The notes beneath the pieces are model-generated. The model did not search any database. It was not told the DNA's origin and was given only the letters and a program-made list of their open reading frames with translations. From contig OZ024752.1 of the NCBI GenBank assembly GCA_964016885.1, positions 47,182,001 to 47,246,000 of the forward strand: DNA of 64,000 nt, in the 5' to 3' direction. This document shows positions 1 to 64,000 of the stretch, in pieces (position 1 is the stretch's first letter; every line of letters begins with the position of its first letter). A program made the position numbers and the translations under genes. Source of the stretch: Eledone cirrhosa. Its lineage: Eukaryota.

Positions 1-660
1 AGTGAGAAGGTGAATCTGGTGTAGCATGGCATGTCACCAGTCAATTCAATCCTGCATCATCTTTATGAGGTTTGATTACATGAGGCCAGCTTCTACCACA
101 TCATCCCAAGCTTTCCAAGATCTTCCTTTTTCTATCTTCGAGTGCCCTGCACTTCTTTATGCAGCTGTCAACCTCCATATGCATGATGTCCTTTCCTGCA
201 CACTGCACCTGACTCCTCTTATACCCAGTTTCTCTCTCAGTTAATTGATATTTCGTATTCATGTATACTTCTATTACACATCTATCAGAGAATGCATGCC
301 CCATTTCTTTCCAATCTTCATAGGATCTCTGCACACAAAGCCCAAGTCACAATTCCATGCAGCATTGCCTTTCACACACAAGCATCATAGAATCTGCCTT
401 TCACATTGAGGGGAAAAAAACAAAACAAATCATTCTCACTCTAGCTACTACTGTATTTTCAGAACACCTACCTCCACTACTAATTTGGTCACCCAGATAA
501 TAAAACCTGCCATCTATACCTAGAGAGCCCTTTGAGCATTTGATAGAACTTGTTTCATGTGAGTTCATGTTGCTTATTGCTCCTTGTACATCTGAAACAT
601 ACAAAGTCTATGTTCTTTGCTAGCCTTGGTACATAGACTTGAATTTCTACCTATTTCCTC
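1..660 (-). mobile_element. RTE-clade LINE fragment (degenerate)
   Basis: FYYLGDQISSGGRCSE..VARVR and RT C-terminal remnants with stops. Confidence 0.75.
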
Positions 661-944
661 CTCATCATCACCGTTTTACATCCATTTTCCACACTAGCAT
701 GGGTTAGACAGGTTCATATATCCATTAATCCTAGTTATATGGTATACCAATCCTGGACTTCGAAAATCAATACGTTCAACTCTATTGCCATCATGAATCA
801 ATAACAGAGTAAAGAATTCATAATTATGCTTTTTATATCTAAAGGATTAAATACATAATATAGAAATTCAAATGTATTGCTGTAAAATTATTTCTATGTG
901 TTTAAACTTTCACATTCTATAAGGTTTCAAACAAAAATAATAAC

Positions 945-1331
945 CAAATGAGGCAAGCATGCTCCGTTGGATGTGCAGTGTAAATGTGCGTGAACGACCC
1001 AGCATAAATGTGTTCAGAGAGAAACTGTGTCTGAGAGGGATAGAATGTAGTGTACAGGAGAGGAGACTGAGGTGGTATGGACATGTGATGCGCATGGAGG
1101 ATGACCGATGGGTGAAGAAGTGCCAGGAAATGCCAGTTGAAGGAAGACGTGGTAGAGGTAGACCATGAAAAACATGGGCGGAGGTGGTGAGAACAGACCT
1201 CAGATCATTGAAGCTCACGGTGGAGATGACGAGGGACCGTGACGAGTGGAGAGATGCTGTGCTGAATAAGACCCGTCCCACCCTTGCAAGCAGGGAAAAG
1301 CGGACGTAAAATGATGATGATGATGATGATG
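945..1331 (+). mobile_element. RTE LINE 3' end with (ATG)n tail
   Basis: MLRWMCSVNVRER..RRLRWYGHVMRM..GRRGRGRP, typical of the RTE C-terminus. Confidence 0.85.
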
Positions 1332-1374
1332 AAATAAAAACTCTAAAATGAATTGAAAAAAATTGTAATTTTAC

Positions 1375-1491
1375 CGTTCCTTGGAAGACATCAGAAGTCT
1401 CCAATCCATTGATGATATCCAACAATAAACGACAAGCTGCTATATGTATATCCTTTTTTTCCCAACCACCCTCCATTATGTAGGTGCCAAT
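1375..1491 (-). CDS. DCAF1: DCAF1 coding exon 4 (gene continues beyond the left edge)
   Basis: IGTYIMEGGWEKKDIHIAACRLLLDIINGLETSDVFQGT, matching AACRLLLDIMPGLETAVVFQE; cag| and |gtaaaa. Confidence 0.93.
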
Positions 1492-1747
1492 CTGAAAAAT
1501 ATAGGTAAAATCATTATAGAAACAGTGATAATCCCTGAAGATGTCACAGAAAGGTGTGATGAAAGAACATTGAGAAATTATATATATTTATATTTTTAAC
1601 TGTTAGTCAATCAATGATAAAGATTGATTGCCAAATAAACTATTTATGGAAATATAAAAAAAATATACTGAAGTGAAAACCAAACGGTGAATGTGTTTTA
1701 CTATTTTTGGCAATATTCATTAATATATAAAAATATATATTACTTAC

Positions 1748-1821
1748 TTTACTCATAAAAGCCTCATTAATAAAAAGAGCTTTCATTAAGTGACCTAATG
1801 TACAATTAGGATTGGCAATAC
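1748..1821 (-). CDS. DCAF1: DCAF1 coding exon 3
   Basis: (G)IANPNCTLGHLMKALFINEAFMSK, like GRADPECMLGHLLxILFKNDDFMN; cag| and |gtaagt; phases 1/0. Confidence 0.92.
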
Positions 1822-1918
1822 CTGAGGAGAAAAAATATTAAATATTTTTATAAAACATTTACAGTTTTAAGAATTAAATTTAAAACTCTTTCAAAAATTC
1901 TGAGTTTTTTTAATTGCC

Positions 1919-1949
<31 letters not shown>

Positions 1950-2855
1950 TATAATATATTCCTTTAACCCTTTTATTACCAACCAGGCCAAAACTGGCCC
2001 TGGTTCTATGAAATAAAACCACCATTTTAAAGGTTTCCAATTTAAATTAAAATCTTCCAACATAATTTTATATAAGAACCTTGCATTAAGTTACTATCTT
2101 AGTAATGAAATAATTTTAGTAAATCCCTCAAAATCTTCATTAATTAATTAAAATAGAGTGTATTTTATAAGAAATGTAGTCATGAATGGGTTAATACTTT
2201 CAAGATGACCGGTCTTAATATACTCAATGTTAGCATCAACGACAACAAACCCTAGTATGAAAACTGAAGTAAAAAATTTCAGCTTAACCCTTTAGCATTT
2301 AAACTGGTATTTACATTACTCTATATATACTATTGTATTTTTGTGGTAAAAGCTTTATCTTACATAATTACCTCACATAATATAGAATCTATGAGATTTT
2401 GAGAACAATACCTTAACATAAGTATGAGCAGCCAGTTATGGCCAGTTTGAATAGAAAGAGGTGAGAGAATTCTGGCCGGTTAAACCCTTTAATGTTCAAA
2501 CCGACCAGAATTCTCTACCTTTTTCTGTTGAAACTGGCTGTAACTGGTCACTCAAACTGATGTTAAGGTATTGTTCTCAAAATAAATACTTTCAAAATCT
2601 CATAGATTCGATATTATGCAAGGTAAAGCCTTTACCATGAAAATATAATAGTATATATAGAGTAATGTAAATACTAAAGGGTTAGAACTAATCTTGAGAT
2701 ATAAGAATGGATGTATTATTCCACTGAAGTTTTATTAGATATAGTTATTTATAAATAATGCAGTTATTGTAAAATCAATTATTATATTATTCCAATAGCT
2801 CTTGCAAAACCACTTGAGGTTTGTTTAGTCTGGATACACATGTAGTCAAACCTAC

Positions 2856-2932
2856 CTGGATGTCGATCATCAAAAGGATCTGGATCCATTTTAAAATATG
2901 CCTCAGTTTCCTTTTCAATTAACTCAGCCATC
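2856..2932 (-). CDS. DCAF1: DCAF1 coding exon 2
   Basis: (R)MAELIEKETEAYFKMDPDPFDDRHP(G), with the diagnostic DPDPFDDRHPG motif; tag| acceptor, |gtaggt donor; phases 2/1. Confidence 0.95.
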
Positions 2933-5366
2933 CTACAGGAAATAAACGAAAGATTATCAACAGAAACAAACAATATCAAGGCATATATAACTATTAGTGT
3001 TGTTTATCTTTTTTGTTTCATTGGCACAGGTATAATTTGGGCCTGTCCTAGTACGGTAGCTTAATCCTTTAGCATTTACATTACTCTATCTTTACTATTG
3101 TATTTTCATGGTTAAACACTTTACCTCATATAATTATCTCACATACTATCGAATCTACAAGATTTTGAAAACAATACCTTAACATAAGCATGAGCAACCG
3201 GTTACAGCTGGTTCGAACAGAAAGAGGTGAGACAATTCTGGCTAGATATGACCAGTTTAAATGCTAAAGAGTTAAACTGAATGTAGAGGCACAGAACTTA
3301 GGACACGAGGCGCAAGTACAAAAGTTCAAATTACACCGAGGTCAACTTAATTTTTCATACATTGAGGGTCAATAAAATAGAGTACCAGTCTGATTGCTAG
3401 CCTTATTATTAATAGCTGGTTATTCATCAATATCACCGTTTAACGTCCATTTTCCATGCTACCAATCTTCAGTGTGTACTGGGTGCTTTTTGGTCATGAC
3501 ACCTACATGACCACTTTACTGTGTGGGCTGGGCACTATTTGTCGTGACACCTACACAACGACTTAAGCGTGGACAGGGCGCTTTTTGTTGTGGCACCAAA
3601 ACGACCACTTTATGTGTGTGTATACTCATACATAGAGTAATTGAGAGAATGAGCGATTGTGAATAAATGGTTAAAAAGTTCAATTATCAATCATTAGGAC
3701 CCAGGTTCAACCCCAATGTATGGCATCTTGGGAAAATTTATTTTTCTATAGCTTCAGGTTGACCCATGTCTTGTGAGTGAAATTGGGCAGATAAAATCTG
3801 TTTGGAAGCCAGTCAGATGAACTGTACCTGTAATTCAAAGGGCCAGTCTTAACTGCTCAGCCACCTATGCATTAATTTTACGAGCAGGAAAGACACTGAG
3901 TTAATTTCTGTTTTTTGACATTTCCCTGTGGTCAAGCAATAGCCAGGTCCCAAGGTCGGCAGATTTAAGCAGTCCTGAAATGCTACTATTACAAACAACA
4001 ATAAATTCACCAGCCCCAGCATGGCCTCAGCCAGAAGGCTGGAACAGGTGAAAGAGTATGATACTTTGAAAATAGAAATAGGCTGAATGAAAACTCAAAA
4101 CAAAATTGATTTGTAATAGGATTCCAAAGTACATAATGGTAAATTGATTGCTCATTTCCTAATTATTTTATCTCCATAAATATAAAATATGGGGTGGCTT
4201 CCTTATTACTCTGAATTTCAAATTCTAACAAACGTTACCTAACTCCTCAAAACTCCTTAAATTATAATACAATGTTTCGATTTGAAATGTGGGGGTAAGA
4301 ACGAAAAACGCCAAATAAACTTCCAGACTTTTCGTTCTAGTTCGATAACAATTGCGACACACGCATGCAATAGAATAAATTTAGAACACATTTAATCACA
4401 ACAAATACACTTACTAAATATATACATTTTAGAGGAGGGATGGGTGGGCTTAAAGTGATCGATATCGATTGAACTTTTGAGCCAAAACCTGACATTTATA
4501 TTTAAAAATGAAAATACAATAAAATACAACTTGCTCATACAGGTTTCTGATTCATATATAATTAGTCGTTATGGGTGGGTGGGGGAGTTTTACAACAAAT
4601 ATTTTTCTATGTAAGTCTGTCTGTATGTCTAAGTTAATATTTACATTTAAAAAATAAACAAAAAACTGAATTATCCATGACAAAATCTATTTAAATGTAG
4701 TTATCAGTAAATATTGATTCTCTCTTAAATTTATTTTGTATACACACACCTGAGAATGACGAGAGTCAAGCAAGGTTTCCATGAAAAAGTGTATGTGTGT
4801 GGGGGGGGGGGGGTCGATATGGGAGGGGCTGGTTTTAGGATTGTTGATGATGATGATGATCATGTAGGGGGACAGAATACTTGGCTAAATATTTACAACG
4901 ATGGTAGCTGATAAAATGGCAAGTTGGGGTAAACAATACAAAACCGGAAGTTGCAATACCACTAAAGCTATTTGGATCCCTTTTTATGTGTGATGTAAAG
5001 GAATTTAACAATGATAACCCCTCGTTTCCTTAATTCCTTTCAACTTTTGACAATTATATAACACCAAAATATATTTCAATTACATTTAATCGATAAATTA
5101 GAAACGAAAAAAAAAGAGAAAATAAATTACGTATGTATTTATACTAAAACATATATATATATATATCACTGATGTTGTAGAAAACCTTTTAAAATGAAAA
5201 TTATTAAATATTTAAGATTTCACTTCACTTAACACATTCACATGTGCGCAAGTTAGATAGGAACACGTGATGGACCCAAAAAAAAACAAACATGGTGCTA
5301 TGTCATACATAATAACACGACTTTCGGATATTATTTGAATAAAAATTATAATATATAAATATTTAC

Positions 5367-5467
5367 CTCGTGAGTATAGGAACTGGGTTCATATTGCTCT
5401 CTTTTGAGGTGCGATTCCATTCTTCCAAAATTCCGTTTAACGTAGATAGAGAATCTAGCGTAGCCAT
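5367..5467 (-). CDS. DCAF1: DCAF1/VprBP coding exon 1 (start codon)
   Basis: Translates MATLDSLSTLNGILEEWNRTSKESNMNPVPILTR, resembling the DCAF1 N-terminus (..LLEQWE..VPILTR); donor AG|gtaaat, phase 2. Confidence 0.9.
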
Positions 5468-6872
5468 TTGTTGACAATGCTCAGAAACAGCTGCTTTTTG
5501 TAGCTGTTTCTTATGAAAATATTGGGTCTTCTTGTTTAGTATTATTTAAAAAGTATATAATATTGTTTACATTGGTAGAATGGAAAGTAGGAACATATAA
5601 AATGTTAAGAAGAGAAACAGCTTTTAGTCATTTCGAAAAAGAAATATATATATATATAATGGAAAATGGTAAAAGTGCAGGTGACACTGAGTGAACCAAA
5701 TTCGCAATTAAACACACAAACTGAGTTATAGTTTATAATATATTTGATAGAATCGTTGTAAAAAAAAAACTGCAATTACGTTAAATACAAGTCAAATAGA
5801 ATTCTTAAGCTTTACTATTTAAAAAAATAAGGGAAAGAAAGTAAGGAAGAAAAGTTGGTTTATAGAAATCTTGATAAACGAAAAGCAAGCAATGCCACGC
5901 TTTTCAAAGAAACCAGTTTTTCTTCTAAACAAACAAATAAACAGATGTGGTAAGAGTGAGGTAGGGCTGGTCTAAGTAATGAATTTCAAAAAGTATTGTC
6001 TCTATAGTTCCAAATTTACCGTCTGCAAATGTCTGGAAACAGCAATTATCTTTAAGAAAGCCTTTAAAATGTACATTAAGACAGAACTACCAAATGAATA
6101 TAACACGAATACAAAGCTGCTGCTAGCATTAAGAGTAGTGTAGCTCAACTTCCGGTTCAATCTATTCCGTGCGTATTCTTTTATTCCCAGAATCAAACTA
6201 TAGTAACGTGTTTTTTTTTTAGCAGAGGCCGTTGTTTCGTAAATTTCTCAAATACCTCTAAATATATCAAAATAAAACATTTCCATTAATATTTTTCAGA
6301 AATATCTATGTTAAATTTAAGAGATTCAATTATTTAAATTTTAATCTGAATCAAACTGATTTTGTTACGTTCGATTTTATTTACTTACATTTGCTAAGTT
6401 GGAAAGGAATAGATACAAACGCCAGCATTCTATTATTCGTATATTCTAGAATAAGATTAATGAATAAGCCGCTAGATATTCCGACACATGCTGCTTGATA
6501 TATACATATATATAAATATATGTCTATAAATATATGTATATCAGTGTAGTAATTTTATAGCGATTATAGAGAATAAATTAAAATATTTTACCATAAAATA
6601 CTCCAGTTTCCCCTATATAGTTATATATTTATCGTCATTATGCTATCTGGAGAATAAACAAAGCTGGTTGTTATATATGATGGCCGTTGGAAGTGATGCA
6701 ACAACTACGAAGTTCAGACATTCACCACGTGGTTTTCTTTAGATGTGTCGGCAACATGCTTTATTCGTTTTGTATTATTATTCAAGATTTAGTAGTTTAA
6801 CAGTTTGTAATAATAAAAGATAATAATGTTTATCGTGTCAGCTTTCGTATAAACATACAAACGTGTATTTGC

Positions 6873-6903
<31 letters not shown>

Positions 6904-6909
<6 letters not shown>

Positions 6910-7379
6910 ATTAAATAAATGGAAAACTATATTTATAAAACCATATTTATTTCATTATATATATTTCGGGGATATCATATTAACAATATGCTATGCCTTC
7001 ATCAGACAAAATACAATATAAACAGTTTTATAGATAAATATATTCGACATACCGTAATAAACATCAACTTCATTTGAAGAGGTTTACTCTAGGTTTACAC
7101 CTGCTAGAGTAAACCTCTTCAAATGAAGTTGATGTTTTTAACGGTATGTCGAATATATTTATCTATAAAACTGTTTATATTGTATTTTGTCTGATGAAGG
7201 CATAGCATATTGTTAATATGATATCCCCGAAATATATATAATGAAATAAATATGGTTTTATAAATATAGTTTTCCATTTATTTAATATTGTAAATATACT
7301 CCAAGTATTTGTCGAGTGCTTTTATATCAGTTATAAATATTTACTAGTTGTAACCCAACAATTTTAAATATAACTTTAC
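6904..7379. mobile_element. Fold-back Penelope-like pLTR remnant in (TA)n
   Basis: Inverted arms 6904-7092 and 7104-7292 (189 bp, 2 mismatches seen); unpaired tail shared with 13223-13307; hammerhead in the arms. Confidence 0.7.
7183..7248 (+). ncRNA. Type I hammerhead ribozyme (mirror copy on minus strand, about 6948-7013)
   Basis: Stem I TATTTTGT/ATGAAATA; CTGATGA; stem II with CATATT/AATATG; GAAA; palindromic stem III ATATATAT; UA cleavage site. Confidence 0.7.
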
Positions 7380-7666
7380 ATATATATATATATATATATA
7401 TTATAATAATAATAATAAAAAGGACGATTTGTTATGTCTTCATTTCATTTATTGAGTAGTAACGCGCGTTTCGCTATTGATCAGCTCAATGTTCGATCTG
7501 TATTGATCTAGCCAGACTCTGGAATCAAAAGCGCGTAGAACCTCTGTTGTGGTAATGACAGAATGAACCTCTTGGAACCTAAAAAAAGTATATAACGATT
7601 CACATTCATTTATGGTGGTCAGATAAGGTTTGTTTTGATTGGTGTTTTGCTAGAAGGAATATTTTA

Positions 7667-7699
<33 letters not shown>

Positions 7700-7705
<6 letters not shown>

Positions 7706-8078
7706 AACAAAAGATGGTTAAAAGAGTTCCATGTATTTTATTATGTGCATTTCAAAAACAAATATCATCATGCAATAATATTTGTGTTTTCATCAGATAA
7801 AACAGGAAGACATGATATGAAGGTTAAAAAACACTTGTGAATAGTTCAGTTTTAAATCAACATATGTTGATATCATGTCTCCCTATTTTATCTGACGAAA
7901 ACGCAAATATTATTGCATGATGATATTTGTTTTTGAAATGCGCATAATAAAATACATGGAACTCTTTTAACCATCTTTTGTTCTTATATATTATGTATAC
8001 TCCAGTCCTACAAACTGTAGAGTGCTTCTTATCCGATATCTGCATTGCTTTATTGTACTACAATAAAACTCACCTCCT

Positions 8079-8080
<2 letters not shown>
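7700..8080. mobile_element. Fold-back Penelope-like pLTR remnant
   Basis: Arms about 7700-7818 and 7870-7990; tail 8005-8080 recurs inverted at 13358-13435; flanked by (TA)n. Confidence 0.68.
7884..7954 (+). ncRNA. Type I hammerhead ribozyme (mirror copy on minus strand, about 7734-7804)
   Basis: Stem I TATTTTAT/ATAAAATA; CTGACGA; long stem II CAAATAT/ATATTTG; GAAA; palindromic stem III ATGCGCAT; UA. Confidence 0.75.
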
Positions 8081-8132
<52 letters not shown>

Positions 8133-8560
8133 TACAAAGAAGGTGTGGTAAGATACCAGGTGGACCGATACTTAGGGTAGTAGAGTGGGTAATAGGGAAA
8201 AGATCCAGAACCCCTATGGCTGAGCTCCGGCCGTTTTGACAGCTATATATATACATAGGATATATATACACACATATATATATATATATCAACATACGTT
8301 AACCTTGGTCTTCCTCTTCTAGTGTGTCCATGTAGGGGCTCCCAAAGGAGTACTGAGTGCAATGTCAACTCTGGATGTCGGTGAGCATGTCCAGCTAACC
8401 TCAGTCTCCTCTGTGTCACTTTTGAGGTTAACGTATGTTGATGCCCTAAGGACAGACACTGGTCTGTTGGAGATGCAGGACATGGCAGCGATAATGAGGG
8501 ACAGAGACCGCTGGAGAGAACTCGTCCACGGATCTCGGGAATTTTACCCGCCTTAGATAG

Positions 8561-8591
<31 letters not shown>

Positions 8592-10149
8592 TTGGGATCG
8601 ATGTTCCTTCCTATGTCAAGTGGTCAGGGCCAACATGTAAATTGAAGTTTCCCACTAGGATATATGACTTAGTCTTAACTACATCTAACGCTGCTGTGAC
8701 TTCGGTGCATGAATTTGCACCATCCCTAGAGATCTATTTTTCAGCCTAAGCTTCAAGATGCAAATCTTCCATCCTAATGGGATCCAGTCCATAATACAAC
8801 CAGAGGCTTGAGAGTATCCTCAATCCTGCCTGTGCGCCACACCAAATCTAGAGTATTTCTGGCGCCACACCAAATCTAGGGTACCAGAGTTACAAAACTT
8901 TGTTGAGGAAACCCCGACTATATATCTAGCCAGAAGCATCTAGCCACCTCCACCAGTTCCTGCTCCTTACCTGTAAGGGTTGTGATGTTCCAGGTTCCAA
9001 CGGTTATGGTTTGTTCCCTTCTGAACCCTCTGTTGGAGCTGAACTGTCAACTGATCACCATCTAATTATCTGCAACTTAAAACAACCTAAAGCCAAAGAA
9101 ACCTACAAGACTGCCAGGTCCAGGTCAAACCTACAGGATAAAGTGGGAAGCTTTGGTGGATAAAGAAGCCACGACTAGATATACGAATACTATTGCATCC
9201 AAATACAGAGAACTATCTGAGCATAATGAGGACATCGAAATGGCAAGAAGCCACGACTAGATATACGAATACTATTGCATTCAAATACAGAGAACTATCT
9301 GAGCATAATGAGGACATCGAAATGGCAAGGAGACAGTTTAAATTAGCAGTTTCTGCTTTAGCTGCGGGCAAAAGTAAAAGCAAACAGGGTAGTCATAGCT
9401 GCAATGGCTTTGATTAGATGTCTACATGATCAGAGTTGACATCATCACTAAACAATAACAATCTATGAATGATTCCACACTGCATTCTGTCAGAAATCTA
9501 TCAAGATGCAGTGTGGAATCATTCAAATTGCAGCTGGATAGATACTTAAGCACCATTAGAGATGAACCCCATCTCCCAGGATATACACAACGAGCACAAA
9601 TTGACTCAAACTCGCTCCTACACATGTCAAAATTAAACAGAGAATACAACCTGGCAACCACACCAGACTCTAAGGGTGGAGTCTTCGACTTGGCCTGAGC
9701 ATGGACTCAAACTCAAATGAAATGAAAAATCTACAAAACATTGTACTCTCATATTTCCTGACATTTCAGATTTTAAGTGGTAGGATTAAAAGTGTGGTTT
9801 ATTATATGTAGTTACAACGAGAAACATGTAATGGAATGAAACAGAGAAGGCAGGTCACGGTTCTAGTTGGTTGGGAAATTACTGAAGCGTTTCATTATAT
9901 GAAGTAATTCAATTTTAGTGTATTCAAATCTGAATTAGTGACCTATCAACACTTTTGATACTAAACTGCCCCTGGTTCTACAATACAAAACTGTTTATCT
10001 AAAAACCTTTCACAGAAATGTTTGTTGTATTTTGATATGTTGAAGGGTGATTGAAGTGTATAAGGACCAACAAGGCAACAAACTGTTAATTAGATATTTG
10101 TAGCAGATAAATGTATTCCTTTCGGGATGAATCATCATCATCATTTCAT

Positions 10150-10454
10150 CATTTCATTTTACGTCCACTTTTTCCCTGCTTGCAAGGGTAGGACGGGAAC
10201 TGATTCTGGCTTGATTTCTACATTTACAGTGAGTGCTGGGTGCTTTTTTTTTCCCGTGGCACCTACACGTCCACTTTACAGTGGAATGATAGGGACCCCA
10301 GTCCCTATCATCTCATTTCTACAGCTGAGTAAACTGGAGCAATGTGAAATAAAGTGTCTTGCTCAAGGAAACAACACATCACTTGGTCTGAGAATTGAAC
10401 TCACAACCTTTCGATTGCAAGGCTAATGCTCTAACCACTAAGCCATGTGCCTCC
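10150..10454 (-). mobile_element. tRNA-derived SINE with RTE-type tail
   Basis: A box TGGCTTAGTGG, B box GAGTTCAATTC; same family as 22268 and 22735. Confidence 0.85.
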
Positions 10455-11756
10455 ATTGATAAAAAGAATAATGCCAGAATTGTGATGTTGACAATGTTTA
10501 TTTTACAATAACAATATTCACTTGTTGGTACATTGAGCATCGAGTAATAAACTTGTGGCAGCAATTATCACTACATTATTTGCTGGCTAGCTACTTTGAA
10601 CTAGCGTGTATGCATGTATCAACACAACGATATAATAGACGTGAAATAATGTGAAATAACTAGAAAAACATAAGTAACCCTACTGCATGTGTGTTTATGT
10701 TTGTCTATCCTGTCGTTGGTAAATTTTGCTGAGAGGGTTTTAAATGTGAGAGCCTTGGGCCAGGAGGGAGAAAGAGTAAAAGGTCTGCTGATGCCTACAT
10801 CGTTATCTCTCACGGACTGCTTGCTGCTTCAGCGTCTCTCTGTCTGGTGGTGTAGTCTGTGGCCGAGAAGGTGAGAGCCAATGAGGCCAGGGCCAGGAGA
10901 GAGAGATAGAGTAAAATTGAATTGGCTACATTGTTATTCTCTCAAGGACTGCTGCTTCGTGGTCTGGCTGCTGGATTCCCCAAGTCCTTGTATTTATAAT
11001 GACCTTATAGCTAGAAGGATGTGTATATGGGGTTGATTTATGATCAGCCATCTGTGTTTCCATTGTCTACAAGCTGGAGTCACAGGTCAAGTGGTATGTA
11101 TGTTTATCATACTTGTTTCTTGACAGGACAAACTTCCAACAATAGAGAACTCTTAGATTTGGTTTCAAATCTTCACCGGTAAATTTATTTAGGAGAATTC
11201 CGTTACATATTTATTTTAACCATCAAATACAGTGAGACCATATTAACATATTTTACAGAGTTCACAGAAGTATTTTCTTGCAATGTTTTTAATTGAAATA
11301 TACTGTATAGAGAGTGAAACAAGCTAAAAGGTGTGTGTGTGTAACAAATTTGAGAGAGTAAGGAAATAGAGACATGTTAGGTTCTGTCAGTTTCTGACTT
11401 GCTATGGCCAGCCATGGCTAGCAGTCGTAGGTGACCATTGTGTAGTTGGACAAAACAAAGTGTGAAGAGGCTTGCTGTTGTCTTGATAAAGCTGGAGAAC
11501 CCTCCTCTAATGTAACAACCATGTCAGCATGAATGTCCTTGGGGGCAGGTACTTGATAACACTATGATGCCAAATGTTTTCCATTTTCAAGGGAAGTTGC
11601 TACTAGTTACTTTTGAAGTCTTTGAACAGTCAGATGTCAGTTTACCTGGAAAGAAACAAAGGCAGTTATTAAGAAGAGTTGAAATTAATGCATGCACGAT
11701 TTCACAGCTCCAGCATCACTCCTTCATAGTCAGCCCACCCTTGTATATAATAGTAA

Positions 11757-11953
11757 TATTAATTGTTTCTACTTTTGGCACAAGGCCAACAATTACCCAG
11801 TACATTACTGTTGCTTTATTTTATCAACCCCGTAAGGATGAAAGGCAAAGTTAACCTCAGCGGGATTTGAACTCAGAATGGCAAGGGCCGTAACTCAAGG
11901 GCCGTCAAAGCATGGCGCCCGACCCTCTACCGATACTGCCAATCCACCGCCCT
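11757..11953 (-). mobile_element. Second tRNA-SINE family (other copies about 50668-50856, 56590-57021, 62690-63150, 20450-20570)
   Basis: B box GAGTTCAAATCC followed by the core GCCTTTCATCCTTACGGGGTYGATAAAATAAAG. Confidence 0.8.
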
Positions 11954-12232
11954 ATATAATAGTAATATTAATGAGAGTAAATTTTACTCATTTACTAGGT
12001 GTAACTATATATATATATATATATATAAATACCAATGATGGTTGGAAAATCACTGACGAAGGACTATTTTTATCATATGTAACCCATGTGCAACCACGCA
12101 GTATTCTTCTTTCTTCTCATGTTTTTATATATATATATATAAAAGTCAAACAAGGTTCAATGAATACATCAAAGAATGAGTTTTACAATAGATTGGAAGC
12201 ACTCAACAGTAAAAGGTTTTCCAGAGTTATTA

Positions 12233-12538
12233 ATATTAATTCAAAATATTAACAAAGTAGATATTCTTGTAATCAAGTATATTTTATTATACATATTTCA
12301 GAGGTACTGAGTTAAGTTCAACAGTACGTCCTCATCAGATAAAATTAGATGATGCATGACATACCCTGACATAGTAGATGGTTAAGATTCTACCATTACT
12401 GAATCTTAACCATCTACTATGTCAGGGTATGTCATGCATCATCTTATTTTATCTGATGAGGACGTACTGTTGAACTTAACTCAGTACCTCTGAAATATGT
12501 ATAATAAAATATACTTTGTTAATATTTTGAATTAATAT
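12233..12538. mobile_element. Fold-back Penelope-like pLTR remnant
   Basis: Arms about 12276-12390 and 12401-12516 with an outer extension; hammerhead in the arms. Confidence 0.68.
12445..12511 (+). ncRNA. Type I hammerhead ribozyme (mirror copy on minus strand)
   Basis: Stem I TATTTTAT/ATAAAATA; CTGATGA; stem II GTACTG/CAGTAC; GAAA; stem III ATATGTAT; predicted cleavage after 12503. Confidence 0.78.
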
Positions 12539-12548
12539 ATATATATAT

Positions 12549-12744
12549 ATAGGAAAATGTATGACCCCGACGGCAGAGCTCAAGCCGTTTCGACAGCTAT
12601 TTCTGGACGTCCAAAAATAGCCGTCGAAACGGCTTGAGCTCTGCCGTCGGGGTCATACATTTTCCTATTACCCACTCTACTACCCTAAGTATTGAGTACT
12701 CTGGTGCCTTATGGTCCATCTGGTTCCTTACCACAACTCCTTCG

Positions 12745-12745
<1 letters not shown>
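12549..12745. mobile_element. Palindromic element with a hammerhead 3' half (GAAACGGC..GCCGTC)
   Basis: Near-perfect palindrome 12549-12668 centred on GACGTC; related single copy at about 8140-8245. Confidence 0.55.
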
Positions 12746-12796
<51 letters not shown>

Positions 12797-13307
12797 GATA
12801 TTAATAAATGGCAACTATATTTATAAAACCATATTTATTTCATTATACATATTTCAGGGATACCAAATTAAATTATGGTATGCCTTCATCAGACAAAATA
12901 CAATATATAACAGTTTTACAAATAAGCTTTGACGTACCCTTTTAAAGTGCGACCATTATTTTTGGAAGCCATCTGGATGGCTTCCAAAAATAATGGTCGC
13001 ACTATCATATGGCTTACTATCCAGATGGCTTCCAAAAATAATGGTCGCACTTTAAAAGGGTACGTCAAAGCTTATTTGTAAAACTGTTATATATTGTATT
13101 TTGTCCGATGAAGGCATACCATAATTTAATTTGGTATCCCTGAAATATGTATAATGAAATAAATATGGTTTTATAAATATAGTTTCCATTTATTAATATC
13201 GATATTATTAATATCGTATATCTACTCCAAATATTTGTCGAGTGCTTTATATCAGTTATAAAAATATTTACTTGTTGTATCCCAACAATTTTAAATAGAA
13301 CTTTTGC
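12797..13307. mobile_element. Fold-back pLTR remnant, same family as 6904-7379
   Basis: Arms about 12797-12978 and 13019-13200 with an internal re-fold; same tail. Confidence 0.7.
13097..13161 (+). ncRNA. Hammerhead ribozyme, same family as 7183 (core CCGATGA here; intact CTGATGA in the minus-strand mirror arm)
   Basis: Same stem I and a near-identical stem III; stem II differs in sequence but still pairs (TACCA/TGGTA). Confidence 0.68.
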
Positions 13308-13316
13308 ATATATATT

Positions 13317-13360
<44 letters not shown>

Positions 13361-13432
13361 GGAGGTGAGTTTTATTGTAGTACAATAAAGCAATGCAGAT
13401 ATCGGATAAGAAGCACTCTACAGTTTGTAGGA

Positions 13433-13474
<42 letters not shown>

Positions 13475-13823
13475 AAGAAACACGGGCTGTGTAGTTGTTG
13501 GATAAGGTGTACTTAAAAATAAGAGGAAAGCACGAACGGGAGAAAATGTTCCTTCATCAGTTGTCTGCTGGGGATCATGAATATTTCTACGCATTAAAGG
13601 CAAGATATTTTGGTTTATTTGATGTCTGCACTCTAACCGGTAAAAGAAAATAATCTACATCATAATCACAATACTATAGAAATATTCGACTCGGTAGAGG
13701 ATTTGACAACTACAGGGAAAGTCAGCACCGTGTATACTATCTATATAAACAGTGGTAATGCTGTGAAATCAACTTTAGTAATGGAGAAATAGTGCAATAT
13801 TAACTACAATGAAGAGATAATTA

Positions 13824-14017
13824 CCGTATTCTTCCGTGTATTGCGCGCATTCGTGTTGTATAACGAGTAACACGTTTTGAACCAGAAACATTTCTGGAAA
13901 AACTTGATTTCTATGTATAACGTTTAATTATGGTATATACCTTGCAACTCCCAAAACAAACAATGAAAAAAGTGAAAAAAAAAAAAAAAAAATGCCCGTA
14001 TACACGGAAGAACACGG
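13824..14017. mobile_element. Tc1/mariner-pogo-type MITE
   Basis: TA|CCGTATTCTTCCGTGTAT...ATACACGGAAGAACACGG|TA. Confidence 0.8.
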
Positions 14018-15157
14018 TAATTGAATAAATTTTGGGCTAATCAAGGGAAATAAATATTGATACATACAAAATAAGGCCTGCACGAATTATTTCCCTTTTT
14101 TTAAATGCTAAACTATAAGGTTTTATTGTAAATAAATGCAAGTGTCTTTTATAGTTATGAAAACAGAAAAAAAAAAAAAAAAAAGAGAAAGGCAAGGGCT
14201 CTAGGGTCCCTTTATAGTTACTCGAATCGATTAAAAAAGTTTCGACGTGTTACTAACTCTCAACTTGGTCGTTTCACCGGATAAATATATCCTGAACCAA
14301 ACGAATAAATAAAACCAGGCTGATTCTCATCAACATCCACATCGATTAACGTCTATCTTCCACGCTAGCATGGGTTAGATGGGTTTGTCCCATTTTGAGG
14401 TAATTTGGGTCGGGTGACCGAGTCTCGATCATATAGGAGAGTTTCTGGCTTGATTTCTACGGCTGGATGCCCTTCCTAATGCCAACCACATTGACAGTGT
14501 GTATATTTATATGTATATTTTTATATGTATTTTTAAATGGATATATTTTTACATGTATATATAAAAAGGTGCAGGGCAGGGCACTAGAAGTCGATGGAAG
14601 CCGTGGAGTGGGGTGACCCAAGAAGACCTGGGATGAGGTGATAAAAACCGACCTTACCCAATTGCACCTCTCGAGGGCGATGACACACGACCGTGACCTC
14701 TGGTGTCACGCAGTAACACAGAAGACCTGACTTCCCACGGGTACAAGCCGTCCACTTTACAGTGTGGGCTGGGTGCTTTTTTGCCGTGGCACCTCCACGA
14801 CCACCTTGCGGTGGGGTGTGTGGGAGCATATTGTCTATATGCTTCAGCTGGTACTCATGGGAGGTCGGGTACTCTGTATTACTGCGTGACGCCAGTGGCC
14901 ACGGTCGTGTGTCATCGCCTTTGAGAGGTGTAATTGGGTAAGGTCGGCTTTTATCACCTCATCCCAGGTCATCTTGGGTCTCCCCACTCCGCGGTTTCCA
15001 TCGACTTCTAGTGCTCTGCACCTTTTTATGCAGCTGTCATCCTTCAAATATAATAGTATATATAGAGTAATGACTGAATGAATAAGGGAATGAACGAACA
15101 AGCAAGTGAATGAGTAAGATGATATTAACTCATTTAACTCACGCCAAGTTCTTGTTT

Positions 15158-15188
<31 letters not shown>

Positions 15189-15382
15189 CGATGGTGGTGA
15201 TGATGGTGGTGATGATGGTGGTGGTGGTGGCAATGGTGATGATGATGATAATGATGGTGGTGATGATGGTGTTGGTGATGTTGATGATGATGGTGGTGGT
15301 GATGATGATGATGGTGGTGGCGGCGATGGTGGTGGTCATGATGGTGGTGGTCATGATGGTGATGGTAATGATGATGATGATG
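15158..15382. repeat. (ATG/GTG)n trinucleotide microsatellite
   Basis: Direct reading. Confidence 0.95.
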
Positions 15383-15399
15383 TCTTTGGACTTCATTAA

Positions 15400-15614
15400 C
15401 CCTTTAGCATTTAAACCGGCCATATCCAGCCAGAATTCTCTCACCTCTTTCAGTTCAAACTGGTCATAATTGACTGCTCACACCGATGTGAAGGTATAAA
15501 TAAATAATATCAAAATAAATAATATCAAAATCTCATAGATTCAATATTATGTGAGGTAAAGCCTTTTCTGTGAAAATGCAATAGTAAATATAGAATAATG
15601 TGAATGCTAAAGGG
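15400..15614. mobile_element. piggyBac-type MITE (copies about 2288, 3065, 17097, 20348, 57112, 57840-58380, 60853, 63435)
   Basis: TTAA|CCCTTTAGCATT...AATGCTAAAGGG|TTAA. Confidence 0.85.
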
Positions 15615-16435
15615 TTAATGCAGTTTACAAGAATTATGTTGGGGAGGAATGTTAGTAAGAAGTATTTCTAGATGAGAAGAAGAAAGATGATTGTAACGAG
15701 TGAATGAGTGTCAGAATTTCATTTTCATTTCACACGAAACTCTCTCAGACAATGACATAGGATCGAAATCTTTGGCCCTATGCAGTAATACAGAAGACCT
15801 GTCTTGTAGGCACATCTTAATCCAATATACACTCTACACTGTTGTTTGTATTATGAAAGTATCACCATCATCATCATCGTTTAACGTCTATCTTCCACGC
15901 TAGCATGGGTTAGATGGCAGTTGTCCCACTTGAGGCAAGATTGGTTGGGTGACCGTGTCTCACTCGTACAGGACTGTCTGGCAGGTTTTCTATGGCTGGA
16001 TGCCCTTCCTAACACCAACCACATTTACAGTGTGGACTGGGAACTTTCTACCATGTTACCTACACGACCACATTACAGCGTGGACTGTGTGTTTTTTGTT
16101 GTGACACCTACATGGCCTCATTAGTTTGGACTGGATGTTGTGGTACCAACATAACGTTACAGAGAAAGGGGTGGTGTTGGCGGGAGTGGGAGGATGGCGT
16201 AGGGTAGTGGGTTGGGGTGTGTTTGGTTTGGAGGGGCATACTGATCATCATTGTCATTGTCATCATCAACATTTTTACGACTGTTTTTCCATGCTTGTTT
16301 GGGTTGCACAGATCCTTTTCAACATAGCATCTCTCCAGTCATCACATTCCTTTGTCATATCTGTCTCAACGATTTGAGATCAGCTCTCACCATCTCTATT
16401 GTGGCTTCCCTTCACTTTTTCACCCAGTGATCATT

Positions 16436-17015
16436 ATCCATGAAATGGCCATGTTCGATATGTAGAAAAGGAACTGGCATAAATTCTATAAAATGTACAC
16501 AATGCAGATCTTGGGTACACAAGAGATGTAGTGGGATAGCAGGCAAATTAACAGGTAGGGAAAATTATGTATGCTACGTATGCAGTAGATGTACAGGGAA
16601 AGTTGACAGTAGCAATTGCAGTGATAGACATATTTTTCAAATGCAGGTGGGTTCTATAGAAGTGGTTGATAGCTTCTGGTACCTAGGTGATCAGATTAGA
16701 ATAAGGACGGGTTGGAAGAAGTTTAGGAAGCTGCTTCCTATATTGACAAAGAAGGGTTTCTCCCTGCATACGAAAGGCCAGTTATATGATGCCGATGTGC
16801 GATGCTGCATGGTAGTGAGACATGGGCAACAACTACATAGAATATGCGATGGCTGGAGAGAAATGAAGCAAGCATGCTCTGTTGAATGTGCAATGTGCTT
16901 GAACGACCAAGCATGGATGAGTTGAGAGAGAAACTGTGTATAAGAGGGTTAAGTTGTGGTGTGCGGGAGAGAAGACTGAGATGGTAAGGACATGTGATGC
17001 ACATGGATGACATAA
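16436..17015 (+). mobile_element. RTE LINE fragment with a PHD-like Cys cluster
   Basis: KWPCSICRKG..CTQC..WVHKRCSGI..C; FWYLGD; RLRW-GHVM; frameshifted. Confidence 0.75.
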
Positions 17016-17861
17016 AATGATGATGATCATCATCATCATCACATGTCCGTACCAACATAGTCTTCTCTCTTGCACACCACTTTGGATTGCTCTTAACCCT
17101 TTAGCATTTAAACTGTCCATATCCAGCCAGAATTCTCTCACTTTTTTCTGTTCAAACTGGCTGTAACTGGCTACTCATACTTATGTTAAAGTATTGTTCT
17201 CAAAATAAGTAAAATCAAAACCTTGTAGATTCTATATTATGTAAGATAAAATGTATACTATGAAAATACAATAGTAAATATAGAGTAATGTAAATACTGA
17301 AAGGTTAAACTTTCTTCAAACTGTGAAACCTCGTACATGATATCTTTCAATTGATAGAGTTACCTAGTACAGACCCAATAGATATCACTTTCTTATTCAA
17401 CTTTAGAAACATCTGTAACTCGATACAATTCAGTCAATATACCTGTAGTTATATACTGAGGTATGAAGGCATGTGGTTTTGTAGCTACTCAAATGTTTTT
17501 CCGTCTGCAAGCTGGCAAAAAAACAATAGGGTGAACCAGTAAATGAAAAGACCAGCTTAGTTACATATTCTGTCATGCTCAGAATAATGAGGAGAAGGAG
17601 AAGGAAAAGGAGAAGAAGGAGGAGAAAAATAAACACTTTAAAATAAATAATTTTGTATTGTAGAAATAAGGGTAGTTTCAAGTGCTTTAGTATAGGAATT
17701 AAAAAAAAAAAAAACCCTCTCAACCCCATCAAATAGTGAATGGAACTCTCCTCACCTCGGAGGCCTGAATGTAATCTTGTTTAAATTTGCAAAATATCTA
17801 TCAGTGGCCCCTGGTTAAATATGATTGAATACCACCTTATGCAAGATGCAAAGTTAGATAA

Positions 17862-18194
17862 TCTAAATATATAAAACTGAGGATGTCTGTGTGTGAATCC
17901 CTAAAACTTGAGAAGTACCCAACTGATTTTTTTCAAACTTTACATGTGTATTACTTATGTTTCACCTTAGGTGAAAAACTGCGTTTTTTCAGCTTTTTGG
18001 GGGGTTTTTGAGGCGTTACATCAGACCGATTTCCTTGAAATTGTAACTATGTATTCGTCAGTCTCTTCTTCATCAGAGTATTCGGTTTATTTTCTTTACA
18101 TATTGTCCAGGCATGCAGTTTTTACACGATTAGGTCTGTTGGCGGCCCGCGTTCCAAAATACCTTATCCCGTGCAATGCCGGGTACCACTGCTG
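17862..18194 (+). mobile_element. Probable non-autonomous Helitron
   Basis: A|TCTAAATATATAAAA start; CCCG..CGGG hairpin near a degenerate end. Confidence 0.5.
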
Positions 18195-18351
18195 TTATTA
18201 GATATTTGAGATATCTTGTTCGTGACAACATTAGACATTTTTTTTAGAAACCTTGAAAAGAAAAAGTTACACCGTCATGAACTAACCAAGCATGAACATT
18301 ACATAACCTACTTAACACAAATAGAATTCATATATATTTAATATAGAAATG

Positions 18352-18400
18352 GCTTCTACAGGACTAGAACTGTTTCATTCGGGAGAAATCATCAGAAAGC
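18352..18400 (-). ncRNA. Hammerhead ribozyme-like motif
   Basis: GCTTT-CTGATGA-TTTC/GAAT-GAAA-CAG..CTG-TA-GAAGC; stems I and III pair, stem II closing pair is non-canonical. Confidence 0.55.
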
Positions 18401-18573
18401 CCTGATGATTTCTCCTGAATGAAACAGTTCTAGTCCTGTAGAAGCCATTTCTATATTAAATATTTATACTCTGCTATGTATTGAGTACCTTCCTTACTGT
18501 GGTTACCCCTGATTGAACCCGGGATAAACTTATATCCCGCCCGTCCCCTCAATCTATCTTAATTCTCATTCTT

Positions 18574-18609
18574 TCTTCTGATGAAGGACTAATGTCCAAA
18601 ACGTTAAGA
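18574..18609 (+). ncRNA. Decayed minimal hammerhead
   Basis: TCTT-CTGATGA-AGGAC/GTCC-AAAA(G>A)-CGTT-AAGA. Confidence 0.45.
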
Positions 18610-18781
18610 CCCTCTTCCTGCTATATCAAGCATTAACCTAATATATCCCTTCCAAATACTGTACCGATTGTGTTGTTATTTCTGTTTACCTTTTACATAC
18701 ATATATATATGTATATATATATGTATATATGAATTTATTTTGCAAGCAAGGTTTTTGATATGAAATCGTGTGTCAAAACAA

Positions 18782-19070
18782 ATATTGTTATACTTGGGGA
18801 GGGTCATATTGTTATAATATTGCCAGAAATAATAACAGAACACACTCACTGTTTGGTTGGTTTTCGCTTCAGTATCTTTTATATCTCCATAGTTAATTTA
18901 TTTGGCAATCAATGTTTATCATTGATTGACCAGCGGTTAATTGATTGCCAAATAAATTAACTATGGAGATATAAAAGATACAGAAGCAAAAACCAACCAA
19001 ACAGTGAGTGTGTTCTGTTATTATTTCTGACAATATTATAACAATATGACCCACCCCAAGTATAACAATA
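18782..19070. repeat. Long inverted repeat (probable pLTR family)
   Basis: Arms about 18782-18913 and 18940-19070; a diverged single copy at about 1600-1720 is preceded by a CTGAAGA..GAAA motif at about 1535-1565. Confidence 0.7.
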
Positions 19071-19989
19071 TATATATATATATATATATATGGTGGCTGC
19101 CAACTCGTTTTCAAGTACGGCCACTACTTTATATCCATGTAGGAGAACCCCTACCGATGCGCTGAACGAGTGTGACTTTTTAGTCCAGCCAGCGACTTGA
19201 AAACTCTGGTACAAACATTACACTTGTGACAATTATTGACACATAGTGCTGGGCCCATGGTACCATGTGACGACAAGTGCAGAGAGATCTCCAGATACAT
19301 ATATATATATATTCATTTTACGTCTGCTTTTTCCCTGCTTGCAAGGGTGGGACGGGAACTGATTCTGGTTTGATTTCTACAGCTGGATGCCCTTCCTAAC
19401 ACCAACCTCATTTACAGTGAGTGCTGGTTGCTTTTTTGCCGTGACACATCCACGACCACTTTGCAGTGGAATGATAGGGACCCCAGTCCCTATCATCTCA
19501 TTTCTACAGCTGAGTAAACTGGAGCAATGTGAAATAAAGTGTCTTGCTCAAGGAAACAACACATCACCCGGTCTTCATTTGAATAAATCTCCAAACTTAG
19601 CTACAATGTACACCAAAGTGTTACAAATTTTTATTATTATTACTTGCACATTATAATTTAAAAAAAAATATTAAGAAAAATGACCTAAATTTATACCTGT
19701 CAAGAAAGGGGTGTGTAAAGTAGGTTTGTAAGAAACATCATACAAATGGATTACAAAAGCTAATTTTCCTCAGTTGCCAATAATGGATCAAATGACGTGC
19801 ATTATTATAGAGTATTTGATTGGATGAAGCAGAAAGTAACACATATTACAAGTGTTTGTATTTGATGATAACTGAGCTCTCTCATGTATGTCAGAAATGG
19901 ATAAATCATGGCTGCAATAATACAAGCTTTTTAAGGTTATTTTTTCCTGCAGTTCACATGGTTTTATAAAATATAATCATACCTTCATT

Positions 19990-20278
19990 ATGAAAGTCAC
20001 CATAATTTCTGTTATTTGGTTATGGCTCTTTGGGTTAGGTTTAAACCAGGCATTGATATTAAGGTGTGACAAAAAAACATTTAATGCAAGTACGCCTGGT
20101 TCTGAGAAAGAACTGCGAATTGCTGTTATTTTAACAGCAACTAAAAAAAATGTATCAACAAATGTATGTAGTACATATCAAAACCCAACCATCCCAGAGG
20201 TTTTGGCACTTCAGTGGATTATTGATAAACTAAATACGCTATGTAGCAGGGAAAAACTAATTCCTTCATATAATATTG
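19990..20278 (+). CDS. Tandem-VFT single-pass receptor, coding exon 1 (signal peptide and start of VFT1)
   Basis: Hydrophobic leader MKVTIISVIWLWLFGLGLNQALIL; ..EVLALQWIIDKLN..LIPSYNI resembles the mGluR EAM..IN..LLPxxxLG segment; donor G|gtaagt; possible acceptor ttcctgcag at 19952. Confidence 0.8.
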
Positions 20279-20830
20279 GTAAGTAACTTAACTTTGATAA
20301 CTTTGATAGGTTTTGGCCAGTATTGTCTCAGGCCATGTCTAACTTAACCCTTTAGCATTTATATTATTCTATATTTACTTTTGTATTTTCATAGTAAAGG
20401 TTTTATTTTATATAATTATCTCACATAATATCGAATCTATGATCTTTACGATCTGAGTTCAAATCCCACCGAGGTTGACTTTATCTTTCATCCTTACGGG
20501 GTCGATGAAATAAAGTACCAGTAATGCACTGGGTAAATGCTGGCCTTGTGCCTAAAGTAGAAACAATAATATTGAATCTATGAGATTTTGATATTATTTA
20601 TTTTGAGAACAATACATTAACATAAGTAGGAGTGGCTAGTTATGGCCAGTTCAAACAGAAAGAGGTGAGAGAATTCTGACCGGATACGGCTGGTTTAAAT
20701 GCTAAAGGGTTAATAGCAGCACCTGGCAAATAAGTAGTTTATGAAAGTATTCCAATAACTATAATTATTTACAGGCATTTATGTGTTATAACTCTATATT
20801 CTTTTATTCCTATACTGGTTGGGATAATAT

Positions 20831-20986
20831 CAGGGCCGGATTTACATTTGATGAGGCCCTAAGCTATTTGAGATAATGGGGCCCTTTATATGTCCAGATA
20901 TCCTATGTCAGCGACAAATTGTCGCTGTTTTTTGTGTGGGGGCCCTAAGCTATAGCTTGTTTAGCTTATACGTAAATCTCACTCTG
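20831..20986. mobile_element. hAT-type MITE
   Basis: Ends CAGGGCCGGATTTAC and GTAAATCTCACTCTG; 8-bp TSD GATAATAT on both sides. Confidence 0.85.
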
Positions 20987-22267
20987 GATAATATCTTGAT
21001 TAGGATGACCAAATCGACCCAGTATTTATTTTGTGAGATATAGAAACACAGACAGACATTGATACACATACACACAGAGATACACACACACAGAGATACA
21101 CATACACACAGAGATACACACACAGACACACACAAAATAAAATCAGAACCAGAATTATTTCACAACCATGAAAGAGTAACAAGCTACTAAACTTCATTGG
21201 TTTCTGACGGAAATGTTTATAAATAACTTAAGATATAACAATTATATATCATTTTTTTAATAATATTATATTTTTTACTTCATAAATGTCAATGGCTCTC
21301 CCAACGCATCTCCTTTGCCATCCTCTGGGGAAACACCTTCTCCATTCTGTCCGCCGGGGCAATGGGGCGGCCAGCACGTGGGACCCCATTTGCTCATAAT
21401 TCAGAGAAATGGGGAGGTTGAGAGAGATGGAGGCGATGACGGTGGGAGTTTGGCTTTTCTGTGTTCGGACCTGGTGTGCAGCATCAGTTATCCGTATAAG
21501 GAGGTAGTGATTCATCTTCTATTCTATAATAGAGTAGATATTTGCCTTATTGTTGCCACAACATAATTATCCTTGCATTTTTTTAGTCCATCGCTAGGGA
21601 ACGTCTTCACGAAGTAACATATCGTCTTCCTGTTTTCCTTCGGTTGTAACATTTTTGAAATATTTACTTCTGCGTCCACAGATTGATTTTTTTTCAATGT
21701 CTTCCATATATATCTTAGACCTTACTATTTACCTTACTTGCCTTTAAAGTTGGTGTACAAGCTACTAGTGACATATGGTTACTCCATCTCTCTCTTTCTA
21801 CCTTGAACTTCAATGCTGTACCCCTCCACCCCACACAAATTTCTTATGCTCCCTTTAGTAGAACCAGTATTGTGTCACACTTCTTATTCAACCACGAAAG
21901 AATAACAAGCTAAAATTGATTGGTATCTGATGAAAATATTTTTACAAATAAGTTAAGCTATAACAATTCAGCTTGGAGAAAGGCTGAAAACAGAAAGTTT
22001 GCCAAAGCAGTGTGTTATAAATGACTTTGATGCACTTAGCACTGATGCTAAAAAAAAAAAAAAAAATGGCCTGGAAATGTTATTATGAGAGTCTGATGAA
22101 TGGACGGAGGAAGGATTACCCCCCTCCCACAACTTACCCAACAGAAGGACCAGCTTTTGAAGTTGACAGTTATAGGGTCAAAGAAGCAATTAAGGAGATG
22201 AAGAATGGTAAAGCTGCAAGACCATCAGAGATACTTGCTGAGATGCTTAACCCATTAACATTTACAT

Positions 22268-22595
22268 GGAGGCACATGGCTTAGTGGTTAGAGCATTGGC
22301 CTTGCAATCGAAAGGTTGTGAGTACAATTCTCAGACTGGGTGATGTGTTGTTTCCTTGAGCAAGACACTTTATTTCACATTGCTCCAGTTTACTCAGCTG
22401 TAGAAATGAGATGATAGGGACTGGGGTCCCTATCATTCCACTGCAAAGTGGTCGTGGAGGTGCCACGGCAAAAAAGCACCCAGCACTCACTGTAAATGAG
22501 GTTGGTGTTAGGAAGGGCATCCAGCTGTAGAAATCAAGCCAGAATCAGTTCCCGTCCTCACCCTTGCAAGCAGGGAAAAGCGGACATAAAATGAA
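22268..22595 (+). mobile_element. tRNA-derived SINE
   Basis: GGAGGCACATGGCTTAGTGG head; tail CCCTTGCAAGCAGGGAAAAGCGGAC. Confidence 0.88.
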
Positions 22596-22683
22596 ATGAA
22601 TGAAATGATTACTCTATATTTACTATTGTATTTTTGTGGGTTAGACATATATATATATATATACATATGTATTTACATTTATA

Positions 22684-22718
<35 letters not shown>

Positions 22719-22734
22719 CATCATCATCATCATT

Positions 22735-23060
22735 TCATTTTACGTCTGCTTTTCCCTGCTTGCAAGGGTGGGGACGGGAACTGATTCTGGCTTGATTTCT
22801 ACAGCTGGATGCCCTTCCTAACACCAACCTCATTTACAGTGAGTGCTGGTTGCTTTTTTGCCGTGGCACCTCCACGACCACTTTGCAGTGGAATGATAGG
22901 GACCCCAGTCCTATCATCTCATTTCTACAGCTGAGTAAACTGGAGCAATGTGAAATAAAGTGTCTTGCTCAAGGAAACAACACATCACCCGGTCTGAGAA
23001 TTGAACTCACAACCTTTCGATTGCAAGGCCAATGCTCTAACCACTAAGCCATGTGCCTCC
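22735..23060 (-). mobile_element. tRNA-derived SINE (inverted partner of 22268)
   Basis: Near-identical reverse complement of 22268-22595. Confidence 0.88.
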
Positions 23061-23570
23061 ATATTTGTATATATGTATGTATATCTAACTAATAAGTCAC
23101 TTTTATCAGCTAAGTTTATGTCATCATTTTTGGACCAATCAGCAACAGTGCTATTGTAATGGATATTACAAATCAAATTTGTCCTGAAAGATATCACTGG
23201 TTTTGTTAGATTAAAGAAATATGAGTCTGTCCTAGAATCTTGAGCTGTGTTACTTGTATTATTTTTCATTGAATCAGGAGAATGAGCTCTTTATATTCTG
23301 ATTTTTTAATTCCATGTGTCTAACACACGTAGGCATGTCTACAAAGTCAGAAAACAACACAGCTTCCATGATTTTTGGAAACCTCTTTTCACGCTCAGAG
23401 TTGCTGAAGCATGGAACAAACTACGTGCATCAGTTGTTAGCTGTCGAGACACTGCATCCTTTAAAACCTCAGCCGTGGGCATGCCTACAAAGTCAGAAAA
23501 CAGCACAGCTCCCATGACTTTTGGAAAGATTTTTGTAAATTTTATGTGTGTTTATATATTTGATAAACAG

Positions 23571-23699
23571 ATTTTGCAATATTTGATGATTGTGGGGAAC
23601 CAGAAATCGCAGCCAATCATGTATACAATATTTACAGACCCTTTGCACTAAATCACAACTTATGTGAACTTGAGACAAATCAAGATGCTCCATATACAG
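23571..23699 (+). CDS. Tandem-VFT receptor exon 2
   Basis: (D)FAIFDDCGEPEIAANHVYNIYRPFALNHNLCELETNQDAPYT; DDC is the equivalent of the class C DTC motif; cag| and |gtaagt; phases 1/1; this frame is not in the ORF track. Confidence 0.8.
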
Positions 23700-25113
23700 G
23701 TAAGTTAAATCTTTGAAAACATATTTTGTGGGAAATGGCAATAAAATATGTACAATTAATACAGTTTAGCCATTTAAATATTAAATTAAGTGGAGGTGCG
23801 TGGTTGAGTGGTTAGAGAATTGGATTCACAATTGTGAGGTTGTGAGTTCGATTCCTGGACCGGGCAATGCGTTATGTCCTTGAGCAAGACACTTTATTTC
23901 ACGTTGTTCCTTCAACCTGGAGTTGCGACCGATAGAGAGTATTAGCAATTGGAAAGACCAGCGGAAACATTGTCTCCTAGGTCCAATTTGACGAAAGTCA
24001 ATATTAAATTTTATTTCAAATGTATAGAAACCATATCAAACTGTTTCAGTTTCTAATATTCTCCCTCCATACTTGGTAGACACCCCAAAAATTATTAACC
24101 ATCTTGCCAACAACAACCCTGAGCACCTTTTTGAAGTCCATGTGTCTAACACCCATGGATATGTTTACAAAATAAGTAAACAGCACAGCTCCCATGAATT
24201 TCAGAAACATTTTTTCATGTTCAGAGTTACTGAAGCATGTAATAAACTACCTGCATCAGTTGTTAGCTGTCGAGACACTGCATCCTTCAAAACTTCTATG
24301 CTTCCTGAAATTCGCCAACGCTACACCTGATATTCCCCCCCATCTACACGCACGCATATGTCTGTGTATATCATGACTCGTACACTGTTCACTTTCCTGA
24401 CATTTGTGCATTATTCTATGTACTATACATGCACCTTTGATGAGTTGTAGTGCACCTGAGCACAGTACACAATAATTTTCATTTTCATTATTATTATCCA
24501 ACTCTCTAACAGATTAATGTTTTATTTTTGTATTCTCTGTTGTTTAATGTTCATGAACCCAGGGTAAATCCTGGTTTTTGTCCAATTCACGCCAGCATCG
24601 AAGAATACACATAAAAATAACTCCGACATATTTCAGTAAAAATTGTAAATTTTTGTATATATAAAATGCACCTGCTACATTCTGTAAAGTTCTAGTGTTG
24701 ATGCCACAATAAAATACACCCAGTACACTATATAAAGTAGTAGTACTGGTATCATAATAAAATACACCCAGTACACTCTGTAAAGTAGTAGTACTGGTGC
24801 CATGATAAATACACCAGTACTCATTGTAAAGTGGTAGTGTTGGTGTGATGATAAAATACACCCAGTACACTCTGTAAAGTGGTAGTGTTGGTGTCACAAT
24901 AAAATACACCTAGTACACTCTGTAAAGTGGTAGTACTGGTGCCATGATAAAATACACCCAGTTCACTCTGTAAAGTGGTAGCGTTGGTGCCATGATAAAA
25001 TACACCCAGTACACTCTGTAAAGTGGTAGTGCTGGTGCCATGATAAAATGTATTCAACACTCACTGTAAAGTGTTAAAACGTAACTTTTGTATGTATATC
25101 TTTATTCCAACAG

Positions 25114-25268
25114 CAATTATTTCCCTTAGTGACTATGCAGTTACTCAATCTATCCTTGAAAAAACCAAATATCTTCCAATCACAGTTGTTAGTCCTGTGA
25201 TAGAACAGAAGGCCTTTAAATATAAAAACTTCATATCTCTAGCGACACCCATGGAAACTCAAGTTCAG
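25114..25268 (+). CDS. Tandem-VFT receptor exon 3
   Basis: (A)IISLSDYAVTQSILEKTKYLPITVVSP..YKNFISLATPMETQVQ, a degenerate form of VIG..SSV..IPxIS..FxRxxPxDxxQ; phases 1/0. Confidence 0.8.
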
Positions 25269-25688
25269 GTAATTACAATCGTTTTTAGAGTGATATTAGA
25301 AAAAACTAGATAAGAAGAAAAACAAAATAAAACAGAAAATCTATAAGTGTAGGCATGATTGTGTGGTTACGGATTGTGCTCTGAAACCATGTGTACATGT
25401 GCAGGCATGGTTGTGTAGTTAAGGAGTTTGTTTTGCAACCACATGGTCTCAGGTTCACTCCCACAACTGTGTAGTACCTTGAGCAAGTGTCTCTCCATTA
25501 TAGTCCCAGCTTAACCTATTCATTCTGAGTGTAAATCTGTTGGCAGAAATTGGAGAAGCATATTGAATATATATACACAAACACACACACACATACACAC
25601 ACACACACAGATATATGCGTGTGTATTTATATAAATATGTATATGTGTGTGTGTGTGTAATATGTATATATATATATATATATATGTA

Positions 25689-27030
25689 ATAACAGCAATT
25701 GATGAAATGAGATCAAATCCAGCAGCTGGATCTGATGGTTTCTCAGTAATCTTCCTAAAAATATGCAAGCGTACATTAGCAAAAGCACTGCAGATTCTCT
25801 TCCAAAGATCACTTGCAAGTGGTAAGCTATCCGGAAAACTAAAAGAAGGCATATGTCCTATCCATAAAGAAGGAAGCAGAGCAGATACTAAAAACTACAG
25901 ACCTGTCTCCCTGACCTCACATATCAGCAATGTCATGGAATAAATCATTGATACTCAGCATGGCTTTTACTCAGGTAGAAGCTGTCTTACGCAGCTCCAA
26001 CAGCATTATGACTGGATACTCAAACAGCTGCTAAACCGACGTTGCAAACGCCTTCGACAAGGTTGATAATGGAATGATATGTCATAAAATACATAACTTT
26101 GGCATAGCTGGAAAACTAGCTGAATGGCTTCATGACTTCTTAAAAGACAGAAACCAGACTGTTGCAGCCAACTGGGCCCTCTCAAAGGAAACATTAATAA
26201 CAAGTGGCATGCCCCAGGGAACCATCTTGGGGCCACTACTGTTTGTGGTGGCTCTCTCAGACATGGCCTCTGTAATACGGACAGCCTCCCTCATAAGCTA
26301 TGCTGGTGACACGAAAGTAGTGCAGGCAATCAAGAAACTGGCTGATGCTGTTCTCTTACAGCAAGATTTAGATGCCATATATGGATGGACTGAAGATAAC
26401 AATATACAATTGAATGCAGGTAAGTTTCAAACCCTCTGCTATCAACCCCCAAATGTAGGACCACCATAACAAAGAAACACTGAGCAATAATGTATTGTTT
26501 CATGCACACATCCCCAAACGACAGCAATGTACAGCAACTGGCGGGATAGATTCTGAGGACATTCAGGATAAGAGACCTGGAAACCATGTTGGTCCTCTGG
26601 AGAACTTTTGTCCTCAGTCGACTGGACTATTGCTCTCAGATGTGGTCACCGACAGTGTCAAACTAACCACAGAAGCAATCCAAGAAAGCTACACCAAGAG
26701 GATTGCCTCAATGAAAGAGATGAGCTACTGGGAAAGGCTGAAAAAACTAAAGCTTTACTCCCTGGAGCGGAGACAAGACAGATATGCAGTGATATACTTA
26801 TGGAAGATTCTGGAAGGGTTAGCAAAAAACTTTGGCATTGAAGGCAGGACTAGTCCATGAACAGGATGCCACTGTGTAGTACAAAAGGTCCCATCTGTTG
26901 CATCAAGAATAAGGACCACATACTGCAATAGCCTGGGGTTCAAGGGATCTCAGTTTTTTAATAAACTGCCAAAGAGTCTGAAAGATCTGCATGGTGTGCA
27001 CATGGATATTTTCAAGAGACATCTCGACAT
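25689..27030 (+). mobile_element. CR1/L2-group LINE reverse transcriptase fragment (decayed)
   Basis: NYRPVSLTS, QHGF..GRSC, SGMPQGTILGPLLF, YAGDTK, SYWERLKKLKLYSLERR; frameshifts and stops. Confidence 0.88.
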
Positions 27031-27295
27031 TACAGTGTGTATTGAGTGCGTTTATTGTGTAGATTGCCAACACTAAGGAGGTTGTCATATCCTTGACATG
27101 ACTGAAGGATCCTCTTGACCCTTTATTTTGGTAGGCTTTCTATAGCTGGGTGCCCTTACTATCACCAACCATTTTACAGCATGTACTAAGTGTGTTTATT
27201 GTATAAATTTAAAAATCAACATCGAAATAGTCATACATGAATTTTTCAATATATCTCTATTACGACATTTGTATTTTCATTTCTCTATTTTCTAG

Positions 27296-28030
27296 GCTGC
27301 AATAATGCTTCTTAAAAAAATGAAATGGATTTATCATGGAATCCTCTACTCTGATAATGAATACGGATATGAAATGGCTAATATTTTGGAAACAGCTGCA
27401 AAAAGTCACAACATCTGTTTTTCAATAAAGAAACCTTTTTCAGTGAAAGTATTGAATGAGATAAAAAACTTTCAAGAAAGCTTTTACAGTGGCATGATAT
27501 ACGTTGGTGAAATGAAAGACATAGGATCTTTTCTTGAGAACCAGAAATGGTGCTGGATAATTTTAGATATATCAGGGAAAATAATACAACATAATTTTAA
27601 AAAATTATCCAATATGACAAGCTTATATGTAATTTCTTCATTAAATTCAAACAACAAAGAGTTCCTGGATTATTTGAAAAGTGCACAAACTTTGATTTCT
27701 TCAAAACACAATGATTCTCTTTTTCATTGGATAAGAAACCTATTTAGAACAATAAAGAAAATCCCTTCAAAATATATCTTTTACAATGAACACATAGGAA
27801 TTAATATCAGAGAAATAGTGGAGTCTGTTTATATTATTGCCATGGCTAAACGAAAGGAATGTAAACTGGATAAATGCTCAACTTACTTAAATGCTGAAAC
27901 TCTGAAAAGTATCATTACTGTTAATGATCAGACGGTTCCAAACTGCTTTTCAAAAGATCGATTGGGTTTAAAAGCAAACACATCAGACATTTTGCATGTT
28001 TATTCTTATAAAGAAGGTATTTTCAAAAAG
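27296..28030 (+). CDS. Tandem-VFT receptor exon 4 (VFT1 lobe 2)
   Basis: AAIMLLKKMKWIYHGILYSDNEYG..ICF..EGIFKK; 735 nt open; tag| and |gttagc; phases 0/0. Confidence 0.88.
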
Positions 28031-28538
28031 GTTAGCATATTGTTGTTGTTGTTTAACACTGGGTAAATCCTGATTGTGTAGACCAGAGGTTCTCAAACTG
28101 TTTGCCCCCCCCCCCCATTTCCAGAGAGACCTACATCATCATCATCGCTTAACGTCCATCTTCCACACTAGCAAGGGTTAGACGGTTTTGTTCCATTTGA
28201 AGCAGGAATGGTTGGGAGACCGCGTCTCACTCGTACGGAAGTGTCTCTGACAGTTTTTTTTTTACAGCTGGATGCCCTTCCTAACACCAACCACATTTAC
28301 AGTGTGGACTGGGAGCCTTTTTACTGCGTCTCCTACACGACCACCTTACAGTGTGGACTGTTGTGTCATCGACACAGTGGATGGAACAGAAATGGAAGGA
28401 TGGGGTGGGGTGTATATTGGGTTAAGAGGTGCCTACTGACTGTAGGTTTGTATGCAATGGCAGTCGGGTCTTCTGTACAACTGCATGGCGCCAAAGGTCT
28501 TGATCCAGTGTCATTGTAAATGATATATAATAAATAAT

Positions 28539-30616
28539 TGTTTCTACTTTTGGCACAAGGCCAGCAATTATTCCAGTGCATTACTGGTACTTTATATAAT
28601 AAATATGATATATAATAAATAATATAATATATCCTATGTATAAATTGTTTCTACTTTTGACACAAGACCAGCAATTATTCCAGTGCATTACTGGTACTTT
28701 ATATAATAAATATGATATATAATAAATAATATAATATATCCTATGTATAAATTGTTTCTACTTTTGACACAAGACCAACAATTATCCCAGTGCATTACTG
28801 GTACTTTATATAATAAATATGATATATAATAAATAATATAATATATCCTATGTATAAATTGTTTCTACTTTTGACACAAGACCAGCAATTATCCCAGTGC
28901 ATTACTGGTACTTTATATAATAAATATGATATATAATAAATAATATAATATATCCTATGTATAAATTGTTTCTACTTTTGACACAAGACCAACAATTATC
29001 CCAGTGCATTACTGGTACTTTATATAATAAATATGATATATAATAAATAATATAATATATCCTATGTATAAATTGTTTCTACTTTTGACACAAGACCAGC
29101 AATTATCCCAGTGCATTACTGGTACTTTATATAATAAATATGATATATAATAAATAATATAATATATCCTATGTATAAATTGTTTCTACTTTTGACACAA
29201 GACCAACAATTATCCCAGTGCATTACTGGTACTTTATATAATAAATATGATATATAATAAATAATATAATATATCCTATGTATAAATTGTTTCTACTTTT
29301 GACACAAGACCAGCAATTATCCCAGTGCATTACTGGTACTTTATATAATAAATAATATAATATATCCTATGTATAAATTGTTTCTACTTTTGACACAAGA
29401 CCAGCAATTATCCCAGTGCATTACTGGTACTTTATATAATAAATATGATATATAATAAATAATATAATATATCCTATGTATAAATTGTTTCTACTTTTGA
29501 CACAAGACCAGCAATTATCCCAGTGCATTACTGGTACTTTATATAATAAATAATATAATAAATATGATATATAATAAATAATATAATATATCCTATGTAT
29601 AAATTGTTTCTACTTTTGACACAAGACCAACAATTATCCCAGTGCATTACTGGTACTTTATATAATAAATATGATATATAATAAATAATATAATATATCC
29701 TATGTATAAATTGTTTCTACTTTTGACACAAGACCAGCAATTATCCCAGTGCATTACTGGTACTTTATATAATAAATATGATATATAATAAATAATATAA
29801 TATATCCTATGTATAAATTGTTTCTACTTTTGACACAAGACCAACAATTATCCCAGTGCATTACTGGTACTTTATATAATAAATATGATATATAATAAAT
29901 AATATAATATATCCTATGTATAAATTGTTTCTACTTTTGACACAAGACCAGCAATTATCCCAGTGCATTACTGGTACTTTATATAATAAATAATATAATA
30001 TATCCTATGTATAAATTGTTTCTACTTTTGACACAAGACCAGCAATTATCCCAGTGCATTACTGGTACTTTATATAATAAATATGATATATAATAAATAA
30101 TATAATATATCCTATGTATAAATTGTTTCTACTTTTGACACAAGACCAGCAATTATCCCAGTGCATTACTGGTACTTTATATAATAAATAATATAATATA
30201 TCCTATGTATAAATTGTTTCTACTTTTGACACAAGACCAGCAATTATCCCAGTGCATTACTGGTACTTTATATAATAAATATGATATATAATAAATAATA
30301 TAATATATCCTATGTATAAATTGTTTCTACTTTTGACACAAGACCAGCAATTATCCCAGTGCATTACTGGTACTTTATATAATAAATAATATAATAAATA
30401 TGATATATAATAAATAATATAATATATCCTATGTATAAATTGTTTCTACTTTTGACACAAGACCAGCAATTATCCCAGTGCATTACTGGTACTTTATATA
30501 ATAAATAATATAATAAATATGATATATAATAAATAATATAATATATCCTATGTATAAATTGTTTCTACTTTTGACACAAGACCAGCAATTATCCCAGTGC
30601 ATTACTGGTACTTTAT
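28539..30616. repeat. Tandem array, ~107-bp unit, about 19-20 copies, SINE-derived
   Basis: Unit spacing 28645 to 28752; contains the SINE segment CAAGACCAGCAATTATCCCAGTGCATTACTGGTACTTTA. Confidence 0.95.
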
Positions 30617-30772
30617 AGAAACCAATAGCGAAAACTGACTGCAAAAGCATTTCAAGTAACATCCCAACGACTGGCTGCACAAATTGTGGCAAGATTATGA
30701 TGATGATGCTGATCTGCATATGATGACTTCAAGTTGTTATTAACATTATTTTTACTGTTGTCTATATTTCAG

Positions 30773-30996
30773 GTTGGTGACTATTTTCATAATAAGACTT
30801 TGATATTAAAATCCTCTGAGGAAGACAAGACTGAAATTCTATCAACTTTTAAACCAGTCAAAGAATATTCCCGAATATGTTCTGAAAATGCACCAGTTTA
30901 TTTGGATAATATCCTATACATTCCAGGGGACATCATAATTTTAGGAGTGTTCTCATTGCATAACACTGGTTATGGTTTTAATTGTGGTAGTAAAAG
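30773..30996 (+). CDS. Tandem-VFT receptor exon 5 (end of VFT1, start of VFT2)
   Basis: VGDY..C..YIPGDIIILGVFSLH..FNCG, the class C PGDI(I)LGGLFxxH..C start motif; phases 0/2. Confidence 0.88.
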
Positions 30997-31631
30997 GTTA
31001 GTTCTTGTTCTTCTCCTCCTCCTCCTCCTCCAAGCAAGACCAGCCGACCTCATCGATGTTATCAACCATCTTACTCGGAAGTCTACCCCTGTGTCTCCTG
31101 CCGGTTGGTTTTGCCCGTAAAATCTGTCCAGTGATTCTTTCCTGAGATATTCGAACCACACACTTTACAGAGTGTACTGGGTGCAAGATAAATCCTATCA
31201 CAAGTACTTCCACTTTACAGAGTGTACTGGGTACAAGATAAATCCTGGCACCAACACTTTACAGAGAGTACTGGGTGCAAGATAAATCTTAGTACCAGCA
31301 CTATCACTTTACAAAGTGTACTGGGTGCAAGATAAATCCTGGCACCAACACTTTACAGAGTGTACTGGGTGCAAGATAACTCTTAGTACCAGCAATATCA
31401 CTTTACAGAGTGTACTGCGTACAAGATAAAAATACCAGCACTATCACTTTACAGAGTGTACTGGGTACAAGATGAATCTTAGTACCAGCACTTTCACTTT
31501 ACAGAACATGCTGGGTTCATTTCATAATAACACCAACACAAACACTATACAGTGTGTACCGGATGAATTTCAATGTGGTACAAGCATATTTTTTGATTAT
31601 TTGAAATAATTCTTATTTTTATTATTTCTAG

Positions 31632-32859
31632 GAAATCAAACAATGATGACATTTCTGGAGAGGCTTTTCTCTATTCTATCAACAAATCAAAAATAATCAA
31701 GGATGGCATTAAACTTGGAGCTCTGCTGATGGATGATTGTTACAACCCATTGCGCATTTCTTTAAATATTACTAGTATTCTCGCTGGTGAAATAAATATC
31801 ATGGATTCTAATACTTGCCAAAAAATTTCTCCATCAAAGATTGTAGGTGTTATTGGCTCTCTCTCAAGTTCTGTTACAAAAGCTATGGCTGATATATTCA
31901 TGTTGTATAAAATACCAGTCATTTCTTATGCAGCTTCATCTGTAGACCTAGATGATCGAATTTCATATCCTTATTTCCTCCGAACCGTTCCAAGCGACAT
32001 TCTGCAAGTAAAAGGTATAATTGAAATTTTGAAACATTTTAGATGGAATTATGTAGGGCTAATTTATGCTGACAACAACTATGGACTTAAAGCTAAAGAG
32101 CTTTTACTTGCATCTGCGATGCAAAATGGGATATGTATCTATCCATTTAATCCCATTGCTGAAAGTGAAGAAAAAACCAATTACAATGAATTTGATGAAA
32201 TATTTTCTACTTCCTTACTGAAAGATATTACAATCCTGATATACTTTGGTACAAGTTCTCGTACACTAGATCTTCTTCAATCTTTGGAAAATAGAAAAAT
32301 GGATAATTATTTTACTTTTATTGGGAGTGATGCATGGGGAAAAAATGATTTGATTTTAAATTATGGTCATGTATTTATGGGGTCTATCATTACTGCAATC
32401 GATAATTCAAGACTGGTTGAACGCAATGAGGAATTAAGTTTCAAAAACTATTTAAAAAATAGGCTTGCAAATTTAAAGTACTTAAAGAACACATACTTTA
32501 ATTATTTTTGGAAGGAGGAATATATGTGCCGTCTGTTAGGAAATGCTTTTCCATGTAGAGGGAAAGACTTGTCTAATGAGGCAATTGATTCTTATCTAAA
32601 TGATCATAGAATTATTCAAACAATGAATTCAGTTTATGCTATACGCAATGGAATAAAGAAATTGATTGAAGAAGAATGTGATGGAAATATTTGCAATAAA
32701 TTTTCAACCAAAGTTGATGAATTAATTTCAATTATTAAAAAAACTGAAATATCAAGCTATTTAGACACTGCCAAAATGTTTGATGCTCATGGAAATGGAT
32801 TGGTTGGTTTCCAGTTCTACAACTTACAGAAATATGGTAACAAGTACATATTCAAGGAA
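31632..32859 (+). CDS. Tandem-VFT receptor exon 6 (VFT2, mGluR/CaSR-like ANF_receptor domain)
   Basis: EAFLYSINK, LGALLMDDC, VGVIGSLSSSVT, IPVISYAASSVDLDDRISYPYFLRTVPSD, WNYVGLIY..NYG, IGSDAWG, NSVYAI, FDAHGNG; phases 2/0. Confidence 0.95.
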
Positions 32860-32914
32860 GTAAGTAGTAAATTCTTTAATATTTTGATTTTTGTTTTACA
32901 TTTTACATTAAAAA

Positions 32915-33304
32915 TCTTAACTATAATAAAGAAAGGAGTTGGATTACTTTGAATAAATAATGAATGAATATTACATAATTTATCTACTAAATTTTGTAAC
33001 TCTTGATTAAATATAAAGATTCACTTTTTTTTAATTTTCAAATGTCAACACTTCCGGTTAGCGGCTGTTATATTATAACACTTATAAAAACATTGCATAT
33101 ATTTCTGTCGCTAATTTTCTCCTAGTGCAGTTTATATATAATATTGTCTTTTTTAAATGTATCATGGATTACGTTTCTGATTACGGAAGACAGTGTAACG
33201 CAGTCTCTCTTTAATTTCTGTGTATATTGTCAATTACAATTTTATTTGACATATCATATCTACATGCTAGCAGTAAACCACCCAAAGGGTGGTTTTTCTG
33301 CTAG
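32915..33304 (+). mobile_element. Non-autonomous Helitron
   Basis: A|TCTTAACTATAATAAAG start; ACCACCC-AAA-GGGTGGT hairpin; CTAG|T end. Confidence 0.75.
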
Positions 33305-33918
33305 TATTTATAATGTTAAAACTGTTTTAGAAAAGCCTGTGCAAAGCAAGTTAGAAATAAAAGAGTGAAAAAAGAAGTGAAATAAAACAAAACAAAACAA
33401 CAGTTTATACTTTTACTTTATATTTTGGAGGTTAAAATGGTGCATGATGGGAGTGACAAGTTGTTTTCAGATTTTTGGTGATGAGATGAGGGTTAGGTGA
33501 CATGCACAGATTGGTATTGACTGCTGTTCTTCCATAAACAACTTACACTTAATTTGCATTCAAATTGAATGCACATTTTAAATGAAGATTATTTTAACTT
33601 AATATTTACACTATCATATCTCTAATGAAAGACACTGTCTAAAATTTCCAAATAATTTTGAAAATAATGTATCTAACTTTCTTATTAAGCTGGTGTTTGG
33701 AACATAACTTAACAATTATGGTGATATATTCTTAGATAAATATAAACACTTTAAAACAGTTTTGCATTATAGAACCATCAGCAGTTTTAAGCAGTTTGGT
33801 ATCAAAAGTGTTAACAAAATTCTTACATGAAATTATGATAGAAGGTTTTTAGATAAATATAAACAGTTCAAAACATAGTTTTATATTGTAAGGAGTACTT
33901 ACTTAGACTTAGAAGCTC

Positions 33919-34335
33919 CCCACATCTTGAGACACATAAAGCAGCCAAAGTGCTCCAATGACCATGGTCAGTTACATCTATCAATACATCCCACATCTTG
34001 AGACACATGAGGCAGCCAAAGTGCTCCAATGACCACGGTCAGTTACATCTATCAATACATCCCACATCTTGAGACACATGAGGCAGCCAAAGTGCTCCAA
34101 TGACCATGGTCAGTTACATCTATCAATACATCCCACATCTTGAGACACATGAGGCAGCCAAAGTGCTCCAATGACCACGGTCAGTTACATCTATCAATAC
34201 ATCTCATGTCTTGAGACACACGAGGCAGCCAAAGTGTTCCAATGACCACGGTCAGTTACATCTATCAATACACCTCATGTCTTGAGACACACAAGGCTGT
34301 CAAAATGTTCCAATGACCACAGTCAGTTGCATCTA
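33919..34335. repeat. Tandem array, 71-bp unit, about 6 copies, at an RTE 3' end
   Basis: Spacing 33919 to 33990. Confidence 0.9.
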
Positions 34336-34344
34336 ACAGTTCAT

Positions 34345-35300
34345 TATTTCAACTTTTGTTGATGGGTTTCAGGTCTCAGTCGATTGTTTGCCACCAGTTC
34401 ATCTTGGGACATCCTCTTTGCCTCTTTCCATGGGGGGGTGTACCAATACAGGACCTGGTTAACACGTCGTTTACTTGTGAGTTGTGTAACGTGTCCCAAC
34501 CAGTCAAGTTGACACTTGTACATGATGTTAGATACACGTTGGTGGGCTTGTTGACAGACTTCTTTCTTGGTGATAAAGTCATCCCACCCGATGCCAAAGA
34601 TTTTCCATAATTATTTGGTGATAAAAGCATCTAATTAGTTTCCCTGGCTGGTCTTCACATTCCATGTTTCGCACCCATACAGGAGCATTGAAAGCACATT
34701 ACTGTTGTAAAATCTCATCCTGGTATCAAGCAAAAGTGTTTTGCTTCTCCAGATCTTATGAAGTTGCTTAAAGGCAGCCAAAGCTTTGCCTATTCTGCAA
34801 TTAATTTCTTTCACACTGTTCCTATTTCTGATGATAGAGCTTCTGAGGTAGGTGAAGTCATCCATGACCTTCACATTCTCTTGATTAAAGTATGTACATG
34901 TTTGTTGATGATGGATAATTACTAATTAGCATGCTCTTGGTCTTTTGATACTGATGTGCAGACCGATGTTGGTTGCAGATAACCCTATCTCATTTATAAG
35001 ATACTGCAAGACAAATGTAATTTTGGCTATAGCTGCAATATCATCTGCAAAGTCAAAGTCTGAGAGCTTCTGTTCCTCTAACTAGTCAATCCCCTTGTCT
35101 TCTGTTGCCCTTTTGAGAATCCAATTGATGGCCAAAGCAAAGAGAATCAGAGACAGAGGTTATCCTTGGTGCACTCCTGTGATGACCTCAAACCACTCCT
35201 GTGATGACCTCAAACCACTCACTGTAGCCATCCACAGTTCTTATGCAGCATTTTCAACTGGTATATAAATCCTTGATGGCTGAGACAACCTTGGATGGCT
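34345..35300 (-). mobile_element. RTE LINE RT fragment
   Basis: DFADDIA, FTYLRS, RFYNSNVLSMLLYGCETW. Confidence 0.85.
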
Positions 35301-35482
35301 TGCTCTGTTGTTTCATACAATTTGGCATCAAAAGAGTTAACAAAGGATTTTTATGGAAGCTTTCATATAAATATTAAATCTTTAAAACAAACAGTTTTGT
35401 ATCATAAAAGGGGTGGAATGGATCAGGACGTTGGGTACCAAAAAAGTTAAAAATTAATTATGTCTTCATTTGTCTTTTTTAG

Positions 35483-35747
35483 GTTGGTTCATATAATAAC
35501 AACAGCGGTCTTGTCGTTGATGATAAAAATATAAAATTTTATACTCATGACAACAAAGAAATACCAAAACTTGAAACTAATTGTCCCAAAGCTTTAGAAT
35601 GTTGCAAATCGAAAACAAACAGCGAGGAAACACATGTTCTGCAAAACAGCAGCAGTATAATTCAAACTATTGTAATTCCATTTGTAGTTTTTCTGCTTTT
35701 CTGTTTAATTTTAGGTGCTGCATTGTTGTACAGAAAATATAAGCGTG
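35483..35747 (+). CDS. Tandem-VFT receptor exon 7 (short Cys linker and single TM helix)
   Basis: VGSYNNNSGL..NCPKALECCK..IIQTIVIPFVVFLLFCLILGAALLYRKYKR; tttttag| and G|gtaagc; phases 0/1. Confidence 0.85.
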
Positions 35748-35774
35748 GTAAGCATTCTTTTTCTTCTTATTTGC

Positions 35775-36455
35775 CCACTTATTCCAGAGAGGGTCATGGG
35801 ACATTCCTCAAACACTTGTTTGATGTGCAATGTAAGTGTGTGAGAGAAAGGCAGAGCTTAGACCAGAGCTGAAATGACTCTTCCACACAGTTATTCTTTT
35901 CTTCATCCACTTATTCCAGAGAGGGTCATGGGACATTCCTCAAACACTTGTTTGATGTGCAATGTAAGTGTGTGAGAGAAAGACAGAGCTTAGACCAGAG
36001 CTGAAATGACTCTTCCACACAGTTATTCTTTTCTTCATCCACTTATTCCAGAGAGGGTCATGGGACATTCCTCAAACACTTGTTTGATGTGCAATGTAAG
36101 TGTGTGAGAGAAAGGCAGAGCTTAGACCAGAGCTGAAATGACTCTTCCACACAGTTATTCTTTTCTTCATCCACTTATTCCAGAGAGGGTCATGGGACAT
36201 TCCTCAAACACTTGTTTGATGTGCAATGTAAGTGTGTGAGAGAAAGGCAGAGCTTAGACCAGAGCTGAAATGACTCTTCCACACAGTTATTCTTTTCTTC
36301 ATCCACTTATTCCAGAGAGGGTCATGGGACATTCCTCAAACACTTGTTTGATGTGCAATGTAAGTGTGTGAGAGAAAGACAGAGCTTAGACCAGAGCTGA
36401 AATGACTCTTCCACACAGTTATTCTTTTCTTCATCCACTTATTCCAGAGAGGGTC
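35775..36455. repeat. Tandem array, 132-bp unit, about 5 copies, spanning a LINE-LINE junction
   Basis: Units start at 35775, 35907, 36039, 36171, 36303, 36435. Confidence 0.92.
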
Positions 36456-36684
36456 GGGGGATGGAGTCCTCAAACACTCCTTCCAGCGGGTCCTGCCAGA
36501 AGCAACCGTCCCCAACTGACCTGGCTGGATCCCTAAGCATGACCAACCAAACTCATGGATGTTATCCAACCATCTTCATCGAGGTCTACCCCTGGGTCTC
36601 CTGCCGGTTGGTTTTGTCCATAAAATCTGTCCAGCGATTCTTTCCTGCCCATAGTATCGGAGCTGTGATCTTTCAATTCGAAGG

Positions 36685-39600
36685 AGTAGCAGCTCTACCT
36701 GGAGCGACTCTCTGATCTCCAAGCCACACACTCTATCAAATAACGTTACTCTAAAGACATTTCAGAAGTAGCAGCTCTACCTGGAGAGACTCTCTGATCT
36801 CCAAGCCACACACTCTATCAAATAACGTTACTCTAAAGACATTTCAGAAGTAGCAGCTCTACCTGGAGCGACTCTCTGATCTCCAAGCCACACACTCTAT
36901 CAAATAACGTTACTCTAAAGACATTTCAGAAGTAGCAGCTCTACCTGGAGTGACTCTCTGATCTCCAAGCCACACACTCTATCAAATAACGTTACTCTAA
37001 AGACATTTCAGAAGTAGCAGCTCTACCTGGAGTGACTCTCTGATCTCCAAGCCACACACTCTATCAAATAACGTTACTCTAAAGACATTTCAGAAGTAGC
37101 AGCTCTACCTGGAGTGACTCTCTGATCTCCAAGCCACACACTCTATCAAATAATGTTACTCTAAAGACATTTCAGAAGTAGCAGCTCTACCTAGAGTGAC
37201 TCTCTGATCTCCAAGCCACACACTCTATCAAATAATGTTACTCTAAAGACATTTCAGAAGTAGCAGCTCTACCTGGAGTGACTCTCTGATCTCCAAGCCA
37301 CACACTCTATCAAATAACGTTACTCTAAAGACATTTCAGAAGTAGCAGCTCTACCTAGAGTGACTCTCTGATCTCCAAGCCACACACTCTATCAAATAAT
37401 GTTACTCTAAAGACATTTCAGAAGTAGCAGCTCTACCTGGAGTGACTCTCTGATCTCCAAGCCACACACTCTATCAAATAACGTTACTCTAAAGACATTT
37501 CAGAAGTAGCAGCTCTACCTAGAGTGACTCTCTGATCTCCAAGCCACACACTCTATCAAATAACGTTACTCTAAAGACATTTCAGAAGTAGCAGCTCTAC
37601 CTGGAGTGACTCTCTGATCTCCAAGCCACACACTCTATCAAATAACGTTACTCTAAAGACATTTCAGAAGTAGCAGCTCTACCTGGAGTGACTCTCTGAT
37701 CTCCAAGCCACACACTCTATCAAATAACGTTACTCTAAAGACATTACAGAAGTAGCAGCTCTACCTGGAGAGACTCTCTGATCTCCAAGCCACACACTCT
37801 ATCAAATAACGTTACTCTAAAGACATTTCAGAAGTAGCAGCTCTACCTGGAGTGACTCTCTGATCTCCAAGCCACACACTCTATCAAATAACGTTACTCT
37901 AAAGACATTTCAGAAGTAGCAGCTCTACCTGGAGCGACTCTCTGATCTCCAAGCCACACACTCTATCAAATAACGTTACTCTAAAGACATTTCAGAAGTA
38001 GCAGCTCTACCTGGAGCGACTCTCTGATCTCCAAGCCACACACTCTATCAAATAATGTTACTCTAAAGACATTTCAGAAGTAGCAGCTCTACCTGGAGCG
38101 ACTCTCTGATCTCCAAGCCACACACTCTATCAAATAACGTTACTCTAAAGACATTTCAGAAGTAGCAGCTCTACCTGGAGAGACTCTCTGATCTCCAAGC
38201 CACACACTCTATCAAATAACGTTACTCTAAAGACATTTCAGAAGTAGCAGCTCTACCTGGAGTGACTCTCTGATCTCCAAGCCACACACTCTATCAAATA
38301 ACGTTACTCTAAAGACATTACAGAAGTAGCAGCTCTACCTGGAGTGACTCTCTGATCTCCAAGCCACACACTCTATCAAATAACGTTACTCTAAAGACAT
38401 TTCAGAAGTAGCAGCTCTACCTGGAGCGACTCTCTGATCTCCAAGCCACACTCTATCAAATAACGTTACTCTAAAGACATTTCAGAAGTAGCAGCTCTAC
38501 CTGGAGCGACTCTCTGATCTCCAAGCCACACACTCTATCAAATAACGTTACTCTAAAGACATTTCAGAAGTAGCAGCTCTACCTGGAGTGACTCTCTGAT
38601 CTCCAAGCCACACACTCTATCAAATAACGTTACTCTAAAGACATTTCAGAAGTAGCAGCTCTACCTGGAGTGACTCTCTGATCTCCAAGCCACACACTCT
38701 ATCAAATAACGTTACTCTAAAGACATTTCAGAAGTAGCAGCTCTACCTGGAGTGACTCTCTGATCTCCAAGCCACACACTCTATCAAATAACGTTACTCT
38801 AAAGAAATTTCAGAAGTAGCAGCTCTACCTGGAGCGACTCTCTGATCTCCAAGCCACACACTCTATCAAATAATGTTACTCTAAAGACATTTCAGAAGTA
38901 GCAGCTCTACCTGGAGTGACTCTCTGATCTCCAAGCCACACACTCTATCAAATAACGTTACTCTAAAGACATTTCAGAAGTAGCAGCTCTACCTGGAGTG
39001 ACTCTCTGATCTCCAAGCCACACACTCTATCAAATAATGTTACTCTAAAGACATTTCAGAAGTAGCAGCTCTACCTGGAGTGACTCTCTGATCTCCAAGC
39101 CACACACTCTATCAAATAATGTTACTCTAAAGACATTTCAGAAGTAGCAGCTCTACCTGGAGCGACTCTCTGATCTCCAAGCCACACACTCTATCAAATA
39201 ACGTTACTCTAAAGACATTTCAGAAGTAGCAGCTCTACCTGGAGCGACTCTCTGATCTCCAAGCCACACACTCTATCAAATAATGTTACTCTAAAGACAT
39301 TTCAGAAGTAGCAGCTCTACCTGGAGTGACTCTCTGATCTCCAAGCCACACACTCTATCAAATAACGTTACTCTAAAGACATTTCAGAAGTAGCAGCTCT
39401 ACCTGGAGTGACTCTCTGATCTCCAAGCCACACACTCTATCAAATAACGTTACTCTAAAGACATTTCAGAAGTAGCAGCTCTACCTAGAGTGACTCTCTG
39501 ATCTCCAAGCCACACACTCTATCAAATAACGTTACTCTAAAGACATTTCAGAAGTAGCAGCTCTACCTGGAGTGACTCTCTGATCTCCAAGCCACACACT

Positions 39601-41672
39601 CTATCAAATAACGTTACTCTAAAGACATTTCAGAAGTAGCAGCTCTACCTGGAGTGACTCTCTGATCTCCAAGCCACACACTCTATCAAATAACGTTACT
39701 CTAAAGACATTACAGAAGTAGCAGCTCTACCTGGAGTGACTCTCTGATCTCCAAGCCACACACTCTATCAAATAATGTTACTCTAAAGACATTTCAGAAG
39801 TAGCAGCTCTACCTAGAGAGACTCTCTGATCTCCAAGCCACACACTCTATCAAATAACGTTACTCTAAAGACATTTCAGAAGTAGCAGCTCTACCTGGAG
39901 TGACTCTCTGATCTCCAAGCCACACACTCTATCAAATAACGTTACTCTAAAGACATTACAGAAGTAGCAGCTCTACCTGGAGTGACTCTCTGATCTCCAA
40001 GCCACACACTCTATCAAATAACGTTACTCTAAAGACATTTCAGAAGTAGCAGCTCTACCTAGAGTGACTCTCTGATCTCCAAGCCACACACTCTATCAAA
40101 TAACGTTACTCTAAAGACATTTCAGAAGTAGCAGCTCTACCTGGAGTGACTCTCTGATCTCCAAGCCACACACTCTATCAAATAACGTTACTCTAAAGAC
40201 ATTTCAGAAGTAGCAGCTCTACCTGGAGTGACTCTCTGATCTCCAAGCCACACACTCTATCAAATAACGTTACTCTAAAGACATTTCAGAAGTAGCAGCT
40301 CTACCTGGAGTGACTCTCTGATCTCCAAGCCACACACTCTATCAAATAACGTTACTCTAAAGACATTTCAGAAGTAGCAGCTCTACCTGGAGTGACTCTC
40401 TGATCTCCAAGCCACACACTCTATCAAATAACGTTACTCTAAAGACATTTCAGAAGTAGCAGCTCTACCTGGAGTGACTCTCTGATCTCCAAGCCACACA
40501 CTCTATCAAATAACGTTACTCTAAAGACATTTCAGAAGTAGCAGCTCTACCTGGAGTGACTCTCTGATCTCCAAGCCACACACTCTATCAAATAACGTTA
40601 CTCTAAAGACATTTCAGAAGTAGCAGCTCTACCTGGAGTGACTCTCTGATCTCCAAGCCACATACTCTATCAAATAACGTTACTCTAAAGACATTTCAGA
40701 AGTAGCAGCTCTACCTGGAGTGACTCTCTGATCTCCAAGCCACACACTCTATCAAATAACGTTACTCTAAAGACATTTCAGAAGTAGCAGCTCTACCTGG
40801 ATTGACTCTCTGATCTCCAAGCCACACACTCTATCAAATAACGTTACTCTAAAGACATTTCAGAAGTAGCAGCTCTACCTGGAGAGACTCTCTGATCTCC
40901 AAGCCACACACTCTATCAAATAACGTTACTCTAAAGACATTTCAGAAGTAGCAGCTCTACCTGGAGAGACTCTCTGATCTCCAAGCCACACACTCTATCA
41001 AATAACGTTACTCTAAAGACATTTCAGAAGTAGCAGCTCTACCTGGAGCGACTCTCTGATCTCCAAGCCACACACTCTATCAAATAACGTTACTCTAAAG
41101 ACATTTCAGAAGTAGCAGCTCTACCTGGAGCGACTCTCTGATCTCCAAGCCACACACTCTATCAAATAACGTTACTCTAAAGACATTTCAGAAGTAGCAG
41201 CTCTACCTGGAGCGACTCTCTGATCTCCAAGCCACACACTCTATCAAATAACGTTACTCTAAAGACATTTCAGAAGTAGCAGCTCTACCTGGAGTGACTC
41301 TCTGATCTCCAAGCCACACACTCTATCAAATAACGTTACTCTAAAGACATTTCAGAAGTAGCAGCTCTACCTGGAGTGACTCTCTGATCTCCCAGCCACA
41401 CACTCTATCAAATAACGTTACTCTAAAGACATTTCAGAAGTAGCAGCTCTACCTGGAGTGACTCTCTGATCTCCAAGCCACACACTCTATCAAATAACGT
41501 TACTCTAAAGACATTTCAGAAGTAGCAGCTCTACCTGGAGTGACTCTCTGATCTCCAAGCCACACACTCTATCAAATAACGTTACTCTAAAGACATTTCA
41601 GAAGTAGCAGCTCTACCTGGAGAGACTCTCTGATCTCCAAGCCACACACTCTATCAAATAATGTTACTCTAA
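36685..41672. repeat. Tandem array, 82-bp unit, about 60 copies, RTE-derived
   Basis: Spacing 36721 to 36803; the antisense strand reads VTLFDRVCGLEIRESLQVELLL, continuous with the adjacent RTE piece. Confidence 0.97.
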
Positions 41673-41949
41673 AAACCCTTTGAAGTAACCACATTTATTG
41701 GGTGTATTTTATGCTCATCTCTCATTACATTTACTTTTAGTGTTACAGTGCTTGTATATGTAGGCAGGCCTTTTATCATCATCATCAACACCGTTTTACG
41801 TCAATGTTTCCACGCTAGCATGGGTTAGACAGCTTGTCCTGTTGTGGTCAATGCTAGGTCAGGTGACCATGTCTTGCTCATACAGAACTGATTTTGACTT
41901 GGTTTTTACAGCTGGATGCCCTTCCTAACACCAACCTCATTGAGTACTG

Positions 41950-43720
41950 GGTGCTTTTTTTATTGTGGCGCCTACATGACCACTTTAGAGGGTGGACTGG
42001 GTGCTTTTTGTCATGACACCTACATGACCACTTTACAGGGTGGACTGGGTGCTTTTTGTCATGACACCTACATGACCACTTTACAGTGTGGACTGGGTGC
42101 TTTTTGTCATGACACCTACATGACCACTTTAGAGGGTGGACTGGGTACTTTTTGTCATGACACCTACATGACCAGTTTACAGTGTGGACTGGGTGCTTTT
42201 TGTCATGACACCTACATGACCACTTTACAGTGTGGACTGGGTACTTTTTGTCATGACACCTACATGACCAGTTTAGAGGGTGGACTGGGTACTTTTTGTC
42301 ATGACACCTACATGACCACTTTACAGGGTGGACTGGGTACTTTTTGTCATGACACCTACATGACCACTTTACAGTGTGGACTGGGTGCTTTTTGTCATGA
42401 CACCTACATGACCACTTTACAGGGTGGACTGGGTACTTTTTGTCATGACACCTACATGACCACTTTAGAGGGTGGACTGGGTACTTTTTGTCATGACACC
42501 TACATGACCACTTTACAGTGTGGACTGGGTGCTTTTTGTCATGACACCTACATGACCACTTTACAGTGTGGACTGGGTGCTTTTTGTCATGACACCTACA
42601 TGACCACTTTACAGTGTGGACTGGGTACTTTTTGTCATGACACCTACATGACCAGTTTAGAGGGTGGACTGGGTACTTTTTGTCATGACACCTACATGAC
42701 CACTTTACAGGGTGGACTGGGTACTTTTTGTCATGACACCTACATGACCACTTTACAGTGTGGACTGGGTGCTTTTTGTCATGACACCTACATGACCACT
42801 TTACAGGGTGGACTGGGTACTTTTTGTCATGACACCTACATGACCACTTTAGAGGGTGGACTGGGTACTTTTTGTCATGACACCTACATGACCACTTTAC
42901 AGTGTGGACTGGGTGCTTTTTGTCATGACACCTACATGACCACTTTACAGGGTGGACTGGGTGCTTTTTGTCATGACACCTACATGACCACTTTACAGGG
43001 TGGACTGGGTACTTTTTGTCATGACACCTACATGACCACTTTACAGTGTGGACTGGGTGCTTTTTGTCATGACACCTACATGACCACTTTACAGTGTGGA
43101 CTGGGTGCTTTTTGTCATGACACCTACATGACCACTTTACAGTGTGGACTGGGTGCTTTTTGTCATGACACCTACATGACCACTTTACAGGGTGGACTGG
43201 GTACTTTTTGTCATGACACCTACATGACCACTTTACAGTGTGGACTGGGTGCTTTTTGTCATGACACCTACATGACCACTTTACAGGGTGGACTGGGTGC
43301 TTTTTGTCATGACACCTACATGACCACTTTAGAGGGTGGACTGGGTACTTTTTGTCATGACACCTACATGACCACTTTAGAGGGTGGACTGGGTACTTTT
43401 TGTCATGACACCTACATGACCACTTTACAGTGTGGACTGGGTGCTTTTTGTCATGACACCTACATGACCACTTTACAGGGTGGACTGGGTACTTTTTGTC
43501 ATGACACCTACATGACCACTTTACAGTGTGGACTGGGTGCTTTTTGTCATGACACCTACATGACCACTTTACAGGGTGGACTGGGTGCTTTTTGTCATGA
43601 CACCTACATGACCACTTTACAGTGTGGACTGGGTGCTTTTTGTCATGACACCTACATGACCACTTTACAGTGTGGACTGGGTGCTTTTTGTCATGACACC
43701 TACATGACCAGTTTACAGTG
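41950..43720. repeat. Tandem array, 48-bp unit, about 37 copies, inside a SINE-like element
   Basis: Spacing 42001 to 42049; related units occur at 3470-3610, 24700-25075, 31160-31520 and 61421-62270. Confidence 0.95.
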
Positions 43721-44109
43721 GGAAGGGCGTGGAGGCATATTGTCTATATATATGGCATGTCACCAGCCAACTAGGATCTGTGTCATCTTCATGATGTTCA
43801 GTTTCTCAAGGTCATTCTTCACAACTTTGACCCATATCTTCCTCAGTCGGTATGTTTGTGTCTATTTCTTATGATCACGTCTATGCCTGAATTTATGTCT
43901 CATAACTTAGTGATTCAACAATAAAAGAAATTGGTAAAATAATTATCAGGCTTGAATAAATACATACTGGGATTGATATAATCAACTAAATTAAGGTGGT
44001 GTACCTTCACTGACTGAAACCAGAATAAAAGAATATATTCAATTATCTTTTTACTTTGATGTAAGATGATTTCATAGAGTTTATTATTCTTAGGTTGCTT
44101 GGTTGTTCA

Positions 44110-44616
44110 TCTTAACTATAATAAAGTAAGGAGTGTGGGACTGCGTCCAGAATATATGTTTTAATCTCGTTTGTAAAATAAGTTGGATTACTTTGAATAA
44201 ATAATGAATGAAAATTACATAATTTATCCACTAAATTTCGTAACTTTTGATTAAATATAAATAATTTTATTGCTTATTTTAAGATTCACTTCTTTAAAAT
44301 TTTCAAATGTCAACACTTCCGGTCAGTGTCCGTTATATTATAACATCGCTTATATAAATATTCATATATTTCTGTCGCTAATTTTCTCCTAATGCAGTTT
44401 ATATATAATATCGTCTTTTTTTTAATGTATCACGGATTATTTTCCTGATTACAGAAGAGAGGGTAACACAGTCTCTCTTCAATTTCCGTGCATATTGTCA
44501 ATTACAATTTTATTTGATATATCATATTTACATGTATATATATATTTGCATATAATATCAATATGCACACTACACTTGATAGCAGAAAACCACCCTTTGG
44601 GTGGTTTTTCTGTTAG
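44110..44616 (+). mobile_element. Non-autonomous Helitron, second copy
   Basis: Same 5' end and body as 32915; same hairpin; TTAG|T end. Confidence 0.72.
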
Positions 44617-44655
44617 TTCATTTAACCGAACTAATAATAAAATATTGTCTTCCAG

Positions 44656-44726
44656 GTAAAATGAAAATAGATCCGAATGAAACCAGACTTAAAACTATTT
44701 ACAGTTCAGAATCTCAAATTGACTGA
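44656..44726 (+). CDS. Tandem-VFT receptor putative last coding exon (short cytoplasmic tail)
   Basis: tcttccag| (G)KMKIDPNETRLKTIYSSESQID*; phase 1 matches exon 7; the only plausible non-repeat exon found before the NitFhit 3' end; ATTAAA follows near 44856. Confidence 0.6.
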
Positions 44727-44758
44727 TTACATGGATGAATAGAACATTGAAGCAGCTA

Positions 44759-46018
44759 CACTTTCAAAATACAAATTCTTTGAGTGTTGTAGTTTGCTTG
44801 AAGCTTTGTTGAATAGGAAATATAAATTTAAATAATTTTGAAAACCATACAATGCATTAAAAAATTAAAAGTGCCAAGATAACAATATAATCTTACCTTA
44901 GCAAATTCAATAATTCCACATTACTAACATGGGTCAGACGAGTTGTCCTGTTGTCAGAAATGCCAGGTCATGTGACCATGCCTTGCTCACACAGAACTAC
45001 TTCCTAACACCAACATGACCACTTTACAGTGTGGGCTGGGTGCTTTTTGTCAGGACACCAACATGACCACTTTACAGTGTGGGCTGGATGCTTTTTTTGT
45101 TGTGATACCAACATAACTTTGCAGTGTAAGGGTGATGTGGACAAAAATGGATGGGTGTTGAGGCACGGGGGTGTAAAGTGGTTAAGAGGTGCCTACTAGA
45201 TATGTTTGAGTCTGTGCACATAATTGGAGCAGTCTTTCTTGTCTCCCTTTTTGAAAATTGGTATTAGCACTCCCAATTGCCATTGCTTAAGTGCCTTTCC
45301 AGAGATCCAGGCCACCTGGCACACATGAGCCAGCCAGAGAAAACTCGAGATGTTAAAAGCTTTAAATAGAGAACGTATTCCCAGGCTGACTCATGTGTGC
45401 CAGGTGGCCTGGATCTCTGGAAAGGCACCTAAGCAATGGCAATTGGGAGTGCTAATCCCAATTTTCAAAAAGGGAGACAAGAAAGACTGCTCCAATTATA
45501 GAGGGATTGAAAACACGCCTTTCTATGTGCACAGACTCAAACATATCTAGTAGGCACCTCTTAACCACTTTACACCACCGTGCCTCAACACCCATCCATT
45601 TTTGTCCACATCACCCTTACACTGCAAAGTTATGTTGGTATCACAACAAAAAAAGTAAAGTGGTCATGTTGGTGTCCTGACAAAAAGCACCCAGCCCACA
45701 CTGTAAATTGGTCATGTTGGTGTCCTGACAAAAAGCACCCAGCCCACACTGTAAAGTGGTCATGTTGGTGTTAGGAAGTAGTTCTGTGTGAGCAAGGCAT
45801 GGTCACATGACCTGGCATTTCTGACAACAGGACAACTCGTCTGACCCATGTTAGTAATGTGGAATTATTGAATTTGCTAAGGTAAGATTATATTGTTATC
45901 TTGGCACTTTTAATTTTCTAATGCATTGTATGGTTTTCAAAATTATTTAAATTTATATTTCCTATTCAACAAAGCTTCAAGCAAACTACAACACTCAAAG
46001 AATTGTATTTTGAAAGTG
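44759..46018. repeat. Large inverted duplication downstream of the receptor stop codon
   Basis: Arms 44759-45335 and 45384-46018, 48-nt spacer; contains 3' flank, SINE-like and RTE pieces. Confidence 0.92.
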
Positions 46019-46350
46019 ATAAATTCACTGAAGAATTGAAGTTCTCAAGGCTGTATGATTACAGTAAAGTCTATGCTAACTCCCTGACAAGGAGATGTAG
46101 GGAGAGTGTCAAGCTTAAGCTAACTGATGAACAGTGTGGTTTTTGCTCCTGACAGCAGAGCTGACCAAATATTCACACTATGGCAGGTCTTTGAGAAATA
46201 ATGGCAGCACTGCCATGAGCAATATCCTTGCTTTGTAGACTTTGAAAAGGTATATAACCGCATTCTGCAGGACTTGCTATGGAAGGTGCTGCAGGAGCAT
46301 GGGTTCGAAGGCCAGCTTACTGTTGTTCTGTACAAATGCCCAAGTATTTG
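45340..46350 (+). mobile_element. RTE LINE RT fragment interrupted by the inverted duplication
   Basis: LIPIFKKGDKKDCSNYRGI, then after about 46060 EQCGF..DQIFTL..FVDFEKVY. Confidence 0.8.
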
Positions 46351-46479
46351 TGTTTAGATAAATGGTGCACCATTTAGCTGGATCAGATGGAGATGGTTGC
46401 TGGAAGCAGTGTTTGAGGACTCTGCCACAATGACCCTCTCAGGAATAAGTGGGTGAAAAAGAAGAGAGAAGAAGGGAAA

Positions 46480-46565
46480 AAAATATTTCATTTCATCTTT
46501 ATTTTTCTTCTCAAGATGATTTAATTCATAACATCTGTACATGAAACTGCATTAGCAAAACATTC
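46480..46565 (-). other. NitFhit: Candidate non-coding terminal exon of NitFhit
   Basis: Donor AG|gtaagt at 48136, 18 nt after the stop; polypyrimidine acceptor ttttatatttttcag ending at 46566; AATAAA at 46503-46498. Confidence 0.5.
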
Positions 46566-48154
46566 CTGAAAAATATAAAAAAAAAAACAGCACTATGACT
46601 GTATCACATTAAAAATGAAAGTCTTTGGCCAAATATTTGGCCAAATTTTTCACAAAGATCTGTCTATTATAAACATTTGAATTAATAAACTCATTTTTAG
46701 ATATTTTGTAATAAATCATTAGAGGATGTTGAGAATTTTTCCCTTCCCATGAGAATTTTGACTGTCATCCAGTGCTGTCACCATCACACTTTTCAGTTGC
46801 TATCCAGCACTAGCTCTCTCCAACCATGACACATCCTATTAGTCAATCTCCTCCATCATCAACATCATTTTATGTCCGCTTTTCCCTGCTTGAAAGAGTG
46901 GGACGGGTCCTATTCAGCACAGCATCTCCCCATCTGTCACGGTCCTTCGTCATCTCCTCCGTGAGCTTCATCGATCTAAGGTCTGCTTTCACTCTTTAGT
47001 CTTGTTGAGAAAATAACAACCTCTCTAGTGCTGCTACCATATCTAAATGTAGAAACCATGAAGAAGGGCATCCTGTCACAAAACCCCATGTCAAAAGTTG
47101 AAATGTAGGAGTGAGATGTGGTCCAATGGATATAAAATGATGGAAACTCCTATCAAAATCAAGAAACATATTGTCAAAATGCCAACCACTCCATAATTGA
47201 TAGATCTAATTCACAACAATAGAATATTTTGATCCTGCACAGGAAATAAAATTTCTCTGGTTATATAATAAGTAAAATAGTTTGTTGGATTGTTGTTGTT
47301 AGGAGAAAAATATGGAAACTTTTACTAAATGATAAAAGAAGACTTACTTTTATATATATGGTTTTAACTGTCTTGATACCAAACCATCCGAAACCACCTC
47401 AATATGTTTCTAGTACAATTATGGGCAAACTGAAGCCTGTTTAGCTTTCTGAATGGTATGCCTAATTTCAAAACTGCCTTGAATTTTTTGGCAGTGTGGC
47501 CCGTCATATGATCAGACACATCCTATGCAGCCCACTGCACAAAAAGGTTGCCCAAGCTTCTGCTAGTATATAGTTTTTAGAAAGATATAAACACTTTAAA
47601 ATAAACAGCTAAGTATCATAAAACCAAAGGTGGTTTCACCATAGCCAGCTGGTTAAGAACTTTGCTTCACAATCATGAGCTCCCAGGTTTGGTCTCACTG
47701 CCTCGCATCAAGGGCAAGTGTCTTTTCCTATAACATTTGAATAAGAACCAAACCTTATGAGTGAAATTAAAATTGGGTAGACAGAAATTGTGTGGAAGCC
47801 TGTCAAATTAACTGTATCTGTAATTCAAAGGGCCAGATTTGTTAGACACTGGGTCACGCTCTTCTTCTTCTTCCCTCACTTATTCCTGAGAGGGTCGTGG
47901 GGGAAGGGTCCTCAAACTCTCCTTCCAGCAGGTCCTGTCAGAAGCAACCATCTCCAACTGATCCGGCTGGATCTCCAGGCTTGACCTTCAGGGAGGTGCA
48001 CCCTCACGAGGTCGAGAGAATACTTTGCTGATTTCCTAAACCCGATCACAACAGCATCTTCGGATGTACACAAGGTGTATCTGGGAATGGTGACTAATCT
48101 TGGTCACATTAAATATCTAAAATATATAAAACTTACCTATATGTTTCAAATGCT

Positions 48155-48250
48155 CTATGTGAAGTAACTACGAAGTTCCTTAGCCTCTGCTTCCATTTCT
48201 TCAGAACTTCTCAACTTTAATTCTTTGTCCTGCTTCTGATTCTCATCCAA
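48155..48250 (-). CDS. NitFhit: NitFhit last coding exon
   Basis: LDENQKQDKELKLRSSEEMEAEAKELRSYFT*, like FHIT RSEEEMAAEAAALRVYF. Confidence 0.93.
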   Translation of the reverse strand: MDENQKQDKELKLRSSEEMEAEAKELRSYFT

Positions 48251-48284
48251 CTATAAACAGAAACAAATACACACAAACACATCA

Positions 48285-50150
48285 CAATAATTGTTTCTAC
48301 TTTTGGCACAAGGCCAGCAATTACCCCAGTGTATTACTGGTACTTTATTTTTATGATGATGACAATAATTGTTTCTACTTTTGACACAAGGCCAGCAATT
48401 ACCCCCAGTGCATTACTGGTACTTTATTTTTATGATGATGACAATAATTGTTTCTACTTTTGGCACAAGGCCAGCAATTATCCCAGTGCATTACTGGTAC
48501 TTTATTTTTATGATGATGACAATAATTGTTTCTACTTTTGGCACAAGGCCAGCAATTATCCCAGTGCATTACTGGTACTTTATTTTTATAATGATGACAA
48601 TAATTGTTTCTACTTTTGGCGCAAGGCCAGCAATTACCCCAGTGCATTACTGGTACTTTATTTTTATGATGATGACAATAATTGTTTCTACTTTTGGCAC
48701 AAGGCCAGCAATTACCCCAGTGCATTACTGGTACTTTATTTTTATGATGATGACAATAATTGTTTCTACTTTTGGCACAAGGCCAGCAATTACCCCAGTG
48801 CATTACTGGTACTTTATTTTTATGATGATGACAATAATTGTTTCTACTTTTGGCACAAGGCCAGCAATTACCCCAGTGCATTACTGGTACTTTATTTTTA
48901 TGATGATGCCAATAATTGTTTCTACTTTTGGCACAAGGCCAGCAATTACCCCCAGTGCATTACTGGTACTTTATTTTTATGATGATGACAATAATTGTTT
49001 CTACTTTTGGCACAAGGCCAGCAATTACCCCAGTGTATTACTGGTACTTTATTTTTATGATGATGACAATAATTGTTTCTACTTTTGGCACAAGGCCAGC
49101 AATTACCCCAGTGCATTACTGGTACTTTATTTTTATGATGATGACAATAATTGTTTCTACTTTTGGCGCAAGGCCAGCAATTACCCCCAGTGCATTACTG
49201 GTACTTTATTTTTATGATGATGACAATAATTGTTTCTACTTTTGGCACAAGGCCAGCAATTACCCCAGTGCATTACTGGTACTTTATTTTTATGATGATG
49301 ACAATAATTGTTTCTACTTTTGGCACAAGGCCAGCAATTATCCCAGTGTATTACTGGTACTTTATTTTTATGATGATGACAATAATTGTTTCTACTTTTG
49401 GCACAAGGCCAGCAATTATCCCAGTGTATTACTGGTACTTTATTTTTATGATGATGACAATAATTGTTTCTACTTTTGGCGCAAGGCCAGCAATTACCCC
49501 CAGTGCATTACTGGTACTTTATTTTTATGATGATGACAATAATTGTTTCTACTTTTGGCACAAGGCCAGCAATTACCCCAGTGTATTACTGGTACTTTAT
49601 TTTTATGATGATGACAATAATTGTTTCTACTTTTGACACAAGGCCAGCAATTACCCCCAGTGCATTACTGGTACTTTATTTTTATGATGATGCCAATAAT
49701 TGTTTCTACTTTTGGCACAAGGCCAGCAATTACCCCAGTGCATTACTGGTACTTTATTTTTATGATGATGACAATAATTGTTTCTACTTTTGGCACAAGG
49801 CCAGCAATTATCCCAGTGCATTACTGGTACTTTATTTTTATGATGATGACAATAATTGTTTCTACTTTTGGCGCAAGGCCAGCAATTATCCCAGTGTATT
49901 ACTGGTACTTTATTTTTATGATGATGACAATAATTGTTTCTACTTTTGGCACAAGGCCAGCAATTATCCCAGTGCATTACTGGTACTTTATTTTTATGAT
50001 GATGCCAATAATTGTTTCTACTTTTGGCACAAGGCCAGCAATTACCCCCAGTGCATTACTGGTACTTTATTTTTATGATGATGACAATAATTGTTTCTAC
50101 TTTTGGCGCAAGGCCAGCAATTATCCCAGTGCATTACTGGTACTTTATTT
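48285..50150. repeat. Tandem array, 78-79-bp unit, about 24 copies, SINE 3' segment
   Basis: Runs into the rest of the SINE at 50150-50235. Confidence 0.95.
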
Positions 50151-50406
50151 TATCGACCCCGTGAGGATGAAAGGCAAAGTTAACCTTGGCAGGATTTGAA
50201 CTCAGACGTAAAGGGACGTAACTCTATGCCGCAAATCATCACAATAATGAACATTTCTCATTTTCATTTTACATTGATACCGAAAATTCAAGTTGTGAAA
50301 CCAGCAAACCAATAAATAAACCTTATGGTTCAAGGTGAAAAGCAGGCATAATACGTTGACGACAATGATGATGATAACAGACAAAAGAATATTCATTAAG
50401 ACCTAC

Positions 50407-50475
50407 CTTCTTGTATATATTATCATTTTCTGAGAAGTCTCCTTCAAATCTTGGAATTATATGAATATGGACATG
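50407..50475 (-). CDS. NitFhit: NitFhit exon (histidine triad)
   Basis: HVHIHIIPRFEGDFSENDNIYKK contains the HxHxH HIT motif. Confidence 0.96.
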
Positions 50476-51272
50476 CTGTAAGAAATTGAATAATATATCA
50501 GGATTAATAATTCTTTATAAATAACAAATAGTTATCACTCTACATGGCTGAATACAATAAATGTAATCTGCAGTTCTGTTTACATGCCAACACAAGAGCA
50601 AGAATGAGGAGCTCATTCTACTGACATGGCTTAAAAGAAGTTGTTTGCATAATTGCAACCAAATCGAATGGTGGATTGGCAGTATTGGGAGAGGGTCGGA
50701 CGCCATGCTTTGACGTATAGAGTTACGGCCCTTGCCATTCTGAGTTCAAATCCCGCCGAGGTCAACTTTGCCTTTCATCCTTACAGGGTCGATAAAATAA
50801 AGTACCAGTAATACACTGGGATAATTGCTGGCCTTGTGCCAAAAGTAGAAACAATTATATTATTATTGATATTTGAAAAACTCAGATTACAATAATTCTT
50901 TAAATATAAAAAAAAATCTTTATATATAATAAAGGGAGGACTGCTTGCATATTATAATATATTATGCAACAACACAACAATTCTTTTGAAGCCATTTTTC
51001 CTGTTAAAGCAAAGTTAACTTTGGGAATGCCATAACAGGTTTAAGGCCATTTTTCTTTGTTAAAGCAAACATACAGGCATGCGTGCATGTGTACCTATAT
51101 ACATATATACATACACACATACATGCACTAAATCAACTTTAATCTCGCCAGAAAATGAGGTAGGCAGTTGGTGATTGAAGGCTTTTAGATAAATATATAC
51201 ACTTAAAAACAAACGGTTTCGTTTTCAAAAGTTTAATTAAAAATTACAGATTCAAAAACAGATTAGACTTAC

Positions 51273-51448
51273 TTTCACAGACTGTCCTGCTTCTTGGCCA
51301 TCTTGAATTCCAAAAGTTAGAGAAGTACCACCAAAATGTTTTTTGACCACATCACCAACTTTACGAGCTGTACACCAAAGTTCAGATGTTTGCTCATCAT
51401 TTAACTCAGAAAATCTAGAAACAACTGACTTTGTACTGACTAAGACAT
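51273..51448 (-). CDS. NitFhit: NitFhit exon (Fhit)
   Basis: (H)VLVSTK..RFSEL..TSLTFGIQDGQEAGQSVK, matching FHIT QDGPEAGQTVK. Confidence 0.95.
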
Positions 51449-51534
51449 CTTCAGTAAAAACATTAAGGAAAAGGCTAGAATGTTTCAACAGAAATTGACA
51501 CAAAAGGAGCTGAACAATACATTGGACCAAGGAA

Positions 51535-52712
51535 ACAATGTTACCATTGGTCTTTCCATTGTAAAGACTATCTGCTAGGTCCCCAATGTTACCATTAGTC
51601 TTTCCATTGTAAAGACTATCTGCTAGGTCCCCAATGTTACCATTGGTCTTTCCATTGTAAAGACTATCTGCTAGGTCCCCAATGTTACCATTGGTCTTTC
51701 CATTGTAAAGACTATCTGCTAGGTCCCCAATGTTACCATTGGTCTTTCCATTGTAAAGACTATCTGCTAGGTCCCCAATGTTACCATTAGTCTTTCCATT
51801 GTAAAGACTATCTGCTAGGTCCCCAATGTTACCATTAGTCTTTCCATTGTAAAGACTATCTGCTAGGTCCCCAATGTTACCATTGGTCTTTCCATTGTAA
51901 AGACTATCTGCTAGGTCCCCAATGTTACCATTGGTCTTTCCATTGTAAAGACTATCTGCTAGGTCCCCAATGTTACCATTAGTCTTTCCATTGTAAAGAC
52001 TATCTGCTAGGTCCCCAATGTTACCATTAGTCTTTCCATTGTAAAGACTATCTGCTAGGTCCCCAATGTTACCATTGGTCTTTCCATTGTAAAGACTATC
52101 TGCTAGGTCCCCAATGTTACCATTGGTCTTTCCATTGTAAAGACTATCTGCTAGGTCCCCAATGTTACCATTGGTCTTTCCATTGTAAAGACTATCTGCT
52201 AGGTCCCCAATGTTACCATTAGTCTTTCCATTGTAAAGACTATCTGCTAGGTCCCCAATGTTACCATTGGTCTTTCCATTGTAAAGACTATCTGCTAGGT
52301 CCCCAATGTTACCATTAGTCTTTCCATTGTAAAGACTATCTGCTAGGTCCCCAATGTTACCATTAGTCTTTCCATTGTAAATACTATCTGCTAGGTCCCC
52401 AATGTTACCATTAGTCTTTCCATTGTAAAGACTATCTGCTAGGTCCCCAATGTTACCATTAGTCTTTCCATTGTAAAGACTATCTGCTAGGTCCCCAATG
52501 TTACCATTAGTCTTTCCATTGTAAAGACTATCTGCTAGGTCCCCAATGTTACCATTGGTCTTTCCATTGTAAAGACTATCTGCTAGGTCCCCAATGTTAC
52601 CATTGGTCTTTCCATTGTAAAGACTATCTGCTAGGTCCCCAATGTTACCATTAGTCTTTCCATTGTAAAGATTATCTGCTAGGTCCCCAATGTTACCATT
52701 AGTCTTTCCATT
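51535..52712. repeat. Tandem array, 48-bp unit, about 24 copies
   Basis: CCCCAATGTTACCATTRGTCTTTCCATTGTAAAGACTATCTGCTAGGT. Confidence 0.95.
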
Positions 52713-53829
52713 GCTGACTATGCTTGCTGGTCACAACTCTCTTGGGAGAAAGGAGAGGGATTTGAACTCAGAATTCACAGGATTGGACCAGATATTGCAA
52801 AGCATTTCACCTTGTACTTTAACAAATCAATCAATCCACCACCACTTTAATTACCAACCCCAAGAGGATAAAAGACCAAGTTGACTTCAATGGAATTTGA
52901 ATTCAGAGTGCAATAGAAGATGAACACGGGTAATCAAGAGGAAGATCGTCAGTGATATAAACCTATTTCAGTCACAGGAAGGGCCCATAGAAGTAGTTCA
53001 TAGCTTCTGCTATCTAGGTGACTTAATTAGCAGCAGAGGAGGGTGTACAGAGAGCATAAGAGCTAGAATAAGGATAGGATGGAAAAAAGTTTAGAGAGCT
53101 ACTCCCACTGTTGACTACAAAAGGTTTCTCCCTATGTTCAAAAGGATGACTGTATGACGCCTGTGTGCGATGCTGTATCGTAGTGAAACATGGGCTGTGA
53201 CCACAGAGGATATGTGTAGACTGGAGAGAAATAAAGCAACCATGCTTCATTGGATGTGCAATAAAAGTGTGAGAGAAAGGCAGAGCTTAGACCAGAGCTG
53301 AAATGACTCTTACACACAGTTATTCTTTTCTTCACCCACTTATTCCTGAGAGGGTCGTGGGGACAGAGTCCTCAAACACTCCTTCCAGCGGGTCCTGTCA
53401 GAAGCAACCATCTCCAACTGATCCGGCTGGATCCCCAAGCGTGACCATCCAAGCTCATGGATGTTATCCAACCATCTTGCTCGAGGTCTACCCCTGGGTC
53501 TCTTGCCGGTTGGTTTTGCCTGTAAAATCTGTCCAGCGATTCTTTCCTGTGACATTCTAACCACATGTCCATAGTATCTCGGAGCTGTGATCTCTCAATT
53601 CGAAGGAGTAACCATGTATTGACTGGTCACTTTACTGGTTGGTGTTGTTTAGACTCTGATCAGCCCTGGTTTGACTTCATTGGTCAACTAAACTGTATTG
53701 GCGGGGTCTACCCCTGGGCATCCTACCTATTGGTTTCACCCATAAAATCTGTCCAGCAATTCTTTCCTGAGACATTCTAACCACATAACCACACTATAAT
53801 TGTTTTAATTTCAACACAGCTTTTGACAA

Positions 53830-54200
53830 ACAAATACAATTGGGGATCAAATGACTCTTCCATGATGTCATTGCTGCAGATACAAACTATGCAGTGTGGA
53901 AATGCCTCAACAAATTAAGATCTTGTGTTGGCCGTGCAAAAGCCAATCTGACAAAAATGGAGACATTTAAAGGATGGGGACGTTGTGTATGACTGCGGCT
54001 TCGAACCACAGACTATGCAGCACCTCCTGATATGCCCCTTGCTGGAACACCCCTGCACAACATTGAACTTGGCGGAGTTTAATGAAGAAGGACAACAATG
54101 TGTTCAGCTGTGGCAGAACCACATCCAACCAAGCTTCATAGCCGACACTCTTGTGGACATGATAAGAAGAAGAATAGATGATCCCAGGCAAGTACATCTC
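53830..54200 (+). mobile_element. Ingi/Vingi-like LINE 3' end
   Basis: WKCLNKLRSCVGRAKANLTK..DCGFEPQTMQHLLICP, a C-terminal CCHC-like motif. Confidence 0.6.
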
Positions 54201-55372
54201 TGAAAGATGACATCTAACCAAGCTTCATAGCCGACACTCTTGTGAACATGATAAGAAGAAGAATAGATGATCCCAGGCAAGTACATCTCTGAAAGATGAC
54301 ATCTAACCAAGCTTCATAGCCGACACTCTTGTGGACATGATAAGAAGAAGAATAGATGATCCCAGGCAAGTACATCTCTGAAAGATGACATCTAACCAAG
54401 CTTCATAGCCGACACTCTTGTGGACATGATAAGAAGAAGAATAGATGATCCCAGGCAAGTACATCTCTGAAAGATGACATGACATCTAACCAAGCTTCAT
54501 AGCCGACACTCTTGTGGACATGATAAGAAGAAGAATAGATGATCCCAGGCAAGTACATCTCTGAAAGATGACATCTAACCAAGCTTCATAGCCGACACTC
54601 TTGTGAACATGATAAGAAGAAGAATAGATGATCCCAGGCAAGTACATCTCTGAAAGATGACATCTAACCAAGCTTCATAGCCGACACTCTTGTGGACATG
54701 ATAAGAAGAAGAATAGATGATCCCAGGCAAGTACATCTCTGAAAGATGACATCTAACCAAGCTTCATAGCCGACACTCTTGTGGACATGATAAGAAGAAG
54801 AATAGATGATCCCAGGCAAGTACATCTCTGAAAGATGACATCTAACCAAGCTTCATAGCCGACACTCTTGTGAACATGATAAGAAGAAGAATAGATGATC
54901 CCAGGCAAGTACATCTCTGAAAGATGACATCTAACCAAGCTTCATAGCCGACACTCTTGTGGACATGATAAGAAGAAGAATAGATGATCCCAGGCAAGTA
55001 CATCTCTGAAAGATGACATCTAACCAAGCTTCATAGCCGACACTCTTGTGGACATGATAAGAAGAAGAATAGATGATCCCAGGCAAGTACATCTCTGAAA
55101 GATGACATCTAACCAAGCTTCATAGCCGACACTCTTGTGGACATGATAAGAAGAAGAATAGATGATCCCAGGCAAGTACATCTCTGAAAGATGACATCTA
55201 ACCAAGCTTCATAGCCGACACTCTTGTGGACATGATAAGAAGAAGAATAGATGATCCCAGGCAAGTACATCTCTGAAAGATGACATCTAACCAAGCTTCA
55301 TAGCCGACACTCTTGTGGACATGATAAGAAGAAGAATAGATGATCCCAGGCAAGTACATCTCTGAAAGATGA
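54120..55372. repeat. Tandem array, 89-bp unit, about 14 copies, LINE 3' end
   Basis: ORF-track periodicity of 89. Confidence 0.95.
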
Positions 55373-55396
55373 GTAATTAGTCCCAATAAAGGATAC

Positions 55397-55522
55397 GTCC
55401 TGGTAAGACAGGCTTTATGTTGACAAAGGCAAAGGATAATGGAGTTTTCAGAAATACTTGGGATGATGGAATTTCAACGTGACCAAACTGATATGTTGGT
55501 TGTTCATCTATAGTGGTACTTT
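55397..55522 (-). CDS. NitFhit: NitFhit exon (linker and start of Fhit)
   Basis: (E)STTIDEQPTYQFGHVEIPSSQVFLKTPLSFAFVNIKPVLPG(H), like FHIT FG..[21 protein letters not shown]; donor GTATCCTTT. Confidence 0.95.
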
Positions 55523-57340
55523 CTAGAAAACAAAGATAAAATCCTTCAGATTATTTCAATTAATTCTTAGCATGCTGTAGCAGAAAGTATTTAAAAACAG
55601 GTTCGGTAATTCAGATTTTTATAGCATTTTTACAAGTGGACAGATATTGGTGAAAATTTTCAGTGAACTTGAGTAAAGACTTTTTTCTTCTTCTCCCACT
55701 TAATTCTGGGAGGGTCGTGGGGGCAGAGACTTAGGGTTTTCAAGGCTAACCACTACTTTAACAGGGAAGATGACTTTAAAATGCTTGTTGTATTACATTC
55801 TGCATACAGGTAAAATACCATTATAATGAATTTTTCAGTATAACAAGTTTTTTTTGAATCCCCAAGGTAATAACAAATACACTTCATTTGTTTCCGTCAA
55901 TCCCATTATAAAGAATTTTTCGTTACGAGGAATTTTTTTTTTTATATCCCGTGAATTTCGTTATAACAGAATTTCACTATAGTAGGTAGCCATAGAAACC
56001 ATGACAAGATGTGATTCCCTGACCAGTTCAGTGTTGGACTGTGATGACTTGATCAACCCATGCCAGCATGGAAAGTGGTGGGAGAATTGCATATGTATAT
56101 ATATATACATATATATACATATATATAACAGAGCTTTGTAGCTTGCTTGATTAGGAACACAAATTTAAATAATTTTGAAAACCAAACAATGCATTAGAAA
56201 GAAAATTAAATTTCTAACATAACAAAAGAATTTGCAAATTTAATGATCCCAAATATTTCCGGGTTTAAAAGGTAAGATTCTTTTGTTATCTTAGCGAGTT
56301 GTGCTGGTGACAAGAAAAGTACCCAGTTCACCCTGTTGGGCGGTCATGCTGATGACACAAGAAAACATGTACTCAGTTCACTCTGTAAAGTGGTTGTGCT
56401 GGTGACACAACAAAAACGACCCAATCTACACTGTAATGTGGTTGGTGTTACGAAGGACATCTACTCATAGAAACAAAATGAAAATACAGATCTGTATGAA
56501 CAAGATGTGGTCTCTTGACCCTATTTGTCTCATAATATGACAACCTGTCTAACCCATGCAAGCATGGAAATTGGACATTAAACAATAATAATGATTTCTA
56601 GTACAGGCACAAGGCCAGCAATTTGGGTTGAGGGGAAAGTCGATTAAATTGATCCCAGTATGTTACTGGTGCTTTATTTTATCAACCCTATAAGGATGAA
56701 AGGCAAAGTTAACCTCGGCGGGAGTTGAAATCAGACCGTAAAGGGCCGTAACTCTATGTTGCAAAGCATGGCGTCCGACCCTCTACCGATACTGCCAATC
56801 CACTGCCCTAATAATAATAACAATAATAATTGTTTCTGCTTTTGGCACAAGGCCAGCAATTAAATCAGTGCATTACTGGTACTTTATTTTATCGACCCCC
56901 TTAAGGATGAAAGGCAAAGTTAACCTTGGCGGGATTTGAACTCAGATCATAAAGGGAGGTAACTCTATGCTTCAAAGCATGGCGTCCGACCCTCGACTGA
57001 TACTGCCAATCCACCGCCCTAATAATAATAACAATAATAATGATAATGCACAGAAGTGGTAAGTATAAATGAGATACGGATTTGTTCCATTTACAATTTA
57101 GCAAAGTTTAACCCTTTAGCATTTAAACCGGCCATATCCAGCCAGAATTCTCTCACCTCTTTCTGTTCAAACCGGCTGTAACTGGCCACTCGTACTGATA
57201 TTAAGGTTCTCAAAATAAGTAACATCAAAATCTCGTACATTTGATACTATGTGAAATAATTATGTAAGATAAAGCCTTTACTGTGAAAATACAATAGTAA
57301 ATATTGAATAATGTAAATGCTAAAGGGTTAAGATTCTTAC

Positions 57341-57503
57341 CAGCGGAGAAGGAATATATCTGATTATAAAGATCGTGACGTCTGTGTTGCCACACGGGCA
57401 TTTCCGCTCGCACATCATGTAATAAATCCATGTTTATTTCTGTAGTACATAACCCTATTCCTTTACTACATTCAGCAACAATAGTTCCCCATGGATCAAT
57501 CAC
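57341..57503 (-). CDS. NitFhit: NitFhit exon (end of Nit domain)
   Basis: VIDPWGTIVAEC..VRAEMPVWQHRRHDLY..FSA, with no stop; phase-1 donor continues into the Fhit exon. Confidence 0.95.
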
Positions 57504-58536
57504 CTATTCAAATATACAGATGTTTCAATAGATTTCATGAAATGCTTCAATAGATTTAATGAAATTTTTTATTTTTTAAGTTTCTAAAATTTTATTTACA
57601 TAAATACAGGCATTTATTTAACAGATATGGAATGTTGTTCAATAAAATGTACAGAAAAAGAAAGCAGCATTAGAAAGGACTATAAATGCCATAAATGAGA
57701 GGAAAAAAAGGTAAAAGAGCAAGGACTATTAGCTAATGGAAGAAACATAGGGAGAAGGGGAGAGGGTGATGGATGATTCTACACCTACGTCAGAGTGGTG
57801 TGTTGGCTGTGCACTGCAGACAAAATTACAATTATCTTGAGAGATAAAGCCTTTACCGTGAAAATACAATAGTATATATAGCGTAATCTAAATATTAAAG
57901 GGTTATATTAGCTGTATCAGGCCTGAATTCTCTCACCTCTTTCTGTTCAAACCGTCCGTAACTGGCCACCCATACTGATATTAAGGTATTGTTCTCAAAA
58001 TAAACATCAAAATCTCATAGATTCAATATTATGGGAGATAATTATGCAAGGTAAAGCCTTTAGCACAAGAATACAATAGTATATGTGTTGTGTGTGTGTG
58101 ACAGCTCACACCTATGCAGGTTTAGCTGGCCTACTCCAAGGTATATCTCGTTGGAGGTGTCTTGGGTGATTTAATGATAGGGACCCCAGTCCTATCATCT
58201 CATTTCTACAGCAGAGTAAACTGGAGCAACGTGAAATAAAGTGTCTTGCTCAAGGAAACAACACATCACCCGGTCCGAGAATTGAACTCACAACCTTTCG
58301 ATTGCAAGCCCAATGCTCTAACCACTAAGCCACGCGCCTTCACAATAGTATATATAGAGTAATGTAAATGCTAAAGGGTAAAAGGTTATGGTAAAAATAC
58401 TTTCCCAAGATACCACACAGTGGGATTAAATCTGGAACCTTATGATTGCGAAGTAAACTTCTCAGTAAGACGAGCCACAAAGATGCTAATGTCTAAACTC
58501 TAATTTTAGAAAGATTATTTCTCTTCTTGTACTCAC

Positions 58537-58638
58537 CATTGCATGTCCATATGATGCTCGTTTTTTATTATGTCTGCCAACTTGTGCAGCTGCAACAACA
58601 TAGCACTGCGTTTCAATAGCTCGGCTCCGAAGTAAAGA
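58537..58638 (-). CDS. NitFhit: NitFhit exon
   Basis: [34 protein letters not shown]; cag| and |gtgagt. Confidence 0.96.
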
Positions 58639-58829
58639 CTGGAAATATAGTAAACATTGTTATATATTTAAAAAAATTATTTTATCATCATCATCATCAC
58701 CATTTTAAATCCATTTCTCCACGCTAGTATTTGTTTTGTAAACCCTTTGTGGTCAATAAAGAAAACAATTATATACTTGTATAGATTCACACACACACAT
58801 ACAAAGAGGCATGTGCAGACACAGACAGA

Positions 58830-59948
58830 CATAGACAGAAACACAGCTTCTAGACCTCTATCAGTTCTGACAGATATAGACAGAAACATATCTGCTAGAC
58901 TTCCATCAGTTCTGACAGATATAGACAGAGACCCAGAAACACAGCTGCTAGACTTCTATCAGTTCTGACAGATATAGACAGAAACATATCTGCTAGACAT
59001 CCATCAATTCTGACAGACATAGGCAGAAACATGTCTCCTAGACTTCCATCAGTTCTGACAGACAGACAGACACACAGCTGCTAGACTTCCATCAGTTCTG
59101 ACAGATAACAGATATAGACAGACACACAGCTGCTAGACTTCTATCAGTTCTGACAGATATAGACAGAAACATATCTGCTAGACTTCCATCAGTTCTGACA
59201 GATATAGACAGAGACCCAGACACACAGCTGCTAGACTTCCATCAGTTCTGACAGATATAGACAGAGACCCAGACACACAGCTGCTAGACTTCCATCAGTT
59301 CTGACAGATATAGACAGAGACCCAGACACACAGCTGCTAGACTTCTATCAGTTCTGACAGATATAGACAGAGACCCAGACACACAGCTGCTAGACTTCTA
59401 TCAGTTCTGACAGATATAGACAGAGACCCAGACACACAGCTGCTAGACTTCCATCAGTTCTGACAGATATAGACAGAGACCCAGACACACAGCTGCTAGA
59501 CTTCCATCAGTTCTGACAGATATAGACAGAGACCCAGACACACAGCTGCTAGACTTCCATCAGCTCTGACAGATATAGACAGAGCCCCAGACACACAGCT
59601 GCTAGACTTCTATCAGTTCTGACAGATATAGACAGACCCAGACACACAGCTGCTAGACTTCTATCAGTTCTGACAGATATAGACAGAGACCCAGACACAC
59701 AACTGTTAGACTTCTATCAGTTCTGACAGATATAGACAGAGACCCAGACACACAGCTGCTAGACTTCTATCAGTTCTGACAGATATAGACAGAGACCCAG
59801 ACACACAACTGCTAGACTTCTATCAGTTCTGACAGATATAGACAGAGACCCAGACACACAACTGCTAGACTTCTATCAGTTCTGACAGATATAGACAGAG
59901 ACCCAGACACACAACTGCTAGACTTCTATCAGTTCTGACAGATATAGG
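58830..59948. repeat. Tandem array, ~53-bp unit with shorter variants
   Basis: Spacing 59221 to 59274. Confidence 0.92.
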
Positions 59949-60136
59949 CTTAAACATGAGTAACAAGAAGTAGAGAGAGACAAATGAGTTGAGAGCACCT
60001 GAATGGAGGTGACATGAGTTGGTCTGTAATAACTGGTCCAACCCATGCTAGCATGAACAAAAAAAAAAAATGGATGTAAAATGATGATAAGAAGAAAGAA
60101 GACAGAAAAGCTAAAAGAAAGGTAAATGACACTTAC

Positions 60137-60247
60137 TTCCCAGTGAGCAATGCCAGTAGGTTCCATGAAAGCAGAAGGGTAGGTCAGTATTTCTGCACCC
60201 TGTCTGGCCAAAATCAAAGATAATTCTGGGAAACGTAAATCATAACA
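60137..60247 (-). CDS. NitFhit: NitFhit exon (nitrilase catalytic Cys)
   Basis: CYDLRFPELSLILARQGAEILTYPSAFMEPTGIAHWE. Confidence 0.96.
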
Positions 60248-60510
60248 CTTACAACAAAGTCAAGGAAAAAAAAAAAAATAACATAGAAAGAGAGAGAGAG
60301 AAAGGAGGGGAGGGGAAGAAGAGAGGGGGGGGGGGGAAGAGGTAGTAAGATGTAATTGGGAGATAAATTGTATTTTTTTTTTGTCTAAAAAAACAACAAC
60401 AAAAACTACAGAATTCTTCTTTTTAACTCTTTGGAAACGGAGCCTCATTTGGAGTTTTAGTGCCAAGAAGACGGAGCCCTTTTCACAAGCCCTACTGAGG
60501 GTATGCACTT

Positions 60511-60548
<38 letters not shown>

Positions 60549-60750
60549 CAGAACACAACAAACTATCATGGCCGCTGCTATTGAAAGGCCCAGATGTACA
60601 AGAAATGTGAGAAGCAATCAGATTGGCTGGTGCAAAGACAAGTCAGCTAATCTCAAGGGCTGATGGATTGGCCCAGTCGTCTCTTAAGGGTTAATAACTA
60701 ATAAAAACATCCTCTTAGAAACACTATTGCGATGTCATGATTGTGTAACA

Positions 60751-61274
60751 CAGTGGTTTCCAACCCTTTTTATACCACAGACCGGCTTCATGCCAGGAAT
60801 CTTTCCGCGGACCGGTAATTGGACATACGTGTTATTTAAGTGCATTTCGTTAACCTTTTAGTATTTACATTACTCTATATTTAATATTATATTTTCGTGG
60901 TAAAGGCTTTATCTTACATAATTACCTCACATAATATCGAATCTATGAGATTTTGATGTTATCTATTTTGAGAAACAATACCTTAACATCAGTATGAGTG
61001 GCCGGTTATGGCCGATTTGAAAAGAAAGAGGTGAGAGAATTCTGGCCGGATACAGCTGGTTTAAATGCTAAAGGGTTAAAGAGAGCAATGATAAAAAGAG
61101 AAATTTATTAAAGTAGATGAACATTGAATATTTAAACAAATCTTTTAAAAGTAAAGTCCAATATTCAATTTATCTATTATATAATTTTAAACAAGTTAAT
61201 TATTTCTTTGCGGCCCGGTAGCAAATGATCCACAGAATGGTACTGGTCCACGGCTCGGTGGTTGGGGACCTCTG
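60751..61274. mobile_element. hAT-type MITE with a nested piggyBac MITE
   Basis: Ends CAGTGGTTTCCAACC and GGTTGGGGACCTCTG; 8-bp TSD GTGTAACA. Confidence 0.85.
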
Positions 61275-61420
61275 GTGTAACAGACTAACAAAGAATGCAT
61301 TACAAACATTATAATATATATTGAGCTCTGGTGTCATGCAGTAATACAGAAGACTCGACTTCCCACGGAAACAAGCCGAAGCTGAAGCATAAAGACAATA
61401 TGCCCCCCCCCCCCTCCTCC

Positions 61421-62270
61421 CACTGTAAAGTGGTCGTGGAGGCGCCATGGAAAAAAAGCACCCAGCACTCACTGTAAAGTGGTCGTGGAGGTGCCACGGA
61501 AAAAAAGCACCCAGCACTCACTGTAAAGTGGGCGTGGAGGTGCCACGGAAAAAAAGCACCCAGCACTCACTGTAAAGTGGTCGTGGAGGTGCCACGGAAA
61601 AAAAGCACCCAGCACTCACTGTAAAGTGGTCGTGGAGGCGCCATGGAAAAAAAGCACCCAGCACTCACTGTAAAGTGGTCGTGGAGGCGCCATGGAAAAA
61701 AAGCACCCAGCACTCACTGTAAAGTGGTCGTAGAGGTGCCACGGAAAAAAAGCACCCAGCACTCACTGTAAAGTGGTCGTGGAGGCGCCATGGAAAAAAA
61801 GCACCCAGCACTCACTGTAAAGTGGTCGTAGAGGTGCCACGGAAAAAAAGCACCCAGCACTCACTGTAAAGTGGGCGTGGAGGCGTCACGGAAAAAAAAA
61901 GCACCCAGCTCTCACTGTAAAGTGGTCGTGGAGGCGCCATGGAAAAAAAGCACCCAGCACTCACTGTAAAGTGGTCGTAGAGGTGCCACGGAAAAAAAGC
62001 ACCCAGCACTCACTGTAAAGTGGTCGTGGAGGCGCCATGGAAAAAAAGCACCCAGCACTCACTGTAAAGTGGTCGTAGAGGTGCCACGGAAAAAAAGCAC
62101 CCAGCACTCACTGTAAAGTGGTCGTGGAGGCGTCACGGAAAAAAAAAGCACCCAGCTCTCACTGTAAAGTGGTCGTGGAGGTGCCACGGAAAAAAAGCAC
62201 CCAGCTCTCACTGTAAAGTGGCCGTGAAGGCGCCACGGAAAAAAAAAGCACCCAACACTCACTGTAAATG
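61421..62270. repeat. Tandem array, 49-51-bp unit, about 17 copies, SINE-internal minisatellite
   Basis: CACTGTAAAGTGGTCGTGGAGG..GCACCCAGCACT. Confidence 0.93.
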
Positions 62271-62469
62271 AGGTTGGTGTTAGGAAGGGCATCCAGCTGC
62301 AGAAATCAAGCCAGGATCAGTTCCCGTATGAGCAAGACATGGTCAGCCAACCTGACATTGTCCACAACAGGACAACCCGTCTAACCCATGCTAGTGTGGA
62401 AGAACGGACGTAAAACGGTGATGATGATGACGACGATGATGATGATGATGATGATTGAGGAAAGGATAC

Positions 62470-62664
62470 AATTGCCAAGCCAACTTTCCCAACAGGTGTC
62501 ACCACCGGTGGCTTTATACAGTCACCAGCTGTTGTATAGTCACTCTCATGTAGACGCAGGCCTTTGATATCCACATTAAACAAATGAATCTTCTCATAGG
62601 CTGAAACTACTTGGCCGTCATTGTTGATAACAACGTGGGTATTTTTCACAAACTGGTCTGTGTT
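62470..62664 (-). CDS. NitFhit: NitFhit exon (nitrilase catalytic Lys)
   Basis: NTDQFVKNTHVVINNDG..YEKIHLFNVD..ESDYT..TPVGKVGLAI; donor GTATCCTTT. Confidence 0.95.
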
Positions 62665-63244
62665 CTGGAAGCAAAATATGACAATAAATAATAATTGTTT
62701 CTACTTTAGGCACAAGGCCAGCAATTACCCCAGTACATTACTGGTACTTTATGTTATCGACCCCGTAAGGATGAAAGGCAAAGTTAACCTCGGCGGGATA
62801 TGATAATGTAACAATTGTTTCTACATTTAGGCACAAGGCCAGCAATTACCCCAGTGCATTACTGGTACTTTATTTTATCGACCCCGTAAGGATGAAAGGC
62901 AAAGTTAACCTCGGCGGGATTTGATAATGTAACAATTGTTTCTTCTTTAGGCACGAGGCCAGCAATTACCCCAGTACATTAGTGGTACTTTATTTTATCG
63001 ACCCCGTAAGGATGAAAGGCAAAGTTAACCTTGGCGGGATTTGAACTCAGACTGCAAAGGGCCATAACTCCATGCCACAAAGCATGGCGTCTGACGTTCT
63101 ACCGACCCCATAAGGATGAAAGGCAAAGTTAACCTCAGCCAGATTTGAACTCAGAATGAAAATTATTTTAAAGAAAGAATTTTAATAAAAAAAAAAAAAG
63201 AATAAAAACAAATAACAAAGAAAAAAGAAAAGAAAATGAAATAC

Positions 63245-63400
63245 CTTTTGATGAAATCCACCTAATGATAACCATATTTGAAAATCTTTTGCAACGTTTT
63301 TGTATCTGGATATTAAATCGCCATTAAGACTCTCAGATTGTTCCAAAGACTGTTTTATAGATTCTCCAACATAATCAAAGCACTCTGGAAAAAATACCAT
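63245..63400 (-). CDS. NitFhit: NitFhit exon (nitrilase catalytic Glu)
   Basis: MVFFPECFDYVG..IWLSLGGFHQK, Nit1-type; cag| and |gtattt; upstream exons lie outside the window. Confidence 0.93.
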
Positions 63401-63439
63401 CTGAAATATCAAAAGACAATTTTTTTTCATTTAGCCCTT

Positions 63440-63935
63440 TAGCATTTACATTACTCTGTATATCTATATATACTATATTTTCATGGTAAAGGCTTTACCT
63501 CACATATTATCTCACATAGCATTTACATTACTCTATATTTACTATTGTATTTTCACAGTAAAGGCTTTACCTCACATAATATCTCACATAGCATTTACAT
63601 TACTCTATATTTACTATTGTATTTTCATGGCAAAGGCTTTACCTCACATATTATCTCACATAGCATTTACATTACTCTATATTTACTATTGTATTTTCAC
63701 AGTAAAGGCTTTACCTCACATAATATCTCACATAGCATTTACATTACTCTATATTTACTATTGTATTTTCATGGTAAAGGCTTTACCTCACATATTATCT
63801 CACATAGCATTTACATTACTCTATATTTACTATTGTATTTTCACAATAAAGGCTTTACCTCACATAGCATTTACATTACTACGCTACATTTACTATTGTA
63901 TTTTCACAGTAAAGGCTTTACCTCACATAATATCA
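63440..63935. repeat. Tandem array, ~72-bp unit, about 7 copies, MITE terminal segment
   Basis: TAGCATTTACATTACTCTATATTTACTATTG.. repeated inside a piggyBac MITE. Confidence 0.9.
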
Positions 63936-64000
63936 AATCTATGAGATTTTGATATTTATTTTGAGAACAATACCTTAACATCAGTCAGAGTGGCCAGTAC

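Follow-up and report, generated by a model that had tools for sequence, protein, structure and literature searches.

The Eledone cirrhosa gene at positions 19990 to 44726 of the window (the whole 64,000-nucleotide stretch of DNA analysed) yields a spliced message whose product is a type I membrane protein, built of two Venus flytrap domains (VFT1 and VFT2) and one transmembrane (TM) helix. Its eight exons, all on the forward strand, have AG/GT ends and in-phase joins and give a single open frame of 1031 amino acids and a stop. This re-derived GT-AG model, open throughout, bears out the sequence-only reading, which had proposed eight phase-consistent exons encoding about 1031 residues with a signal peptide, VFT1, VFT2, a three-Cys linker and one TM helix. 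Coding exon 1 (19990..20278), aligned to the Octopus bimaculoides protein P0001, contributes the predicted signal peptide (hydrophobic residues 5-23, Kyte-Doolittle 1.86) and the start of VFT1. Exon 2 (23571..23699), placed by alignment with phase 1-1, carries VFT1 lobe 1, and exon 3 (25114..25268) continues VFT1 with a lost pocket, Y147, E170, S181 and M186 standing at the positions of mGlu1 S165, T188, R203 and D208. Exon 4 (27296..28030) encodes VFT1 lobe 2, with C232 at the mGlu1 C254 position, and exon 5 (30773..30996) the end of VFT1, an inter-VFT linker with one Cys (C472; three in most relatives) and the first strand of VFT2. VFT2 with its intact amino-acid signature lies in exon 6 (31632..32859), for which mGlu1 is the best PDB match (E 7.9e-39). 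Exon 7 (35483..35747) supplies the end of VFT2, a three-Cys mini-linker (35582-35605) and the TM helix (35669-35731, residues 983-1003, Kyte-Doolittle 3.03), followed by the stop-transfer sequence RKYKR and a 28-residue tail, whose last 23 codons, with the stop, form exon 8 (44656..44726).

Junctions 6-7 and 7-8 were seen directly in contigs of run X2. A 400-nt contig (depth 52) spans 35483-35751 and runs on into the letters of exon 8, giving exactly the 35747-44656 join that had been predicted. Another contig passes from the end of exon 6 into exon 7; its 2908 nt are the sum of 30 nt of exon 7, the 2760 nt of exons 1-6 and a further 118 nt. The junctions from 1-2 to 5-6 rest on phase, the length of this contig and the identity to P0001 (57% over 1012 aligned residues). 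We read X2, the kind of which is not on record, as presumably RNA because of the two exon-exon joins in its contigs; among the matches listed for runs X1 and X3, which with X2 make up one single study, there were no such exon-join contig ends. A run search had no RNA dataset among its listed holders of this sequence.

Pfam ANF_receptor matched two exons, exon 6 at E 7.9e-38 and exon 4 at E 1.3e-6 (above cut-off), and neither NCD3G nor 7tm_3 was found in the seven exons scanned (exons 1-7), the result that had been expected of a profile search. Exon 4 alone gave no VFT match against solved structures, and its identity as a VFT rests on Pfam, alignment and the secondary structure of a model. A 7TM profile had no match among 2045 ORFs of the window, and the same profile matched six ORFs across all five control loci. 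Together with the single TM helix and the 52 scanned relatives, this agrees with the original proposal of a receptor with no 7TM, kinase or cyclase domain.

The architecture is that of a family, with 53 complete proteins of two VFTs and one TM from molluscs, a brachiopod, a bryozoan and an annelid. All 52 relatives scanned have two ANF_receptor stretches, and none has a 7tm_3, NCD3G, kinase or cyclase match; for five members (P0004, P0005, P0011, P0040 and P0139) the whole ORF lies on Logan contigs of 3.6-5.5 kb. The Eledone protein belongs with them, having two VFTs, the three-Cys linker, one TM and no enzyme domain, and both of its VFTs fall in family clades. There are at least three subfamilies, with local expansions in abalone and bivalves. 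P0181 was excluded from the set, and P0180, of a Lingula cluster, was rejected as an ankyrin-tailed receptor: it is rabankyrin-5, a neighbour joined in a fused model. The idea of an undescribed family thus held up, the layout being conserved and the literature searched giving no description. Its confinement to molluscs did not, given the members in Lingula, Watersipora and Dimorphilus, nor did the expectation of automatic annotation as an mGluR, as the entries are mostly 'uncharacterized/hypothetical' and just one listed isoform is called mGluR3-like.

Three Cys residues precede the TM helix in 48 of the 53 members, and 9-10 do so in 19 of 20 single-VFT 7TM proteins; the Cys at the mGlu1 C254 position is present in 104 of 106 family domains. 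In trees that included no Venus kinase receptor sequence, the family VFTs group with those of 7TM GPCRs carrying four or five VFTs and not with mGluRs, and the family VFT2 clades are distinct from the clades of the 7TM receptors. Such multi-VFT class C GPCRs (two to five VFTs plus 7tm_3) occur in molluscs, nemerteans, chelicerates, hemichordates, echinoderms and amphioxus, mostly annotated 'uncharacterized'. They are the closest VFT relatives in both trees and share the repeat unit of a VFT plus three Cys, whereas the single-pass family lacks the 7TM, has better-kept pockets and, outside octopods, a long adaptor-like tail. The trees suggest that the family split from the lineage of class C GPCRs with four or five VFTs, and it may have retained one N-terminal-type and one internal-type VFT with the remainder swapped for one TM. 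The same genome has a 5xVFT 7TM GPCR gene on contig C22. Own-genome searches with exon 4 found only exon 4 itself, and queries with exon 6 and a clade-C protein found just the window, the C22 gene and mGluR-like loci, the last of these searches being a stricter look and the absence of paralogues a floor.

The amino-acid-binding signature defined in PMC1764893 and PMC2680970 comprises eight residues (S, S/T, R, D, Q, Y, G and D/E). Eledone VFT2 has all eight (S590, S613, R628, D633, Q636, Y661, G662 and D744) and VFT1 has four. The signature is complete in VFT2 of all 16 aligned proteins, and each of the 16 has Arg at the mGlu1 K409 position (R837 in Eledone); such retention at 32-63% identity argues for small-ligand selection. 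Across the family the full VFT2 signature is found in 41 of 53 proteins, that is 15/15 in clade A, 13/14 in clade B and 13/24 in clade C, where 11 pockets are incomplete. We infer that VFT2 binds an alpha-amino acid, and the invariant Arg favours an acidic or polar side chain in this predicted ligand. The glutamate-selective basic pair is absent from Eledone VFT2, which has S519 at the position of mGlu1 R78, a basic residue of the glutamate-selective mGluR pocket, and R837 at that of K409; because the R78 equivalent is missing, glutamate is not established as the ligand. In coleoids the VFT1 pocket is lost, and oysters too keep VFT1 after pocket loss; outside coleoids, family VFT1 has Tyr or Phe at the K409 position. 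As for the 5xVFT GPCRs, the three VFT pieces tested of the C22 gene keep 0, 3 and 1 of five core residues, and, of the 40 domains in eight 5xVFT relatives, six carry the full signature, with intact pockets in P0036 (three domains), P0039 (V4) and P0041 (V4 and V5).

mGlu is the best sequence and fold match of VFT2, with 24-28% identity in that domain. The predicted fold is that of the O. bimaculoides orthologue, not the Eledone protein (pTM 0.52); it matched mGlu structures with Z 35-38 and rmsd 2.3-3.3, with VFT1 outside the structural matches and the aligned range stopping at C957, opposite mGlu3 residue 527 and mGlu2 residue 518. None of the solved structures matched showed tandem VFTs stacked in one chain. 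C573 (31816..31818, forward strand) aligns with mGlu1 C140, of the inter-subunit disulfide, and is a candidate covalent dimer link with a putative pairing. A Cys of this type is found in octopods alone among the cephalopods and bivalves examined, and two gastropods also have a loop Cys. All three octopod proteins have the extra loop Cys and a Leu at the L177 position, where Leu occurs in none of 14 other clade-A proteins. The helix B/C face of Eledone VFT2 is hydrophobic at 5/5 positions in a pairwise register that is ambiguous by one residue for helix B. By alignment columns, the family averages 1.6-2.9 of 5 hydrophobic interface positions and mGluR-type proteins 4.95, which means that the family as a whole does not share an mGluR-like dimer. 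Helix B of VFT2 also carries an N-glycan sequon (N556) in cephalopods.

The tail is 28 residues in Eledone and 160-575 elsewhere in its clade. Relatives' tails of 160-755 residues are disordered, with PxLPxR, tyrosine and C-terminal PDZ-type motifs over-represented; those of clade C are short (18-236 residues) and mostly without PDZ ends. In clade A, PxLPxR is found in 7/15 tails (shuffle mean 0.15) and a class-I PDZ end in 10/15 (0.38); in clade B, Y[EDA][ED][PIV] is found in 7/14 (0.52) and a last residue of V, I or L in 13/14 (2.3). These counts, which are inflated by relatedness among several near-orthologues and come from eight patterns tried per clade, were reached in 0/300 shuffles. No clade was enriched for YxxM, nor was the clade of the Eledone protein for YxxP or NPxY. 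A tblastn search of the window for remnants of the longer cuttlefish- or bivalve-type tail gave nothing above chance (best E 1.7). The octopod tail shows little conservation (48 of 2000 shuffles reach its local score; BLAST E 0.34): the two octopod tails share near-equal length and the stretch T-[RK]-[LV]-K-T but no conserved Tyr, and that of O. bimaculoides has no Tyr, PxxPxR or PDZ-type end. This fits a loss of function and shows no partner. The tail of about 28 residues first noted is thus real in Eledone, but it is octopod-specific and not a family trait. Because the closest relatives' tails are long and motif-rich, the term 'decoy', one of the roles offered by the sequence-only reading beside amino-acid sensor and co-receptor, suits the octopod copy more than it does its relatives.

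We give roughly even odds to an amino-acid-binding single-pass receptor whose octopod form lost its signalling tail and is likely a dimeric, NPR-C-like capture or accessory subunit. We predict that the membrane-proximal VFT2 closes around an amino acid. C679 in lobe 2 may bond to a Cys of the three-Cys linker, like the mGluR VFT-CRD staple, and through this bond VFT2 closure would move the TM helix. The disordered tail of the bivalve, gastropod and cuttlefish proteins would be the output, its tyrosine sites recruiting SH2 adaptors, its PxLPxR motifs SH3 domains and its C-terminal end serving as a PDZ ligand, comparable to enzyme-less nephrin-type receptors. Octopods would have dropped this output. 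Their gain of C573 and of the hydrophobic helix B/C face would make an NPR-C-like dimer, in which the dead VFT1 may be a spacer or protein-binding module. This putative disulfide-linked dimer likely takes up ligand either on behalf of a partner receptor or to keep it from one, and a signal, if any, is likely passed on via partner proteins. More tentatively, the family may represent a fourth lophotrochozoan VFT wiring, a class of amino-acid receptors with SH2/SH3/PDZ tails and no G protein, kinase or cyclase, split from the giant 4-5xVFT GPCRs, in which the octopod single copy is a tail-less disulfide-linked subunit, possibly for the pocket-degenerate 5xVFT GPCR.

It is unlikely that the protein provides the ligand binding in a split class C receptor, with the 5xVFT 7TM GPCR of the same genome supplying G-protein coupling. 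GABA-B has such a division of labour between subunits, and here the two families are mutual closest VFT relatives with the three-Cys linker in common, the candidate partner is present on C22, and 5xVFT pockets are degenerate relative to family VFT2. The intact pockets of P0036, P0039 and P0041, however, need no partner for binding, and the long tails, rich in motifs, point to signalling of their own in the non-octopod proteins. We also consider improbable a cell-recognition or adhesion molecule in which the tandem VFTs bind a protein in trans, the PDZ/SH3 tail anchors a junction and amino-acid binding is vestigial or modulatory. A tandem ectodomain with one TM and a tyrosine/PDZ tail is the nephrin/NEPH1 layout (PMC7040068), mGluR VFTs engage ELFN adhesion proteins (PMC13544217), and coleoids and oysters keep VFT1 despite pocket loss. 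Against this stand the complete VFT2 signature and invariant Arg in 16/16 proteins, and octopods are without the anchoring tail. That the octopod protein signals alone, through a basic juxtamembrane cluster or a single distal Tyr in its short tail, is a doubtful reading. Signalling through a short tail has been reported for NPR-C, and the octopod tail is present, spliced and near-equal in length in two lineages below an intact VFT2 pocket and linker, but the O. bimaculoides tail lacks Tyr, PxxPxR and a PDZ-type end. Very improbable, and already largely refuted, is that the gene is a fragment of a 7TM receptor, through truncation or mis-modelling, or a decaying copy. Isoform P0002 of O. sinensis does stop before the TM, as do some database models, and the two direct junctions come from one run of one study with contigs that drop rare isoforms. 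Opposed to this reading are the open frame, the exon 7-8 join to a stop, the window's lack of any 7TM ORF, the recurrence of this layout, with conserved C-termini, in 53 independent complete proteins, and VFT2 clades separate from those of 7TM receptors. Neither splicing of exon 6 or 7 to 7TM or cyclase exons nor orthologues marking the gene as a truncated, unexpressed 7TM copy was encountered.

The preferred reading, an amino-acid-binding single-pass receptor, sets the protein beside several known systems. With class C GPCRs (mGlu1-8 and CaSR) it shares the VFT fold (by Pfam, PDB phmmer and the orthologue model), the VFT2 signature, the lobe-2 Cys and, in octopods, the Cys at the C140 position. 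The family differs in having two VFTs per chain, three linker Cys for the nine-Cys domain (no NCD3G) and one TM (no seven-TM PF00003), with Arg replacing K409 and no R78 equivalent. NPR-C has one VFT, a short tail and a disulfide-linked dimer with peptides bound between subunits. NPR-C/NPR3 is an ESM Atlas feature neighbour (0.94) and likewise has an ANF_receptor ectodomain, a single TM and a very short enzyme-free tail, with a disulfide dimer that is predicted in Eledone; the Eledone protein, however, has two ANF_receptor domains, both mGluR-type, an amino-acid pocket and long-tailed relatives in its descent. Neither it nor the relatives scanned have the kinase-homology and cyclase domains of receptor guanylyl cyclases. 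Venus kinase receptors are amino-acid-activated single-pass VFT receptors of invertebrates according to PMC2680970, with a Tyr at the K409 position that recalls family VFT1 outside coleoids. The Eledone protein differs in its two VFTs, apparently mGlu-like and not GABA-B-like, and in having a 28-residue tail in place of a tyrosine kinase, and 0/52 relatives have a kinase Pfam match. Schistosoma SmGBP, for which PMC3206071 shows glutamate binding and a dimer, and a truncated mGlu3 splice variant are also mGluR-derived ligand-binding proteins without 7TM; SmGBP as described there has one VFT and no linker, C-terminal TM or tail. Nephrin/NEPH1, as described in PMC7040068, has a single TM with YDEV-like Nck sites and a PDZ ligand, as do non-octopod family tails, but an Ig/FN3 ectodomain; the family motifs are predicted and absent from the Eledone protein.

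Among the hits listed in the literature searched, with few subscription papers and without supplements, whose expression tables may list these genes, neither a 2xVFT single-pass family nor the multi-VFT GPCRs were described, and six LOC identifiers gave no papers. Sequences were collected by PF00003 in one invertebrate GPCR/glutamate receptor survey (PMC6408891), and another discarded those missing two or more TM regions (PMC6307864). Because such surveys collected by 7TM domain, they would have missed a family that lacks it. Amino acids are feeding, settlement and neural cues. If VFT2 binds them, the family is an overlooked candidate class of amino-acid receptors in molluscs and allies, and would show how a class C ectodomain can be coupled anew to a tail without an enzyme and how VFTs in tandem are arranged within one chain.

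Around the gene, exons for CN_hydrolase and HIT mark the convergent neighbour, which has its stop at 48155-48157. The interval between exons 7 and 8 contains about 7.5 kb of tandem arrays, and a near-perfect inverted duplication (44759..46018) begins 33 nt past the stop codon, with arm segments 95-99% complementary around a 30-nt centre.

The gene at 19990-44726 on the forward strand was rebuilt from the window sequence as eight in-phase exons with AG/GT ends, which join into a 3096-nt frame encoding 1031 aa and a stop. The protein has a hydrophobic N-terminus (aa 5-23) and a single strong hydrophobic helix (aa 983-1003) followed by RKYKR and a 28-aa tail, so the exon structure, length, single TM and short tail proposed in the sequence-only reading all stand. 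Pfam matched ANF_receptor to exon 4 and exon 6, with no NCD3G or 7tm_3 match in the seven exons scanned, as that reading had expected. It had also reported no 7TM exons, and a 7TM profile made from 45 relatives agrees: it matched no ORF among the 2045 of the window, against 6 in five control loci.

Searching with exon 6 returned 33 longer proteins; the 15 best-ranked all come from molluscs, and the only domain matched in them is ANF_receptor, in two stretches each. A profile from five of those molluscan proteins gave the best 150 representatives, and the sorted set comprised 189 proteins with a Venus flytrap (VFT) match, 89 partial or unclear ones being left out. Of the 189, 54 combine two complete VFTs with a single TM and a tail; one fused model was dropped, leaving 53 family members, the window protein included. 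Other layouts were 2-5 VFTs with a 7TM (25/189), one VFT with a 7TM (20/189) and five VFTs with a partial 7TM (1/189). Two ANF_receptor stretches were found in each of the 37 further family members scanned, and 7tm_3, NCD3G, kinase and cyclase domains were absent from all 37. Among 30 proteins whose names were looked up, the family occurs in cephalopods, bivalves and gastropods, as the proposal of an undescribed molluscan family had it, but also in Lingula, Watersipora and Dimorphilus, and is thus not confined to molluscs. Nearly all named proteins are annotated ‘uncharacterized’ or ‘hypothetical’, contrary to the expectation that the receptor would be auto-annotated as an mGluR. The window protein is 57% identical to its O. 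bimaculoides orthologue, 38% to a cuttlefish-type protein and 30% to a bivalve protein, and its gene is single-copy so far as genome searches show. We regard this architecture and distribution as solid, and the function as a prediction.

The same genome also holds a multi-VFT 7TM gene on another contig (G000:C22:14396700-14431300, minus strand, L011-L015), with five VFT units split by three-Cys linkers and then 7TM exons. In the named set, multi-VFT 7TM proteins come from a bivalve, a nemertean, scorpions, a tick, Saccoglossus, a crinoid and amphioxus. VFT relationships were examined by FastTree (202 domains, 13 near-duplicate proteins omitted) and IQ-TREE (79 selected domains, with the root placed on single-VFT 7TM proteins), both built without VKR, GABA-B or cyclase VFTs. 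In both trees, family VFT1 clusters with VFT1 of 4-5xVFT GPCRs (support 99 in IQ-TREE), family VFT2 clusters with VFT2-4 of 5xVFT GPCRs (96 and 98), and the family VFTs stand apart from mGluRs. One tree supports monophyly of family VFT2 at 86; the other leaves it unresolved. The unit of a VFT plus three Cys is common to the family and the multi-VFT 7TM GPCRs. On the simplest reading of these sequences, the family would stem from a multi-VFT GPCR lineage and have lost its 7TM, a direction that we infer because 7TM-bearing lineages branch outside. As a separate observation, class C GPCRs with 2-5 VFTs occur in molluscs, nemerteans, chelicerates, hemichordates, echinoderms and amphioxus, mostly as ‘uncharacterized’ proteins, and our literature search found no paper on them. 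An intron-less mGluR-like ORF of 909 codons elsewhere in the genome (L016 4833-7559, contig C27) lies nearest in the tree to a spliced mGluR on contig C14 (L017) and is possibly a retrocopy.

The ligand pockets were aligned to a canonical mGluR exon of the window genome, here in mGlu1 numbering. VFT2 carries 8/8 residues of the amino-acid signature, as defined in PMC1764893 and PMC2680970, in 16/16 proteins. Arg occupies the K409 position in all 16. None of the 16 has an equivalent of R78, an mGlu1 pocket position. In most gastropods and bivalves the VFT1 signature is retained and the K409 position holds Tyr/Phe; oysters have lost most of the signature, and coleoid VFT1 has lost S165, T188, R203 and D208 in 6/6 proteins. 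Across the 53 family members, the complete signature is present in 41 VFT2 and 31 VFT1 domains. Several short-tailed paralogues in abalone (Haliotis P0109, P0121, P0126 and P0138, of family clade C) commonly have Trp at the K409 position of VFT2, and are a candidate chemosensory expansion.

AlphaFold2 folded the O. bimaculoides orthologue into a pair of alpha/beta domains and a single long helix at the C-terminus (mean pLDDT 73, pTM 0.52). Foldseek and VIA-align matched this model to mGlu ectodomains over aa 477-957 only, the match ending at C957 opposite mGlu3 527 and mGlu2 518, which are the cysteines of the CRD bonded to lobe 2. Of the 106 family domains, 104 have the lobe-2 Cys. In mGluR dimer-interface numbering, Leu occurs at the L177 position together with a loop Cys in 3/3 octopod proteins, this Leu is found in none of 14 other members of the clade, and the loop Cys also occurs in two gastropods. 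The mGluR dimer interface is not conserved family-wide. The loop Cys, C573 in VFT2 of the window protein, aligns with mGlu1 C140, the inter-subunit bridge proposed in PMC8310541.

Outside octopods, tails in the window's clade are 161-575 aa long and rich in disorder-promoting residues. SH3 and PDZ consensus motifs recur in this clade, PxLPxR in 7/15 tails and a class-I PDZ-type end in 10/15; clade B tails have a Y[EDA][ED][PIV] site in 7/14 and a V/I/L end in 13/14. None of 300 shuffles reached those counts, although the members are related and eight patterns were tried. Most of the clade C tails, which are short, have no PDZ-type or V/I/L end.

We put at about even chances the reading that the family comprises amino-acid-binding single-pass receptors whose output passes through an adaptor-recruiting tail, the octopod copy capturing ligand on behalf of a partner or withholding it from one. 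The octopod copy has a dead VFT1 pocket, carries none of these motifs in its tail and is predicted to have a covalent dimer link. That the window protein instead supplies the ligand-binding side of a receptor split between it and a 5xVFT GPCR seems unlikely. In favour of this, the C22 gene has the complete signature in 0/3 VFT pieces tested and eight 5xVFT GPCRs in 6/40 domains (8/40 with a coarser alignment); against it, some 5xVFT GPCRs keep intact pockets. A role in adhesion or recognition is improbable to a like degree; in its favour, nephrin/NEPH1 tails have YDEV-Nck and PDZ links (PMC7040068), and against it, VFT2 keeps an intact amino-acid signature. Direct signalling by the octopod protein through its short tail is quite improbable, as both octopod tails lack PxLPxR, a PDZ-type end, Y[EDA][ED][PIV] and a V/I/L end, and resemble each other only weakly.

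The predicted amino-acid receptor differs from class C GPCRs, which have a 7TM and a nine-Cys domain, and from Venus kinase receptors and receptor cyclases, which carry an enzyme. NPR-C is similar in layout, but the window protein has two VFTs; its feature neighbours in the ESM Atlas include NPR3 clusters and a mollusc cluster that carries the automatic name mGluR. SmGBP and EhVFT, as described in PMC3206071 and PMC12965686, are 7TM-less single VFTs without the C-terminal TM and tail that the window protein has. Our literature search found no account of a family with two VFTs and one TM. The surveys PMC6408891 and PMC6307864 selected sequences by the 7TM domain, so a 7TM-less family would be excluded.

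The exon 7-8 junction proposed at 35747-44656 was confirmed in one study by X2, a sequencing run that we infer to be RNA, in which a 400-nt contig (depth 52) passes from exon 7 into exon 8, continuous across the exon 7 donor. A 2908-nt X2 contig, of a length that fits exons 1-6 plus 118 nt, reaches exon 7 from the exon 6 end. Among three runs compared with exon 7, all from that study, X2 alone gave exon-joining contigs among the matches listed. Contigs lose rare forms, and minor isoforms are therefore still possible despite this continuity. With such joins and the open frame, an artefactual gene is very improbable.

Convergent with the window gene, a minus-strand gene at 48155-63430 is a NitFhit-type fusion that pairs a HIT exon with nitrilase (CN_hydrolase) exons and ends at 48155; an in-frame-open 48-bp x 24.5 tandem array (51536-52713) precedes the HIT exon. 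The divergent upstream neighbour (913-3003, minus) has exons resembling the DCAF1/VprBP N-terminus, a weak PDB match (E 0.0055) for 1300-1587. Three tandem arrays make up most of intron 7, and large intronic minisatellites lie at 28536-30617 (period 107), 35775-36478 (132), 36685-41673 (82), 41971-43718 (48), 48284-50151 (78) and 54121-55372 (89). LINE reverse-transcriptase fragments were read near 25635-27073 and 34347-34925. Two copies of a 350-bp segment, 84.5% identical, at 32937-33266 (intron 6) and 44181-44534 (just before exon 8) are probably an interspersed repeat. A near-perfect 1.26-kb inverted duplication (44759-46018) starts 33 nt past the stop codon of the window gene, and the X2 contig through exon 8 stops at ~44790, just within its first arm. 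Its transcript, if one is made, would fold into a hairpin of ~600 bp and be a candidate substrate for A-to-I editing.
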